DNA from: a virus | IMG/VR virus record: IMGVR_UViG_3300044634_004833 | Span: 1 to 64,000 of that record | Strand: one strand, 5' to 3' | Length of the DNA stretch: 64,000 nucleotides | Shown here: piece after piece, positions 1-64,000 of the stretch | Layout of the letters: each line of letters begins with the position of its first letter | Numbering within the stretch: position 1 is the stretch's first letter | Notes under the pieces: model-generated | Database searches by the model: none | What the model was told of the DNA's origin: nothing | Seen by the model: only the letters and a program-made list of their open reading frames with translations | Translations under genes and position numbers: made by a program

Positions 1-1150
1 TAACATGAAGACTGTGATACAAGCAAAAATTCTGGCATCCAAAGAAGAGTCCAAAGCATTATTGGATACGATGCAAGTTTTTAACCAAGCTTGCCAAGAA
101 ATTGCCGAAGTTTGCTACAAAGAAAAATTAACATCACAATTTAAAATTCAGAAATTGGTTTACCACGAAATTAAATATAAATATAAATTATCAGCACAGT
201 TGGTAATCTTGGCAATCTGTAAAGCTTGTCAGTCTTATGCAAAAAATACAAAAGTTTGTCCTAAAATTAAAAAACATTCTGCCATGACTTATGATCCAAG
301 ATGTTTGACATTTAAAGGATTAACCCATGTAAGCATTAGTACAATTCATGGCAGAAAAAAATATGCAATACAAATAAGAGATTACTTCCAAGGCAATGCA
401 AAAAGAATCAAAGGACAAGTAGACTTGTTGTATAAAAACAATGAGTTTTATTTGTATGCTACTTGTGAAACACCGGAAGACCTTGAATACAAACCAGTTG
501 ATATTCTGGGAATTGATCTTGGTGTAACTAATATTGCCGTAGATTCCACCAAAGAATTTTACAATAATAGTCAATTAGAAAATAAAAGAACTAAGTATGC
601 GAAACTAAGAAAGCATTTACAAAAGAAGCAAACGAAATCAGCCAAAAGAAAGCTGAAAAAGATTAGTGGCAAAGAGTCAAGATTTAGAAAGGATGTTAAT
701 CATCAAATAAGTAAAAAGATTGTTTCTAAGGCAAAAAGCACAAACTCTGCAATAGCACTTGAAGACCTCAAGGGTATTAAAGAGCGGACAATTGTTAAAA
801 AATGCCGTAAGAAACAAAGAGACAAAAGGAATGCTTGGAGTTTCTACCAGTTGAGGTTGTTTATTAGTTATAAAGCTCAATTGGCTGGTGTTCCTGTTGT
901 CATAATAAATCCTGCTTATACATCGCAAATGTGCCCTAAGTGTACAGCAATTGATAAGGAGAACAGGAAGACACAAAGTGAATTTTGTTGCACAGGCTGC
1001 AACTACACCGAACATGCTGATGTAGTGGGATCAATTAACATTGCATCAGCAGGAGCCACATCAATTGGCTTAATGTCGTCCGCTAACTTGCTACAAAAAG
1101 CTAGTTAGAATTGGAATGACAAGCTCCCGGCTTCAGCCGGGGGTAGTTGA
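1..1150 (+). mobile_element. IS605/IS1341-like element, right part; left end lies outside the window
   Basis: tnpB followed by the subterminal hairpin CTCCCGGC-TTCA-GCCGGGGG (1124-1143) and TAGTTGA, typical of IS200/IS605 right ends and omegaRNA 3' ends. Confidence 0.75.
5..1108 (+). CDS. tnpB: IS200/IS605-family TnpB RNA-guided endonuclease
   Basis: RuvC-I LGIDLG, RuvC-II IALEDL, zinc finger CPKC/CTGC, RuvC-III HADVVGSINI; 367 aa. Confidence 0.92.
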   Translation: MKTVIQAKILASKEESKALLDTMQVFNQACQEIAEVCYKEKLTSQFKIQKLVYHEIKYKYKLSAQLVILAICKACQSYAKNTKVCPKIKKHSAMTYDPRCLTFKGLTHVSISTIHGRKKYAIQIRDYFQGNAKRIKGQVDLLYKNNEFYLYATCETPEDLEYKPVDILGIDLGVTNIAVDSTKEFYNNSQLENKRTKYAKLRKHLQKKQTKSAKRKLKKISGKESRFRKDVNHQISKKIVSKAKSTNSAIALEDLKGIKERTIVKKCRKKQRDKRNAWSFYQLRLFISYKAQLAGVPVVIINPAYTSQMCPKCTAIDKENRKTQSEFCCTGCNYTEHADVVGSINIASAGATSIGLMSSANLLQKAS

Positions 1151-1467
1151 AAAAGATTTCCTTGAATTTCTTTAATGGTAGATGATCCTGCATAGTCAAT
1201 ATATAGGACCATGTAGCCTATTGCCATAGAGTTGTCGATCTTTATTTCGTAGGTAATAGTAAATGTTAATCCTAGGTTATCTAGCTTGCTACTTTTTACT
1301 ATAACTTTATTTCCTGTAAAATTCACTTGTGATTGGACTAACGTCCAGTTCCTAGCATATAATTTAATTGTGTTGATTGCAAAATCTAAGAGAACTTTGT
1401 AATCAATAAACTTTGTCCAATTTTGTGTCAAAGTATCTTCTAGTTTCTCTTTTTTTAACATTTGCAT
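1105..1467 (-). CDS. hypothetical protein; its C-terminus is read from the IS right end
   Basis: 120-aa ORF; the last 14 residues (QLPPAEAGSLSFQF) are encoded by the IS hairpin region. Confidence 0.6.
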   Translation of the reverse strand: MQMLKKEKLEDTLTQNWTKFIDYKVLLDFAINTIKLYARNWTLVQSQVNFTGNKVIVKSSKLDNLGLTFTITYEIKIDNSMAIGYMVLYIDYAGSSTIKEIQGNLFQLPPAEAGSLSFQF

Positions 1468-1762
1468 GGGGAATGCTATGCCTCCTAGGCAAACAAAGCC
1501 TGTTTTGAGAAATTTTAGCTACAACCTGACTGACAAAGATCTTGCATTTATTTGTAGCAGATTGCATTACAATTATCAAGATGATCTTTCTGATGTTTGT
1601 AATTTTTTATCTTTAGCCCAAACGGAAAACGTCGAAGTTATTCGTGGTTGGTTAGAAAGTGCAGAGTCATCGGGAGATTTTTACTCTGTAGTTGACGAAA
1701 TTAAAAGTTCTGTGGACAAGGAGTTTGAAAGACGAGGCGGTAAGTTCACAGAAATTATTTGA
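1466..1762 (+). CDS. hypothetical protein (likely start 1478)
   Basis: ORF with plausible composition; no recognisable motif. Confidence 0.6.
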   Translation: MGNAMPPRQTKPVLRNFSYNLTDKDLAFICSRLHYNYQDDLSDVCNFLSLAQTENVEVIRGWLESAESSGDFYSVVDEIKSSVDKEFERRGGKFTEII

Positions 1763-1764
1763 TA

Positions 1765-1835
1765 TTTGAGTCTGTTTCCTTTAAAGGGGGTGATTTCTTT
1801 TAGACTCAAACCACGGGCTGGATTTCCAGCCCGTG
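1765..1835. other. double-hairpin intergenic element with an SD-like/anti-SD-like core
   Basis: TTTGAGTCT(1765-1773)/AGACTCAAA(1802-1810) encloses AAGGGGGTGAT; followed by CACGGGCTGG-ATTT-CCAGCCCGTG (1812-1835). Confidence 0.6.
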
Positions 1836-1853
1836 TTGCATTATTATGGGCGC

Positions 1854-3845
1854 ATGCAAACAATATCTATTTCTGATGCTCCTCATCCAATTTCTACTTC
1901 TGCGTTTGAACACGCTGTTTTTCCTTTTCAAGAATTTAATATTGTACAATCTGCATTGTTGCCAATTATAGAAAAAGATTGCAATATATTAATTGCATCT
2001 GCTACTTCTAGTGGCAAAACAGTAATGGCAGAAATGTTTGGTAGTTATGAAATACGAAAAAATAAAAAAAAGATGTTATTTTTATGCCCTTTAAGAGCAT
2101 TAGCAAGTGAAAAATATAATGACTGGACTAACGAATCTTATCATTTTTCTGATTTAAATGTGGGTATTTATACAGGTGATTACAGAGGTGAATCAGATGC
2201 TGAGACTCTTGAAAAGCACGATATAATAATAATGACATCTGAAATGCTAAATCATAAAATAAGAAATACAAAAACTAAAAACGATTGGATTAAAAATATT
2301 AATTTAATTGTTATAGATGAAAGCCATTTGTTAACAGTTCCTGGCAGAGGCGATCATCTTGAGTCGGCAATAATAAACTTCTCTCTTATTAATAGAGATT
2401 GTAGATTTGTTTTGTTGTCCGCAACTTTGCCAAACGTAGAAGAAGTTGCTGGATGGTTCTCAAATATTATTAATAAAAAAGATACTTATGTTTTAAGGAG
2501 CACACACAGGCCCTGTCCTTTAAAAACACATATTATGCAATACGATGATGAGTCATCAATAAGACCAAGTGTTCATGAGCTTATTGATGAAATTTGTAAA
2601 TGTGTATCCAAATATTCTTTGGATAAATTTCTTGTTTTTGTTCATGCTAAAAAAATAGGAGAGATGATTGTTGAAGGTTTAGCAAGGAGAAATATTACTG
2701 CTGGATTTCATAATGCAAATTTAGATTCGGCTCAAAGATCAAACTTGGAAAATAAATTTAAACAAACCAAAGAAGCCAGAGTGATGGTCGCCACAAGCAC
2801 CTTAGCTTGGGGCGTTAATCTTGCTGCTAGAAGGGTCGTAATAGCAGGGGCTACAAGAGGTCCAGAAGTAGTCCCTTCCTACGATATACTGCAAATGATG
2901 GGCAGAGCAGGCAGGCCCCCATATGACACCGAGGGCGATGCTCATATTTTCTTGCCAGCAAGTCGAAGTAGAGAAATAGCTAAGATTATTTTAACCGCAC
3001 AGCCTATTCAAAGTAGGATGTTAGATGTTTCATGTTTTGGCACCTATGATGTATTAGCTTTTCATATTGTGTATGAAATATCAGTTGGAAATATTAAAAA
3101 TAAAAATGATGTTATAAAGTTTTATGATATGACATTTGGAAGTTTTCAAAAACAAAAAATTAAATTAGATGTATTAAACATTACTATTGATAGATTGATG
3201 AAGGGCGGAATAATATTTACAGATGATTTAACTGGTGAATATAATGTAACCACAATTGGCAAAGTTTCTGCAATTTTTTATTATAATCCTTTCGATCTTT
3301 CAAATCTTAGTAGTAATTTTACCAAGCTTTTTAAAATGGAAAAGTTTGATGATATTGAACTAAGCCTTGCTTTGGCCAATACTTCCAGCAATATCATAGG
3401 CTCTCTAAGCAAGCAAGATAGATTGGATATGCAGTCATATCTTACAAAAGTAGATGATAAGAAACTAAACTATCCAGAAAATGTGTTAAAGATAGGATAT
3501 TTGTATAATAAAATTTTAAATGGAAGGTATGAACAAAGGCATGGTTCATTGTACAAAACTTTGCAAAATGATTTGCAAAGATTAACAGAAGTTTTACGGG
3601 TAGTAGACAACATGTCTAAAAGATGGGGCAAAAACGAGTTTTTTAAAGTTTTATCTAAAAGATCTATTTATGGCGTTTCTTCTAAGCTAATTAGCTTAAT
3701 AGAAATAAAAGGAATTGGAAAAATCAGAGCTGAAAAACTTTATAACAATGGTTTTAAAAATAAAAATGATATAATGAGCAATATTGAAGCTGCTTCATCG
3801 TTAGTTGGAATTAGCAAAGAAAACCTAATTAAATCTATTCAGTAG
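1854..3845 (+). CDS. Ski2/Hel308-like SF2 DExH helicase
   Basis: Walker A SATSSGKT, PLRALASEK, DESH, LSAT, ATSTLAWGVN, QMMGRAGR, C-terminal HhH IKGIGKIRAEKL; ATG 1854 preferred over GTG 1833. Confidence 0.9.
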   Translation: MQTISISDAPHPISTSAFEHAVFPFQEFNIVQSALLPIIEKDCNILIASATSSGKTVMAEMFGSYEIRKNKKKMLFLCPLRALASEKYNDWTNESYHFSDLNVGIYTGDYRGESDAETLEKHDIIIMTSEMLNHKIRNTKTKNDWIKNINLIVIDESHLLTVPGRGDHLESAIINFSLINRDCRFVLLSATLPNVEEVAGWFSNIINKKDTYVLRSTHRPCPLKTHIMQYDDESSIRPSVHELIDEICKCVSKYSLDKFLVFVHAKKIGEMIVEGLARRNITAGFHNANLDSAQRSNLENKFKQTKEARVMVATSTLAWGVNLAARRVVIAGATRGPEVVPSYDILQMMGRAGRPPYDTEGDAHIFLPASRSREIAKIILTAQPIQSRMLDVSCFGTYDVLAFHIVYEISVGNIKNKNDVIKFYDMTFGSFQKQKIKLDVLNITIDRLMKGGIIFTDDLTGEYNVTTIGKVSAIFYYNPFDLSNLSSNFTKLFKMEKFDDIELSLALANTSSNIIGSLSKQDRLDMQSYLTKVDDKKLNYPENVLKIGYLYNKILNGRYEQRHGSLYKTLQNDLQRLTEVLRVVDNMSKRWGKNEFFKVLSKRSIYGVSSKLISLIEIKGIGKIRAEKLYNNGFKNKNDIMSNIEAASSLVGISKENLIKSIQ

Positions 3846-4113
3846 AATTTTTTTCCTGATCTTTTCCAAAGAAGTCTTCGGGGTATTCAATTTTTACTAC
3901 TCCATCTCCTTCTGTTGGATTGCCTTTTTCATCTTCTACCCACCAACGGACTTGCTTTACCTCTATTTGTAATTCGTCCATATGACATTTATCTCCAGGA
4001 TCAACTGGCATGTGGTATTCTTTACCATTAAGTAATATTGCCACTTTACAAGTAGAATTTTCCCTGTTATATAAAAAACAATTATTACAAATTTTTTCTA
4101 TTTCTTTTCCCAT
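3835..4113 (-). CDS. small Cys-containing hypothetical protein
   Basis: CNNC...C...C spacing, 92 aa. Confidence 0.6.
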   Translation of the reverse strand: MGKEIEKICNNCFLYNRENSTCKVAILLNGKEYHMPVDPGDKCHMDELQIEVKQVRWWVEDEKGNPTEGDGVVKIEYPEDFFGKDQEKNSTE

Positions 4114-4177
4114 GTTAAATTATAGTTTTTTTGCGAAGACTTTTCTGGTAAAATGTCAATAATGGAGGATTATAACC

Positions 4178-4495
4178 GTGCATATCGCATCAAGAGTATA
4201 CAGAGCGCTAAAACATATTAATTCCGAAACAACTCATACAATTGATTTTGGTCAGGCATGGAAAATGTATGATGGATCTAAAAATGATAAAAGTTTTGTG
4301 TTTTATAATGCCCCAAAGCATTATCAAAACAGCGGAGGGATAGAAAGAATATGGTGGGTTGAAACAGATAATGGACCATTTATTTTGAAGGATGATGATG
4401 ATACTCGGTGGATAAGCAACAAATCAGGAATAAGTTTTGAATTTTTAAAAAATTTGTTTGAAAAAACTACATCTGATACAGTTTTTTCTAAATAG
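4178..4495 (+). CDS. hypothetical protein
   Basis: GTG start with GGAGGA SD upstream. Confidence 0.6.
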   Translation: MHIASRVYRALKHINSETTHTIDFGQAWKMYDGSKNDKSFVFYNAPKHYQNSGGIERIWWVETDNGPFILKDDDDTRWISNKSGISFEFLKNLFEKTTSDTVFSK

Positions 4496-4528
4496 CCTTT
4501 CTGTTATAATAACAGAAAGGAGAATTTG

Positions 4529-5150
4529 GATGCGCCATGAGCAACTACCATTTGAACAAAGGTTAAAAATATCAGATAATCAAACATTTCAAATAATGAA
4601 CTCTTTGTTTGAAAAAAAAATTATTAAAAAATTTGTAAAAGCCCAGCTAGATGAAGACAAGGAAGGAATTGATTATTTTGTAGACATGGACGACTTTTAT
4701 GCAGCTCCTATACAGTGTAAAACAAGACTCAAAGGTAAAAAAGATATTCCAATAGTAAGATATCAACCATTTAGAGGAATAGATCACGATTCTATTGTTG
4801 TAGGAAGAGATTACAAAGGATTGAAAAACGGCAAAACTTTATTGTATCTTACAGGAAGTCAAGACAAAAATAATTCGAAAAAATTTAATAATGTAAGTAT
4901 TATATGTGCTAAAAAGCTATTTGCCCTAATAACAACAGCAGAAAAAGAATGGTTTCCAGATGAAAAACATTGGGATTATTTTAATTACGAAACTTATAAA
5001 AATACAATTAATAAAGGAAGAAATAGCTACAGATTAAAAGTTGCTTCAAATGGAGTTGAAGCTTGGTTTAAGAAAAACCCTCAAGAAAGTTTTGGAAAGA
5101 TAAACTACTATGTTCCTCATTCTGAAGTAGATAGGAACGTGCCAATCTAA
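4529..5150 (+). CDS. PD-(D/E)xK-like nuclease-fold protein
   Basis: D-x2-GID...IQCK pattern; AAGGAG SD before ATG (MRHEQ). Confidence 0.5.
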
Positions 5151-5764
5151 AAAAACGTGCAGATAAAAGGAATTAACTGCTTGTTTATTTTATTATAAAA
5201 ATCTTCTCTGCTTCCATTGTTAATTATAAAAAAATCAAAGCATTCTAGCCCTTTTGGATATTCTTTGTGACCAAAAAGATTGATTGGTCCTTCGGCTATT
5301 TTGGTTTCTAAGCAATATTGAATTATTGGTTTCAATTGTGCTTCAGATGGATTAGGATCATCATTTAAATAACCATCTCTATAAATCAAAATGTTTAATC
5401 CATTTTTATTATGAACTGCTTTTGCTTCATTAATATATCTGCCATCAGATATGATTAGATTATCTTCTGAACGCAAAGCAATATCGATCCAAATACTTGG
5501 TACAATTTGCCTGAACCCATCTCCTATAAATTGAAGACTTTTTCTAACATTCATTAACATGCCTGGAGGGCATTCATTTTTTCTTTTCCATTCTTCAATA
5601 AACTCTCTAGTAACACCAAAAGCTTTGCAATAGGTATCTTTCACCGCATTTGCAAACGCTCCTCTAGTCCAATTTTTATTTTTTGGTAAAACATCTACGA
5701 GATAATCGCAAAGAGTATCTTTTCCATTTGCGAGCTGAGCATAAGTGGCAATGATATTACCCAT
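5147..5764 (-). CDS. deoxynucleoside monophosphate kinase (T4 gp1-like)
   Basis: N-terminal P-loop-like ANGKDT, AFANAVK, RKSLQFIG, IISDGRY.NE, PSE. Confidence 0.8.
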   Translation of the reverse strand: MGNIIATYAQLANGKDTLCDYLVDVLPKNKNWTRGAFANAVKDTYCKAFGVTREFIEEWKRKNECPPGMLMNVRKSLQFIGDGFRQIVPSIWIDIALRSEDNLIISDGRYINEAKAVHNKNGLNILIYRDGYLNDDPNPSEAQLKPIIQYCLETKIAEGPINLFGHKEYPKGLECFDFFIINNGSREDFYNKINKQLIPFICTFF

Positions 5765-5812
5765 ACAATTTCTCCTAGGTATAGGAAATTGTACTATTTA
5801 ATAACTTTTGAT

Positions 5813-6442
5813 TCAATTAATATTTTTACCTTCTTTGAGAAGCTTGAGTCCCTTTTCGGTCAGGATAATAAAATCCCAGTTTCTTTTTTTGCAATAAGAA
5901 CCTGCCGCAGACCACTTTGCTAAATTTTTTGGAAGCTTTGTTTGATTTTTAGGCTTGATTTCCCATAATTGCATTTTGCCATTTGCATATTCAACTAAAA
6001 TATCTGGGATATATTTGTGACCATACCCTTCAAACATGTAATCTATTTCAATTGGCTCAACACTGTATTTTAATACATCTTTTTTTGTTTCTAACACTTT
6101 GTAAAATTGACATTCAAGGCCAGACCTGAAATAAAGTTCTTTATTATTTTTTTTAGAAAAGAAAAATCCTGTTTTAAACTTTGGCAACTTTTTAGGCCTT
6201 TTTGCAAATGCGTCTCTAAGAATAAGCGGTCTTAAAGGATAGTCTTTAGGTATCGTTTTTTCAGGATGTTTTATAGCATAGTGCTTTCTAAGTTCTCTTA
6301 AAGGCATTTTGCATTCAGGACAAACAATGTAATCTGTACCTTCTTCATGATTATTAAGAATATGATTTCTAAATCCTTCAAGATTGTCGAAGGATTCGAA
6401 ACAAACAAAGCAGGTGTATGATCTTTGTCTATTGATCATCAA
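5813..6442 (-). CDS. C2H2 zinc-finger + TnsA-N/T4 gp4-like endonuclease
   Basis: CFVC..H..H and CPEC..H..H, then FRSGLE, EP..I.Y, YIPD, EIKP. Confidence 0.8.
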   Translation of the reverse strand: MMINRQRSYTCFVCFESFDNLEGFRNHILNNHEEGTDYIVCPECKMPLRELRKHYAIKHPEKTIPKDYPLRPLILRDAFAKRPKKLPKFKTGFFFSKKNNKELYFRSGLECQFYKVLETKKDVLKYSVEPIEIDYMFEGYGHKYIPDILVEYANGKMQLWEIKPKNQTKLPKNLAKWSAAGSYCKKRNWDFIILTEKGLKLLKEGKNIN

Positions 6443-6845
6443 TTAAAATGTTTTCTTTTTCTTTGGATCCAGCAACTGGCTCATCAGTTATTTTATTTTT
6501 TAGCTTTTTAACAACTTCTTCTTCCTCTATTATTTTGATCTTATCAGCTTTTGGTTTATTAAAGCCAACGGAGTTGTTAACAACAGGGTCGCTAGATCTA
6601 TCATTAAGAGCTTTTTCTACATCTACAGCAGTAAAAACAACATCTGGTTCTAATCTGTGTCTTGAATTAATGTCCATCATTGTTGCAAAAACCATTCTGT
6701 CATCTTCCCCAGCTGCATAATACTTGTCTTCAAATTTAAAAAACATTATTAAATTATGAGAATCAAAGAAAGAACGAATTGAATCTGCATCTGCTTCACT
6801 AATTATAAATGTTTTAAAATCTAATAATGTTGAATTGTTGCTCAT
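6429..6845 (-). CDS. hypothetical protein with CTS-like N-terminus (DFKTFIISE)
   Basis: ORF; motif shared with neighbouring proteins. Confidence 0.65.
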   Translation of the reverse strand: MSNNSTLLDFKTFIISEADADSIRSFFDSHNLIMFFKFEDKYYAAGEDDRMVFATMMDINSRHRLEPDVVFTAVDVEKALNDRSSDPVVNNSVGFNKPKADKIKIIEEEEVVKKLKNKITDEPVAGSKEKENILIDDQ

Positions 6846-6862
6846 ATTAACATATATATTAT
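6846..6862. promoter_or_regulatory. 17-bp divergent spacer with palindromic TATATA (candidate bidirectional late promoter)
   Basis: ATTAACATATATATTAT between two divergent ATGs; no SD on either side. Confidence 0.45.
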
Positions 6863-7225
6863 ATGCAAAGTTTAAATTTTAAAAGGTTTTTTGAGGAAGC
6901 TGATGGAGCAGATGCCGTAGGTGCTTTGACAAGCTTTTTAGGTATCGATCCTAAAGATATACCAGAAGTTATGGTAGAACCAAAGCTATTATCGCAAATG
7001 GTTTTTGGCAAACAACAAGTTTCTGTAGCTCCATATGAAGTAAAACCTGTTTATAGAAATGGAAATTGTGTTGGAGCTTATTTAAAAATAAATCCAGAAT
7101 ATTCCAAACCATCTTATGTTTATATTAATTCATCTTTAAATAGTAATAGAAATAAAAAAATTCAAGGAGCAATATCATTAGATAGTTTAGATAAATTATT
7201 AACACTAGGATTACAAGCACAATGA
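6863..7225 (+). CDS. hypothetical protein with CTS-like N-terminus (NFKRFFEE)
   Basis: ORF; shared motif. Confidence 0.65.
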   Translation: MQSLNFKRFFEEADGADAVGALTSFLGIDPKDIPEVMVEPKLLSQMVFGKQQVSVAPYEVKPVYRNGNCVGAYLKINPEYSKPSYVYINSSLNSNRNKKIQGAISLDSLDKLLTLGLQAQ

Positions 7226-7425
7226 TTACTAATTTTAAAGATTGGTTAAAAATACAAGAAACCACCACAACATCAAATGTAGTTTCTGGAGCATCTGGTA
7301 CAGATACTGGAAATATTGCTTCATTTAAAATGCCAGTAGGCGGTGGATTGCTCAAGAATAATAATGCAAATAAAAATCAATATAGAAAATGTGGTCTGGC
7401 TGGTTGTCCTCAAAAAAGTAATTAA
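7222..7425 (+). CDS. small protein with CTS-like N-terminus (NFKDWLKIQE)
   Basis: ATGA overlap with the upstream gene; shared motif. Confidence 0.65.
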   Translation: MITNFKDWLKIQETTTTSNVVSGASGTDTGNIASFKMPVGGGLLKNNNANKNQYRKCGLAGCPQKSN

Positions 7426-7577
7426 AAAATTATTTTTAGACACTATATTATTGTGTAACCTTTGTTTTGTTTAATAAATTTTGTTTACTATTATTTTTAT
7501 TTGTTTTTTTAATATTTGATAATATAATAAATATGAGCTTATGAGGTTACAAAAGCGGCAAATATTTGCCACGGTTC

Positions 7578-7613
7578 TGGCGGGGTTTCCGAAAAACCCC
7601 GCCAATTTTTTTT
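7578..7613 (+). terminator. intrinsic terminator
   Basis: TGGCGGGGTTT-CCGAA-AAACCCCGCCA followed by a T-run. Confidence 0.8.
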
Positions 7614-7616
7614 GTC

Positions 7617-7645
7617 TTGATCGCAAATACAATTCGTTTTAGAAT
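7617..7645 (+). promoter_or_regulatory. sigma70-like promoter for thyX
   Basis: TTGATC-17 bp-TAGAAT, then AGGAGA SD and ATG at 7668. Confidence 0.6.
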
Positions 7646-7667
7646 TCTTCAAACACAGGAGAATCAT

Positions 7668-8537
7668 ATGGACGCTCTCGATCTCGTTCCTAATAAAAAA
7701 ATTCAATGCCTCGACCTCGGCTTCGTTGAACTAATCGATGTAATGCCTCGCATCGTCCCAGATGGACAAACCTGCGATTATGCCATTTGCCAAATGGCTA
7801 GAACTAGCTACGGGGCTGGCACCAAAACTGTTAATGAAGACAAGGGTCTTATTAATTACCTTCTTAGAGCAGCGCACACTTCTCCTTTTGAAGCCATAGA
7901 AATAAAAATTCATATGAAAATGCCCATTTTTGTTGCTAGACAAATGATTCGGCACAGATCAAGCAGCGTGAATGAGTCGTCATTAAGATATAGTGTAACA
8001 AAAGATGAATTCTATTTACCAACTGCACAAGAATTAAGACTTCAATCTAAGACAAATAAACAAGGTTCTGAAGGTGCATTAGATTTAGAACAAGCAGAAA
8101 AATATGTAAAGATTATAGAAGACCAAAGTAGAGAGTGTTATAAATGGTATTTGGATATGCTTGATGCCGGAATATCCAGAGAACAAGCCAGAATGATTCT
8201 TCCAGTCAATCTTTACACAGAATGGTATTGGAAACAAGATTTACACAATCTTATGCATCTAATGGCATTAAGATGCGACCACCATGCACAATACGAAATT
8301 CAAGTCTATGGCAATGCCATTTTGGAAATCGTAAGACACCTATGCCCTTGGACTATCGAAGCATGGGATAAATACCACCCCCTCCGTGGAGCAATAAAAC
8401 TAACCAGCCTTGAAAAAGATGCTATTAAAAAACATAATATAGAAAACAATTCTATTTCTTCGATAGGAGAAATAGCCACAGAAAATAAAAGAGAACAGGG
8501 AGAATGGAAAACGAAAGCTAAAGAATTAGGATTTTAA
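7668..8537 (+). CDS. thyX: FAD-dependent thymidylate synthase
   Basis: HTSPFE, RQMIRHR.SS.NE.S.RY, EQARMILP, HAQYEI. Confidence 0.95.
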   Translation: MDALDLVPNKKIQCLDLGFVELIDVMPRIVPDGQTCDYAICQMARTSYGAGTKTVNEDKGLINYLLRAAHTSPFEAIEIKIHMKMPIFVARQMIRHRSSSVNESSLRYSVTKDEFYLPTAQELRLQSKTNKQGSEGALDLEQAEKYVKIIEDQSRECYKWYLDMLDAGISREQARMILPVNLYTEWYWKQDLHNLMHLMALRCDHHAQYEIQVYGNAILEIVRHLCPWTIEAWDKYHPLRGAIKLTSLEKDAIKKHNIENNSISSIGEIATENKREQGEWKTKAKELGF

Positions 8538-8561
8538 CAAACAGAATACTAAATATTAATT

Positions 8562-8996
8562 ATGGAAAACTTTATCAATTGGCTTAAAAAAGAAAAAGAA
8601 GTTAGTGCAGAGGAAATCAACAATTCCTCATCTGTGGAGGACATTATTAATAATGTCAAAGCAGTTTGTGTTGACAAATTAAGTATGCAGACAGAAGAGC
8701 AGGTTCCTGCAGCCAAGATTCCCGCTCCACAAACGAAGCCCATGAGTTCTCCAACCGTTGGGGGAGGCAAAGGACAAGTTGCCGGGCCACAGAAAGTGGT
8801 TCCACAACAAAAGGGACAAGCTCCTGCACCACAACAACCACCCGGACAACAACAAGCTAGGCCTTTGGTAGGTGATGGTGGGACTGCGCCAGCCCAAATT
8901 CAAGGACAGAAAGTTAATTTGCCAACTGACCCTACGGCAAGAGAAAAAATGCTTAAAGCCATGCTACAGCGTGGACAAGGGCAAGTTAAAAAATAA
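8562..8996 (+). CDS. Gln/Pro-rich protein with CTS-like N-terminus (NFINWLKKE)
   Basis: TAAATA 6 nt upstream of ATG, no SD; low-complexity body. Confidence 0.65.
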   Translation: MENFINWLKKEKEVSAEEINNSSSVEDIINNVKAVCVDKLSMQTEEQVPAAKIPAPQTKPMSSPTVGGGKGQVAGPQKVVPQQKGQAPAPQQPPGQQQARPLVGDGGTAPAQIQGQKVNLPTDPTAREKMLKAMLQRGQGQVKK

Positions 8997-9022
8997 TGCA
9001 GACTTTTTGTCTGCATTATTTT
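8992..9022. terminator. bidirectional terminator between convergent genes
   Basis: AATAATGCAGAC-TTTTT-GTCTGCATTATT perfect stem flanked by A and T runs. Confidence 0.75.
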
Positions 9023-9039
9023 AATTTTTGAATTAATAA

Positions 9040-10014
9040 TCAAAATTTCCAGCGCAATTTTCTTAATGGGAATCCTTCGACTCCGCTATAGCAGAAGCTA
9101 TCTCCTTGTTTTAGCATTCTGTCTATTACGCTGCTGTGTGCATAGAAGCCTGCTGGGCTTGGATTGCCGGGACCAATATTATTGGTTCCCATATAAAGAC
9201 CCCAGCTATTTAAAATGAAACCATATTCTTGACCTTCTATTGTGGCGTATCCCAAAATTGCCATTTGGTGCGCCCAAGATCCGCTAGGACGACATATACC
9301 ATTCTTATCTCTGCTTGTTGTAAATCCTTGATTAGATGCAACACTTAATGCATAGCCTTGAGCTAATGCTTTCTTGGCAGAAGTCCAATCAGAAACTTTA
9401 GTGGTTGATTTTACAGGATGCTTCTTAACTAGAGGCTCTAAATCATTTGGAACTCCACTCGATCCCCATTGACGGCATAATGACTGAGAGTAATTTGTTA
9501 AATCATATTTGCCATCTAGGAATACTCCACGATTAATAATTCCATATGTATTAACAAATTTAGCAGCCCATGCACCGATGGAGCCATCGCCACGCAATCC
9601 GCCATTTCCTATTTCAATCCTACTTCCTCCATATACAACTTCTTGAACAAGAGGTTGGAATTCTTCATTTTGTCCTTGTGCTATCTCAATGCACATAACA
9701 TGTTCTATTGCTGAACAGCAACCGAATGCGACACAGCTTCCGACTTGACCTTGGTTGCGAGCAGGTAGTACATCACCAGTAACTTGTTTGGCAAAATCCC
9801 AGAGGTATACATGGTCTGGAAGTTCTTCGTCAGCATATGAAAAAGCAGGTGCCTCTGTGAAGTCTTTGATAGGTAGAGTATCGACTATGGCGGTAACAGC
9901 TACTGGGTCATCAACCCACCCGAATTCAACGCCATCTGGCACATAAGTAACTGAGGAATCAAAGCCTTCATTGGCTAGATTAGTCATATATGTTAAATAA
10001 TGTTCATTAGACAT
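9040..10014 (-). CDS. papain-like (C1) cysteine peptidase
   Basis: NQGQVGSCVAFG (Q, C), WAHQM (H), ILNSWG (N). Confidence 0.88.
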   Translation of the reverse strand: MSNEHYLTYMTNLANEGFDSSVTYVPDGVEFGWVDDPVAVTAIVDTLPIKDFTEAPAFSYADEELPDHVYLWDFAKQVTGDVLPARNQGQVGSCVAFGCCSAIEHVMCIEIAQGQNEEFQPLVQEVVYGGSRIEIGNGGLRGDGSIGAWAAKFVNTYGIINRGVFLDGKYDLTNYSQSLCRQWGSSGVPNDLEPLVKKHPVKSTTKVSDWTSAKKALAQGYALSVASNQGFTTSRDKNGICRPSGSWAHQMAILGYATIEGQEYGFILNSWGLYMGTNNIGPGNPSPAGFYAHSSVIDRMLKQGDSFCYSGVEGFPLRKLRWKF

Positions 10015-10729
10015 TGATGCCTCCTAGAGCGGTTAGTATTTTATTGAAGTTAGCTTTAATTTTTGTTCTGACTTCTGGTGTTAAAGAAGTGTTGCTATCG
10101 GTTCCGATTTCAGCGTCTGATTTATCGGCGCACATTTCTCTAATAGAGTCAATTTTTCCAGATTGAAGATTTCTATTTGAGAATGTTTTTACAGTAGCAA
10201 ATAGATCTCCTTGTGTTTTGTAATTAGGATTATCTACTTCCTTTAGGGCAAAAGAGTAGATGCTTATTAACTTTTTTACAGAAGCCGACTTGTCTTGTTC
10301 TTGTAATCCACCGTACATACTTTGAACAGCTTCATTGAATTGCTGGTCAGGAGGTGTTGGCGGAACAGGATTTGGCGGCATGGGACCGGGAGGAGTTGGC
10401 GGCACAGGATTGGGTGGCAATGGATCTGGACCGGGGTTTCCGACAACGAGTGTTGTGATGGCGGGATTACTTGGTTTGTTATCAATAGAGGTATAAGCCA
10501 GAACTCTGTATTTTCCTGGTTTTGATGCTACAACAACAGTAGTTTTTCTATCTGTTAGTAGATTTGATGGGAAAACAGATAGTCCTGCGTCTAATGGGAC
10601 GAATTGTACAATTTCGCCTTTTGTTACGGCGGTAATTGGAATGAATACAGAGGGCTCTCCCTTGACTGTTTCTGGCAGAGATATGTCTTGTCCAGAAATT
10701 AAAAACGAAGCGAATAATTGTAAGAACAT
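10007..10729 (-). CDS. exported protein with Pro-rich linker
   Basis: hydrophobic N-terminus, beta-rich domain, PPNPVPPTPP repeated twice. Confidence 0.75.
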   Translation of the reverse strand: MFLQLFASFLISGQDISLPETVKGEPSVFIPITAVTKGEIVQFVPLDAGLSVFPSNLLTDRKTTVVVASKPGKYRVLAYTSIDNKPSNPAITTLVVGNPGPDPLPPNPVPPTPPGPMPPNPVPPTPPDQQFNEAVQSMYGGLQEQDKSASVKKLISIYSFALKEVDNPNYKTQGDLFATVKTFSNRNLQSGKIDSIREMCADKSDAEIGTDSNTSLTPEVRTKIKANFNKILTALGGINV

Positions 10730-10738
10730 TTTTTCTCC

Positions 10739-11224
10739 TTATAGTTTTACTGATTCTTTGGTTTGTTCTTTAGATGTCCATTCTTCTATGGCTTTTATAA
10801 CAGCATCTAAAAGTTGAGGTCCATATTTTTGAATAAGAAATGGTAACAGCTTTTCAAATATAACACTTATAAGTTTTGGATTAAGACCTTTTATGTCTAA
10901 ATCTTTGAATAGAGTTGCTATTTCGGGGTCTGATTGTATAACATTTCCTAGTTCTGAAAATGGTTCTTGTTGTTCTCCGACAAGTCCTTTTGGTTTTTCT
11001 TCTTTTGTTTTCCACAAGGATACAATAAAGTCTAGAACTGTAGGGCCAAATAAACGCAGGCATTCCATTACAAATGGAAGGCTAAATCCATTTTTTAAAG
11101 CCGAAGAAACAATACTTAGTACTGTTGGGCCATATTTATTTAATAATTCTCCAACATCAGATGGTGAAAGACCAAATGATTGGGCTTCTAATATACCTAG
11201 TGATTGTGTTTCATTGTTTGACAT
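10739..11224 (-). CDS. amphipathic-helix repeat protein
   Basis: three (Y/F)GP.(V/L)L repeats. Confidence 0.65.
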   Translation of the reverse strand: MSNNETQSLGILEAQSFGLSPSDVGELLNKYGPTVLSIVSSALKNGFSLPFVMECLRLFGPTVLDFIVSLWKTKEEKPKGLVGEQQEPFSELGNVIQSDPEIATLFKDLDIKGLNPKLISVIFEKLLPFLIQKYGPQLLDAVIKAIEEWTSKEQTKESVKL

Positions 11225-11226
11225 GA

Positions 11227-11877
11227 TTAATTGCCTTTCGGTTGTAAGTTGTCCAATATGTCTGTGAATAATTTTAAATCTTTTGGAATGTTGCCAAAAT
11301 ATACATTGTTATTTTTAGTATCTTTTACAATAAGCATTCCTTGTGGAAAATTCTTAGAAGCATCTTTATATTGATCATCTGATAAAGAAGCTATATCAAT
11401 AGTTTTAAATGTTATACTGTTATATTTGCCGCCAAAATCTGTATATGGAACATTTATTATTTTGTTTTGTTCTGTGGTTAAAGAATTGTAATTTACATAA
11501 ATTGTAACAGAATATTTATCTGATGGTTTTTCTGGGGCTTTTGCTCCTTCTACTGTTATTTTTGTATTTGCAAAATCTGTTAATCCATTTTTTGTATTTG
11601 CTATAGCAAAAACATTAATAATTGATATGTCTTCAACATTATTAAATGTTAAAGTTTTTTTTGTTGAATCTTCTTTGTATAGACATGGTTTATTTGAAAT
11701 TACCAGCCATTTTACATTACCTTCTGTTCTAGCATTTACAACTATTTGTTTTGTATTTGGTAAAACTTTTATATCTGGAGTCAATTCTAATCCCGGCACA
11801 GCATTTAATTTTTGTGATTGGGATAAAGCAAAATTTGAAAGTAGAAATAATAAGGCTATAGATAATATATTTTTCAT
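11227..11877 (-). CDS. exported protein, N-domain paralogous to 10007..10729
   Basis: signal peptide MKNILSIALLFLLSNFALS; AAGGAG SD. Confidence 0.7.
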   Translation of the reverse strand: MKNILSIALLFLLSNFALSQSQKLNAVPGLELTPDIKVLPNTKQIVVNARTEGNVKWLVISNKPCLYKEDSTKKTLTFNNVEDISIINVFAIANTKNGLTDFANTKITVEGAKAPEKPSDKYSVTIYVNYNSLTTEQNKIINVPYTDFGGKYNSITFKTIDIASLSDDQYKDASKNFPQGMLIVKDTKNNNVYFGNIPKDLKLFTDILDNLQPKGN

Positions 11878-11930
11878 AGGGCTCTCCTTACTAATTGTAT
11901 GTATACAATTGGAATTTTTTCCTACTGAAT

Positions 11931-12025
11931 ACTATATTGAATTTGGGAAGCGAAATAATTGCTTGCCATGTTTTTCTCCTGCTCTCAGAGCGTGTAATTT
12001 TTCGGAATTACACGCTCTTTTTATT
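11931..12025 (+). ncRNA. candidate small RNA (5' hairpin, pyrimidine-rich anti-SD linker, terminator)
   Basis: ACTATATT box; stem 11944-11968; TTTTTCTCCTGCTCTC linker; 13-bp perfect stem 11987-12018 with TTCG-containing loop and T-run. Confidence 0.45.
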
Positions 12026-12028
12026 TAT

Positions 12029-13399
12029 ATGGACGAATTACTTATTGACTTTTTAGCCAAAGATTCAGAATCTAATATTAAAATTAATGTTATTGGCGAT
12101 TCAATGTTTGATGAATATCACAATGTTGAAGTTAAAAGAATAAGCCCGGAATTTCCTATTCCTGTATATAAATCGAATTCTGAAGTGGCATCTAATGGCC
12201 TTTTGCCTGGTGGAGCCGCTAATGTTGCGGCTCAATTAAAATATTTTAATGTTAATGTCGAGTTGGTTTCTTTAATTACGAATTTGGCGAAAGTAGTATT
12301 TGAATCGAATGATGTTAGTACAAAATATTCAAAAATAATAGACAATATGCAGATTCCCACGAAGAGAAGAATATATTCTGAAGGAATTCCTTTGGTAAGG
12401 TGGGATATTGAAAAAGAAAATTTTGGTTTAGATGATATTAAAAAATATTTGATGGATTTAATTATTCCTGATAGTGATTTCAATATTTTTTCTGATTATT
12501 CAAAAGGTTTGTTTAGTTATCCTTGGTTTAGGAAATTTTTTAATCAAGCTCCTTCTTTGGTAGATCCTAAAAATTCTGAAATAGACTTTTGGCAAGATTG
12601 CACTTATTTTAAGCCAAACAGCATAGAGGCTAGGTATTTATCAGAAAAAAAGAACTGGAAAGATCAAATTGAATATTTTATTGATTCAATAAGATGCAAG
12701 CATGTTGTAATTACACAAGGTGGAAATGGAATAGTAGGAAAAGATGAAGATTATTTTGAATACAATCCAAAAGACTTATCTGTAAATCCAGAAAGTTTGG
12801 TAGGGGCAGGAGATTGTTTTGCAGCATTTTTATCGATGGCAGCATGTCGAGGATTCAAGTTGGAGGATGCTGCAAAGATAGCTTATGTTGCCGGTTCATT
12901 GTATGTTAAGAGGAATTTTAACAAGCCTATAAGTCCCGGCGAATTATTGATTCATGCTGGAATTAAACATGTCACAGCCCCGCAGATTTTACAAAACAGA
13001 AATTTTAAATTAGTTGCTACAAATGGTTGTTTTGATTTGGTTCATGCTGGCCATTTGCAAAGTCTTAGGTATGCAAAGCAACAGGGAGATCGTTTAGTAG
13101 TATTGATTAATTCTGATGATAGCGTGGCAAAATTGAAAGGTGACTCCAGACCTATTTTGCCACTTCACAATAGACTACAGATGATAAAGAGTCTGGACAT
13201 GGTTGATTTTGTTGTTGTTTTTGATGAAAACACACCAGAAAATGTTCTTAGGAAAATAATGCCAGATGTTCTAGTAAAAGGTACTGAATACGAAAATAAA
13301 GAAGTGGTTGGTAGTAGCTTTATCAAGGAAATAAAGCTTGCTCCTATGATCAAAGGCATCTCTACAACGGATATTATAAAAAAAATAAAAAATTCATAG
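12029..13399 (+). CDS. hldE: bifunctional heptose-7-P kinase / heptose-1-P adenylyltransferase
   Basis: IGDSMFD, RISPE.P, GGAANVA, SDYSKG, VDPK, KPN..EA, GAGD; C-domain TNGCFDLVHAGH, NSD.SV..LKG..RP; likely start 12029. Confidence 0.9.
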   Translation: MDELLIDFLAKDSESNIKINVIGDSMFDEYHNVEVKRISPEFPIPVYKSNSEVASNGLLPGGAANVAAQLKYFNVNVELVSLITNLAKVVFESNDVSTKYSKIIDNMQIPTKRRIYSEGIPLVRWDIEKENFGLDDIKKYLMDLIIPDSDFNIFSDYSKGLFSYPWFRKFFNQAPSLVDPKNSEIDFWQDCTYFKPNSIEARYLSEKKNWKDQIEYFIDSIRCKHVVITQGGNGIVGKDEDYFEYNPKDLSVNPESLVGAGDCFAAFLSMAACRGFKLEDAAKIAYVAGSLYVKRNFNKPISPGELLIHAGIKHVTAPQILQNRNFKLVATNGCFDLVHAGHLQSLRYAKQQGDRLVVLINSDDSVAKLKGDSRPILPLHNRLQMIKSLDMVDFVVVFDENTPENVLRKIMPDVLVKGTEYENKEVVGSSFIKEIKLAPMIKGISTTDIIKKIKNS

Positions 13400-13412
13400 T
13401 AAATAACTTACT

Positions 13413-13664
13413 ATGAAAAAATTCTCTATTTGGATGGAAGAACGGCTACACGAATTGGCAGCGCCGGGGCAGCAGCCTGCTACTGGTACAGCCCCAGCTA
13501 CTACCAACACTTCTGCTACACAAAAAAACGATCCTAATAGTCCTGCATACAAACTTTTGTTGGCTAAAAATATTGGCAAAGTGATGACAGGCAATAAAAA
13601 AGACACTTTGGCAAACCAATTGGCTTTAGCTGTTGGCGCTACAGGTGAAGGGAAACAAGTTTAA
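13413..13664 (+). CDS. small protein with CTS-like N-terminus (KFSIWMEE)
   Basis: TAAATA 7 nt upstream of ATG, no SD. Confidence 0.65.
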   Translation: MKKFSIWMEERLHELAAPGQQPATGTAPATTNTSATQKNDPNSPAYKLLLAKNIGKVMTGNKKDTLANQLALAVGATGEGKQV

Positions 13665-13825
13665 TGACCTTCAAAGAATTTATAAAAATGGATGAGCATA
13701 AATGGAATAATCATGGTGGAGATAGAATGAAAACAATGAGTTCTCATATTAGAAAAGCTTTGCACACAAGCAGAAAGCCTTATATGGGAAGCATACATGA
13801 TTTTAAAAGTAAAAAAGGAAAGTAA
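13664..13825 (+). CDS. 53-aa basic protein with CTS-like N-terminus (MTFKEFIKMDE); not in the ORF track
   Basis: translated by hand; TAATG coupling to the upstream gene, and the next ATG follows 1 nt after its stop. Confidence 0.7.
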   Translation: MTFKEFIKMDEHKWNNHGGDRMKTMSSHIRKALHTSRKPYMGSIHDFKSKKGK

Positions 13826-13826
13826 G

Positions 13827-15179
13827 ATGTTTGTTGATATTTCTTTTGCTGAATGGCTATTGTTTTCGGAAATGGCAGTTGGTGGTGCGCCACATACATT
13901 CTTGCAGAAGAATCCAAGAAAGCCAGATCAGTCAGATCAGGATTTTATGGTTGTAGCCGGAAATACATTTCCTGTGAAAGATGATTTGAAGAGTGCTGGA
14001 TTTCAATTTTATATGCCGACAAAAACATGGAGCATACCTAGATGGAAATACAAAAGCATGAAGCCAGATTTAAAGGTTAGTTTGGAAAAGAAAGGAATTA
14101 GTTTTGATCCATTCGATATGCCAAGGGAGCAGATGCTGCCCCAAGAAGCACAAGAAAAAACGACTGACGAACAAATAAAAGATGACATTGAAAAAATTGC
14201 TAAAATGAGCAAAAATCAGCAGTATGAAAAGCTTGATGAAATGTTAGAAAAGCTTATCGATGATATTGGCACAATGACAGACGAAGCGAAAAAGAGTCAG
14301 TTGGTTAAGGACTTTTTGGCTATTGCAGCAAAGCTTTATCAATATTCTCCAAGAAACCAATGGCTAATATTTATCCAAAATCCTAAAGCTACAGATGTTC
14401 AAAGCGTTACCAAGTGGCAAAAGCTTGGCAGAAGACTTAAGCAAGGTGCTGATAAGAATAAGATTGCAATCTTTATTCCAATAGTTAAAAAAGAAGAAGC
14501 TATAAAACTTTCACAAGAAGAAGAAGAAAGATTAAAAGACCCACAAATTGAACCGTGGGAAGAAATCGAACTCAGAGATAAACAAAGAGGCGCAGCAACT
14601 GTTTATGGATACAAGATTGGTTATGTTTACGACATTCAAGATACAGAAGCTATTCCAGGTGCAAAAGCATATGATCCAGTATCTTATAGAACAGATAAGA
14701 ATGAGCCAGTTGAGGAATTAAAAGGAATTGTTGCAGCCTTATTAAATTATGCAAGCGAAAAAGGAATTCCTGTAACTTTTGAAGGCATGGATATAAAGAC
14801 TGGTGGATTTGCAACTAAAGACAAAGTAGTAATAAATAATACTTTTGATGGTATTAATAAAGCATCGGTCTTAATTCATGAGCTAGCACATAAATTTTTA
14901 CATTTTGGTCCCGAGAGAAAATCTTATAGAACTAAAGAGGAATATCAAATTGGAGAACTTGAAGCTGAATCAATAGCATCAATTGTATTAAACTTTTTTG
15001 GCTTCAATCCAACTACAGCTCCAAATTATCTTGCTTTATGGCGTGGCGATAAGAAACAAATCAAAGCCAGATCTGAAACTATTAAGAAGGGTGTTCAGGA
15101 ATTTATAAAAGCAATTGAAAAATATTATAGAGATTCTCATGTTCATGAAGACGAGTTTGAACAACAAGAAACAGTATAA
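13827..15179 (+). CDS. ArdC/LtrC-like ssDNA-binding domain + zincin metallopeptidase, CTS-like N-terminus
   Basis: YSPRNQWLI..Q.P.AT.V....W..LGR (ArdC-N-like), HELAH...ELEAE; N-terminus SFAEWLLFSE. Confidence 0.75.
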   Translation: MFVDISFAEWLLFSEMAVGGAPHTFLQKNPRKPDQSDQDFMVVAGNTFPVKDDLKSAGFQFYMPTKTWSIPRWKYKSMKPDLKVSLEKKGISFDPFDMPREQMLPQEAQEKTTDEQIKDDIEKIAKMSKNQQYEKLDEMLEKLIDDIGTMTDEAKKSQLVKDFLAIAAKLYQYSPRNQWLIFIQNPKATDVQSVTKWQKLGRRLKQGADKNKIAIFIPIVKKEEAIKLSQEEEERLKDPQIEPWEEIELRDKQRGAATVYGYKIGYVYDIQDTEAIPGAKAYDPVSYRTDKNEPVEELKGIVAALLNYASEKGIPVTFEGMDIKTGGFATKDKVVINNTFDGINKASVLIHELAHKFLHFGPERKSYRTKEEYQIGELEAESIASIVLNFFGFNPTTAPNYLALWRGDKKQIKARSETIKKGVQEFIKAIEKYYRDSHVHEDEFEQQETV

Positions 15180-15330
15180 TTAAAATAATATTAATTAATT
15201 AGTTTAAATAGATACCAAATATTTATTTTTTGCTAGTTTGTATTAATTTTGTTTTATATATAAATAAAGTGTTTAGTATGAATGAAATGTGTGTAAGAAA
15301 GGATTTTTAGTAATATATAGGAGGTTTATT

Positions 15331-15600
15331 ATGTCAAAGCGCTTTGATTTTGGTGAAGACGATTTCTTCAAGAAAGACGACGACGGCAGCAGCGAAGAAA
15401 TAAACTTCAGAGATGAGTTGTTTGCAGCACAGCAGGAACAAACAGATCTTTTGAAAATGGATGTAGACGAAAAGATTTTAAATGATGCAATATCTTTGGC
15501 GAGTAAAGATTGGATTTGGTGTTTTAGAAGTGCAAAAAGTAAAATTGATATTATTGCTAGAACATATAGAAGTTTGAAAAAAATTGTTGATAAGAAATAA
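15331..15600 (+). CDS. hypothetical protein
   Basis: GGAGG SD before ATG 15331. Confidence 0.65.
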   Translation: MSKRFDFGEDDFFKKDDDGSSEEINFRDELFAAQQEQTDLLKMDVDEKILNDAISLASKDWIWCFRSAKSKIDIIARTYRSLKKIVDKK

Positions 15601-15621
15601 AAAAATAATTTTTCTAACTTT

Positions 15622-15660
15622 ATTAACCGGAGAGAGAAATCCTCCGGTTAATTTTTTTTT
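15622..15660 (+). terminator. intrinsic terminator-like hairpin
   Basis: ATTAACCGGAG...CTCCGGTTAAT followed by a T-run. Confidence 0.7.
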
Positions 15661-15671
15661 GGAGATAGCTT

Positions 15672-15998
15672 ATGCCTGTCTATGTTTTTACTTGCACCAA
15701 CTGCAATCATTATTATGAAAGTTTAGAATCATTTGATCCAACTGGGAAATACAAACAAGTTTCCTGTACTCAATGTAAATCAAAAAGAAAAAAGTTAGGC
15801 GTAACTGCTGCAGCAATTAAGTTTACAAATCCTAAAGATACAAGTAAGTTTGATAACTTTGACTATCGTGCTGGATATAATTTAGAGCAGGCTCAGAATC
15901 TAAGAAGAGAAGCCGAAAAGGAATCTCATGTTGGTTCTAGTCCGTATAATAGTATAGATGACATAAGTGGCGGCGAGCACTTTGGAGAAGTTGAATAA
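15672..15998 (+). CDS. FmdB-family zinc-ribbon protein
   Basis: MPVY.F.C..C ... C..C. Confidence 0.75.
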   Translation: MPVYVFTCTNCNHYYESLESFDPTGKYKQVSCTQCKSKRKKLGVTAAAIKFTNPKDTSKFDNFDYRAGYNLEQAQNLRREAEKESHVGSSPYNSIDDISGGEHFGEVE

Positions 15999-16019
15999 TT
16001 CAAAGATTGGAGAAGTTTA

Positions 16020-18092
16020 ATGAGCAAGCTTAGTGAAATTGGAAAGAATTACAATAAAGAAGAATTTACAGTAATAAACGAAGAAATTAGCTTTGATGAG
16101 TATTTGGAAAAAATTTATAAAAATCCAAAGCTTGTTAGAACATCATATCAAAGATTGTATGATATGATTGTTTCTTGTGGTTCTTATGAAGTTGAAAAAT
16201 ATAGAAAAATAATAACACATTATAAGTTTTTTGACGATTTGTCTATACCAATTTTTGGATTGGAAGAAACTCTTGATAGATTTGTTAAGCACATTAAGGG
16301 TGCTGCGGGTTTTTATGGTACTGAAAAGAGAATTTTGCTTCTACACGGGCCGGTTGGTAGTTCCAAGAGTACGATTTGTAGATTGTTGAAGAAGGGTTTG
16401 GAAAAGTACAGTCGTACTGATGATGGTGCGTGGTATTCTTTTAAATGGGTAAATCTACCAACCGGCGCAGATGGTCTTTATGTTTCTGAAACAGATATGT
16501 GTCCTATGCACGAAGAACCTCTTCGTTTGCTTCCATTGGAAATGCGACAAGGTGTTTTAAAAGAACTAAATAAGGTTCACAGGGAACAAGCTGAAGAAAG
16601 TAGCTTGCCTACTTTGTATTCATTAAATGTTGAAGGTGAGTTAGATCCAAGATGCAAGTTTTTTATGAAGAGCTTGCTTAAAAAGTATAATGGAGACTGG
16701 GAAAAGGTTATTGAAAATCATATTCGTGTTGTAAGAATGGTTCATAGCGAATCTGACAGAGTTGGAATTGCTACATTTCAACCTAAAGATGAGAAGAATC
16801 AAGATAGCACTGAATTAACAGGTGATATTAACTTCTCTAAGATTAGTCAATTTGGTTCTGATTCAGACCCTAGAGCATTCTCTTTTGATGGAGAGCTTTG
16901 CATCGGCAACCGTGGTGTTGTCGAATTTATTGAAATGTTGAAGCTTGAGCAAGCCTTCTTATACGACTTGCTTGGAGCATCTCAAGAAAAGTCTATTAAG
17001 CCAAAGAAATTTAGTCAGATTCAAGTTGATATGGCTATTATTGGTCACACCAATCAACCTGAATTTGAGAAACTTAAGAACAATCCATTCATGGAAGCCT
17101 TGCGAGATAGAACTGTTAAGATTGATGTTCCATACCTATTAAAATGGACAGATGAATTGAAAGTCTTAGAGCAAGATTACGGCTCAGATAGAGTAAAGCA
17201 GCATGTTGCTCCTCACACATTAGAAATTGCATCTCTTTGGGCAATTCTTACAAGATTGGAAGATGACAAGGACGGAAAGCTTTCTTTGGTTGAAAAGGCC
17301 GAGCTTTATAATGACAAGATGTTGCCGGGATGGACTGAAGACAGTGTTAAGGAACTTCGTGACAAGTTTCCAAATGAAGGAATGAATGGAGGAGTTAGTG
17401 CAAGATATGTGCAAGATAAGATTGCAAATTGTCTATCAGATAGACATGATTACATAAATCCATTTATGGTTTTAAATGCTTTGCAAGATGGATTGGATAA
17501 TCATAGTTTGATTACTAATAAGGACCAAGCAAAGAGATACGCAGATTGTGTTATTTTTGCCAAGAATAAGTTAGATGATATTCTTAAGGCGGAGGTTCAA
17601 AAGGCTTTGATTGGTGATGAGGATGCCGTTGTAAGGTTGTGTGCCAATTATATTGATAATATAATGGCATACATTAACAAATCTAAGGTTAAGAATCCTT
17701 ATACTGGTAGAGAAGAAAGTCCAGATGAAAGATTCATGAGAAATATTGAATCTAAGATTGATGTTCCAGAAAATGGTGTTGATGATTTTAGGCGAATGAT
17801 CGCAGCTTTTATTGGTGAGTTAAGCCATAAAAAGAAGCAATTTCGCTGGGATTCTAATGCTTTGTTAAAGAAAGCGTTTGAAGCTAAATTATTTGAAGAT
17901 ACAAAGGATCATATTAAGCTTTCCAGTTTGCATGTTAGCGGCGCTACTGTTGTAGATGATAAGCATCAAGAGAAAATTGATGCTATAATTGAAAGGATGA
18001 AGTCTTTGGGCTACAACCAACAATCTGCAAGAGATGTGTTGGATTATGTTGGCTCAATATTCGCCCGAGGTGATTTGGCTGACCAAGATTAG
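16020..18092 (+). CDS. prkA: PrkA/YeaG-family AAA+ ATPase / serine kinase
   Basis: LLLHGPVGSSKS, CPMHEEPL, DPRAFSFDG, NRG..EFIE, EALRDR. Confidence 0.93.
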   Translation: MSKLSEIGKNYNKEEFTVINEEISFDEYLEKIYKNPKLVRTSYQRLYDMIVSCGSYEVEKYRKIITHYKFFDDLSIPIFGLEETLDRFVKHIKGAAGFYGTEKRILLLHGPVGSSKSTICRLLKKGLEKYSRTDDGAWYSFKWVNLPTGADGLYVSETDMCPMHEEPLRLLPLEMRQGVLKELNKVHREQAEESSLPTLYSLNVEGELDPRCKFFMKSLLKKYNGDWEKVIENHIRVVRMVHSESDRVGIATFQPKDEKNQDSTELTGDINFSKISQFGSDSDPRAFSFDGELCIGNRGVVEFIEMLKLEQAFLYDLLGASQEKSIKPKKFSQIQVDMAIIGHTNQPEFEKLKNNPFMEALRDRTVKIDVPYLLKWTDELKVLEQDYGSDRVKQHVAPHTLEIASLWAILTRLEDDKDGKLSLVEKAELYNDKMLPGWTEDSVKELRDKFPNEGMNGGVSARYVQDKIANCLSDRHDYINPFMVLNALQDGLDNHSLITNKDQAKRYADCVIFAKNKLDDILKAEVQKALIGDEDAVVRLCANYIDNIMAYINKSKVKNPYTGREESPDERFMRNIESKIDVPENGVDDFRRMIAAFIGELSHKKKQFRWDSNALLKKAFEAKLFEDTKDHIKLSSLHVSGATVVDDKHQEKIDAIIERMKSLGYNQQSARDVLDYVGSIFARGDLADQD

Positions 18093-18103
18093 GAGATCTG
18101 AAC

Positions 18104-18331
18104 ATGGTTACGAATCTTAAGAACAAGTGGCTTACAAATGTTAAAAATCTTCAATTGATTGATGATTTGGACGAGCATCTTATGAATGCATGGGCATCTG
18201 ATGCTACTATCGGTGAGTTTTTGAATAGTTTGCCAGACAACTTGAAAAAAACTTTCCTAAATCTAACTTTAAATGTTCCTGTAAGGACTGATGAAGGATT
18301 TGAGATCAATCTAAATTTGCCCGCTAAGTGA
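18104..18331 (+). CDS. small hypothetical protein inside the prkA operon
   Basis: AGGAG SD, 75 aa. Confidence 0.6.
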   Translation: MVTNLKNKWLTNVKNLQLIDDLDEHLMNAWASDATIGEFLNSLPDNLKKTFLNLTLNVPVRTDEGFEINLNLPAK

Positions 18332-18345
18332 GTTAGTTTTATGGA

Positions 18346-18404
18346 TATCCTGCTTCTTTTTTATTTAAATTTGGTCACCCCAATTTATGAAAAGAAGCAG
18401 GATA
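18346..18404. other. long hairpin, 15-bp perfect stem, TCACCCC in the apical part
   Basis: TATCCTGCTTCTTTT/AAAAGAAGCAGGATA. Confidence 0.65.
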
Positions 18405-18571
18405 CTTACGTTATATCATTTGATATTTAAAAGTAAAAAAACTGAAAATTTTGTTTTAAGCCATATAGATTCAGTTGCTACAATTAATGGAATTAAAATT
18501 TTTTCAAACACAGAAAATGTGATTCTTGTAGAAAATGTAAATTTTTTTGAATATTAAGAAAAGGGGCTGGT

Positions 18572-19750
18572 ATGCCTAGAAAAATTGGCGAAGATCACAA
18601 AGAATTCAGAGATGTAGTCTCTGGCAAGATCCGGAAAGCTCTTAAGAAGTTTGTTAAGTCCGGCTCTATATTTAGAAGCCGAGGTAAAAATGGCAAAATT
18701 TCTATTAGTATTCCGAAAATTGATATTCCTCATATCGTCTATGGAGAGAACAACTCCGGGGTCGGCAGAGGAGACGGAAACCCTGGCGACGTTATTGGAA
18801 GAGATAAAAAACAACCAGGAGGGAAAGGAAATCAAGCTGGTCAAGAAGAATCAGAAGGAATAATGATTAATCTTGAACTAGAAGATGTTTTAAAGTTCCT
18901 TCAAGATGAATTAGAATTACCCGATTTACAACCAAAACAAGATAATGTTTTCGAAGATGTAAAAATAAAATATAATAATATTTCACTAGTTGGTCCAGAA
19001 AGCTTAAGGCATACTAGAAGAACAATGTTAACCGCTTTAAAAAGAATGTGCAGTACGGACGAAATAAACAAGCTGCATTTTGTTCCTGGATACAAAGACC
19101 CCGTTAAACTAATTACTCCAATCAATAGCGATAAAAGATACCGTCAGTACAAAGAAATACGATATCCGTCAACTAATGCTTGCATAATATATGCAAGAGA
19201 TGGCTCCGCTAGTATGGATGCGGCAAAATGTGAAATTGTTTCAGACATGGCTTGGTGGATTGATGTTTGGATTAAAAGATTTTATAAGCGTGTAGAAAGA
19301 ATGTTTGTTTGGCATGATACTGTTGCACAAGAAGTTGATGAACAAAAATTTTATAAGTATAGATTCGGTGGTGGCACAACATGCTCCTCTGCTCTTAAAT
19401 TAATTTCAAAGCAGTTTGAAAATCGATTCCCTCCCAACAAGTGGAATATATATGTTTTTTATTTTACAGATGGAGAAAATTATGAAAGCGACAATTCAGA
19501 GTTTATTCAAACATTAAAAAAAGATTTTCCTCCGAACTTAGTTAATTTTGTTGGAATAACTCAAATTTACGCATACGACTATAGAAACTCTGTTTTAGAA
19601 AATGTAATAAAGGCACAAAAGGCAGATGTGCTTGGCGAAAATGTAAAAACAGCAGAAATTCCTTCAAATTCTGACACTATGAATGAAGGAAGAAACGAAG
19701 CTGTTCTTAAAGCGGTTAAAGATTTGTTAGGCAAAACAAAAATTAGTTGA
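18572..19750 (+). CDS. yeaH: YeaH/YhbH (DUF444) vWA-domain protein
   Basis: G.G.G.G..GD motif, LELP.L.PK, MIDAS-like DGSASM, GGT..SSA, TDGEN. Confidence 0.9.
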   Translation: MPRKIGEDHKEFRDVVSGKIRKALKKFVKSGSIFRSRGKNGKISISIPKIDIPHIVYGENNSGVGRGDGNPGDVIGRDKKQPGGKGNQAGQEESEGIMINLELEDVLKFLQDELELPDLQPKQDNVFEDVKIKYNNISLVGPESLRHTRRTMLTALKRMCSTDEINKLHFVPGYKDPVKLITPINSDKRYRQYKEIRYPSTNACIIYARDGSASMDAAKCEIVSDMAWWIDVWIKRFYKRVERMFVWHDTVAQEVDEQKFYKYRFGGGTTCSSALKLISKQFENRFPPNKWNIYVFYFTDGENYESDNSEFIQTLKKDFPPNLVNFVGITQIYAYDYRNSVLENVIKAQKADVLGENVKTAEIPSNSDTMNEGRNEAVLKAVKDLLGKTKIS

Positions 19751-19757
19751 GGTTGAT

Positions 19758-21359
19758 ATGACAGAGAAATTTATGTACGGGTCTTCTTTGTTGCATGGAA
19801 GTGCAACTACTCCTGGCACTCACATGCCAAAAGAATTAGCTGTTTTAATACCAAAAATTTTACAAGATTGCAGAGACTTTGGCTTAGATTTCTATCCAAC
19901 TGTAGTTGAAATGCTTACTTATGACGAGATGTCAGAAATAGCAGCTTACGGCGGGTTCCCCAACCGCTATCCACATTGGCGCTGGGGCATGGAATATGAA
20001 GAACTTCAACGTGGATATATGTATGGACAACATAGAATATATGAATTAGTAATTAATTGCTCGCCTTGTTACATATATTGTCTTAACAGTAACACACTTC
20101 TAGACAATGTCACAGTTATTGCACATGCAACTGGTCATAATCATTTTTTTAAGAACAATATTTATTTTAAGCATACTAATACGAATATGCTTAACGAGTT
20201 GGCAAATCATGCAAGCAGAATTAGAAGGTACATGTCTCGCTGGGGCAAGGAAAGAGTTGGAGAATTTATTGATCATTTGTTAAGAATTGAAACACTTATA
20301 GATCCTACTAAAGCATGGGATGCCAGACAGATAAAAGACCCAATAATTAGGGATTCAAGGAAATATCGCTATCCCAAAAGAATTAAGATAGACAAGGACA
20401 GCATGTATATGGATACTTGGATTAATTCTAAAGAATATATAGAATCTCAAAGAGATGGTATCGAAAAGCAAGAAAAAATTGAAGGGCTTGGCATTCTACA
20501 AGATCCAGAGAGAGATATTTATGGCTGGATTAAAGATAATTGTAATTTGAAACCTTGGCAATCAGATATCATGAGCATGTTGTATGATGAAGCTTTGTAT
20601 TTTGCGCCACAGGGAATGACTAAGACTTTAAACGAAGGACTGGCTAGCTGGACAGATTATCATTTAATAGCAAAACAGGGACTATGTGCTTTGGGACAAG
20701 AAAAATATGATGATGGAATTGTTGATTATTCAATTCATAAGATGGGAGTATTGGGTGGAAAATATTCTACAAATCCATACAAGATTGGGTTTTGTTTATT
20801 ATCAGACATTGAAGAAAGATGGAACAAGGGAAGATTTGGTTCAGAGTATGAAGATTGTACAGACTGGAAGAGAAAAGAAAACTGGGACCTAAATCTGGGC
20901 TTGGGAAAAGAGAAGGTATTTGAGGTTGTAAAGCACTACAATGATATTAATTTGATTAATGAATTTTTTACTCAAGAATTTTGTGACAAATATCAATTTT
21001 TTGATTGGGAAAAACATCCAAACGGGGAATATGTAATTAAATCTAGAGATCACAGAGAAGTTAAAAAGAAGCTAATTAAAAAATATGTTAATAGAGGGCT
21101 TCCAGATATTAGATTGGTTGACCCCAACCATTTGAATAAAGGCATTATGCTTTTAGAACACAAATGGGATGGCAGGGTTTTACACAAGCCGTATCTTGTT
21201 GAAACATTGGCTTCTTTGAGATTCGTATCTGGCAAGACGGTTATGTTGGCAACAAGAAATGAAAATGAAGAAGAAGAAATATATGTTTGCGAAAATCAAG
21301 AAGTTGTGCCTATGAGCAGACAACAGTATAAAAATAATTTTGGAGTTATTATATCATGA
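19758..21359 (+). CDS. spoVR: SpoVR/YcgB-family protein
   Basis: YGGFP.RYPHW.WG, IYELVIN, AH..GHNHFFKNN, TK..NEG.AS, NPY..G. Confidence 0.93.
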   Translation: MTEKFMYGSSLLHGSATTPGTHMPKELAVLIPKILQDCRDFGLDFYPTVVEMLTYDEMSEIAAYGGFPNRYPHWRWGMEYEELQRGYMYGQHRIYELVINCSPCYIYCLNSNTLLDNVTVIAHATGHNHFFKNNIYFKHTNTNMLNELANHASRIRRYMSRWGKERVGEFIDHLLRIETLIDPTKAWDARQIKDPIIRDSRKYRYPKRIKIDKDSMYMDTWINSKEYIESQRDGIEKQEKIEGLGILQDPERDIYGWIKDNCNLKPWQSDIMSMLYDEALYFAPQGMTKTLNEGLASWTDYHLIAKQGLCALGQEKYDDGIVDYSIHKMGVLGGKYSTNPYKIGFCLLSDIEERWNKGRFGSEYEDCTDWKRKENWDLNLGLGKEKVFEVVKHYNDINLINEFFTQEFCDKYQFFDWEKHPNGEYVIKSRDHREVKKKLIKKYVNRGLPDIRLVDPNHLNKGIMLLEHKWDGRVLHKPYLVETLASLRFVSGKTVMLATRNENEEEEIYVCENQEVVPMSRQQYKNNFGVIIS

Positions 21360-21469
21360 GTATTTTATTTTATTTTTTAATTTTTGCTTTAGTTTTGTAC
21401 TGTTTTGTACCACCTCTTCCAACCAATGATGTTCCAACTCCGGTCGAAGACTCGGAAGATTCGGACTAG
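21356..21469 (+). CDS. 37-aa single-TM peptide with acidic tail; not in the ORF track
   Basis: [37 protein letters not shown]; ATGA-coupled to spoVR. Confidence 0.55.
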
Positions 21470-21515
21470 ATTCAGCCTAATTTTTTCGTATACTTTCTTT
21501 CGAAGAGGAATTTTT

Positions 21516-22871
21516 ATGCGAAATGTTGGGTTTGAGCATCTTCATTTACACACCGATTACTCCCTCCTGGACGGATTTGGTCAGTGTGAAGAATATTCTG
21601 AACATTGGCATCATCATGGACAATATTTCTGTGTGTCTGATCATGGAATGATGGGGGCCGTTCCCAGACAGATTAAAGCATGTGATGAAATAAATGATAA
21701 GCATGGCAAGGGTAAGCTGAATCCCATATTTGCTATAGAGCTTTATGTAAACAGAATGCATAGTGAAGCCACTCCTACGGAGGAGGCTAGGGATAATTTT
21801 ATTGCACAACTAGGTCCAGAAGAGCTTAGTGAATTTAAGATAAAAGGAAGTCACTTGCTGGCCATAGCCACAACACAGCAAGGATATTCTAATCTTGTAC
21901 AGCTTTCATCGTGGGGCTTTCTAAATGGATTTTATAGTAAGCCAAGAGTTAATTATGAGATGCTTCAAAAGCACAAAGAAGGAATTATTTTTACTTCTTG
22001 TTGTTATGCAAGTGAGATAGGAAGGGCTTTTGATAAAAAGGGACCAGAAGCAGCAGAGGAAGTACTGGTCCGATATATGAACATGTTTCAAGGTCAATTT
22101 TACCTTGAAATAATGATGTTAGATTTTAAAAAGCAGAAACCATATGATCAATTCATTATAAGTATGAAAGATAAGTATAAGTTGCCGATAATATTATCAC
22201 AAGATGTTCATTATTGCAAGAAAGAAGATTCTCATTATCAGCGTCTTATGTTGATGATTCAAACCAAGAGAACCATTCCTGAAATCAATAAAATGATTGC
22301 AGAAAATGAGATGCAAGATTTATTTGAATTACAGGATACAAATTTATGGATGAAGACAGAAGAGGAATTGAATGAATTTTGGCAAGAGAAATACACTGAT
22401 ATTATTCCTTTGGAAATATTTGAAGAAGCAAAAGCTACTACTGTAAAAATATGTGAAATGGCAAAAGGTGTTGAGATTGATCGAAGCATAAAATTCCCTA
22501 TTCAAGATGATGAAAAAAGAGCTTTGGCTCAAGCTATAGGTGATGGATTTAAGTTTAGAAATCTTAGCACCAAAGGAGAATACGGAAGAAGGGTGAGCGA
22601 AGAATTTGATATTATTACAAGAAAAGGATTTGCCAGTTATTTTCTTGTTCAAAAGAAAATGACGGATGAAGCACGAAGAGTATGTCCTGAGTTGTTGGGC
22701 TGGGGCGATGGCAGAGAGGCTGTCGGGCCTGGAAGGGGATCTGGAGCTGGTAGTTTGATTTTGTATCTTCTTGGTGTTACTGATGTAGATCCAATAAAAC
22801 ACGGTTTACTTTTTTCAAGATTTCTTAGCGAAGCTAGAGGTGGCAAGCAAATTAAATTGAAGTTCACCTAA
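21516..22871 (+). CDS. dnaE: DNA polymerase III alpha, N-terminal part (PHP domain to GRGS motif)
   Basis: [55 protein letters not shown]...LLFSRFL; stops before PDxDxD. Confidence 0.92.
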
Positions 22872-22902
22872 TTAGCACCCTATAATATTTAGAGGTGTAT
22901 TT

Positions 22903-23424
22903 ATGCATGTATTTTTTAAAGATTTGTTTGATAAAGAAAGATGTGAATTATTATCTAAAGTTTTAATGGATGCTTATGATAAAGGGTCTGTAAATTACGA
23001 AGGAGTTAACAATGCTCATTATGGCAACTCATATGGAATAGGATGTTTGCCAGAATATGAAGTTATTTTAAGAGAACTAACTCCGATTATAATGGAAAAA
23101 ACTGGATATACAAATATAGCAGTAGAAAATTCTTATTCTAGAATTTACAGAAATGGAGGTCGGTTAGAAAAACATATTGATAGAGAAGGATTGGATTTGA
23201 CTCTTACTGTTTGTACTTATAACGATATAAACAAGCCTTGGCCTCTTTATGTAAGATGCATAGATGGTGTAGTTAGAGAATTTGAAACAGGTGTTGGCGA
23301 TGGGGCTTTAATTTTAGGCACAAAAATGGAACATTGGAGAGATCCATTGGTGTGCGACGATAACCAAAAAGTTTTGCAATCTTTTTTTCATTGGAGAATA
23401 CAACATGCTAAAAAAATCTTTTGA
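22903..23424 (+). CDS. 2OG-Fe(II) dioxygenase-like protein
   Basis: YSRIY..G..L.KHIDR (HxD), GD.....G...EHWR. Confidence 0.75.
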   Translation: MHVFFKDLFDKERCELLSKVLMDAYDKGSVNYEGVNNAHYGNSYGIGCLPEYEVILRELTPIIMEKTGYTNIAVENSYSRIYRNGGRLEKHIDREGLDLTLTVCTYNDINKPWPLYVRCIDGVVREFETGVGDGALILGTKMEHWRDPLVCDDNQKVLQSFFHWRIQHAKKIF

Positions 23425-24277
23425 TGATGATTGGAAATGGTGGCTTTGGACTTATGTAAAGCAAACAAAAAATAAAGAAGATTTGTTTACAATTCTTTTA
23501 AATTCAGAATTTGATTGGGATTTAATATCCAAAGAACTTAATTATTCTCCTTTAAAGAAAATGAATAATTTAAGAAAAAATAGACAAAAGAAGTTTGAAG
23601 AAGAAGGCAATGAAATTTATGTAACAAATCTTTATAAAACTTTGTCTGATAATCCTAGAGTTCATAGGGTTGAAACTCATAAGGCAGAAATATACGAAGT
23701 TGATGATTTTATTGGAAAAACAGATTGTGATACAATTATAGAAATTATGTCGTCGAATCTTACTCCATCTACTGTTACAAATCCAAAAGAAGATATTGCT
23801 TATGTAAGAACATCATCAACATCTCATTTAGATAAGAATTCTAGTCCATATATTAGACAAATAAATGACATGATTCATAAATTTATGAATATCTCAATAG
23901 AGCAAGGAGAGGAAGTTCAGGCTCAAAGATATTTGCCCGGGCAAGAATTTAAAGAACATACGGATTGGTTTGATTCGAGTTTGGATTATAATCAGGTCCA
24001 TCTTACTTCGGGGCAAAGGACTTGGACTTTGATGATTTATCTGAATGATGTTGAAGAGGGCGGGGAAACAGAATTTACTGAATTAGGATATAGTTTTAAG
24101 CCCAAGAAAGGCAAGGCTATAGTTTGGAATAATCTTTATCAAAATAAACAAGGGAATCCTTTTACAAAACACGCTGGAAAGCCAGTCATAAAAGGTGTAA
24201 AAAACATCATAACAAAGTGGTTCAGAGAAAAAAGCACGGTTCCACCTGTTGTAGAGATGCTTCCAAATTCTCCTTGA
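23405..24277 (+). CDS. prolyl-4-hydroxylase-like 2OG-Fe(II) dioxygenase
   Basis: RTS, RY..GQEF..HTD, R.WT.MIYLNDVEEGGET.F, H...PV..G.K..ITKW. Confidence 0.88.
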   Translation: MLKKSFDDDWKWWLWTYVKQTKNKEDLFTILLNSEFDWDLISKELNYSPLKKMNNLRKNRQKKFEEEGNEIYVTNLYKTLSDNPRVHRVETHKAEIYEVDDFIGKTDCDTIIEIMSSNLTPSTVTNPKEDIAYVRTSSTSHLDKNSSPYIRQINDMIHKFMNISIEQGEEVQAQRYLPGQEFKEHTDWFDSSLDYNQVHLTSGQRTWTLMIYLNDVEEGGETEFTELGYSFKPKKGKAIVWNNLYQNKQGNPFTKHAGKPVIKGVKNIITKWFREKSTVPPVVEMLPNSP

Positions 24278-24288
24278 TGAGGCGTTAA

Positions 24289-24543
24289 ATGCGTCAGAAA
24301 TTTGAAGACTTTGCTAAAGAAAACGAAGTTGAACTTTGTTTTTGTGATGGTCATGACAATGCAATAATAGGACTAGGCAGAAAATTTAATACATTTTCTG
24401 TTATTTACAGCACAAAAATTGTATTGCAAAATTTAATGGCTGATATGGACTATGATGATGCTGTAGAATATTTTGAATACAACATCATAGGAGCTTATGT
24501 TGGGGAGAGTACTCCAACATTTTCTCTAGACGAGGATTTTTAA
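24289..24543 (+). CDS. small acidic hypothetical protein of a type common in phages
   Basis: DGHD.AIIG ... DA.EYFEYN..GAY.GE.TP. Confidence 0.7.
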   Translation: MRQKFEDFAKENEVELCFCDGHDNAIIGLGRKFNTFSVIYSTKIVLQNLMADMDYDDAVEYFEYNIIGAYVGESTPTFSLDEDF

Positions 24544-24544
24544 C

Positions 24545-24976
24545 ATGAGCACGAGAGTTAGCCATTCCTATAGAACTGGAAAAGAATATTCTCATTTTTT
24601 TGAGGATGTTGCTGATGGATTATATCATATTGAAAAAGAACAAAAAAATTTAGTTAATTTAACATTAACATTAGAAGACGTTATTTCTATTGCTAAGTCT
24701 GTTAATATTGAAGAATTAACAAGGCAGTCAAGCATATCAGATGATCAAATAAAAAAATATGTTTTTGAAGAATATAATAAAAATAAATTAAAAATTGGAT
24801 TGTCATTTTGTTGGCTTTCAACAGTATATGGCAATTCTGAATTGTCTGATGAACAAAGGATAGAAAAAGGAATTTGTTATTATTCTAAAATAAGAGAAAA
24901 AATAAAAGAAACCCTAAATGTTGCCGAATCATATAGGGTTTCTCAAATAAGTTTTGGTTTAGAATGTATTAAATAA
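24545..24976 (+). CDS. hypothetical protein
   Basis: 143-aa ORF tightly packed with its neighbours. Confidence 0.6.
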   Translation: MSTRVSHSYRTGKEYSHFFEDVADGLYHIEKEQKNLVNLTLTLEDVISIAKSVNIEELTRQSSISDDQIKKYVFEEYNKNKLKIGLSFCWLSTVYGNSELSDEQRIEKGICYYSKIREKIKETLNVAESYRVSQISFGLECIK

Positions 24977-25475
24977 CGGACTTCCACTTTTTGTGATAGT
25001 GCCTGTCTATCCAATTAGCATACTTGTTTAAGCAGCCAGTATCTTTTGCTTCTTTCATTAGAGCACTTAAAAGATTATCGTTTTCATTTGTTAAATATAC
25101 AATATATTTTATTGCTTGTATTGGATCTGGATGGTAAGAGCCGCTACTGTATGCAACTACAAAAGGGGCTTTTTTCTTTTCGCAGCCGCAATGTTCTTTT
25201 ATTTCTGTTACCTTGTCTACAACTGGTGATTTAGCGTCGAATTTAACATTTGGTGTTCCTAAGTCGCCAAGACCTTCGTTATCTTTTACCTTTGTTTGTT
25301 TTGCAGTATAATCATTTGGTTTTGTTTTGATTTGAGCTGGGAATTTAACCACGGCATCTTCATAGTTTTCTGGAGCCGCAGGAGGCTTTTCTTGCTTCAA
25401 ATCTTCTATATCTACGGCTTTTTCTATTGTTTTTCCCTTACCATTTAAGTATTCTAGGAATGTTTTACGGACCAT
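24969..25475 (-). CDS. hypothetical protein with CTS-like N-terminus (TFLEYLN)
   Basis: TAAATA box and GAGGTG SD upstream. Confidence 0.65.
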   Translation of the reverse strand: MVRKTFLEYLNGKGKTIEKAVDIEDLKQEKPPAAPENYEDAVVKFPAQIKTKPNDYTAKQTKVKDNEGLGDLGTPNVKFDAKSPVVDKVTEIKEHCGCEKKKAPFVVAYSSGSYHPDPIQAIKYIVYLTNENDNLLSALMKEAKDTGCLNKYANWIDRHYHKKWKSVI

Positions 25476-25517
25476 TGTTCACCTCTAGTTTATTTATGGT
25501 TTGCGGAGTTTTTTTAA

Positions 25518-28013
25518 ATGTCTATGGATCATCTTAAGAATATTATTCAAGAAAAAGCCAAATATTGTTCTTATTATACACATTTTAATTTTGCTGCTAG
25601 ATTAAAGTGGGAATTAATAGAAATAGATGTTCAAGATATGTCTGAATATTTTATTGGGATGTATAAGAATAATGAAAAGCATGATAATAAGAATAATCTT
25701 TTAATTCCTGTTATATTAGGCATTTGTGATATTGTGGATCTAGATATTGATCCTTCTACTAAGATGGGGGAATTTCCAGATGTAGATGTTGACTACCTTC
25801 CAATTGTTAGAGATTACTTGAAGAACGAATGGGCACCTAAAACTTTTGGTGCTGATAAAGTATGCAATATTGGTAATTATGGTACTTTTGGATTAAAAAG
25901 CACTTTAATTGATATGGCAAGAGTTCATGGGCTTGATAGAAATGAAATATTGAATATTACTACAAATCTTAGGATGAAAGATGATGAAGGCGATTTGCTT
26001 ACCTATGAAAGTGCCTTACGTCTTTATCCAGAATTGAAAGAATATTGTGAAAAGTATCCAGAAGTAGCTATTGCTACTCAGAAGCTTTTACATAGAAACA
26101 GGAGCATGGGAAAACATGCTGGTGGTCTAATCCTTTGCAATCAAGCAATTGATAAGTTTGTGCCATTGGTAAAAGGATCTGAAGGAGAGGCTGTTTCTGC
26201 ATGGGTAGAAGGCTTGCATGGGCAAGACCTGGGTCCAGTTGGTCTCATTAAGTTTGATTTACTCGTGGTAAAGAGTTTGTGGCAAATATGCTTAACTGTT
26301 AAACTGGTTAAAGAAAGACACTCTTTGAAAAATATTTGTGCTGCTCCAAACCAATGGGACTGGAGTGATTTATCTTATTTAAACGACCCTACAAGTTTGG
26401 AAATGGCAAATCGTGGAGATTTGCGATGTGTATTTCAATACGATTCAGATGGAATCAGAAAGCTTGTTAGGAAGGGTGGCATAGAATCGTTTGATGATTT
26501 GGTTGCATATGTAAGCCTTTACAGACCATCAACTTTACAGATGGGTATGGATGATACTTACTGTCTTAGGAAAAGGGGAAAGCAAGAATATGAAATACCT
26601 GAAATTCTTGAAGATGTTTTGAGAAAGACATACGCAGTTATGATTTATCAAGAACAGGTTATGCAGATACTTAGTATTGTTGGCAAGATTCCTTTAAGGG
26701 ATTGTTACCAAGTTATTAAAGCTATTTCAAAAAAGAAAAAAGAAGGATTTGAAAAATATAAAGATAAATTTGTTGAAAATGGACAAGTTACTTTGGGTAA
26801 ATCCAAAGAAGAAGTAGAAAAATATTGGGAGCATGTTGAAAGTTTTTGTGGGTACGGCTTCAATCTTTCGCATGCGACCAGCTATAGTTATATATCTGCA
26901 AAACAGCTTTATTTGAAGGCGCATTATCCATTGGAGTTTTATGCTGCGACTTTAATGTGTGAGCAAGACGATGAAAAAATAAGGGAATATATTACAGAGG
27001 CTGAAAATCATGGAGTGAGAGTTAAAAAGCTTGATTTAAATTTAAGCAAGGAAACATTTTCCATTTATGAAAATGAAATTTATATTGGATTTGGGAATAT
27101 AAAAGGAATTGGCGAAGAAAAGGCTAAGAAAATAGTCGAGATGCAGCCTTATGCTGGATTTGAAGATTTTCTTGCCAGATTTGGCACAGAGGCAAATGTA
27201 TTGAGAGCTTTAATACCTTTGGGTATTTTTAAAGAAGCATCTAATTTGATTCTTTACAAGTTTTGGATGCATTATTCTGAATTTGTTAAAAAGCAAAAAG
27301 ATAAAAAGAAACGGTTTGAAATAAGTTATGGTAAGTTTATTCAACAAGTTCAGGATATTTTACCAGTCAATTTTAGAAAAATAGAAAAAATTGACATTGA
27401 TCTTGTAAATGAAATGTTATTAATTGATAAAAGTTTGTCTATTAAGATTGATGATATTCGAAAGAAAGCAGCAGCTTCTTCTGCTAGAAACATTGCTAGT
27501 GCATTGCAAGCACCAACTTTGGCTGAATTTGATGAATCTAAAATTTTAATTGAAGATAAAGAGTTGATTACTTTATTAGAAGATGTAAGCCTTGCTGAAA
27601 AGACGTATTTTGGATTTGTTTGGGATAATCCACTGAGATTTTCTCCAGACTATAAACCGCATAAAAACTTTGCTGAATTTAATGTGTTGTGTGAAAATGG
27701 AATCAATATGGCGGCAGTAATGTGTCAAATAATTGAAGCAAAAGTTAAAAAATTTAAAAGTAACAAAGGTCAATTTTTGAGTATGACAGTTATGGATGAT
27801 AATTTTGAACTTGGAAGAATAACGATGTGGGATGATGATTATCAGAGATTTAAGGATGAGTTGAAGGAAGGAAATGTAATAAGCATTCAGATTACACCTC
27901 CGAGCAATGGTTTTTCAAGCTATACGTTTTTTTCTCCGCCAAGACATGAGAAATATAAGCTTCCAAAAGATAGGAACAAAGATTTAAGGTTGTGTTTACT
28001 TAGAAAGGTTTAA
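25518..28013 (+). CDS. dnaE: DNA polymerase III alpha, C-terminal part (palm, fingers, HhH, OB)
   Basis: FPDVDVDY, GKHAGG, KFDLL, VFQY, YQEQVMQ, YGFN.SHA.SY, LKAHYP.EFYA, IKGIG. Confidence 0.93.
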   Translation: MSMDHLKNIIQEKAKYCSYYTHFNFAARLKWELIEIDVQDMSEYFIGMYKNNEKHDNKNNLLIPVILGICDIVDLDIDPSTKMGEFPDVDVDYLPIVRDYLKNEWAPKTFGADKVCNIGNYGTFGLKSTLIDMARVHGLDRNEILNITTNLRMKDDEGDLLTYESALRLYPELKEYCEKYPEVAIATQKLLHRNRSMGKHAGGLILCNQAIDKFVPLVKGSEGEAVSAWVEGLHGQDLGPVGLIKFDLLVVKSLWQICLTVKLVKERHSLKNICAAPNQWDWSDLSYLNDPTSLEMANRGDLRCVFQYDSDGIRKLVRKGGIESFDDLVAYVSLYRPSTLQMGMDDTYCLRKRGKQEYEIPEILEDVLRKTYAVMIYQEQVMQILSIVGKIPLRDCYQVIKAISKKKKEGFEKYKDKFVENGQVTLGKSKEEVEKYWEHVESFCGYGFNLSHATSYSYISAKQLYLKAHYPLEFYAATLMCEQDDEKIREYITEAENHGVRVKKLDLNLSKETFSIYENEIYIGFGNIKGIGEEKAKKIVEMQPYAGFEDFLARFGTEANVLRALIPLGIFKEASNLILYKFWMHYSEFVKKQKDKKKRFEISYGKFIQQVQDILPVNFRKIEKIDIDLVNEMLLIDKSLSIKIDDIRKKAAASSARNIASALQAPTLAEFDESKILIEDKELITLLEDVSLAEKTYFGFVWDNPLRFSPDYKPHKNFAEFNVLCENGINMAAVMCQIIEAKVKKFKSNKGQFLSMTVMDDNFELGRITMWDDDYQRFKDELKEGNVISIQITPPSNGFSSYTFFSPPRHEKYKLPKDRNKDLRLCLLRKV

Positions 28014-28014
28014 A

Positions 28015-28494
28015 ATGATACAAGATCTAATTATTGACGAAACTAATTTTTACGATCATTTCAGGCCGGTAGAAAGCGGTTCTCCTAAAGAAGGGGAGAT
28101 TCTTGCTACATTTAGAAGCATGGCAGAATTACAAGATGGCGAAATAAAGCGGGATATAGTCAGGCTTTTATCTACGGAAACTCTTGGTCCTAAAATGGCC
28201 ATTCAATTAATGCAAAAACTATGCCATGCGGATGAGCGATGGGCAACGAGGCTTGTTACTCAAATATGTTCTGATTTGCATTATGGAATGAAAGTAGAAG
28301 ATGTATACACAAGAAGATATGAATTTATGGTAGAAATGAAATTTTATACCAAAAGAGAAAATGTGCCAATTGATAATAAACATTGGTCAACTATAGAGTT
28401 GAAAAATAATAAAGAAATTGAACAAAACATGAATATGATAATAAATGATGAAAAAATTGTCGAAGAAGAAAATAAAAGAGTTTGTCAAGAATGA
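28015..28494 (+). CDS. hypothetical protein
   Basis: 159-aa ORF coupled to dnaE-C. Confidence 0.65.
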   Translation: MIQDLIIDETNFYDHFRPVESGSPKEGEILATFRSMAELQDGEIKRDIVRLLSTETLGPKMAIQLMQKLCHADERWATRLVTQICSDLHYGMKVEDVYTRRYEFMVEMKFYTKRENVPIDNKHWSTIELKNNKEIEQNMNMIINDEKIVEEENKRVCQE

Positions 28495-29011
28495 TATTTG
28501 TGAAATACCAATATTATATTCGAATCCTAATATAGCATTTTCTATAGCTGAAGATTTTAAAAAAAGGATATGTGTTCCTTGTTGGTATGACTGCAGAGAA
28601 ATATTTCATGCTGATTATCCAAAAGCCAATCATATTTTTGTAAATCATAAGAAAAATAACAATAATAGGCTTGCAAGTTTTCTTTTTTCTATTGAAAAAC
28701 TTATTGGTGTTTCTAAAAAGTCAAAATATTATAAGACAGTAAGAAAAACTGGAAGTTTATTTATTTTATCATCTTTTTGGAAAACCCCTCTAAGATTTAG
28801 TTTGTTAACTTTTCTTTTGAGAGCTGCTGCTTATTATAATCTAACTTCTTATTCAAATAAGGTTTTTAATTATTGCAAATATTTGAATGACACAAAGAAT
28901 GCGGTGAAAATGTTTATGGATGGAAAAGTTAATTATGAAGGTCAAATGTACAGTTGGTACAAACAATTCAAATATTTATCTATTAAAGATTGTGAGAAAT
29001 TATTATCATAA
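28445..29011 (+). CDS. hypothetical protein, paralog of 57066..57710
   Basis: shared W..CREIF, SSFW, TK.AV..F..G motifs. Confidence 0.7.
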   Translation: MMKKLSKKKIKEFVKNDICEIPILYSNPNIAFSIAEDFKKRICVPCWYDCREIFHADYPKANHIFVNHKKNNNNRLASFLFSIEKLIGVSKKSKYYKTVRKTGSLFILSSFWKTPLRFSLLTFLLRAAAYYNLTSYSNKVFNYCKYLNDTKNAVKMFMDGKVNYEGQMYSWYKQFKYLSIKDCEKLLS

Positions 29012-29045
29012 CAATAGATAATGAAGTAACTCACAGAGGTTCAAA

Positions 29046-29744
29046 ATGACCAATTCATGGGAAAATAGCAAAGACGAATTTGATAAACTATGTGGTTTAT
29101 GGGATAAGGCTTTGAGCGATGGAATATTTAACGATGCAACTCAACCAAAACGTGAGCCAAAAGATTTCTTTGGAAATACGCACTTTGATGTTTCTAAAAA
29201 TATTAATAATAAAGATGCAGAATACTGGGATGACGTAATTTCTCGCTCCGGAGAGATTATGCCAGATGAAAACATGATATTAATGGAAGCTGCTAAAAAA
29301 GAAGGCAAAAAAAAGTCAAATGAAAGCAAGAAGGATGAAAAGCCATTGGGAGATATGAGTGGAAACAAGCCATTCGATCTTCATAAAGCCAGAGTAAAAA
29401 CAAGCTTAGAAACAAGCGGCAAAGGTGGAACAGAAGCAAAGAAGGCTAAGATTTTAGCTAATACTCCAAATTTTGTTTCTCCAAATACTGTTGGTCCTGA
29501 TACGGTTGATAAGGAAAACAAGACAAAAATTACTTCTGGTTTAGCCGCAAGTGAAACATTTACTGAATTAGAAAAACTAAAGTTAAAACTATATGATTTA
29601 GAAGTAAAGATGAATAATTCAAATGGTTTGGATGAGAAAAAAGCCAAATCACTACAAAAGCAATTTATAAATGTTCGTCAAAAAATTGAAGATATTAGCA
29701 ATAGTTTTGGCGGTTCATACAAAGATAGAGAATATTATAGTTGA
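29046..29744 (+). CDS. hypothetical protein with C-terminal coiled coil
   Basis: TAGATA box and GAGG SD upstream. Confidence 0.65.
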   Translation: MTNSWENSKDEFDKLCGLWDKALSDGIFNDATQPKREPKDFFGNTHFDVSKNINNKDAEYWDDVISRSGEIMPDENMILMEAAKKEGKKKSNESKKDEKPLGDMSGNKPFDLHKARVKTSLETSGKGGTEAKKAKILANTPNFVSPNTVGPDTVDKENKTKITSGLAASETFTELEKLKLKLYDLEVKMNNSNGLDEKKAKSLQKQFINVRQKIEDISNSFGGSYKDREYYS

Positions 29745-29773
29745 TTTATTTTAAAATTTAATTATAATATTAC

Positions 29774-29956
29774 ATGGAAAATAAATTTAATATCCGCTGC
29801 ATGAAGTGCAAGTGGTATAAGCTAACAACAGGCATTTCTGAAGATTTAAAAGATCTATATGAAGTTAAAAATCATTGTACTGATTGCGGCAAACCTAGGG
29901 AGTTTCGCTGTCCAAAATGCGGAACTTCTTGTAAGATGCTGAGATTAAAGAATTGA
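29774..29956 (+). CDS. small zinc-binding protein
   Basis: three CxxC pairs. Confidence 0.65.
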   Translation: MENKFNIRCMKCKWYKLTTGISEDLKDLYEVKNHCTDCGKPREFRCPKCGTSCKMLRLKN

Positions 29957-31113
29957 TCAGAAAATTATTTAATTATAATTTTTATAACAATTTGGATGGC
30001 GGTCCTTTAGTTCGTGAGGACCGTCTATCACACTTAAAAATACACAAAAATATATACAAATCAAGCAGCCTGCCAGCAATTTACATTCTTGGATTTGTTG
30101 AGTTTGGCTGTGAAACATTCTTTCCTTATTATGTTTTGCCAAATATTATAAAAGAAAATCCTAATTACAAAATAGTATTTGTTGGTTGGTGTGGTAGAGA
30201 ATATTTTTACAAACATCTTGTTCATGAATATTGGGAACTAGATGAAAGTTTTATGCATTTGCGACAAACCGCTAGAGCAATGTCTTATGAATCGTGGAAT
30301 CTTAGGCAGCTAGAAACATATTTTTCTAGAATTGGAATTGTTTTAAGAAGTGATGCTATAGGAAATAATTTAATAGAATATATGTGTTTAGATTGCCGCC
30401 ATAAATCTGGGTATGCTAGACATTTAAAAGGTTGTCCTGTTTGCGGATCAAATAAAATAAGGCAATCTCTTTTGTCAAATCAGTCCGAGTTAAATAAAAA
30501 ACTTTATCCATTGCCCGAGATAAAAGAATCAAAGCTTGATTGGGCAAAGAGCATAATCCCCAAAAATGCAGTTGCAATTTTTGCTAGAAAAAGAGAAGCT
30601 TACGGAAGAAATTTAAATTCTGATTTTTATAAGAGGCTAATATTTCTTCTTAAAAAAATGGGATATGTTCCTGTTTGGATAGGTGAAAAAAATTCATCAC
30701 TTGCTTGTCCAGATACTTCTGTTTTAGATATAACATCACTATCTGATAGAAATGATTTAGAAAAAGTTTTGGCAATAATTTCTCTATGTGAATTTACTAT
30801 TCAGCTTTGGACTGCTTCAACACGTTTAAGTATGATTGCAAATACAAAATTTTTTTTAGTAGAATGCCCCGATCAGATTTATGGGAATGGCCAAGAGGGC
30901 ATTCGTTTAAAAATATTTAATCTTAAAAACACTCCCAGTAAATTATTTCTTTGCAATTATTGTAAATTTGTTGAAGATTATGATAAAACATTTAATTGTT
31001 TGGAAAAATCATTAAATGAATTCTTAATTGAACAAAACTATAACGACACTATTGATATGATAGATAATAAAAAATTATTAGAGGGATTGAAAGTAAAAAA
31101 TGCTTTTAGATAG
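29953..31113 (+). CDS. GT-B (GT9/heptosyltransferase-like) glycosyltransferase with CxxC-CxxC insert
   Basis: C-domain pattern R..Y.RN....FY..L...L...G...V.IG ... L....AIIS.C; CLDC/CPVC insert. Confidence 0.5.
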   Translation: MIRKLFNYNFYNNLDGGPLVREDRLSHLKIHKNIYKSSSLPAIYILGFVEFGCETFFPYYVLPNIIKENPNYKIVFVGWCGREYFYKHLVHEYWELDESFMHLRQTARAMSYESWNLRQLETYFSRIGIVLRSDAIGNNLIEYMCLDCRHKSGYARHLKGCPVCGSNKIRQSLLSNQSELNKKLYPLPEIKESKLDWAKSIIPKNAVAIFARKREAYGRNLNSDFYKRLIFLLKKMGYVPVWIGEKNSSLACPDTSVLDITSLSDRNDLEKVLAIISLCEFTIQLWTASTRLSMIANTKFFLVECPDQIYGNGQEGIRLKIFNLKNTPSKLFLCNYCKFVEDYDKTFNCLEKSLNEFLIEQNYNDTIDMIDNKKLLEGLKVKNAFR

Positions 31114-32230
31114 CGAAAATTATTTAGCTAGATATACAAATAATTTGGGGATTTCTAGAAAAAGAAATTCTACAAAAACCATTCCGGCATTACAAAACAT
31201 AAGAATTTTATATTGCTACGGTGACTTAGATTCTATTTTAATGTTTTGCAATACCATTTATCCAAACATAGTATACAATGATAAATTTTATAACATATTT
31301 ATAACATGGAATGGATTTGAGTTTGCTAATAAGTATGCGGATGAAGTTTGGTCTTTTAATGATGAAAAAATAACAGATATGTTTTATAAAAGCACAAATG
31401 GAATTCAAAATACTTCAGATGGAGTGTTTTCTCTCACAAGAAGCTTAAATGAAAATTTTATTAATGTAGAAGGTCCTCAGAAATATGAAAAATACTTTAC
31501 AACTAATTTACAAGATTTATTTGTAAAAGAATTTAAAACTTTAAATATAAAAACGCTCGAATTACAAAGCCAGTCTATTATAAATGACAATATTTTAAAA
31601 AGAATTTCTGAAGATAAGAAAAAAGTTTGTATAATACCATTTAAGTATGCATATCATTGGGATACAAATAAAAAAATATGCATAGAACAAAATCAAGAGG
31701 TTCATGAAGAGGTGGCTAAAATACTTGCTGGCATTGATTACAAGGTGCTAGTTATTCAAAATTCTTTTACATTAGATTTAAGTAAAAATATTCAAAATGA
31801 TAATGTTGTTATAGTCAGAGAAAGTAATTTTGAAAAAATACTAGTTATGATAAAATTGTGCGGAATGTATCTTGACATATTTGCAAATAGTTTTGCTTTA
31901 GGTGGAATTGCCAAGGTTCCGACTGTTAGTGTTTTTGATAAGCCATCATGGATGGCATTTAAAAAGTACGAAGATGTTGAGCTATTTTTACAAAAAGGTT
32001 TCTATAATTTTGTTCCGTCGTTTAATTATTTTTCAAAAACAGAGTATAATACGAATAAACTGTTTGTTCGTAAAATTGCAAATACAGTAAAGTTATTCTA
32101 TAATAAAAATGTAGGAAGTCCAACTTATTCAAAAGAAATAAGTTTTGATACAGAAAACTTTTGTCATTCAAAGCTTAATTACTTCCGTACAAAAAAGGTT
32201 TTTTTCTTGAGGAGTCCTAGTGATGCGTAA
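31100..32230 (+). CDS. divergent GT9-like protein
   Basis: YGDL near the N-terminus, DEVW, C-terminal MIKLC...LGGIAKVPTVSVF. Confidence 0.4.
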   Translation: MLLDSENYLARYTNNLGISRKRNSTKTIPALQNIRILYCYGDLDSILMFCNTIYPNIVYNDKFYNIFITWNGFEFANKYADEVWSFNDEKITDMFYKSTNGIQNTSDGVFSLTRSLNENFINVEGPQKYEKYFTTNLQDLFVKEFKTLNIKTLELQSQSIINDNILKRISEDKKKVCIIPFKYAYHWDTNKKICIEQNQEVHEEVAKILAGIDYKVLVIQNSFTLDLSKNIQNDNVVIVRESNFEKILVMIKLCGMYLDIFANSFALGGIAKVPTVSVFDKPSWMAFKKYEDVELFLQKGFYNFVPSFNYFSKTEYNTNKLFVRKIANTVKLFYNKNVGSPTYSKEISFDTENFCHSKLNYFRTKKVFFLRSPSDA

Positions 32231-32507
32231 AGCAAATGTCAGAGTTGAGGCCAGAGATCTTCCTTTTAATGCTTCTCGTGAAGAAAGAGAAAGAAATTTT
32301 AAAGGTTTAATGAGTACTTTCAGACAAGCATGTAATAAGGCTGGTATTATGAAGCAAATCAAGAAGAAGGAATACTATGAATCTCCTTCTATACTTGCAA
32401 GAAGAAAGAAGAGAGAAAAGGAAGCGACTATTCTTAAGTTGAAGCTGAAAGAGTTATTTCCAGAAGCTGGCAATCCTCCAAAAAGCAAAAATAGAAATAG
32501 GGATTAA
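32223..32507 (+). CDS. rpsU: ribosomal protein bS21 homolog
   Basis: F.....FRQAC.KAGI.K..KKKEYYE.PS...RRKK matches the bS21 core. Confidence 0.8.
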   Translation: MRKANVRVEARDLPFNASREERERNFKGLMSTFRQACNKAGIMKQIKKKEYYESPSILARRKKREKEATILKLKLKELFPEAGNPPKSKNRNRD

Positions 32508-32508
32508 A

Positions 32509-32778
32509 ATGCCTTCAAATAAAAAATCTAAAACATTTAATGTTTATTTAGAGCAAGAGTATCAAGGCATACTAAAAGAATATGCAAAAGCATCCGGCAT
32601 ATCAGTTAGTCAATTATTGAGAAATTTAATTAATAAGTATTTAAAAGTTGAATCGGGAACCAAAAAGGTAGTTCTTAATATACCTAAAGAGGTGGCTGTT
32701 GATTCAGAGGAGCTTGATAAGTGGCTTACAACCAAAAAGAATGCTTTGGTAAACTATTTCAAGGGCATTTCCCCTTAG
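32509..32778 (+). CDS. ribbon-helix-helix (CopG-like) DNA-binding protein
   Basis: FNVYL.......LKEYA...GISVSQLLR.LI. Confidence 0.65.
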   Translation: MPSNKKSKTFNVYLEQEYQGILKEYAKASGISVSQLLRNLINKYLKVESGTKKVVLNIPKEVAVDSEELDKWLTTKKNALVNYFKGISP

Positions 32779-33260
32779 TTATAGTTTCATCTGAAAAAAT
32801 ACCCAAAGCAGAAGATATTATTTCTTTTCGTGAAAACGAGATAGATTTTTATATAAAAACGGCTGTTAACATGCAGATACTTTGTTCTGTAAAAAACGGG
32901 TATGGATTGTCTGCTGTTCAATGTGGAATTCCATTAAAATTGTTTGTTACAAATGATGGCACAAATCAATTTAGAACTTTTATAGATTGTGATTATGTTG
33001 GAAATGGAGAAAAGGCAGAATCTTTAGAAGGTTGCTTGAGTTTGAGATTAGGAAGCGGGTCAATTAGAAGGTTTATTGTCCCTAGATACAAAGATATTCG
33101 TGTGTCAGGATATGAAATTTTTATTAATTCAATCGATAAAAAATTTGCCAAGATAGAAGACAATTTTTCTGGAATCCCTGCCATAGTGTTGCAACATGAG
33201 ATAGATCATAATAATGGAATTTTAATAAGTGATATAGGTAAAGAAGTAGAGGTTTTTTGA
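32721..33260 (+). CDS. def: peptide deformylase
   Basis: GYGLSAVQ, EGCLS, QHEIDH; GTG start with GAGGAG 8 nt upstream. Confidence 0.9.
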   Translation: MAYNQKECFGKLFQGHFPLVIVSSEKIPKAEDIISFRENEIDFYIKTAVNMQILCSVKNGYGLSAVQCGIPLKLFVTNDGTNQFRTFIDCDYVGNGEKAESLEGCLSLRLGSGSIRRFIVPRYKDIRVSGYEIFINSIDKKFAKIEDNFSGIPAIVLQHEIDHNNGILISDIGKEVEVF

Positions 33261-33517
33261 TGCCATTATCCAAATTGCAAGTAATAAATGTATGTCAACC
33301 CAAAGGTGAGGTTGTTTGCAGATATCTTTCTGAAGACGAGTTTGATCCAAACATTTATTTTTGTTTAAAGAAGACAAGCCGCAAGTCTGTGATTGACGAA
33401 ATGGTTGAAAAAAGCACAAAAGGTAAAAAAGATACATCTGATATGCCTGTTGGAGATAATTGCAAGGGATATCCTTTGCTAAGGCATGTTGAAGTTGGAT
33501 ATGATAAAAAAAATTGA
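33260..33517 (+). CDS. small Cys-rich hypothetical protein
   Basis: C..CRYL...C.K...GDNC.G. Confidence 0.6.
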   Translation: MPLSKLQVINVCQPKGEVVCRYLSEDEFDPNIYFCLKKTSRKSVIDEMVEKSTKGKKDTSDMPVGDNCKGYPLLRHVEVGYDKKN

Positions 33518-33554
33518 AAAAAAATGATGTTTTGCTCTGGCAACCCAAGAAGAT

Positions 33555-34043
33555 ATGAGCTACAATCTTGAACTACAATCTTCGACTACTGGCAGGAGGC
33601 CTTGGATGTCAAAACTTTTCTTTCGTAATGGCGATTTTTCAAGCGCTTTTGATCTAGTAGAAGATAACGACTCAATAAATATCTCCGAAGTAGAGATAGA
33701 CATAACCAAGCCAGAGTACATTCAAGGAATGTACTCTAAAGTCTTTGGGCAAGATGAAAAAATTACTCCTAAAGAGTTGCAAATCATAAGCACTTTTAGT
33801 ATTGAAAAAAGTTTCGAGCGGGCCGTAACTTTATGTCACAAGATGATATCTGCATATGACCCCATGCAAGATGAAGATGTTGTTCACGATTCCGAAGAGG
33901 ATGATGCAGAATACACTCCCGATTCTTGTGATGTTTCAACAAAAATTATTATAGAATCTCATAATACTCTTATAGAGAATAAGGTCCCTCATGTTTATAA
34001 AGCGGGAATGTTGTTGATATCAGTATTAAAAAGAAAGAGATGA
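33555..34043 (+). CDS. hypothetical protein
   Basis: 162-aa ORF. Confidence 0.6.
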   Translation: MSYNLELQSSTTGRRPWMSKLFFRNGDFSSAFDLVEDNDSINISEVEIDITKPEYIQGMYSKVFGQDEKITPKELQIISTFSIEKSFERAVTLCHKMISAYDPMQDEDVVHDSEEDDAEYTPDSCDVSTKIIIESHNTLIENKVPHVYKAGMLLISVLKRKR

Positions 34044-34044
34044 T

Positions 34045-34368
34045 ATGCCGAGTTATTTTGAGAAAAACGTTGCGTTTATAAATCAAAATTACGAAAGATT
34101 TCAAATACCTAAAGAGTTTTCATTTCTAAAAAAGTATTTTAGAACCAAGCCTCAGAAAGCGTTTTTGCGATATTATTTTATTATGAGAGATGGGCGTTAT
34201 TTTTCAAGACACACAGGACATGCAGCGCATGATTCATTTGTAAGCAAGATGAAATCAAAATTTAATTACTTTATGAATATGTATGAAAAAGCCAAAGTTG
34301 ATATGGATTTTGAAACAATTGCTAAATTAAATTCTAGAGAAATTATTCTTATTAAGAGGCTAAGGTGA
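34045..34368 (+). CDS. hypothetical basic protein
   Basis: 107-aa ORF. Confidence 0.6.
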   Translation: MPSYFEKNVAFINQNYERFQIPKEFSFLKKYFRTKPQKAFLRYYFIMRDGRYFSRHTGHAAHDSFVSKMKSKFNYFMNMYEKAKVDMDFETIAKLNSREIILIKRLR

Positions 34369-34739
34369 ATAAGAAATTTTATCAAATAAAAAAACTAGAA
34401 GGCATAACTTCTGTTTATTTTACAATTAAGAGTCAAGATACAAACCAAAATAGAAAATTTGAAATAAATGCAGATGATTTTTTATGTTTAAATAATGTTT
34501 TAATAGATTATACAATTAATAAATATATTTTTTACGCAAAAGAAATTGAATTAGTAAAAATAGAAAAATATGTTTTAGAACTTTCGTTAAAAGATGAGCC
34601 AAATAATTTTAGAAAAATAATTCCCATACCAATAAGAAGCTTTTTTAAAAATGGGTATGATGATTTTTACAACAACCTTATTGAACAAAATCCAAATTGC
34701 AAGGTAGAAGTATTTCAATTCTATAAACATGGAAAATGA
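34365..34739 (+). CDS. hypothetical protein
   Basis: GTGA-coupled ORF. Confidence 0.55.
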   Translation: MNKKFYQIKKLEGITSVYFTIKSQDTNQNRKFEINADDFLCLNNVLIDYTINKYIFYAKEIELVKIEKYVLELSLKDEPNNFRKIIPIPIRSFFKNGYDDFYNNLIEQNPNCKVEVFQFYKHGK

Positions 34740-35115
34740 TATTTTTTTAATGTCTGTGGCAATTTTAAACGCATGGCGCACCGGCCATGTAACCAAAAAC
34801 TATAGTGCTGTTATTGCTAGCAAAGAATTCGAACTGCTGAAAACTATAGTTGTTCCCCAAAATAAATTTATAACAGAAGGTGCTTTGGCATTAAGTCTTT
34901 TTGGACACAATCTTAAATATTGTGATTCAAATATTTATATTAATTTTATACCAAATGCAAACATTGCAAGTTGTGCAAAGATGAAAGAAGTTGGCAGACT
35001 AGTTTATTATGGGGACCGTAATACAAAGGATTTAGAGGACTATTCTGATTTTTGTATTAATTTCGATTATAATTTTGGATCTATAATAGATTTATTAGCC
35101 ACCATAGATAAATAA
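34729..35115 (+). CDS. possible degenerate dCMP-deaminase-fold protein lacking Zn ligands
   Basis: D.FLM.VA...A, SAVI, ITE.A in place of HAE.NA, IY....PN..IA in place of PCxxC, V.RLVY. Confidence 0.4.
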   Translation: MENDIFLMSVAILNAWRTGHVTKNYSAVIASKEFELLKTIVVPQNKFITEGALALSLFGHNLKYCDSNIYINFIPNANIASCAKMKEVGRLVYYGDRNTKDLEDYSDFCINFDYNFGSIIDLLATIDK

Positions 35116-35119
35116 TTTT

Positions 35120-35836
35120 ATGATTAATTATAATAAAAATATAGAATATGGGTGTGATGGAATACCAAACCTATGTCCAGATTTTACAATCAAGAGGCAT
35201 GATACAAGGCCTGTATTTAAGGTTGATATTACCGACTGTGACCTACCTGTTGATTTAACAGGGTTGGTTATTGAGGCAAGCATGTGGTTGAATACAAAAT
35301 TAAAAGCAGCTATAACAACATCCTCTTTGGCCATACAATTCGCAGATAACATAGGATTTGAACAAATAAATGAAAACACAATAATACAAATTGGCGATAA
35401 TAGAAAATTTGAAAGAATGTTAATTGATTATATAGATGAAGATTCTAAAACTATATATGTATTCAGGGGTCAGCTAGACACAAATAGTTATAGTTTTGCA
35501 AAAGGATCTAAAGTAAAATTATTAAGATTTATTAATGCTCCTGCTCAAGCCGAGCTGGAGTACCAAGATATTGAAAACCTTGATGGTACAATATCAAAAA
35601 ATACTTTGGTAAGAAGCACACTAATTTATGAATGGCAGCCAGATGATACTTGCTTTTGGGGTAAATACTTTTTAGAATTTAAAGTGATGGAAGTTCAATC
35701 AATAAAAACTCCTGTTGTATCAAACATACCTAATTACCATTGTAGCTTAGGTGCTGGTGTTGTCTGGGCTAGAAGATTTCCTTCTGATAGAGAAGGATTT
35801 TTAATTAACATATTTGATTCTCCAACAGCAGAATAG
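35120..35836 (+). CDS. BppU-like baseplate/tail accessory protein
   Basis: F.IKR.DT.P.F, PVDLTG, YEW...DT...G.Y..EF.V. Confidence 0.65.
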   Translation: MINYNKNIEYGCDGIPNLCPDFTIKRHDTRPVFKVDITDCDLPVDLTGLVIEASMWLNTKLKAAITTSSLAIQFADNIGFEQINENTIIQIGDNRKFERMLIDYIDEDSKTIYVFRGQLDTNSYSFAKGSKVKLLRFINAPAQAELEYQDIENLDGTISKNTLVRSTLIYEWQPDDTCFWGKYFLEFKVMEVQSIKTPVVSNIPNYHCSLGAGVVWARRFPSDREGFLINIFDSPTAE

Positions 35837-35846
35837 GAAATTTTAG

Positions 35847-36416
35847 ATGCATTTTGAAAAGAATAAGTATTTTATAAACAATAAAATTCGTGCCAATTTA
35901 GTTCGTGTTACTCATGAAAATAATCAATTAGGTGTTATGCCTATACAAGAAGCTTTGAATTATTCTTTTCAAAGAGGCTTGGATTTAATACTTATAAATT
36001 CACAAACAAATCCTCCTTTGTGCATTGTTGAAGAATTTGGTAAATTTAAGTATGAAAACAAAATAAAAGAAAAAGAAGTTAGAAAAAAGCAAAAAGAAGC
36101 TGTTGTTGTTATTAAAGAAGTAAGAATGACACCAACAATATCAGATCATGATTTACAAACCAAATTAAAGTCGGTTATTTCTTTTTTAGAATCTGGTAAA
36201 TCTGTTCAGGTACAAATACGATTTTCTCATAGAGAATTAAATCATAAAGAAATAGGTATACAAAAAATTGATATAATTATAGAGAGTACAAAAAATATTG
36301 CTTCAATTGAACAGAAGCCTTCTTTTTTTGGAAAATCATTAGTTTGCAAACTCGTGCCTCTGAGGAAAAAAAATGGAATCCAAAGAAACGACAATGTTAA
36401 ACAATCAAATACATGA
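35847..36416 (+). CDS. infC: translation initiation factor IF-3
   Basis: IN.KIRA..VRV, QLGVM...EAL, GLDL, PP.C...FGKFKYE, KEVRM.P.I..HDL.TK. Confidence 0.92.
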   Translation: MHFEKNKYFINNKIRANLVRVTHENNQLGVMPIQEALNYSFQRGLDLILINSQTNPPLCIVEEFGKFKYENKIKEKEVRKKQKEAVVVIKEVRMTPTISDHDLQTKLKSVISFLESGKSVQVQIRFSHRELNHKEIGIQKIDIIIESTKNIASIEQKPSFFGKSLVCKLVPLRKKNGIQRNDNVKQSNT

Positions 36417-37296
36417 GTCTATAACAGATCATAAAAAATATTTTGTAAAAATTTATAATAAAAATAAAATAAAAGTATTTTTAAACTTATTTAAAAAGAA
36501 CTGGCTTTCACAGAGCTTCCCAGATGTTCTATATTTTTTTGAATCCATAGATATGAAACATCCTGATTTGTCTTGCTTCATAGAATCTTTATTTTATGAA
36601 GATTTTATAGATAAAGCTAAATCTATAGATACAATTATAGATTTTTGTAATAAGAAAAAAATAAATAATATTAATATTGAAAGTACCTTGCCATCTGTTT
36701 TATTAAACAGTGTTAATAACAGATTGGCAACAAATTTAGGAAACCCAGAAACAACTTTAAATCATATAAGATTTTTATCTAGTTCAAAAAGATGGATTGC
36801 CAGATCATATAAAAAAAATCAGGTTGTGTATGCAAAAGAAAAGCATGTAAATAATTTGACAAATGAAGAAACTCTTGAATATTTTGGCCACAACTCAATG
36901 AAGATAGAAGAATATTATCAAGAATTATTGCAAAAGTATGATAATTTTAAAAAAATAAATTGCAATAACATGGCCAAAGAGTTGTCTAATTATATTGAAA
37001 AGGTAAAAGAAAATTTAAATCAAAAAAAATATGGTTTTTATAGAGTTCCAATTAGCAAAATAATCAATATTATCGCAGCACAAAAATCTTTTGATGTTGT
37101 CGAAATCATACCAGTAAAAGATTTAAATTATTTAAAAAATAGAAACTGCCCTGATTTTATTAAGATTTGTGAAAACTTCTTTGGCAAAAATCATGGTATA
37201 TTTGATCATTATGCAGAAATAAAGTTTGGTGGTATAAGCACATCTTATTTAATTGGCGAAATTGATTCCAGATCATATTTTATAGGAGCTATTTAA
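36373..37296 (+). CDS. hypothetical protein
   Basis: 307-aa ORF. Confidence 0.6.
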   Translation: MESKETTMLNNQIHESITDHKKYFVKIYNKNKIKVFLNLFKKNWLSQSFPDVLYFFESIDMKHPDLSCFIESLFYEDFIDKAKSIDTIIDFCNKKKINNINIESTLPSVLLNSVNNRLATNLGNPETTLNHIRFLSSSKRWIARSYKKNQVVYAKEKHVNNLTNEETLEYFGHNSMKIEEYYQELLQKYDNFKKINCNNMAKELSNYIEKVKENLNQKKYGFYRVPISKIINIIAAQKSFDVVEIIPVKDLNYLKNRNCPDFIKICENFFGKNHGIFDHYAEIKFGGISTSYLIGEIDSRSYFIGAI

Positions 37297-37715
37297 TGGC
37301 TGCAGAAAACATAGGCATTAACATTCATTATTCAGAGCTTAGAAAATTTTTAATAGATCTTTATAAAGAGGCCATTAATTCTTATGCAGATTTGGCAGAA
37401 TCGATTGTTGATCAGAAAATACAACTTCTCATTGAAAAAAAGCATTTGTCTAATGCTTCCTCGGTTAAATTTAGCGTTTTAGATGACAATGGTGAAAAGG
37501 CGCAAAAGCATCAAGCTGCTGGTGTATCTAGTTCGTGGGCATCAGTTAATAGTTCTATTTCTAGTTTTGGAAGCTATGCATTGCCATCTTATAATGGATA
37601 TTTACAAAGTTTAACAGGAACTGTAGAAATTAGTGGCAATTCTTCTTCTAATTTTCCATATGTTGTATCTGGGGATACTATAATGTTTTCAGGAGGCTCT
37701 AATCCAGCCAATTAA
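37296..37715 (+). CDS. hypothetical protein with Ser-rich C-terminus
   Basis: 139-aa ORF. Confidence 0.6.
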   Translation: MAAENIGINIHYSELRKFLIDLYKEAINSYADLAESIVDQKIQLLIEKKHLSNASSVKFSVLDDNGEKAQKHQAAGVSSSWASVNSSISSFGSYALPSYNGYLQSLTGTVEISGNSSSNFPYVVSGDTIMFSGGSNPAN

Positions 37716-37729
37716 CCTTAGAGGTAAAA

Positions 37730-38104
37730 ATGAGTTCTACAAAGAAAACGTGTGATAGTAAGGGTTGTAAGTCTGAAGCACCTTGTGGAGCATATACTGC
37801 TCCAAAGGAAGTTCAATCAGTAAAGGGATGTGTGCCAGTAGCATCTCAGGTTTTGCTTGAGTTGTTGACATCTCAAGAAATTATGAACACCAGACTCCAT
37901 CTTAACAATAACAAGCCAGCAGGCGAATATCAGGCTTTCGTTTTGGCGACTGGGCCAAAGTTTGATGGTGATGCATGGGGCTTCAAGACGGGAGACAGAG
38001 TTTTAGTTTCTGGTTCTGGCGTTCCTGTTCCAAACTATGATTACGGCGAACGAGATCGTGTTTTGATGGAACCACATTCTATTAAGGGCGTGTTGCTGTC
38101 TTGA
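37730..38104 (+). CDS. groS: GroES-like co-chaperonin (divergent)
   Basis: PV...VLLE, A.VLA.GP, FK.GDRV, LM....I.GVL. Confidence 0.7.
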   Translation: MSSTKKTCDSKGCKSEAPCGAYTAPKEVQSVKGCVPVASQVLLELLTSQEIMNTRLHLNNNKPAGEYQAFVLATGPKFDGDAWGFKTGDRVLVSGSGVPVPNYDYGERDRVLMEPHSIKGVLLS

Positions 38105-39054
38105 ATTATTATGAGATTCTTGGCCTTGACCGCAGTTGCAGCCAAGAAGAAATAGAAAAAAATTACAGGAAGAAAGCTCTTGAGCATCATCCGGATAGAA
38201 ATCCGGGTGATGCTTCTGCACATCAAAAGTTTTTAGAAGTTCAAGAAGCTTATGATGTTTTAAAAGATAAGTCCAAAAAAATAAATTACGATAATAATTT
38301 AAATGGATTTAATGACCAGCCTATTGGCAACATGTTTGAGCAAGAAAATTTAGATATTAAAATTTCTATTACGTTTACAATTTCTGATACTATTTTTGGA
38401 AAACAAAAAAGCTTAAAGTTATCTAGAGCCAATCCATGTGATGTTTGTAGCGGAAAAGGCTACAAAACTTTTGATTTTTGCAAGCAGTGTAATGGTTCTG
38501 GTTCTGTTGTTACAATGCCCAATCCATTTTTTAATTTTAGAACTTTATGTGGCAAATGTGTAGGCAAAGGAAGAATACCAAAAGATAGTTGCAATTCTTG
38601 TTTAGGACAAAGATACAAGCAAATGCCAGAAGAAGAAATTTCTTATACCATTCCTAAAGGATTGATGGACGGCATGGGCCTGTGTTTAAAAGGCATGGGA
38701 AATTTTGGTGTTTCTGGTCATGTAGGAAATTTGTTCTTAGATTGCAGAATAGAACATGATAATAATTATAAAGTTGATAATTTGAATTTGATATCTACAA
38801 AAAAGATTAAATATAGCACTTTGGTTTTCGGAGGCAAAATAGAAGTACCAACTCCAGATGGAGATATTATAGTTGTTGATATACCAGCAAGCACAGAGTG
38901 TTTAACAAAGTTTACTGTTAAAAATAAAGGATTATATGATATTAAAGATACGAAAAAAAGAGGAGATCTCATAGTTTCAACAGTTGTTGCTTTGCCGAGC
39001 AAAGTAGAAAATGCAGAAGCATTAAAAACTATTTTAGAATTGCATGGAATTTAA
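38101..39054 (+). CDS. dnaJ: DnaJ chaperone
   Basis: YYEILG, HPD, four CxxCxGx(G) repeats, C-terminal domain. Confidence 0.92.
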   Translation: MNYYEILGLDRSCSQEEIEKNYRKKALEHHPDRNPGDASAHQKFLEVQEAYDVLKDKSKKINYDNNLNGFNDQPIGNMFEQENLDIKISITFTISDTIFGKQKSLKLSRANPCDVCSGKGYKTFDFCKQCNGSGSVVTMPNPFFNFRTLCGKCVGKGRIPKDSCNSCLGQRYKQMPEEEISYTIPKGLMDGMGLCLKGMGNFGVSGHVGNLFLDCRIEHDNNYKVDNLNLISTKKIKYSTLVFGGKIEVPTPDGDIIVVDIPASTECLTKFTVKNKGLYDIKDTKKRGDLIVSTVVALPSKVENAEALKTILELHGI

Positions 39055-39524
39055 AAGGCAACGCCAGGACCTGGCGTATTTTTTATTTTATATTGATTTT
39101 TCAAAGCATCATCCCCTGTAAATCTAGATTTGCAGGATGATACTCTAGATGTATTTAAAGTTTTATCTTTTGGATTTCTATCAAAAGTTATTTCAATTTC
39201 TGTTAAATTTGGAATAAAAGGTTTATCTCCAGAAATTCTTTCATATTGATCTCTTGTTAAATATATTCTTGTTTTTTCTTTATCATCTAATATAACTGTT
39301 ATTGGATTTCTTTTAAAAAATAAATATTTTACTTTGGCTGTTTTTTTTATTTGCGGAACATTCATTCCATTATTTGCCATCATATCAAGACTGGGCAAAA
39401 AAGCACTGTGACCAGAAAGCGATTTGGTTTCATCTCCTTCGCTTCCTGTTTGGTCTGATGTCAGCAAGGAACCGGCACCAACAAATTCCATGAATTCCTT
39501 AAATTTAATTTCAATTTTTTCCAT
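39051..39524 (-). CDS. hypothetical protein with CTS-like N-terminus (KFKEFME)
   Basis: 14-bp AT-rich divergent spacer upstream. Confidence 0.65.
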   Translation of the reverse strand: MEKIEIKFKEFMEFVGAGSLLTSDQTGSEGDETKSLSGHSAFLPSLDMMANNGMNVPQIKKTAKVKYLFFKRNPITVILDDKEKTRIYLTRDQYERISGDKPFIPNLTEIEITFDRNPKDKTLNTSRVSSCKSRFTGDDALKNQYKIKNTPGPGVAF

Positions 39525-39538
39525 ACTATAATATATGT

Positions 39539-39802
39539 ATGATAGAAGTTAAATCTATAAAGCCATTTTTAATTAATATCGATGAAAATCAAGAAATTAT
39601 TTATTTCATTCCAGAAACAAATACGTTGATTGGTTGCAAATTTACAAAGCAACAAGAGAAAGAAATTTTAGAAAAAATCCTTGCCGATATGCCTCCAGAA
39701 ACACCTGTAGTTCTAGATGAATCAATTTTAGAAGAGGCCATGTCAATAAAGGAAGATGCTCAGAAAAGACTAGATAAAATTAAGGAATTGTATGTCAACT
39801 GA
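39539..39802 (+). CDS. hypothetical protein
   Basis: 87-aa ORF. Confidence 0.6.
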   Translation: MIEVKSIKPFLINIDENQEIIYFIPETNTLIGCKFTKQQEKEILEKILADMPPETPVVLDESILEEAMSIKEDAQKRLDKIKELYVN

Positions 39803-40244
39803 AAACTTAAACTTCAAAGTATTTAATATTTCTTCTGCTTTAAATGGATTATCAGAAAGAGATAAAAAGTTAAGAGCAACTAATCCAACTACTTTGTTAT
39901 ATTTGGAAGATGTGTACAGATTAATTGAAATTAAAACAAGTAACATTGAATTGCAAAATGTTTTGAAAGAAGAAGCTAAAAAAATTCCATACAAAGCTCT
40001 TCCTAAATTTGTTTCAAGGCTTGATCATTTGGTTGGACTACGCCTGCGCCAAATGAATGTAGAAAAATATACTTCTGATAATTTAAACCCAGTAAAAGCT
40101 AATGAAGAAGCACCTATCACTTCCGAAGATCTGGTTTCAATCCAAGATAACTTGTATAATTCAATGAATCATAATGGAGATGAAGATGCTAAGCAGTCTG
40201 TGGAACAACCTGTTCAGGAAGAAACAAACAATAATTCCGAATAA
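39792..40244 (+). CDS. hypothetical protein
   Basis: 150-aa ORF. Confidence 0.6.
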   Translation: MSTENLNFKVFNISSALNGLSERDKKLRATNPTTLLYLEDVYRLIEIKTSNIELQNVLKEEAKKIPYKALPKFVSRLDHLVGLRLRQMNVEKYTSDNLNPVKANEEAPITSEDLVSIQDNLYNSMNHNGDEDAKQSVEQPVQEETNNNSE

Positions 40245-40683
40245 TTCATTAGAAATAAAATTAGTAGCAGATGTTCCAGAGATTTTGCCCACTAGACAAA
40301 CAAAAGGTGCTGCTGGATACGATATCAGGGCTAGAATAAAAGGTGGAAACTTTCCACTCTTGCCCTATATGCCAACAATTATTAGTTGTGGCTTTAAAAT
40401 AGAGCTTCCTGATGGCTATCATGCCAAAATATGTCAAAGAAGCTCTATGGGCAAAAAAGGAGTTATAATTCCTAACTCTCCTGGAATTGTAGATTCAGAT
40501 TATCGTGGTTATGTTTCTGTAATATTATTAAACTTAAATTCTGAAGTTGTTCAAATTAAAAATGGAGAAAGAATAGCACAAATGCTTATTGAAAAAAATA
40601 TAGATGCTAGTTGGATTTTGGTTGAAAGCTTGAACGAAACCCAGAGAGGTGCTGGCGGATTTGGCAGCACTAAGGAGATTTAG
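40174..40683 (+). CDS. dut: trimeric dUTPase
   Basis: AGYD, RSS, G.VDSDYRG, ERIAQ, RG.GGFGST. Confidence 0.95.
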   Translation: MEMKMLSSLWNNLFRKKQTIIPNNSLEIKLVADVPEILPTRQTKGAAGYDIRARIKGGNFPLLPYMPTIISCGFKIELPDGYHAKICQRSSMGKKGVIIPNSPGIVDSDYRGYVSVILLNLNSEVVQIKNGERIAQMLIEKNIDASWILVESLNETQRGAGGFGSTKEI

Positions 40684-40684
40684 A

Positions 40685-40897
40685 ATGAAAATTTATTTAT
40701 GCATTACAGTTGGTCAAGAAATAAATGGCAAAAATGCCGTTGTTAAAGTTGATAAAGCATCTTTGAAAAAAGAAGATATTGATCAATATGTTTCAAAATC
40801 TCAAACAACATGGGTTGAAAAAATAGAAGTTCCCGGCGGAAAAGTTGATTTCTTCTGTGAAAGACACATACAAGAAGTTGAGGTTGAAAATGAATAA
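40685..40897 (+). CDS. small hypothetical protein
   Basis: AAGGAG SD before ATG 40685. Confidence 0.6.
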   Translation: MKIYLCITVGQEINGKNAVVKVDKASLKKEDIDQYVSKSQTTWVEKIEVPGGKVDFFCERHIQEVEVENE

Positions 40898-41624
40898 TAA
40901 ATATATGCATAACCCGTTGGAAGGAAATAAACCCGAACTTGTTATAGATTTAGAGAAAAGTGTCGGAGTTCCAGTAAGCATAATTATTATACATAAAGAT
41001 AGACCAGAATATTTAAATATTTTGCTACAAAGCATTGTTGTTTGTTCACAAAATTCTAGTTATGAAATTATTGTTGTAGATAATGGATCAGCAAGAGAAA
41101 CACAAGATTTCCTAACAGATATACAAAAAGAAGTTAAAGTTATTAGGAATTTAAAAAATCAATACTGGTCCGCTGCAGCCAATCATGGCACAAGAGCGGC
41201 AGATCCTAGGTCTAAATATTTTATTTTCCTTCATTCTGATGTTGTGATATTAAATCCATCATGGATAGATTTATTAATTTCTGTTGCAGAATCGAATAAT
41301 TCTGGAATGGTTGGGATTGAAACAGCATCTTATGTTGTTGGAAATCAAAAAGTAGATTTTATAAGCGAATGGTGCATGCTTATAAGTCGTGACGCTTTTG
41401 AAAAAATAGGACCTTGGCCCGAAATTCTTCCACTGGTTGGCAATTCATTCATTATGACAGTAAAAGCTCAAATTGAAAAAATAAAACCACAAGTAATGAA
41501 AAATATTATTGCACATCACTATAAGATATTTGGCGTAAATAGCAATGAATATGAAGAAATCACAGAAAAAGCCACTGCGATGATTCCTAAAATTTATCAA
41601 CAAGTTCAAGCAACGGAGTTATAG
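40890..41624 (+). CDS. GT2 glycosyltransferase
   Basis: VSIII, YEIIVVDNGS, AAN.G, FLHSD. Confidence 0.85.
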   Translation: MNNKYMHNPLEGNKPELVIDLEKSVGVPVSIIIIHKDRPEYLNILLQSIVVCSQNSSYEIIVVDNGSARETQDFLTDIQKEVKVIRNLKNQYWSAAANHGTRAADPRSKYFIFLHSDVVILNPSWIDLLISVAESNNSGMVGIETASYVVGNQKVDFISEWCMLISRDAFEKIGPWPEILPLVGNSFIMTVKAQIEKIKPQVMKNIIAHHYKIFGVNSNEYEEITEKATAMIPKIYQQVQATEL

Positions 41625-41634
41625 ATAGATTACC

Positions 41635-42330
41635 ATGAGAAAAAATAAAAGAATATCAAAAAAAGACAACACCGAAATAATTTCAACAAATGTTGCCCCA
41701 AAAAAGAAGGCTGGAAGTTTTCATTTTGAATTCTTAAACGCCCAGCAAAGAAAAGCATGGGAAACTATTGAACAAAATGAAATTACATTCCTAATAGGAC
41801 CCGCTGGTTCTGCTAAAAGCTTCATTAGTTCAGCATATGCTTGTTCTTCTATCCTAACCAAAAGACAGCAGAAAATACTTCTTACAAGACCTATTGTTGA
41901 AAGTTCGAGAGGCCTCGGATTTTTGCCTGGAACGTTCGAAGAAAAGGTGAATCCATATATAACACCTATTTACGATGCTCTTGATGAATTAGTTGGTCCA
42001 GTTGGATTCCAAAGAGAAATAGTAAACAAATGCATTCAAATTAGACCTTTGAATTATTTAAGAGGATGTAATTTTAATGATGCTATTTGTTTGATGGACG
42101 AAGCTCAAAATAATAATTTTAAAGAATTAATGTTATACATTACAAGGCTTGCTAAGAATAGCAAGATGATTATAAATGGCGATCCTAATCAATGTGACAT
42201 ATCAGACAGTGCGTTGATGGATGTGGTGAAAAGATTAGAAGGTCTGCCCGGCATTGGGATAGTAAAATTTGATGCTTCTGCAATTGTAAGAAATCCTCTA
42301 ATATCAAGCATACTAGAAAGACTATCCTAG
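41635..42330 (+). CDS. phoH: PhoH-family ATPase
   Basis: GPAGSAKS, LTRP, LGFLPG, LRG, DEAQN, GD..Q.D, VRNP. Confidence 0.93.
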   Translation: MRKNKRISKKDNTEIISTNVAPKKKAGSFHFEFLNAQQRKAWETIEQNEITFLIGPAGSAKSFISSAYACSSILTKRQQKILLTRPIVESSRGLGFLPGTFEEKVNPYITPIYDALDELVGPVGFQREIVNKCIQIRPLNYLRGCNFNDAICLMDEAQNNNFKELMLYITRLAKNSKMIINGDPNQCDISDSALMDVVKRLEGLPGIGIVKFDASAIVRNPLISSILERLS

Positions 42331-42339
42331 TGGAGAAGA

Positions 42340-45300
42340 ATGTCAGTTACAATCGATCCTTACTATAGCGGCTCTTATACTGTAACCCAAATAGCAAATC
42401 CCGGTGGATATTGCCCAATTTATGATTATTCAAATACTAATAGAATTCTTATTGGAACAAGTAAGGGTTTTGATCTTGTCGAATTAATAAGAGATTCTAT
42501 AACAAAAAAAATTACTGGCATATCAGCAACTGGTAGAATTAGTAATTATATTAGCACACCGAAAGGTCAATACCCTTCCTATGGAAGCGCATATCTTGAT
42601 GACTATACTTTAATTTATACAGACCTTCAGGGTTATGTTTGTCAAGTAAAACCTGGCGATACCGTAGTTGGCAAAAGGGATAAGGACATATACATAAAAA
42701 CAGGTGTCTTGGACATGCCAATGTCATATTTCACAGAACCTGACACAGGAAAAATTCTTGCAACGGTAGGAACCGATAATCAAGCAGGGCTCGGACAAGG
42801 AACTGTTTATTTTTTTATTGGCGAGTATAAAAATTCATATAACTATCCTCCTTATAAAGACATTATTTTGAATAATACCGGAGAAAGAATGTCTGGGGTA
42901 GAACGTGGCAGCAGAGGAATGGTAATAGTTCCTTTGACATCGGCTTTGTTTCCAAACAAATCTTTTCTTATTATAGAAAGTGGGTTTAATGTATATTCAT
43001 GCGAATATGATTCAAATTTAAAGCCAATACCATCTACCAAGAGGCGTTTTTGTAGCACTCCTGTAGTAGGATCTATACCCCCAAGATTTCGTGGTGGATT
43101 TATTGACCCGGTAACAAATGACTTTGTTTTATTCTGGTCCAACTATACTTACATTATTTCTGGATTTGCGGCTCCTACACAACAAGAAGTGATTCCGCCA
43201 AATACTAATTGTTATTCTGCTGGTGACAATAGCCAAGGTTCTTTTGGATTATTAAACAATATAACGCCTTTGTATTATTTTACAAAAATCGGCAGAGACA
43301 AGAGCATTTATTCAGCTAAGGCTGGGCAAAATTTTTCTGTCATACTTCAAGAAGATGGTAAGTTATTTGGCACTGGATTGAATGATCAAGGGCAGCTTGG
43401 CAATCCTTCTGTATCTTTAAGTCTTAAATTCATTCAAATTGGAGTGGATTCTGACTGGAGTGATTTGGCAGTAGGCGGCAGCCATATTATAGCATTGAAA
43501 TCTAATGGGGATATGTATGGTTGTGGTTCAAATAGTTCTGGACAACTTGGACAAGTTGTTACAACTACAAAAGTAAATTCGCTAACAAAACTTAACAATA
43601 CTAAATGGAGTAAAATTTCTTCTTTCAATAATTTTACTTTTGGAATAGCTTCTGATGGAACGTTGTGGTCAACTGGGGACAACTCAAAGGGACAGCTTGG
43701 AAGAGGAACAAAAGTAAATTCTTATCTGTTTAGACAAATAGGTACAGATACTGATTGGGTTGATGTATCATGTGGATATGATTTTACATATGCAATAAAA
43801 AGCAGTGGAGAAGCTTATGCTGTTGGAAATAATGAATATGGTCAATTAGGAATTGGCAATACATTTGATCAATTAGTATTTACAAAAACAGGATTTGATA
43901 AAAATGGAGGAGTTACTAAATTTAGAAAAGTATCAGCAGGAACGACCCATGCTATGGGATTAACGAAAAACAATCTGATGTATGGTGTTGGATACAATCT
44001 TTATGGAGAATTAGGATTAGGAGATAAGGTTTTTCGAGAGTATTTTACTAAAATAGGAACAGATGTTTGGTCGGAAGTATCTGCTGGATCGGGATATACT
44101 TTAGCCATAAAATCAGATTCTACATTATGGGGAACTGGTTCTAATTATTTGGGGGTTATTGGTCTAGGCTCTGTATCTTCTCCTACTAAAGATATTAACT
44201 ACACAAGCTTTACACAAATTTTATTACAATCAGTTAATTCGCAGCCTTCTTGGCTTAGAGTGTTTGGTTCTTATGACCAATCAATTGCTTTGACAACTTA
44301 TAGTTTAACATCTAGTACCACAACTACATCTACGACTAGCACATCTACTACTAGTACATCTACTACTAGTACGACTAGTACATCTACTACTAGTACGACT
44401 AGTACATCTACTACTAGTACATCTCCAATACCTAATTATGCTTTTTATGGCGGGTATTATGTAGCTGGCTCAAGAGATAGCAGAGGTAATTTTGCAGGAA
44501 CTAACATAACAGATAAATTAAACTTTTTTTATGAAATTACATATAGGTCTACTGTATCAGATATTTCATATAATACTGATAGGCTTTTTGGTATGTCAGA
44601 TATGACAACAACTGGGTATGTTGCTGGGGGATATACAACTGATGTGTATGATTCTTTTTCAAGTACAATATCAAAAATAAACTATGCAACAGATGTTGCA
44701 AGCTTAGATTCTGCAACTCTTATGCAGGGCAGGTACTATGGCGCTGCTATAACCGATGCAGATAGCAATAGGGGTTATATTAGCGGTGGATATACTTCTT
44801 CTTCATCTGTTAATTCTACAGAAATATTTGATTTTTCAACAGACGTAGTAAGCAGTAATACTAATTCCAATTTATCATCGGCAAGATCTATAATGGCTTC
44901 TTTTAGTGATTCTAGCGCAAAAGGATTTTATTTAGGAGGAATAAGTGGCAATTTAAATAATTCAAATTATAGTATTTTGTCTATTGTCGATAAAATTTAT
45001 TTTCCAACAAATACTACATCTGTATCTTCTATAACACTATCAAATAGTACTTTTGGTGCAGTTGGATTGTTTTCATCTTATTCTTATGGTTATTATGTAG
45101 GAGGATATAGCACTGTAGCATCTCAATCTGTTTCAAGGTTAAATTTTGTTGTAGAAGTACTTGAATCTCTTAGCCCTGCGTCTATTAGTTTAATATCAAT
45201 TAATAGTGCATCTTTAAGTCTTACATACATAAAAGGATTTGTAAGTGGCGGCAGACTCAAAGTAAATGATGCCACTTCAAATGCAACTACAAATATAACT

Positions 45301-45414
45301 TATAGAATTCTTTTTGCTATACCTGAATCTGTAGCGGTTGCCTCTGCGGCAAGTCTTTCAGAAGCTAGGTGGGGACTTGCTGGAGTTTCTTATTCTGCTG
45401 ATGCTAAATGCTAA
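42340..45414 (+). CDS. multi-propeller protein (N-module + RCC1 repeats + Thr/Ser linker + kelch-like repeats), putative virion fibre or adhesin
   Basis: G.N..GQLG RCC1 repeats, STTS linker, GY..GG repeats. Confidence 0.8.
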   Translation: MSVTIDPYYSGSYTVTQIANPGGYCPIYDYSNTNRILIGTSKGFDLVELIRDSITKKITGISATGRISNYISTPKGQYPSYGSAYLDDYTLIYTDLQGYVCQVKPGDTVVGKRDKDIYIKTGVLDMPMSYFTEPDTGKILATVGTDNQAGLGQGTVYFFIGEYKNSYNYPPYKDIILNNTGERMSGVERGSRGMVIVPLTSALFPNKSFLIIESGFNVYSCEYDSNLKPIPSTKRRFCSTPVVGSIPPRFRGGFIDPVTNDFVLFWSNYTYIISGFAAPTQQEVIPPNTNCYSAGDNSQGSFGLLNNITPLYYFTKIGRDKSIYSAKAGQNFSVILQEDGKLFGTGLNDQGQLGNPSVSLSLKFIQIGVDSDWSDLAVGGSHIIALKSNGDMYGCGSNSSGQLGQVVTTTKVNSLTKLNNTKWSKISSFNNFTFGIASDGTLWSTGDNSKGQLGRGTKVNSYLFRQIGTDTDWVDVSCGYDFTYAIKSSGEAYAVGNNEYGQLGIGNTFDQLVFTKTGFDKNGGVTKFRKVSAGTTHAMGLTKNNLMYGVGYNLYGELGLGDKVFREYFTKIGTDVWSEVSAGSGYTLAIKSDSTLWGTGSNYLGVIGLGSVSSPTKDINYTSFTQILLQSVNSQPSWLRVFGSYDQSIALTTYSLTSSTTTTSTTSTSTTSTSTTSTTSTSTTSTTSTSTTSTSPIPNYAFYGGYYVAGSRDSRGNFAGTNITDKLNFFYEITYRSTVSDISYNTDRLFGMSDMTTTGYVAGGYTTDVYDSFSSTISKINYATDVASLDSATLMQGRYYGAAITDADSNRGYISGGYTSSSSVNSTEIFDFSTDVVSSNTNSNLSSARSIMASFSDSSAKGFYLGGISGNLNNSNYSILSIVDKIYFPTNTTSVSSITLSNSTFGAVGLFSSYSYGYYVGGYSTVASQSVSRLNFVVEVLESLSPASISLISINSASLSLTYIKGFVSGGRLKVNDATSNATTNITYRILFAIPESVAVASAASLSEARWGLAGVSYSADAKC
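44308..44424 (+). repeat. tandem repeat encoding the Thr/Ser linker
   Basis: iterated ACTAGTACATCTACT and ACTAGTACG units. Confidence 0.85.
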
Positions 45415-45466
45415 TGTTTTGCTATTAAAAAAGATATATATTATGTATTCTTAAGAAAGACATTAA

Positions 45467-48400
45467 ATGGCAACAGGTTATCTTTACTCTTTTGGTGCAA
45501 ATAATCACGGACAGCTTGGTTATGGAACCTTTAGTAATAATTCTTATAGTTTTCCAGCAATTGTAGGAACTAATTACAATTGGACTGAAATATCAGGTGG
45601 TCATCAGTGCGCCTTTGCGATAAACACAGCAGGCGAGATGTATTCTTGGGGATATGCTGGAGGCGGTCTTGCTTTAGGGACTGGGGCAACAACTGATCAA
45701 TCTTCCCCTGTTAGAATTGGCACTAGTTTATGGTCAAAAGTTTCCGCTTTGGGAAGAATAGGCGGAACAAATGCTTTTGCTATTAGGAATGATGGAAAGC
45801 TTTACTTCTGGGGCTCTCTTGCAATAAGTCCTGCAAAGAACGCAACAACTCCCACACTTTTAGATGCTTCCACAAATTGGTCTGTTATTTCTTCAGGAAT
45901 GGGTTTTGGATTTGCAATTAAAAGCGATGGAACTTTGTGGAGTATTGGAACAAATCAATATGGGCAATTAGGACTTGGAGACACAACACAAAGAACAACA
46001 CTTACCAGAGTGGGTTCTGATAGTGATTGGGCTTATGTTAACTGTGGAGATGCTCATACAATTGCCATCAAGACAGATGGAAGAGTTTATGGCTGTGGTC
46101 AAAATTATTATGGGCAACTTGGACAAGGAAATGCAACAAATTTATCTGTTCTAACACAGATTGGAACCAATACATGGTGGTCTAAAATTTATGCTGGAGA
46201 GCATTCAACTTTATTATTAAAGAATGATGGAACAATATGGGGAACTGGAGCTGAATCAGATTCTATTTTTGGATATGCTGCATCTACAAATAAATTAAAT
46301 TTATTTCAATGTATAAAACTTGGTGGTAGTTGGTCAAGGTTGGCTCTTGGACATTTGTTTGGAATTGGACTGAAAACTGATGGAACATTGTGGGGATGGG
46401 GATTCCAGCCAGCAGGTTATTCAATAACTCCATCTAAAACAACCGCATATACAGATTATGTTGATATTACAGCGGCAAATAACGCAGGATATATTTTAAA
46501 AACGAGTGCAATACCAACAACAACTTCCACAACAACAACTTCCACAACAACAACTTCCACAACATCTACAACATCTACAAGTACTACAAGCACATCTACT
46601 ACATCTACTACTACGACGACTACAACAACTTTGCCACCTTTGTTAACATGGGCTCAGAGAACGAGGCCGTCAAATTCAGTTACTTCTTCAAGTTTTGACA
46701 CAACAGTTCAAAATTTTGTTCTTGTTGGCAATAGCACATATGGTATTCTTACTCCAAATGGCATAGCCTATTCGACAGTAAGTCTTTTAAATAATTTAAA
46801 TTGGACAAATGTTGAGTTTGGAAATGGAATATTTTTTGCAATATCATCTCCTGGAACTTCATTTTCTAAATCAAATGATGGAGGAAGCACTTGGATAAAT
46901 GTCCCCTCTCCAAACACATCATATCAATATTCTGCTTTAACTTATGGAGCAGGCAAGTTTGTCACATTGGCAAAAAACACAAATATTGCGTACTACACAA
47001 CAAATAATGGAGTTAGTTGGGCACAGTCTACTTTACCATATAGTGCAAATTGGAAAAGCATAGCCTATGGCAACAATTCTTTTTTAGCGGTTGATGACAC
47101 AAACTTATTTGCATTAAGTACAGATAATGGCCTTACATGGTCTCAAGTAAATTCTTATACAAACGGAACGTGGTCTGAAATAACATTTAAAAGCGGTTAT
47201 TTTGTTGTAGTAGGAACTTCTTCAAATGTTAGTTTAAGAACATCAAATGGATACGATTGGATTCGTGGAACTCTTCCGGTGACTCAGGATTGGAATTCTG
47301 TTACTTCTTCTAATGATTTATATGTTGCCGTAGGAAACTCTGCAATAGCTGCGTCTTCTTATGATGGCTTAACATGGAGAACAGAAAATATGCCAGCTTC
47401 TGGAAACTGGATAACAGTTTCTTATGGTGGCGGTTTATATTTGGCATCTCAGGACTCTTCAACAATAGCAGCAACCGCTGGAACAGCTCCCACTACAACA
47501 ACAACTACTACTACAACTACAACAACTTCTACAACAAGTACAAGTACAACTTCTACCACAAGTACAAGCACAACTTCTACTACAACAACTTCTACCACCC
47601 CTATTCCAGCCCCGCTTATTTGGTACTTGGGTAGCCAGCCTTTAATAAGCAGTAGTGTTTGTGCATTTGGAAATGGATATTTTGTACTATTAGATAATGC
47701 TTCTTCTTCATCTTTGCGGACAACAAATGGTAATGTCGTATCGGTAACAAATACTAATACTAATCAAGGATGGAATGATTTATATTTCGCTGGTAGTTTT
47801 TTTGCAGTACCTGCTGGACCATCATCTGTATGGGAGACTTCTTCTGCTGGCGCTTCTTGGTCTACAATTTCATCTCCTAATTCTTTAGGAGAATTTAAAA
47901 GCATTGCCGCTGGAGGAGGTAAGTTTGTTGCTCCTCAATATAACTCTGGTAATTTTTATTATAGCTTGGATGGTGGTGCAACATGGAACTTAACTGTTAA
48001 TTCAATTTCTTCAAATTGGAAAAAAATTGCATATGGAAATGGAATATTTTTAGCATTATCAGATAATAATCCAGTTTGGTATAAAAGTACAGATGGAATT
48101 TCATGGGTGCAGGTTGTACAGGGAGATTTTACAACTTGGTCTGATTTAGTATTTGGAGGTGGTTATTTTTACGCCTTATCGTCTGCTGGAAAAGTTGCAT
48201 CAACCACAGATGGTATTAGTTTTTATTCTACAAATTTACCAAGCTCAGGAAATTGGTCATCTTTAACTGTAGGCGAAGACATAATAGCTGCAGTTGCAAG
48301 CGGATCTGAAACAAAAACTTCCTTTGGATACATTTCTAGTTTGCCGCAGTGGTCAACAGCCTTGATGCCTGTTTCTGGTGATTGGCGATTTGTTGAATAT

Positions 48401-51400
48401 GGAAATAATATTTTCTTTTCTTCTAGTTATAATTCAACAGATACAGCCTATACTGGCCTTGTTCCAACTACTACAACAACTACTACAACTACTACATCTA
48501 CATCTACATCTACAACTTCTACAACAACTACATCTACAACAACTACATCTACTACTTCAACAACAACAACATCTACTACTTCAACAACATGTGCTCCTGT
48601 TTGCGTTTCTGTAAATAGTTCAAATATGTTTAATCAAACATATTTATCTTGTCCAGATGATGGTTATTATTATGAAAATGCAGAAATAGGTTCTGGAACT
48701 GCTACTCAAGAATTTGCAATAAATTGTACAGGAACAATTAAAGTTGAATGTTTTGCAAATAATATTTTTGCAAATGTAGATGTCACAATAAAAACATCTG
48801 TTTCTTCAACACCTTTTACAGTTGCAGTTAGTAAATCTAATCCATTAAATACAACATATTCTGTTTTATCCGGCGGAACGATTTCTTTTTCTTTTCCGGC
48901 TTCAACATATTTTGGTATTGCAGCAGTAAGTGGCAAAGTATTAACTTATAGACCTGTTACAACGACGACTACTACAACTACAACAACAACTTCAACTACT
49001 AGTACTACTAGCACAACTAGCACAACACCTGCTCCTGTTCCAAAGGTAACATGGGTTCAAAGAACATCCCCTACTTTAAGTACAAAAAATATAGTTTATG
49101 GAAATAACGATTTTATAATTCTAAGTGATTTTAATACTACTGCTTATAAAACATCTGACGGCATTACTTTTACGCCAATAACTCTCCCTATTTCTAATGC
49201 ATGGAATTCAGTCGCTATTGGAACTAATTATTTCCTTGCTTCAACAAATGCATCTCCATATTTTATTGGTTCATCTGATGGAACCAACTGGCTTACAGTG
49301 AATTCTCCTAATTCTACGGATAATTTTACATGTTTGACTTATGGAAATTCAAAATTTATAACAGTAGGGGATAATACTACTTCTTTGTATTATAGTTCAG
49401 ATACAACCAGCTGGACATTAAGCACATTACCAAATGCTAGAGCTTGGACATCTGCAGCATACGGCAGCAATAAATATATAATTGTTGCAACTGGAACAAA
49501 CAAATATGTTTATAGTTCTGATGCAATAACATGGACTGAAGCAGATTTACCATCAGTTGCAAATTGGTCAAAAATTATTTATGCAAATGGTAGATTTGTA
49601 GCGATATCTTCAGATTCAACAATTTCTGCAATTAGTGTTAATGGATTAACTTGGACTCTTGGAACTTTACCAGCAAGTGCAAAATGGACTGGATTGGCAT
49701 ATGGCAATGGTTTATTTGTTGCCACAGCAGATTCAACATATTCTGCTTCTTCTTTCAATGGAATTACATGGGTTGAAGAATTTTTACCTGTTAGCGGGTC
49801 TTATAGCTCAGTAGCATTTGGAAATAAAACATTTTTAACATCTTCATATAATAATACGGTTGCCGCAACAGCATTTTATGGTGCAGCCACAACAACAACT
49901 ACAACTACTCTAAGTCCATATAATCAAAATATATTTGGATATATTTGTGGTGGTATAAATAATAATTCAAGTAATAATTACATGAGTAAAATAGACATGA
50001 TATTCATGTCAACTGGTGTTGTTTATAGTAGTCCAAATCCATTGCTTGTTCCAAAATATGCAGCAACATCTGTAAGTTCTAGTACTTCGGGATATGTTTG
50101 TGGAGGGTCTTCTTCTTCATATCGTACTGGTAATTATTCAGCATCAATAAATAAAATAAATTATAGTACCAATACAGTTGTTTCTATATCTGCATCTCTT
50201 TCTCAGCCCAGCATTCGAGCTTCTGGATTTTCAACTTCTCAATATGGATACATTTTAGGAGGATTAAGAACGGCTCTTGGCTTGAGATCTACAGATCAAA
50301 TACAGTTTTCAACAGATGTGCAATCATACTTTATACAATCAAATCCTAGTTTTTTTGCTGGATGTGGATTTGCTCAAAGTTCTACAAATGGATATATGGC
50401 TGGGGGATTTGTAAACTCATCAGCGAGTACAGGCTGGCAAAATAATAATTATATTAATGCTTTTGGTTTGACAACAGGAATTACATCTCTTGTTTCTTCT
50501 TTTATTTCTGATAATTTTTATGGCACTGGACTTCAATCTGTATTAAGAGGTTATTTTGTAGGTGGAAGCACAGTTAATTTTGTTCCGACCAAAAACACTT
50601 ATGCTCTAGACTTTTCAACTAACACATATTTCTTGAACAGCTATAGCATGTATTATGCGAGATATTGTGCTTCATCTGTTTCTGGAAGCACTTTGGGCTA
50701 CATTGCTGGAGGATCTGATTCTTACAGTGCCATTTCCACAATTGAAGTTTTAGATTTTAATACAGACATTTATTCTCTCAATAAATATGCTCTCACCCAA
50801 CCAACTACTGGCTCAACAGGGAACATGGTATCAGTTACTGTGTCACCTGCAGAGCCACCTCCCGGCGTTTCTTGTTATGTTACAGATTATTATAGAAATA
50901 AATATGATGTTTATGATTTGGGAAGCATTATAGGATACGATGAAGTTTATTCCATTGCTTTTAAAAATGGATTTTCAAATATTTTGACTGCATCTGTAAA
51001 AGATGGAACTTCCAATAAAATATTAGAGATTCCAGTAAGAAGAGACGCTTTAACAAACAATGTTGTTTCTTTGGGAATTCCCACAGTTATAAATACAATT
51101 CCTGATTTAATTTGGGGCAATATGTTTACTGCTCCAAATGGCACTTTGTTTGCTAACAAAGATAAGCCAGTAGCAGACGGCGCATTTACTTTGTGGCAAA
51201 TTAATTCTCTTGGAAATTTTGACGAAACAAATTTGTCTTCAAATGGGATAATTTCTGAGAAGTATGGATTGGGAGGAGTTTCCATAGCTCCAGATTCTCA
51301 CTATGGTTCTGGGAAAGCTGCTGTATTAACTGTTGAAAATTCTTATTTTTATCTTTTTGAAATAGAAGAAACAGTTGATGACTATTATTCTTTTGGAATG

Positions 51401-54400
51401 AGGCAACAAAGTGTTGATTTAGATAATAGCTCATCTGGATTTTCATATGTTGCTCCGAATTCAACTTTGCTTAATGAAAACTGGATATTGGTAAATGAGT
51501 ATGAATATGAAGGAAGAATTGTTGCGTATCAATTAGATTCAGACGGAGTGCCAGACAAAACAACAAGAAGAGTTTTTGCAGAATCTGTAATAGACCCAAT
51601 AAGTTCTGCCGTCGATCCATTGACTGGCGATATTTTAATAACTTATTATAATGAATGTACAGGCAAAAGAGCAATATATGTATTTACTGGAGGGTTTAAG
51701 CCTTTTAGCCCAGCATCTCAACCTGCTGCTCTTGGTGGTTCAGATGGTTATTTTTTAGGCGGCTCTGGTGTTAATGGAGCTACAAATGTTATTGAAAAAT
51801 TAAATTATTCAACTGATGTTACAACTCAATCTACATCTACTTTATCTTACTCTATAAATTCTGCATTTTCACTATCTGATGGAAACATAAATGGATATGT
51901 AACTGATGGCGGTCAGTATTTACAAAAATTAAATTATGCAACAGATATAGTTACATCTAGTATTAATAATTTAAGCAGGCAAAGATATGATGGTGGAAGC
52001 ACATCGTTTTTAAATATTAGCGGTTACATTTATGGAGGCCGATTAACACAAGCTAGTACAGAGGCTCCATCAAGTTATACTGATAAGTTTTCTTATTCTA
52101 CTGGTATATTTTCTTTCTTGAATAATTCACTAGAGCAATTCAAGATTTTTACCACTGGTATTTCGGATGCTGCAAGTAGTGGATACTTTTGTGGAGGATT
52201 TAATGGTGTTGGAGCTACAAATGCAGTTGTAAAAGTAGATTATTCTTCTGATACTTTTTCTTTGTTATCTTCAACTCTTTCTGAAAACAGACAATCTCTA
52301 TCTTCTGTTTCAAGTTTTACAAATTATGGTTTTATCGCTGGTGGAATTTCTTCAAGCGCATCTTCTGTTTGTGACAGGCTTAACTTTAGTCAAGAAACCC
52401 TTATTGCAGTTTCAAGTGCTGCTTTGCCTGTTGCAACCTCTGGTTCTTCGGGTCTTTCTCAGGGCGGAATTAAAGGTTATATAGGTGGAGGCAGCAATAA
52501 AGCTGGACCTACTGCAGCAGTATACAAAATAGATTTTGGCACAGAGCAAACATCTTATTCAACTAATTCTTCTCTTTTAACCCCAAGAAATTATCCCGGT
52601 GCTTTAAGCAGGACATACAGCTTCTTACCTCAAGGATATATTGCTGGCGGAAGTGGTTCTAATAGCATAACTGCTTTTACACAAAAAATAGTATTTAATG
52701 TTGATGCCATAGTGAACCAACCAACAGCATATTTGGCAAATCCAAAGTATGGTTTGTCTGGAGTTAGCAATGAATCAAGTAAAGGTTACTTTTTAGGTGG
52801 CTCAACTACTTTCAATGCTAATAATTTTGTTCCTAGTATTGAAAAAATTACATATTCTACTGAATTAACAACCAGCATTAGTTCTGTCTTAGGAACAGCT
52901 AGAGGGTTTGCGTTTAATGTTTCAAATGTTGCAAGCGCTGGATATATTGCTGGAGGAAAAGGAAGCATATTAACATCAATAGAAAAAATAGTTTATAGTA
53001 CAGATGTTACATCTTTGGTTGGAACGGCATCTTTAGCCGTTGGAACAAGCAATGGTGCTTCTCTGTATTCATCTTTGATTGGATACTTCTTAGGAGGTTT
53101 AACCAATACAGGGGCTACTAATTTTATAAGTAAATTTGTTTTTGCTTCCGAAACAATATCTGGATCTAGTTCGGTACTACCAGTTAATGCTCAAAGTTTA
53201 TCTGGTTTATCATTTTTAGATATTACTGGATATGTTGCTGGAGGAATTGATGGCTACTTAATGGGCTCTGTTTACAGTTTATTTTATTCAACTGATTCAA
53301 TTTCCTCTAGTTCGGCATTGTCTTATGTAAGAAGTGGTTTGACAGCAGTAACACAAGGCATTCAAAAAGGATATTTTGTTGGTGGTGAAAACTCTGCTGG
53401 TGCAGTTAATTATATTGAAAAAATTTATTTTCCGAATGGATATTTAAGCAATGTTCAATCTGGAGATTTTTTACAAAGATTCTTTAGTGGAAGTGTCTCC
53501 AAGTTTTCTCAAGGCGGGGACATATCGTATATAATGTCCGGAATAATAAATGTTGAAGGATCATCAAAAGTAATATACCAAAAAGTAGTTGTTGGTTCTG
53601 GGACTATAGTTATAACAGGCAACACAAGATATTCTATTGATGGAACAATATCTCTTCCTTTAACATATAGAATTTTGGAAGGATTAAATACTGCACTTCC
53701 GATAAACTACCAACAGGGAAGGAAAGTTCTTTATGCGTTTAGAGTTGAAGGAGTTTGTTTAAGCCTAACTAATGGAGAGGCCCCATTTATTAACAATGAG
53801 ATTTTGTGTAATTCAAGAAGCATACAGACAATAATTGCAAGCAATCCAAGAGAAGTTTGTCAAAAGTTAATAGATCAAAATTGGATATGGCCAATAAAAA
53901 GATTTCAGCGTTATACAAAGCCAATTTATAAGGAAGATGAATCTTATTTAGAATCTTTTGATTTATATGATCCAAATGATGTTAGATTTGTTAATGAACC
54001 TTTTTGTACATATAAAGAGTGCTTGGATTTCTGCGCCGATTTTATCATTACAGAAACAATTACCTTGCAAAGTTTTTCTTTATTGAGTAGCAATGCTGTA
54101 ATTATGGAAGGAAATGTTTACGTTTCTGGAAGTGTTGCAATAACTTCATCTAAATTTAAATATACTGGTTCTGGAACGATAATAATAAATGGCTATTTTG
54201 GTGTTTCAACAAGTTGGACTGTAACAAATTATACTGGTTCTGGTAATATTCTTGTAACTGGATCTTCTACAGTTGAATCATCTTATTTGGGAGAATTTGT
54301 TGAAGACTGCACTATACTGTCTGAAATAACTCCAATTGAATTTATTTATGGAATTACATCTGGACTTGAGTTAAAATCAATTTCTAATAATTTGCTTATT

Positions 54401-54946
54401 GATCAATGTGGTTGTACAGATATACAAAGTAGGTTTAATTTAGTTACAAATTTTGATAGAAGGCCATCAAAGTTCACAAACTTTATACTATCTAATAATT
54501 TGAAATTTAATCCAATTTTTGTATTAAATTATAATACTAATACAGGTGTATATTTATATACCAAACAGTTTTTAAACAGTAGTAAAGATGAAAAATGGTC
54601 TATAACAACATCTTTAATGTGTGATACAGATCTAAGCAATTTTGATACTAATTCTATTTGGGTTATGAATTTGCATTTTAAACAATATAAAAAATCTTTA
54701 AATAATAAAACTATTGAAACAAATGTAAGAATTTGGATACCAAATAATATAATTTGTCCAAATATATTGCAAAACAAAATGTCATTTGACATAACAGTAA
54801 ATTTAAATTCTAAAATAGCAATCACTAATAATGGGCAAATTTTAAACAATGTTTATATTAACGACCAAATAGGTCTTTTCTCATCTACATCTTGGACAGC
54901 AGCACCAGATTTTAGAATTTATTATTCAGCTTTTGGAAATGTTTAG
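45467..54946 (+). CDS. 3159-aa modular beta-propeller protein (RCC1, three BNR-like, three kelch-like modules), putative tail fibre or adhesin
   Basis: RCC1 repeats; S.DG.TW / YGNG.FV repeats; GY..GG repeats; five Thr/Ser tracts. Confidence 0.82.
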   Translation: MATGYLYSFGANNHGQLGYGTFSNNSYSFPAIVGTNYNWTEISGGHQCAFAINTAGEMYSWGYAGGGLALGTGATTDQSSPVRIGTSLWSKVSALGRIGGTNAFAIRNDGKLYFWGSLAISPAKNATTPTLLDASTNWSVISSGMGFGFAIKSDGTLWSIGTNQYGQLGLGDTTQRTTLTRVGSDSDWAYVNCGDAHTIAIKTDGRVYGCGQNYYGQLGQGNATNLSVLTQIGTNTWWSKIYAGEHSTLLLKNDGTIWGTGAESDSIFGYAASTNKLNLFQCIKLGGSWSRLALGHLFGIGLKTDGTLWGWGFQPAGYSITPSKTTAYTDYVDITAANNAGYILKTSAIPTTTSTTTTSTTTTSTTSTTSTSTTSTSTTSTTTTTTTTLPPLLTWAQRTRPSNSVTSSSFDTTVQNFVLVGNSTYGILTPNGIAYSTVSLLNNLNWTNVEFGNGIFFAISSPGTSFSKSNDGGSTWINVPSPNTSYQYSALTYGAGKFVTLAKNTNIAYYTTNNGVSWAQSTLPYSANWKSIAYGNNSFLAVDDTNLFALSTDNGLTWSQVNSYTNGTWSEITFKSGYFVVVGTSSNVSLRTSNGYDWIRGTLPVTQDWNSVTSSNDLYVAVGNSAIAASSYDGLTWRTENMPASGNWITVSYGGGLYLASQDSSTIAATAGTAPTTTTTTTTTTTTSTTSTSTTSTTSTSTTSTTTTSTTPIPAPLIWYLGSQPLISSSVCAFGNGYFVLLDNASSSSLRTTNGNVVSVTNTNTNQGWNDLYFAGSFFAVPAGPSSVWETSSAGASWSTISSPNSLGEFKSIAAGGGKFVAPQYNSGNFYYSLDGGATWNLTVNSISSNWKKIAYGNGIFLALSDNNPVWYKSTDGISWVQVVQGDFTTWSDLVFGGGYFYALSSAGKVASTTDGISFYSTNLPSSGNWSSLTVGEDIIAAVASGSETKTSFGYISSLPQWSTALMPVSGDWRFVEYGNNIFFSSSYNSTDTAYTGLVPTTTTTTTTTTSTSTSTTSTTTTSTTTTSTTSTTTTSTTSTTCAPVCVSVNSSNMFNQTYLSCPDDGYYYENAEIGSGTATQEFAINCTGTIKVECFANNIFANVDVTIKTSVSSTPFTVAVSKSNPLNTTYSVLSGGTISFSFPASTYFGIAAVSGKVLTYRPVTTTTTTTTTTTSTTSTTSTTSTTPAPVPKVTWVQRTSPTLSTKNIVYGNNDFIILSDFNTTAYKTSDGITFTPITLPISNAWNSVAIGTNYFLASTNASPYFIGSSDGTNWLTVNSPNSTDNFTCLTYGNSKFITVGDNTTSLYYSSDTTSWTLSTLPNARAWTSAAYGSNKYIIVATGTNKYVYSSDAITWTEADLPSVANWSKIIYANGRFVAISSDSTISAISVNGLTWTLGTLPASAKWTGLAYGNGLFVATADSTYSASSFNGITWVEEFLPVSGSYSSVAFGNKTFLTSSYNNTVAATAFYGAATTTTTTTLSPYNQNIFGYICGGINNNSSNNYMSKIDMIFMSTGVVYSSPNPLLVPKYAATSVSSSTSGYVCGGSSSSYRTGNYSASINKINYSTNTVVSISASLSQPSIRASGFSTSQYGYILGGLRTALGLRSTDQIQFSTDVQSYFIQSNPSFFAGCGFAQSSTNGYMAGGFVNSSASTGWQNNNYINAFGLTTGITSLVSSFISDNFYGTGLQSVLRGYFVGGSTVNFVPTKNTYALDFSTNTYFLNSYSMYYARYCASSVSGSTLGYIAGGSDSYSAISTIEVLDFNTDIYSLNKYALTQPTTGSTGNMVSVTVSPAEPPPGVSCYVTDYYRNKYDVYDLGSIIGYDEVYSIAFKNGFSNILTASVKDGTSNKILEIPVRRDALTNNVVSLGIPTVINTIPDLIWGNMFTAPNGTLFANKDKPVADGAFTLWQINSLGNFDETNLSSNGIISEKYGLGGVSIAPDSHYGSGKAAVLTVENSYFYLFEIEETVDDYYSFGMRQQSVDLDNSSSGFSYVAPNSTLLNENWILVNEYEYEGRIVAYQLDSDGVPDKTTRRVFAESVIDPISSAVDPLTGDILITYYNECTGKRAIYVFTGGFKPFSPASQPAALGGSDGYFLGGSGVNGATNVIEKLNYSTDVTTQSTSTLSYSINSAFSLSDGNINGYVTDGGQYLQKLNYATDIVTSSINNLSRQRYDGGSTSFLNISGYIYGGRLTQASTEAPSSYTDKFSYSTGIFSFLNNSLEQFKIFTTGISDAASSGYFCGGFNGVGATNAVVKVDYSSDTFSLLSSTLSENRQSLSSVSSFTNYGFIAGGISSSASSVCDRLNFSQETLIAVSSAALPVATSGSSGLSQGGIKGYIGGGSNKAGPTAAVYKIDFGTEQTSYSTNSSLLTPRNYPGALSRTYSFLPQGYIAGGSGSNSITAFTQKIVFNVDAIVNQPTAYLANPKYGLSGVSNESSKGYFLGGSTTFNANNFVPSIEKITYSTELTTSISSVLGTARGFAFNVSNVASAGYIAGGKGSILTSIEKIVYSTDVTSLVGTASLAVGTSNGASLYSSLIGYFLGGLTNTGATNFISKFVFASETISGSSSVLPVNAQSLSGLSFLDITGYVAGGIDGYLMGSVYSLFYSTDSISSSSALSYVRSGLTAVTQGIQKGYFVGGENSAGAVNYIEKIYFPNGYLSNVQSGDFLQRFFSGSVSKFSQGGDISYIMSGIINVEGSSKVIYQKVVVGSGTIVITGNTRYSIDGTISLPLTYRILEGLNTALPINYQQGRKVLYAFRVEGVCLSLTNGEAPFINNEILCNSRSIQTIIASNPREVCQKLIDQNWIWPIKRFQRYTKPIYKEDESYLESFDLYDPNDVRFVNEPFCTYKECLDFCADFIITETITLQSFSLLSSNAVIMEGNVYVSGSVAITSSKFKYTGSGTIIINGYFGVSTSWTVTNYTGSGNILVTGSSTVESSYLGEFVEDCTILSEITPIEFIYGITSGLELKSISNNLLIDQCGCTDIQSRFNLVTNFDRRPSKFTNFILSNNLKFNPIFVLNYNTNTGVYLYTKQFLNSSKDEKWSITTSLMCDTDLSNFDTNSIWVMNLHFKQYKKSLNNKTIETNVRIWIPNNIICPNILQNKMSFDITVNLNSKIAITNNGQILNNVYINDQIGLFSSTSWTAAPDFRIYYSAFGNV

Positions 54947-54966
54947 CCAAATGTATAAAATATTTT

Positions 54967-55323
54967 ATGGAAGAAATTAGCCTAGAATGTTTTTTTATAC
55001 TCCTGATTAGCATCGCTTCTTTTGCGTTGTCTTTTATTAATTTTTTTTACATTTTAAAATTTAGAAAATTTTATGAAGATGTTAATAAAGATTATGTTCA
55101 GGCATTATCAAGCATTATGAAAGTTACGAACGATGGTTTTCGCAATAATTTTGCAAGTTTAGAAGCTATACAAAAATGGAATGAAAAGGCATTTGAAAAA
55201 AAAGTTGAGATAGATAATGAAAACGCAAAAAAAATAATTGATGCAATTGCAAGAGAACAAAATTTTTTGAGCAAGATAGGAGAGCAATTAGGCTATAGGC
55301 CAAGAACTGATTTAGAGATTTGA
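54967..55323 (+). CDS. membrane-anchored protein
   Basis: N-terminal TM helix followed by a helical region. Confidence 0.6.
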   Translation: MEEISLECFFILLISIASFALSFINFFYILKFRKFYEDVNKDYVQALSSIMKVTNDGFRNNFASLEAIQKWNEKAFEKKVEIDNENAKKIIDAIAREQNFLSKIGEQLGYRPRTDLEI

Positions 55324-55324
55324 T

Positions 55325-56251
55325 ATGGAATTGAAAAATTTAAAATTTGACACAAACAGGTGTTTTGGTGTTGAGATAGAAGTTGGAAAAGAAGTTAATA
55401 GAGATTTAATTATAAATTTTATAAAGTCTAATACACACAGATATGTTAAAAAAAGCTTCTATAGACCAACAATAAATAATTCTTATTGGGATGTAAAACA
55501 TGATGGTTCATGTGGTGCTAAGTACATAAATGGAATAAATGAAGGTGGATTTGAGATTAATAGCTATAAAGCTTCTGGTATTTATCAATTAAAAGATATT
55601 TGTTATGTTATTTCAAAACTAAAAACTATAGGAGTAAAAGTAAACAGTAACTGCGGATTTCATGTTCATGTTGAAGTTTCTGATTTTGATACAGACGATG
55701 TTGGAACTCTTCTTAATAATTGGATATATGTTGAAAATATGATATTTTCATGTGTTCCTAAAAAAAGAAAAGATAACAAGTATTGTCAAAGAATAGCATT
55801 TGATTATAATTTATCTAAAGATGATTTTAAAAAACCAATAGATTTTTGGAATTTATATAAGCCAAAAACAACAACTTTGAATAATTTTGATCGTAAAAGA
55901 TCTTTGAATATAAATAATTATTATCGTTCAATTTCATTAAAAAAATTTAATAGAAAAACAATAGAGTTTAGATTTATGGAAAGCACTTTATGTGAAAAGA
56001 ATATTAAAAACTGGGTAAGATTTTTAGTTCACTTTGTAGGTTTTTGCAAGAATAGAAAAAAAATATTTCATGGGCCTTTTATTAATGATGTTGAAGAATT
56101 TTTAAATTCAGTTGGACTTGGAAGTTTAAATAATGGGTGGTGCCTTAGTCCTGGATTATTAGAAACTAGAAAATGGGTTCTACAAAGACTTTCAAGACAT
56201 GGTACTATTTTTAAAAAAGAAGCAAAATTAATTCTTGGGGGAGAAATCTAG
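55325..56251 (+). CDS. putative amidoligase (COOH-NH2 ligase family)
   Basis: FGVEIE, W....DGS, FE..S, CGFHVH, TIEFR. Confidence 0.85.
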   Translation: MELKNLKFDTNRCFGVEIEVGKEVNRDLIINFIKSNTHRYVKKSFYRPTINNSYWDVKHDGSCGAKYINGINEGGFEINSYKASGIYQLKDICYVISKLKTIGVKVNSNCGFHVHVEVSDFDTDDVGTLLNNWIYVENMIFSCVPKKRKDNKYCQRIAFDYNLSKDDFKKPIDFWNLYKPKTTTLNNFDRKRSLNINNYYRSISLKKFNRKTIEFRFMESTLCEKNIKNWVRFLVHFVGFCKNRKKIFHGPFINDVEEFLNSVGLGSLNNGWCLSPGLLETRKWVLQRLSRHGTIFKKEAKLILGGEI

Positions 56252-56478
56252 TGAAAGATAAGAATGAATACAAATACCAATTATACAGCAACTTTTGCAA
56301 TAAGTATAAGAATATAAACAGGCAAATTATTTTTAAAACTGTAGATATGGCTTCTTCTCCTGGAAAAGCGTTTGACATTCTAGAAGAATTTATATCAGAA
56401 TTCCCAATTTCTTTTAATTTAGAAAAGAATGTATGGGAACCAGAAGTGCTTCTTGAATTTGAAATTTCTCAAGGTTAA
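56251..56478 (+). CDS. hypothetical protein
   Basis: 75-aa ORF. Confidence 0.55.
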   Translation: MKDKNEYKYQLYSNFCNKYKNINRQIIFKTVDMASSPGKAFDILEEFISEFPISFNLEKNVWEPEVLLEFEISQG

Positions 56479-56480
56479 AT

Positions 56481-57065
56481 ATGCTTTTATATGAAAAATA
56501 TTTGTTAAAAATAAACAAAAACAAATATACATTTCCTCTTATTGAAAGCAATGGTATTATTGCATATGAATTGGATTTAGAAAATAGAAAAAAAGTTTTT
56601 TTTATAAAATTTACATCATCTAGTCAAAAAAATAATTTAATTAAATATAATTTTAAGTATTTCGAAACAAAGTCAGATTCATATGGATGTAATTACTTAA
56701 ATAATTATTTTAATGAAGTTGATTACAACAATTATTTTAGTTGCATTGAAAATATTAAAATTAAAATTAAAAAAGAAAAGCATAGGGTTGCAGCATCATA
56801 TGATGAATTTTTTTGTATGATATGGAAGTCTTTTTTGATGATTAATGATGAATGGTTTAGTGAAAATTATTCTAAATTGTCTGGAAAAATTTTTGATACA
56901 ATTGATGATAATTTATCTTTTTCAGAAAAAACAGATAATATAAACGAGATAATTAATTCTTTTAAAACAAATTTTTATCAAATTTATTATGGATGGACTG
57001 TGCATATTTCTAATTTTAGTGATGTTACGCATTTAAAATGGTTTAATGAATTTGTGGAGAATTAA
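56481..57065 (+). CDS. hypothetical protein
   Basis: 194-aa ORF. Confidence 0.55.
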   Translation: MLLYEKYLLKINKNKYTFPLIESNGIIAYELDLENRKKVFFIKFTSSSQKNNLIKYNFKYFETKSDSYGCNYLNNYFNEVDYNNYFSCIENIKIKIKKEKHRVAASYDEFFCMIWKSFLMINDEWFSENYSKLSGKIFDTIDDNLSFSEKTDNINEIINSFKTNFYQIYYGWTVHISNFSDVTHLKWFNEFVEN

Positions 57066-57710
57066 ATGTTTGAAACTGATAAAGTTTTTACAATTAGAAC
57101 ATTAAACATGTGTGAAAGCATTGGTTATTTTTGCATAATTAGAACAGACAGTTCTAATGCACTTTATTGGGATAGTTGTAGAGAAATTTTTGCAAAGAAT
57201 TTTAATTATAATTCATATGGATTTTATTATGTTGTAGATATTAAAAAAGTAGATTATATTTTATCATTTTTAATAGAGGCAGAAAAAGTTTTAAATCTTA
57301 AGGAATTCACAAAGTTTTATAGAACAAATAAAGAAAGCATTATAGCTATAATTCCTTCAAGCTTTTGGATGAAATGTTTTTTAAAAAGATCTTTTTTTAC
57401 ATTACTTTGTAGAGTTGCTTTTTTTCATAATAAAGATTCAACTTTTGAAGAGACTTTGTTTTCAGATGTTGATTGTAAAGTTGAATCAAAAATTGATTCT
57501 AATAAAAAAGATGTTGTAAAAACTAAAAGTGCAGTACTTAGATTTTTTTTAGGATATACCAAATTTTCAGGTGCTGTATTAGCAACGCCTGAACTTGGAC
57601 CTTGGAAACATGGATGGGTAGAAGAGTTTTTAAATAAAACAGACAGCCAAATCAAAAGGTTATTAGTAGCCGAAAATATGAGTTTGGCAAATATTTTGTT
57701 TTCCGATTGA
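57066..57710 (+). CDS. hypothetical protein, paralog of 28445..29011
   Basis: shared motifs W..CREIF, SSFW, TK.AV. Confidence 0.7.
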   Translation: MFETDKVFTIRTLNMCESIGYFCIIRTDSSNALYWDSCREIFAKNFNYNSYGFYYVVDIKKVDYILSFLIEAEKVLNLKEFTKFYRTNKESIIAIIPSSFWMKCFLKRSFFTLLCRVAFFHNKDSTFEETLFSDVDCKVESKIDSNKKDVVKTKSAVLRFFLGYTKFSGAVLATPELGPWKHGWVEEFLNKTDSQIKRLLVAENMSLANILFSD

Positions 57711-57866
57711 ATTTAATTTTTTTTGTAGTATGGAATGCAAATACAATTTTTATTGAAAAATCATAAAAATATTTGAAATTTATCAACAATAAACATAAAA
57801 TTGGAATAAGTTGAAATTAAATGGAAAAAATAGTAAAAAATTGGAAATGAGGAACATAGATAAATT

Positions 57867-58034
57867 ATGGAAATTATTTTAGTCAATATAAGCAAAGCAG
57901 CAAAGATTCTTGGTGTAACAACCAAAACTCTAAGAAACTGGGAAGATCAAGGCAAATTAAAACCTGTTAGAACTTTAGGCAAGCATCGCAGATATAACTT
58001 AGAGGAAATAAAGGCTTTGTTTCAAGAAAAATGA
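57867..58034 (+). CDS. 55-aa MerR-like HTH (IS607 TnpA N-domain only); not in the ORF track
   Basis: MEIILVNISKAAKILGVTTKTLRNWEDQGKLKPVRTLGKHRRYNLEEIKALFQEK; ATGA-coupled to tnpB. Confidence 0.85.
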   Translation: MEIILVNISKAAKILGVTTKTLRNWEDQGKLKPVRTLGKHRRYNLEEIKALFQEK

Positions 58035-59251
58035 TTAGATCAACACAATTAACTTTGAAATTTGCCAATCAAGCAAAGCTTGACAAAGTTAATTATTTTC
58101 TTGATGAATACAAAAAAGTTACTCAATACTTTGTTGATTATCTTTGGGACAATTTTACCATCGGACAAAAGATTCCCAGCCTATTACCAAAAAATATTAC
58201 TGAACAAGCTAATACATGGTTAAGTGCTAGAGCAATCCAAGCAAGTGCTAAACAAGCTTCAGGAATCGTTAGAGGTTGTAGGAAGAAACATGAAAAAAGA
58301 CTTTATATCTTTAATTTGCTAACCAAAGAAGGCAAACATAGAAAAGCCAGAAAACTAGCTAATACTATAAAGAAAAAACCAATATCCAAACCAATATTAA
58401 ACACAATTGAAGCAGAACTTGATGAACGATTTGTTAAATTTGATAACAGTAAAGAAACTACATTTGATACTTGGATTAATATTACATCAATAGGAAATAA
58501 TTGTAAAATCATTTTACCAATTAAAAATCATAAACATTTTAAAGAATTAGAAAATGAGGGAATTCAATTAAAAGGGATTAGAATAAGCAAGAAATCTGTT
58601 AATATAAGTTTTGAAATTCCCGATCAATCAAAAATTGTTGGCAAGACAATTGGGATTGATATTGGAATGAATACTGCTTTTGCCTCAAGTGATAATCATT
58701 ATTCAGAACAATCGTTGAATGGTCATACAATTGAATCAGTCTGCAAGATAATTTCAAGAAAGAAAAAAGGAAGCAAAGGATTCAAAAGAGCTTACAGACA
58801 TAGAAAGAACTTAATTGGTTTTTATAAGAATCAACTTGATTGGAAAAACATCCAAACCATCAAGATTGAAAATATTAAAAACCTTCGATATAAAAAAAGA
58901 ACTTCAAGATATCTAAGTTCTTTTGTTTATCATGAATTCTTTGAACAGTTGAGACAAACTGCTGAAAGACTTGGTGTCCAAGTCCAAACTGTTTGTCCAA
59001 CTTACACAAGTCAAAGATGTTCATGTTGTGGTTGGACTCGCAAGAGAAATCGTAGCGGCAAAAGGTTTAAGTGCAGCAAATGTGGTTATACCATTGATGC
59101 CGACCTTAACGGTGCTGTTAATATTTCTCTTGACCTTGAACCGATAGGTAAAAAGGAACGAGAGAAACGATTAAACTTGACTGGTTTTTATTGGTCAAGT
59201 AAAGTTGATTCTGGACAGGAGCTTATAGTCCCTGTTGTCCAAAAACCTTAA
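58031..59251 (+). CDS. tnpB: TnpB/Cas12f-like RNA-guided nuclease (IS607-associated type)
   Basis: IGIDIG, IKIEN, YTSQRCSCC..CSKC, DADLNGAVNI. Confidence 0.88.
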   Translation: MIRSTQLTLKFANQAKLDKVNYFLDEYKKVTQYFVDYLWDNFTIGQKIPSLLPKNITEQANTWLSARAIQASAKQASGIVRGCRKKHEKRLYIFNLLTKEGKHRKARKLANTIKKKPISKPILNTIEAELDERFVKFDNSKETTFDTWINITSIGNNCKIILPIKNHKHFKELENEGIQLKGIRISKKSVNISFEIPDQSKIVGKTIGIDIGMNTAFASSDNHYSEQSLNGHTIESVCKIISRKKKGSKGFKRAYRHRKNLIGFYKNQLDWKNIQTIKIENIKNLRYKKRTSRYLSSFVYHEFFEQLRQTAERLGVQVQTVCPTYTSQRCSCCGWTRKRNRSGKRFKCSKCGYTIDADLNGAVNISLDLEPIGKKEREKRLNLTGFYWSSKVDSGQELIVPVVQKP

Positions 59252-59320
59252 TTTCATGTTTTTCATGATTTTGAGGAACTATAGTACTTGTAGGCACTCT
59301 TTTTACACCCGTGGTTCGCT

Positions 59321-59662
59321 ATGAAAAAATATGTAAATATTGCCGATAGACTCTTTATAAAAATTATAAATGAGTTTGGATTGATTTTTGAAAATGGAAT
59401 GTATAAACTTACTAATATTAATGATCCCAAATGTCATTTGTTAGAAATATGTTTGATTACTGATAAAGCTAAAATGACTGGCAATAAAATTAAGGATATT
59501 AAAAGCAATTTAAATGTTAGTGAAAAATGGATATTGGGATTTTTTCACGCTAGCAAAAGAGAGCAGCCAAAATTCTCAAACAAAGATTATTTAGATGGTT
59601 ATAAAGAGTGCATAGATACAGAAGAAAAAAATGTGCAAATGCAGTTATTGTGCAAAAAGTAA
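59321..59662 (+). CDS. hypothetical protein
   Basis: 113-aa ORF. Confidence 0.55.
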   Translation: MKKYVNIADRLFIKIINEFGLIFENGMYKLTNINDPKCHLLEICLITDKAKMTGNKIKDIKSNLNVSEKWILGFFHASKREQPKFSNKDYLDGYKECIDTEEKNVQMQLLCKK

Positions 59663-59690
59663 TTTGTTTAATTTTAACTATATAAATAGT

Positions 59691-59981
59691 ATGGAAAATG
59701 ACGTTAGTACATTAGAAAACCCTGTTCAAAGTGCTAGAGAAAGAATTTGGAAAATATTCCTATTCTTTTTGGGATTCCTTCGTTATGTTGGGTTTTTTGT
59801 TTTGGGAATAATTATTGGGATGGGCATAGTTCTTAAAGATCCTCCTGCCAGTAAAGAACAACAACTAAAAATTGTTCAGCTAGAAAAACAAAATGCCGAA
59901 TTAAAAGCCAAAATAGAAAATAAATTTAACGACAAATCAGCCCCAGATGTAAGCATTAAAAATGCTTTTGTAATAGACTAA
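59691..59981 (+). CDS. membrane protein with coiled coil
   Basis: TATATA box 6 nt before ATG 59691; hydrophobic segment. Confidence 0.6.
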   Translation: MENDVSTLENPVQSARERIWKIFLFFLGFLRYVGFFVLGIIIGMGIVLKDPPASKEQQLKIVQLEKQNAELKAKIENKFNDKSAPDVSIKNAFVID

Positions 59982-60439
59982 TCTGGCATTTTGAAGGTAT
60001 CAGGACAAGGGTCTCCCCACCTTTCTGCTTTTCTATCTACCAAATTTGGTGGCAAGCACTGCGGTTCTGATACCATGCATTTTTGTTTGTTTCTATTAGT
60101 AACTTTTATTAATTTTTCATCAGGGTCTGGCGGTAATGGTTTAAATGGCTTGACATCGCCTGGAGGCAATTTTGCTGTTGCTGCGACATATAGTTTTTTG
60201 CCATGTGGCTTTGTCCAAATTGGCACAGGCTTTAAATGATCAATTTTAAATGGTTCTTTTTCCCAGCACTTTTGTAAACGTTCGTCAGCAGATATGTAAT
60301 AAATAGCATCTGCACTACCGGGTAAAAGATATTCAGGAGGATACTGGCCTACACCTCCATATCCAAGAGGATATAAACCAGTTTTTCCACTAGTTTTTCC
60401 TTCATTAATAACTTGTAAATACTCATAGAATTTGATCAT
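59978..60439 (-). CDS. Pro-rich protein with CTS-like N-terminus (KFYEYLQVINE)
   Basis: TAAATA 4 nt upstream of ATG, no SD. Confidence 0.65.
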   Translation of the reverse strand: MIKFYEYLQVINEGKTSGKTGLYPLGYGGVGQYPPEYLLPGSADAIYYISADERLQKCWEKEPFKIDHLKPVPIWTKPHGKKLYVAATAKLPPGDVKPFKPLPPDPDEKLIKVTNRNKQKCMVSEPQCLPPNLVDRKAERWGDPCPDTFKMPD

Positions 60440-60505
60440 ATTTTATTTAGAATTGAATTGAATATATTTTCAAGTTAAAATTTAATAAGGAAAGAGGATT
60501 TTAAA

Positions 60506-60775
60506 ATGGGAAATGATCCAGAATTTTATAGGCGAATTTCTGATTTAGAACAAATTTCAACTACATTGAGTGCTGTTGCAAATATTCTGGCCGCATATTT
60601 TAAATCTTTAGTTGATGCAGGATTTTGTAAAAAGGATGCTTTGAAGCTTACTATATCTTATCAAGAAATACTATTAAAAAATGCATTAGAATCAATAAAA
60701 GATCAAGCAATAGAAGATGAAGACGAAGATGATGATTATACTGAAGGAGATGATGATGAATATTCTACAAATTGA
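60506..60775 (+). CDS. small protein with acidic tail
   Basis: GAGG SD; D/E-rich C-terminus. Confidence 0.65.
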   Translation: MGNDPEFYRRISDLEQISTTLSAVANILAAYFKSLVDAGFCKKDALKLTISYQEILLKNALESIKDQAIEDEDEDDDYTEGDDDEYSTN

Positions 60776-61037
60776 AAATGGAAAACATATTTGCGGAGAT
60801 ATAAATTGTGAGGAGTGTTGTCATGGTTATCCAGCCAAATGTCAATGTGGGGGCTTAATTCATGCAGAACATCTTGGATCTCATGCCGTTACCAGAGATA
60901 ATCCTTTTGGAATAAAGTGTTTGTGCGATAAATGCGGCGGCAGATTTATGCGTGTTTTTAGGAATAATAGAGGGGTAAGGAATCGTGCATTACATAACTC
61001 CAGACCTAATCAATCAAATCAACACCGAGGAAGGTGA
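60753..61037 (+). CDS. Cys-rich zinc-binding protein
   Basis: C..C..CC, C.CGG..H, CDKC. Confidence 0.55.
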   Translation: MMNILQIENGKHICGDINCEECCHGYPAKCQCGGLIHAEHLGSHAVTRDNPFGIKCLCDKCGGRFMRVFRNNRGVRNRALHNSRPNQSNQHRGR

Positions 61038-61464
61038 TGATCTTGAAAAGTTATGGAATGAGAAAATTGATTCGTTGATTAATAATTCCAATAGGATTAA
61101 AGATTATCTTCCTATAAACGCTAGAAAATTTATGGAAACTTATGATTTCATGAATTTTACGGCATTTTGTCGATCTTCAAGTTTTTATAGGGATGAATAT
61201 GCTTTTGTAATTGGAGATGCTTCTTCAGAAGAAATATACATGATTTCTTATCAAATACCAAAAGATGTCAATCCTTCTGTTGAAACATTTGAAGGAAGGG
61301 GTTTTGGCCAGTCAGAAATAGCAATTTGGCTTTACGACGAGTTTCATTATAAAAAAAGTTATTTTGAACATCATGTTATTTTTAGTGATGGCGCAAGTTA
61401 TATTATACCATTCACTAATTTTTCTTGTCGAAAAACATCTTGGTTTGCAGAATTTGGAGATTAA
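60985..61464 (+). CDS. hypothetical protein
   Basis: GTG start; WLYDE...FEH...FSDG motif. Confidence 0.6.
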   Translation: MHYITPDLINQINTEEGDDLEKLWNEKIDSLINNSNRIKDYLPINARKFMETYDFMNFTAFCRSSSFYRDEYAFVIGDASSEEIYMISYQIPKDVNPSVETFEGRGFGQSEIAIWLYDEFHYKKSYFEHHVIFSDGASYIIPFTNFSCRKTSWFAEFGD

Positions 61465-61488
61465 AGTTTGTTTACAAGATCAGTAGAT

Positions 61489-62121
61489 ATGTTAATGCTT
61501 CCCAAGCTTACCAAACCAGTATTGATTTTAAACAAGAACTGGACAGCAATAGGAACGGCTCCTGTTTATAAGGTGCTGAATTTACTTTTGTCTGGACCGC
61601 CAAAAGCTGAAGTTATTGATGAAAGTTGTGTTCCATATACATGGGAAGAATGGTCTAAAATTAAACCTCCGAAAGACTCTGAAGAAGCAATTCATACTGT
61701 AAATTACATTTTTAGAATACCTGAGATTATTAAGTTGAATAAGTATGACAGGTATCCAAGGCAATTAATTATATTTTCTAGGGCTAATATTTTTAGGCGA
61801 GATGATTACCGATGTCAGTATTGTGGAATTAAGCCAGGTAGCGAAGAGCTTACTATTGATCATATTTTGCCAAAATCAAAGGGCGGCAAAACAACATGGA
61901 CAAATTGTGTATTAAGTTGTGTTGAATGTAACTCTATTAAAGGAGACTATTTGTTAGATAAGGTCAAGAATAAAAAATTCCCTTCTGGAATGAAATTATT
62001 TAAAGACCCAAGGAAGCCCAAAATACGAGATTTTAAATTTCATATACATTATAAATCTTGGGAACAATGGCTTGATGCAGCGTACTGGAATATAGAATTG
62101 GAGAATGAAAATGCCCGTTGA
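61489..62121 (+). CDS. HNH endonuclease (McrA-like)
   Basis: VLILN, RD...CQYCG, LTIDH.LP.SKGG, W.NCV..C..CN..K. Confidence 0.9.
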   Translation: MLMLPKLTKPVLILNKNWTAIGTAPVYKVLNLLLSGPPKAEVIDESCVPYTWEEWSKIKPPKDSEEAIHTVNYIFRIPEIIKLNKYDRYPRQLIIFSRANIFRRDDYRCQYCGIKPGSEELTIDHILPKSKGGKTTWTNCVLSCVECNSIKGDYLLDKVKNKKFPSGMKLFKDPRKPKIRDFKFHIHYKSWEQWLDAAYWNIELENENAR

Positions 62122-62356
62122 AAATCATAGAGTTTTTGATAATTTTTATTTTGTAAATGATAGGGTTGTTATAAATATAAATCAAGTTACTCATGGCGAA
62201 GTAATTAACGACCCAATGAATCCTGCAAGGCATTACGCTTTATATTTTACAAAGCAATCAAGTGCTGATAGAATTTTTCTTAACAAAGAAGAATCTGTTA
62301 AATTTTTAGCATACGTTAGTAAAACAGAAGTTTTGGAAACTTTTTATCGTGAATGA
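62105..62356 (+). CDS. hypothetical protein
   Basis: 83-aa ORF. Confidence 0.55.
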   Translation: MKMPVENHRVFDNFYFVNDRVVININQVTHGEVINDPMNPARHYALYFTKQSSADRIFLNKEESVKFLAYVSKTEVLETFYRE

Positions 62357-63128
62357 ACTGCAACCGAATAATATAGCTGTTAAAAAAGTAATATATAAAA
62401 ATATAAGTCAGCCTCAGAAAATAAAGCTGAGTATAGTATTACCATTTTATAAAAAATTAGATATTTGTAGTAACTTAATTGATTCAATTTACAACAAATC
62501 TTTATATATTGATTTTGAAATAATTGCCGTAAGCGATGATACTGCTAATTTGGGAACCGAACAATTTTTTAGTAATATACCCAGAGCTAAGTATTTTTGC
62601 ACCCAAAAAAACAAGGGTTTTGGACATGCAGTTAATTTAGGTTTAGAAAAAGCTAACAATGAATTAGTTTGTATAATGCATAGTGATACAGTTGTGACAG
62701 AACAAAAAATGTTTGCAAACTTGGTTAATGATTTGTTATCTTTAAAAAATCAAGGTGTTGTGACAGTTAGTGCGACAACAAATAATTTTATGTCTAAAGA
62801 ATTTGTTTCTTACCAGCAAAATGAGTCGGCAGATTTAGATCCTGTGATTATACAGAGGCCATCTCCATTTATTTGTACTATGGGATATAAAACAATTTTA
62901 TTAAAGGCAGGCGGATTTCCAGAATACCCATTTTGTTGGTTTGAAGGCGATATGATGGGGGCAAGATTGGCTAAGCTAGGTTATAAGCAAGCTATATCCA
63001 AACGTGCTTTTGTAAAGCACTTAGGCGGCGCAACTGTATTGGATTTAATAAAAAATAATTCATCTGCAAAAACCACAATTGCTGAGAATTTTAAATTATA
63101 TAAAAGGGATTTGGAAATTTTGGTTTGA
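62349..63128 (+). CDS. GT2 glycosyltransferase
   Basis: LSIVLP, EII.V.D, N.GF..AVN.G, MHSD, GGF, H.GG.T. Confidence 0.85.
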   Translation: MNELQPNNIAVKKVIYKNISQPQKIKLSIVLPFYKKLDICSNLIDSIYNKSLYIDFEIIAVSDDTANLGTEQFFSNIPRAKYFCTQKNKGFGHAVNLGLEKANNELVCIMHSDTVVTEQKMFANLVNDLLSLKNQGVVTVSATTNNFMSKEFVSYQQNESADLDPVIIQRPSPFICTMGYKTILLKAGGFPEYPFCWFEGDMMGARLAKLGYKQAISKRAFVKHLGGATVLDLIKNNSSAKTTIAENFKLYKRDLEILV

Positions 63129-63208
63129 GAAGTTGTATTTGCTTTTGGTTTCCCTATAATTTCATCCGGTGTCACATTTCGTTTATTTGGGATTGAGAGG
63201 GTTTGGAC

Positions 63209-64000
63209 ATGGATGCCAATATAAAGAATGGAATTAAAAAGAACTTGGTGGCCGACAATCTTTACTCTGTTTCGTTTGAGGATATCAAAAAAGATAGTTT
63301 TGAACTCAAAGAAAAAGGGTTCGATTTTTCTAATCCTAGGATTATTTGCGAAACTTTTAATTCATCGCCAGTAGGCATGAACCAAGATGAAATGGAATAT
63401 CTTAAAGAATCCATTCAAAGAAAGGGTTTGTTGACCCCTCTTATTGCTAGGGCTAATGGCGAACAGATAACTCTTATTAATGGCCATCGTCGATACTTGG
63501 CTATTGAAGAACTGATTAAAGAGAATGCTGAATGTTTTGACATGAATACTGGCAAACTTATTCCTGCTAAAGAACTATACGAAAACGTTCTTGTTCGCAT
63601 TTTCGAAAATGCGACAGATATTGACTCTTATCATTTGGCTTTTGAAGAAGACAAAACCAAAATTAAGTTTGGTCATGGTGTTGAATACAAGTTTGTTGAT
63701 TACTGTATTGAAAAGAAAGTAGAAGATTCTAAAATTTTATTAATGACTGGAAATACTCAAGCATGGCTTGATGGTGTAAAAAGTCTTTTGAAAAAACTCG
63801 ATGGCTCTCATCCAATAGACTACGAGGTTAGAGATTGTGTTTTTAACGAAAAGATGAGCATTGCAGCAGCTAGGGTTTTGTCGGATATAGAAAATGCCGA
63901 AGATAAATCTAAAGCATTTAAAGAAGCACAGCAGGCAGCTCAAGCCGAAGCAAATGCCAAGATTGAAAAATTAGGCAAGCAATTAAAAAACATTCGCAAG
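63209..64000 (+). CDS. ParB/Srx N-domain protein (runs off the window end); not in the ORF track
   Basis: hand translation MDANIKNG...NPR...LKESIQRKGLLTPL...NGHRRYLA; GAGAGG SD. Confidence 0.8.
   Translation, partial: MDANIKNGIKKNLVADNLYSVSFEDIKKDSFELKEKGFDFSNPRIICETFNSSPVGMNQDEMEYLKESIQRKGLLTPLIARANGEQITLINGHRRYLAIEELIKENAECFDMNTGKLIPAKELYENVLVRIFENATDIDSYHLAFEEDKTKIKFGHGVEYKFVDYCIEKKVEDSKILLMTGNTQAWLDGVKSLLKKLDGSHPIDYEVRDCVFNEKMSIAAARVLSDIENAEDKSKAFKEAQQAAQAEANAKIEKLGKQLKNIRK

Follow-up and report, generated by a model that had tools for sequence, protein, structure and literature searches.

The stretch of DNA analysed here (the window) comprises positions 1 to 64,000 of the IMG/VR virus record IMGVR_UViG_3300044634_004833, a contig of 154,941 bp with a CheckV completeness of 31%, i.e., a fragment. 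A preliminary description had listed ten of its ORFs, named here by start position and strand, as sharing an N-terminal tag; each of these begins with ATG and carries the peptide quoted there, and nine of the ten read F-x-x-[FWY]-[LIVMF] followed by E within 0–5 residues. The leftmost gene, 6845- (6429..6845, minus strand), encodes a 138-aa orphan with the tag MSNNSTLLDFKTFIISE followed by A, for which Pfam and PHROG searches gave no match. It is divergent from 6863+ (6863..7225, plus strand), which encodes a 120-aa orphan with the tag MQSLNFKRFFEE followed by A. Back-to-back TA-rich boxes, read from the upstream strings, lie at 6833..6875, where the box of each gene extends into the first codons of the other: a TATAAT/ATATAT box lies 4–20 nt upstream of 6845-, and the box ATATATATTAT stands immediately 5′ of the 6863+ ATG. 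These boxes may act as promoters. The stop codon of 6863+ is overlapped by the start of 7222+ (7222..7425, plus strand), a 67-aa low-complexity protein with the tag MITNFKDWLKIQE followed by T, and further on lies 8562+ (8562..8996, plus strand), a 144-aa Pro/Gln/Gly-rich protein with a TAAATA box upstream and the tag MENFINWLKKE followed by K.

A second cluster begins with 13413+ (13413..13664, plus strand), which is preceded by a TAAATA box and encodes an 83-aa low-complexity protein with the tag MKKFSIWMEE followed by R. Coupled to it is 13664+ (13664..13825, plus strand), a 53-aa basic protein with the tag MTFKEFIKMDE followed by H, whose N-terminus resembles those of T4 IPI (MKTFKEF) and T4 gp61.1 (MKTFKEFIKED). 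The third gene, 13827+ (13827..15179, plus strand), encodes a 450-aa ArdC-like protein with the tag MFVDISFAEWLLFSE followed by M. The remaining members are dispersed. The weakest, 25475- (24969..25475, minus strand), is a 168-aa orphan beginning MVRKTFLEYLN that has no hydrophobic-x-E after the core, the lack of a nearby E having been noted from the start; it has an SD-like GAGGTG upstream and is flanked by the two halves of a split DnaE, which are encoded on the other strand. A 157-aa orphan, 39524- (39051..39524, minus strand), has the tag MEKIEIKFKEFME followed by F and the box CATATATTATAG upstream. Finally, 60439- (59978..60439, minus strand) is a 153-aa protein with an upstream TAAATA box, in which the tag MIKFYEYLQVINE is followed by G and then by a conserved GKTSGKTGLYPLGY domain. 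Some of these genes do lie on the opposite strand between their neighbours, as their earlier portrayal as antisense to metabolic genes implied, although they do not overlap those neighbours; likewise, low complexity applies to some members only.

To count the motif over all 154,941 bp of the contig, ORFs of at least 45 aa were called greedily, which gave 200. The core motif, F-x-x-[FWY]-[LIVMF] followed by E within 0–5 residues and starting within the first 20 residues, occurs at 28 of the 200 N-termini. Of 4,000 N-terminal positions 28 thus match, compared with 24 of 44,349 internal ones, a 12.9-fold enrichment (Fisher p = 2.7e-17). A wider pattern, which admits [FY] at the first position and must start no later than residue 12, is matched by 29/200 ORFs; when residues 2–30 were shuffled 300 times, the mean was 2.5 and the highest count 8. 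Of the 28 core matches, 32509+ is due to chance, because its orthologue in the related genome LR756511.1 lacks the tag; two others, 67215+ and 97236-, look doubtful by eye. The tagged family on the contig therefore comprises about 25–28 proteins, approximately one gene in seven (about 14%), so the family first described does exist, whereas its size, put at about ten, was underestimated about threefold. The tagged set includes a UvrD-type helicase and 690–950-aa proteins with conserved domains, together with a family that is widespread but confined to viruses and has variable repeat tails, and numerous small orphans. The bearers are otherwise unrelated, as originally stated: all-vs-all blastp at 1e-3 links only the pair 90507+ / 116703-.

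The consensus tag is M-x-[TNK]-F-K-E-[WF]-[LI]-(0–4 residues)-[LIMF]-x-E, with F most often at residue 4, an aromatic at +3 (residue 7, most commonly W) and an aliphatic at +4 (residue 8). A hydrophobic residue stands two positions before the first following E in 21/27 tags. Both the F position, at residues 3–11, and the F-to-E spacing, at 5–12 (often 5–8), vary more than in T4.

The tag is a genuine N-terminal feature under protein-level selection, it is modular, and it is kept across families. A collinear contig of 271 kb (C1, from MAG G001), to which 182 of the 200 contig proteins have matches, supplies orthologues, and for nine window ORFs dN/dS against C1 is 0.04–0.33 with dS at least 0.57. 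The C1 orthologue retains the tag of 6845- (dN/dS 0.09), has an identical tag for 8562+ (0.15), reads MKKFSIWIEE for 13413+ (0.30), MARKTFLEYLN for 25475- (86% identical) and MNKIEMKFKQFME for 39524- (0.13), and is 92% and 91% identical for 6863+ (0.04) and 13664+ (0.07), respectively; for 7222+ it is only 47% identical yet keeps F, W, L and E (MMKNFKKWLELKE, dN/dS 0.33). A tblastn match to 6845- at ~364.5 kb of LR756511.1 is itself a tagged ORF, 364024-364431(-), with MTLGFRQFVELE. Modularity is clearest in the 60439- family, where [LIMF]-x-E directly precedes the conserved domain in 44/44 homologues while tag length ranges from 10 to 20 residues, one homologue reading MKTFWQFLAE and then G. 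In the 116703- family the core is retained in 104/120 homologues and [LIF]-x-E in 99/120, and F5 and E13 are invariant among 53 aligned sequences.

Tagged genes also share a promoter-like element, as had been proposed. The box TA.ATA occurs within 30 nt upstream of the start in 18/29 tagged vs 29/171 untagged genes of the contig (p = 1.3e-6), in 17/34 vs 36/342 in C1, which is likewise enriched in tags, and in 31/46 vs 122/1,030 in LR756511.1. Among the ten window genes, seven have their own box, while 7222+, 13664+ and 13827+ abut or overlap an upstream tagged gene. Most tagged genes have the TA-rich box immediately 5′ of the ATG and no SD; by eye, they differ in this from the head genes of the relatives, which have SD-led leaders. 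A homologue of T4 gp55 was found neither in the studied contig nor in LR756511.1, so the label "late promoter" is not established.

The studied contig, ~31% of the genome, contains no S77 protease, no gp23 and no head genes; a gp21-like protease, which the preliminary description had marked for a search, is thus absent from the contig itself but present in two relatives. The first is contig C5 of MAG G001, which carries TerL, portal, head maturation protease and major head protein (PHROGs), as well as a 307-aa ORF at the scaffold position with no family match; its GC content is 35.9% against 35.8% for C1, and we infer that the two derive from the same phage. The second is LR756511.1 (595 kb), which has one region syntenic with the studied contig (43 proteins) and another syntenic with C5 (43/123 proteins, capsid protein 78% identical), and which has an S77 protease plus a diverged second protease paralogue. 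In this genome 46/1,076 ORFs carry the tag, whereas shuffling gives 9.0 on average and 19 at most. Near its capsid gene one ORF starts MEFREWFRSAE, which is tagged, and another starts MLTWTEFLE, where W replaces F and the pattern is not matched. The lineage holds a T4-type module of portal, S77 protease, scaffold and gp23, and the tag co-occurs with it. Opposite the T4 gp23 stretch FLTE-AE, at which gp23 is presumably cleaved, C5 has LINE-V and LR756511.1 has LFNE-I; hydrophobic-x-E is therefore kept at the aligned position, and by this alignment the tag appears to end in a motif shared with the capsid-protein cleavage site. However, Microcystis phage Mel-JY01 has an S77 protease and shows no enrichment (3/246 tags vs 2.9 expected), so the protease alone does not predict tag expansion.

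The system that this tag most resembles is the capsid targeting sequence (CTS) of T4, an N-terminal element of IPI, IPII and IPIII that is removed by the prohead protease gp21, as described in PMC9026906, PMC3012670 and PMC5694885 after the primary work of Mullaney and Black (1996). In the T4 record, IPII and IPIII begin MKTYQEFIAE, as the preliminary description had said, and IPI begins MKTFKEFTSTTTPVSTITE (MKTFKEF...). According to section 2.6 of PMC9026906, residues 4 and 7 of the CTS serve targeting and residues 8 and 10 processing, and the contig tag coincides with these mapped positions. The likenesses are several: a tag of 10–20 residues on otherwise unrelated proteins; residue 4 and residue 7 aromatic, residue 8 aliphatic and the last a Glu; a lineage that carries portal, S77 protease and gp23 in a T4-type module, along with an ORF at the scaffold position; and an anti-restriction-type bearer in both (T4 IPI* and the phage ArdC-like 13827+). 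There are also differences. First, the pattern picks out three bearers in T4, four once IPI is added, whereas here there are about 25–28 in 155 kb and 46 matches in 595 kb; in T4 itself the pattern matches 8/264 ORFs vs 2.5, which is not significant, only IPII, IPIII and gp61.1 look real, and IPI is missed. Second, position 7 is most often W here and the spacer to Glu is variable, 5–12 residues. Third, the predicted cargo here reaches 956 aa and includes a helicase.

The T4 residue match and the head module in the lineage support the loading function first suggested for the tag, and we put at roughly two in three the probability that it is this lineage's version of the T4 CTS, greatly expanded. 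During head assembly, the two aromatic residues would bind the scaffold core and thereby trap the tagged protein in the prohead; the T4 gp21-type head protease (Peptidase_S77) would then cut after Glu, freeing the mature protein inside the capsid, and this protein would exit with the DNA at infection. The lineage would have spread the tag over about 25–28 otherwise unrelated genes of the 155-kb fragment. Core binding, cleavage, packaging and injection of the tagged proteins are thus predicted from the T4 likeness. Against this reading stand the large cargo, about 14% of ORFs including 843–956-aa proteins and the helicase, and the fact that the S77/gp23 link runs via relatives, the contig itself having neither; excess positive charge of the tagged proteins was, moreover, seen in two of three genomes only.

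One candidate cargo is 13827+, to which the earlier label "uncharacterised" does not apply, as it is ArdC-like and may be an anti-restriction-type protein. It combines an ArdC N-domain with a HELAH metallopeptidase motif (residue 361 in a 460-aa reading), its tag opening an N-terminal extension of about 150 aa, and profile searches give weak M78 matches; dN/dS against its C1 orthologue is 0.10. The protein itself falls below the Pfam ArdcN threshold; PF08401 (ArdcN) is a precomputed assignment in most of its 107 homologues, with PF06114 in addition in some, and JGI names four of them "antirestriction protein ArdC". The tag is present in 23/58 long homologues vs 0/49 short ones. ArdC of plasmid R388, as described in PMC7213743, has a ssDNA-binding domain and a metalloprotease and overcomes type I restriction in the recipient. 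The phage protein shares an ArdC N-domain and an HExxH peptidase region with the ArdC-annotated homologues, whereas its tag-headed extension is a difference and its ArdC activity is a prediction. Both ArdC (PMC7213743) and T4 IPI* (PMC3012670) are reported to be required early in a newly entered cell, a logic that would suit delivery with the DNA.

Several alternatives must be weighed. The tag could target the prohead core while most of its bearers are core or scaffold parts that are degraded in maturation rather than delivered. T4 gp67, gp68 and gp22 are degraded during maturation; several bearers here are small and of low complexity (67, 83, 53 and 144 aa), the tag count is very high for injected cargo, and [LIM]-x-E inside tagged proteins is not clearly depleted (raw observed/expected 0.95–1.04 vs 1.07–1.15). 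However, an ArdC-like enzyme, a UvrD-type helicase and 690–950-aa domain proteins are ill-suited as disposable scaffold, and the tagged genes 133995+, 135234+ and 136669+ have no C1 counterpart, a turnover that fits accessory genes better than core parts; we regard this alternative as unlikely. Slightly less probable again is docking or sorting to a non-capsid target (a hub protein of phage or host, a chaperone or, for an amphipathic helix, a membrane), with convergent likeness to the CTS. The tag is indeed short and amphipathic with varying position and spacing, and Mel-JY01 shows that an S77 protease can occur without tag enrichment; however, the T4 match takes in the four positions mapped by experiment and extends to T at -1 and E at +2, the lineage has the T4-type head module, and the final hydrophobic-x-E is as at the aligned capsid-protein site.

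It is very unlikely that the tag serves as an N-terminal degron or marks its bearers for recognition by the phage's own ClpX(P) unfoldase-protease. The contig does have a ClpX-like gene (65607-66830; AAA_2 at 1e-29, ClpX zinc finger at 26.5 bits, just below the 27-bit cut-off), and LR756511.1 has ClpP at 584618-585130 in a stretch rich in tagged genes. However, T4 has the tag, with CTS function experimentally shown, yet no ClpP, Mel-JY01 has ClpP without tag enrichment, and it is hard to see why a phage would put a degron on 14% of its own conserved proteins. That the tag is a leader read by a modifying enzyme is more doubtful still, as Radical_SAM (PF04055) is absent at E <=0.001 from the contig and from the complete LR756511.1 (about 40 tags) and the tag is degenerate rather than a fixed 16–17-residue leader. 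That the pattern reflects a nucleotide-level constraint on the opening codons of mRNAs with no leader or a short one is hardly credible: although most tagged genes have the TA-rich box directly 5′ of the ATG and no SD, codons vary freely for F (TTT, TTC), L (TTA, CTT, CTA, CTC, TTG) and I (ATA, ATT, ATC) while the residues are kept, orthologues swap residues within the F/aromatic/aliphatic/E classes, and tag length is variable whereas the E boundary is fixed.

Returning to the capsid-targeting reading, other head-loading systems offer partial parallels. In the account of PMC5694885, the gp21-like proteases of the giant phages phiKZ, 201phi2-1 and SPN3US cut propeptides at (S/A/G)-x-E or A-x-E, and in SPN3US only 8 of about 50 head proteins are processed. 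Like the present lineage as proposed here, these are giant phages with many internal head proteins and a Glu-cutting gp21-family protease; their propeptides are thought to direct proteins to the prohead, and a second diverged protease paralogue is found there as in LR756511.1. However, as described there, their propeptides are mostly longer than 100 residues with no common short N-terminal motif, and P3 is small (A, S or G), whereas the predicted P3 here is hydrophobic. The Dar system of phage P1 and phage "polyvalent proteins" are described as head-packaged anti-restriction (PMC9024508, PMC12810830, PMC5512222) and likewise deliver head-loaded proteins with the DNA against host defence; P1 differs, by description, in that loading relies on specific Dar proteins. 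No paper describing an expanded T4-type capsid-targeting system of tagged genes was found. This uncultured giant lake phage probably packs dozens of unrelated proteins, the ArdC-like one among them, into its head for delivery with its DNA.

The preliminary description had proposed that about ten otherwise unrelated proteins of the window share an N-terminal tag, F-x-x-[FWY]-[hydrophobic] usually followed by Glu, resembling the capsid targeting sequence (CTS) that gp21 removes from the T4 internal proteins IPI, IPII and IPIII. All ten ORFs which it named (by start position and strand: 6845-, 6863+, 7222+, 8562+, 13413+, 13664+, 13827+, 25475-, 39524- and 60439-) begin with ATG at these positions and encode the peptides ascribed to them. 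The weakest is 25475-, which possesses the aromatic core but lacks a suitable Glu. The family size of about ten refers to the window and is too small for the full contig, where at least 16 more clear bearers lie beyond the window, including MKFKEWILIE, MKSFLKWLNE, MNFKEWLDKNE, MKNFIEFLAE, MKFKLWLIE, MNNFTEWLQINE and MITFKEFME. Genes were called by a greedy longest-ORF rule, a simple heuristic, giving 200 ORFs that make up 93.6% of the contig. When the tag was scored as F-x-x-[FWY]-[LIVMF] starting in the first 20 residues, with E following within 0–5 residues, 28/200 ORFs matched, i.e., 28 hits at 4,000 N-terminal positions vs. 24 at 44,349 internal positions, a 12.9-fold excess (Fisher p = 2.7e-17). 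A wider pattern, which also admits Y at the first position and starts at residue 12 or earlier, is found in 29/200 ORFs, whereas shuffling residues 2–30 of every protein leaves 2.5 matches on average and never more than 8 (300 trials). The window hit 32509+ is a chance hit, because its orthologue in the related phage LR756511.1 has no tag.

Aligned on F, the tags give the consensus M-x-[TNK]-F-K-E-[WF]-[LI]. On the contig, F falls at residues 3–11, most often at residue 4, the first following Glu lies 5–8 residues further on, and 21 of 27 tags have a hydrophobic residue two positions before this Glu (P3). Two families of homologues of tagged proteins were surveyed. For 60439-, the tag varies in length from 10 to 20 residues among 44 homologues, in all 44 of which [LIMF]-x-E lies immediately N-terminal to a conserved GKTSGKTGLYPLGY domain; the commonest boundaries are INE-G and LNE-G, and one homologue starts MKTFWQFLAE-G. 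For 116703-, which lies outside the window, 178 homologues were found and the tag counts rest on the best 120 of them, 104 of which keep the core and 99 of which have [LIF]-x-E, the next residue being mostly A or T; across an alignment of 53 sequences, F5 and E13 never vary. Both families show the tag to be a module of its own that ends at a set point. The residue classes survive where the tag itself changes between orthologues, e.g., from MITNFKDWLKIQE to MMKNFKKWLELKE.

The bearers are otherwise unrelated, as had been claimed: an all-against-all blastp at 1e-3 joins only one tagged pair, the paralogues 90507+ and 116703-. Pfam and PHROGs together name only two tagged proteins, 94369+ as a UvrD-type helicase and, weakly, 13797/13827+ as an M78-type peptidase, and the other tagged proteins scanned (all except 73256-, 108604+, 109219- and 128176+) have no significant match in either. 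An earlier phosphothreonine-lyase-like assignment of 136669+ is not supported by Pfam (0 families at E ≤0.01). Compared with their orthologues from a related contig, nine of the window's ten ORFs, small ones of 53, 67 and 83 aa among them, exhibit dN/dS of 0.04–0.33 with dS of at least 0.57. Tagged proteins tend to have fewer internal [LIM]-x-E motifs, but too slightly for the trend to be used, and an excess of positive charge is inconsistent between genomes (p = 0.0006 in the contig, 0.002 in LR756511.1 and 0.9 in the collinear contig C1).

In the T4 record, IPII and IPIII start with MKTYQEFIAE and IPI with MKTFKEFTSTTTPVSTITE. Section 2.6 of PMC9026906 states that the first 10 residues of IPIII are enough for packaging, and that residues 4 and 7 of the CTS are the main targeting determinants, with residues 8 and 10 serving processing. 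In IPIII these are Y4, F7, I8 and E10, whose counterparts in the tag are, in this order, F, an aromatic, an aliphatic and Glu. Since the pattern prescribes F and, three residues on, [WFY], every bearer has both; a T before F and an E two residues after F are common to CTS and tag without being imposed. The tag also agrees with the CTS in its position at the extreme N-terminus, its occurrence on otherwise unrelated bearers, its targeting positions and its hydrophobic P3 with Glu at P1. Applied to T4 as a control, the pattern selects IPII, IPIII and the hypothetical gp61.1 (MKTFKEFIKED) and misses IPI, and no overall enrichment is found there (8/264 vs. 2.5 expected); the difference between T4 and the present lineage is one of scale. 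The 54-aa gp61.1 (NC_000866, 18966–19130, minus strand), with a CTS-like N-terminus very close to that of IPI, is not annotated as an internal protein. In contrast, the tag does not fit propeptides of the phiKZ/SPN3US type, which PMC5694885 describes as longer than 100 residues and ending in (A/S/G)-x-E, whereas the tags here comprise 10–20 residues and have a hydrophobic P3.

The contig, whose first 64 kb make up the window, is a linear IMG/VR virus record of 33% GC in a single piece of 154,941 bp, and its completeness, estimated by CheckV at 31%, points to a whole phage genome of roughly 500 kb. A gp21-like protease, which the preliminary description had anticipated, is absent from this partial genome, where no capsid or head protease gene was found, but Peptidase_S77 is present above the Pfam cut-off in two relatives. 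Homologues of the 116703- family pointed to a MAG that bears the label Acidimicrobiaceae (G001, CAYVOK01). Its contig C1 (271 kb) runs collinear with ours, matching 182 of the 200 contig proteins, mostly at 60–95% identity, and 34 of the 376 ORFs of C1 are tagged. A second contig of this MAG, C5 (135.6 kb), has the same GC as C1 and carries, in T4 order, the large terminase, the portal, a 597-aa unknown, a Peptidase_S77 head maturation protease, a 307-aa ORF in the scaffold position, which has no family match, and a gp23-type major capsid protein. The latter shares 78% identity with the capsid protein of the uncultured phage LR756511.1 (595,163 bp), which has both a C5-collinear region (43/123 proteins) and a contig-collinear region (43/200 proteins), and whose S77 protease sits in its head module. 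We infer from these sequences that the phage of our contig has a C5-like head module. In LR756511.1, 46 of 1,076 ORFs are tagged, vs. 9.0 expected and a shuffle maximum of 19; near its capsid gene are the tagged MEFREWFRSAE and MLTWTEFLE, the latter outside the pattern with W for F. The source of the LR7565xx records is presumably a 2020 study, 'Clades of huge phages'. As for the MAG, its bin holds large AT-rich phage contigs (C1, C5 and the 14-kb C57) that include two different T4-type head modules, so it is at least partly mis-binned phage DNA.

An alignment of the capsid proteins places FLTE-AE of T4 gp23, the stretch at which we take gp21 to cut, opposite LINE-V of C5 and LFNE-I of LR756511.1. 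If this cut site holds, the protease of the lineage probably keeps a hydrophobic-x-Glu rule, which matches the ends of the tags. The slot between portal and protease, the place of T4 gp67/gp68, is occupied by a protein of 597–616 aa (C5, 28181–29974; LR756511.1, 526639–528489, minus strand) that has no PHROG match and starts with MKKKLINFDAFKQLE or MKRKLINYDVFQKISE, tag-like in its aromatic-x-x-aromatic and ending in hydrophobic-x-E. At a great distance from its head module, LR756511.1 has a second, diverged Peptidase_S77 copy (242621–242989, minus strand, 34.8 bits), which recalls the protease paralogue described for SPN3US.

The claimed co-occurrence of the tag with a promoter box was also observed. 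On the contig, TA.ATA lies within 30 nt upstream of 18/29 tagged vs. 29/171 untagged genes (p = 1.3e-6), and the corresponding counts are 17/34 vs. 36/342 in C1 and 31/46 vs. 122/1,030 in LR756511.1. In most tagged genes the box sits a few bases ahead of the ATG, and there is no Shine-Dalgarno sequence. The box looks like the T4 late promoter core; it is not called a late promoter here, because no homologue of T4 gp55 was found in the contig or in LR756511.1. An extended TTGCAT-plus-box pattern was dropped, since it precedes only 3 contig gene starts and does not generalise.

Contig DNA recurs across several studies: the 20 sequencing runs listed comprise 17 with a lake-water or freshwater metagenome label and three with 'metagenome' only, none being of RNA type. 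Nothing among cultured phages matched window positions 6000–16000 by megablast or an 843-aa tagged protein by tblastn. A search of viral contigs for related loci found nothing when the query was one tagged protein or a two-paralogue alignment, and a 25-sequence alignment matched only three short IMG/VR contigs of 23–40 kb. Pfam identifies on the contig a DEAD-box helicase, a PfkB-cytidylyltransferase fusion, ThyX, RCC1-repeat giants, DnaE in two pieces, a papain-like peptidase (Peptidase_C1 cysteine protease, 9040–10014, minus strand, 88% identical in a related contig), a PrkA/DUF444/SpoVR trio (16020–21359, plus strand, kept at 55–67% identity in LR756511.1), a TnpB-like protein and a ClpX-like ATPase (65607–66830, plus strand). 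Two related TnpB/Cas12f-like proteins (58031–59251 and 5–1108, both plus strand), with 30% mutual identity, have a Cas12f1-like TNB domain. Adjoining the tagged 39524- is a DnaJ-like protein (38332–39054, plus strand) with central Cys-rich and C-terminal domains and no J-domain match in the domain scan.

One tagged protein, 13827+ (13827–15179), in its 460-aa reading has HELAH at residue 361, i.e., a C-terminal HExxH metallopeptidase motif, with PF06114 at 21 bits, just below the 22-bit cut-off, and a PHROG metalloprotease match at 1e-6. The protein itself has no PF08401 match at E ≤0.001, and phmmer against the PDB found nothing. Most of its 107 homologues carry precomputed PF08401 (ArdC N-domain), often with PF06114 too, an example being P0188 (E = 2e-55, 33% identity over 95% of the query), and four are named 'antirestriction protein ArdC' by JGI. 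The tag is present on 23 of 58 long phage-type homologues vs. none of 49 short ArdC-length ones; therefore, it was added onto an existing enzyme. According to PMC7213743, ArdC of R388 is required in the recipient cell against type I restriction. By analogy, a ready-made ArdC-like protein would benefit an incoming phage, as IPI* does T4.

A second group of candidates is the 116703- family, which combines a conserved, virus-only N-terminal domain with variable C-terminal repeats, including ankyrin domains in some homologues. The N-terminal domain of 116703–119234 (minus strand) and 90507–93308 (plus strand) spans ~400 aa with invariant C212, C222, GK, QYFxFD and EWVD; the tails are helical, ankyrin or LRR, and C1 has four paralogues. 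No known fold or family matches this family: a profile search of the PDB gave only designed helical repeats, aligned to the variable tail, and an Atlas search gave unnamed virus-only clusters with TM <0.5. The tagged 133995+, 135234+ and 136669+ have no counterpart in an 80%-identical relative, which fits a fast-turnover accessory cargo.

Readings other than delivery were considered. Instead of being delivered, some of the tagged proteins, chiefly those that are small and of low complexity, could serve as disposable parts of the prohead core, and the tag could dock to something besides the capsid. It is also conceivable that the tag is a ClpXP degron, as the phage has a ClpX-like gene and LR756511.1 a ClpP; however, T4 has the tag without ClpP, and the Microcystis phage Mel-JY01, with an S77 protease, has ClpP without tag enrichment. 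Tagged genes are frequent around the ClpP gene of LR756511.1 (584618–585130). Synonymous codon variation under the motif, where F is written as TTT or TTC and five Leu and three Ile codons occur, speaks against a nucleotide-level constraint. As to a radical-SAM-type leader, neither the contig nor LR756511.1, complete at 595 kb, yielded a radical-SAM gene.

For capsid addressing, the mechanism proposed is, by analogy, that of the known T4 CTS. New are the looser, W-rich consensus of the tag, its large enzymatic candidate cargo and its spread, within one lineage of huge phages, to dozens of genes that are unrelated to each other; literature searches found no paper on a comparable expansion of CTS-type tags, be it in uncultured phages or in huge ones. 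We assign a probability of about one half to the reading that in giant freshwater T4-related phages (~500–600 kb) roughly a tenth or more of the genes in these regions are capsid-addressed by a degenerate, portable tag of 10–20 residues, such that the virion delivers a pre-made, fast-evolving toolkit of dozens of proteins. An anti-restriction enzyme of the ArdC kind, a helicase and effectors with repeat tails would belong to it, as would many orphans.

Proteins that enter the cell together with phage DNA act ahead of phage gene expression and decide whether the infection survives host defences, and to our knowledge they are known for a few cultured phages only. An address tag would make injected cargo readable straight from metagenomic sequence; the candidates marked here are the ArdC-like enzyme, the helicase, the widespread virus-only family with variable repeat tails and ~20 orphans. 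If the reading is true, injected cargo of uncultured T4-type phages could be predicted by the tag from sequence alone, and huge phages would have greatly expanded a T4 capsid-targeting mechanism that is both old and portable.
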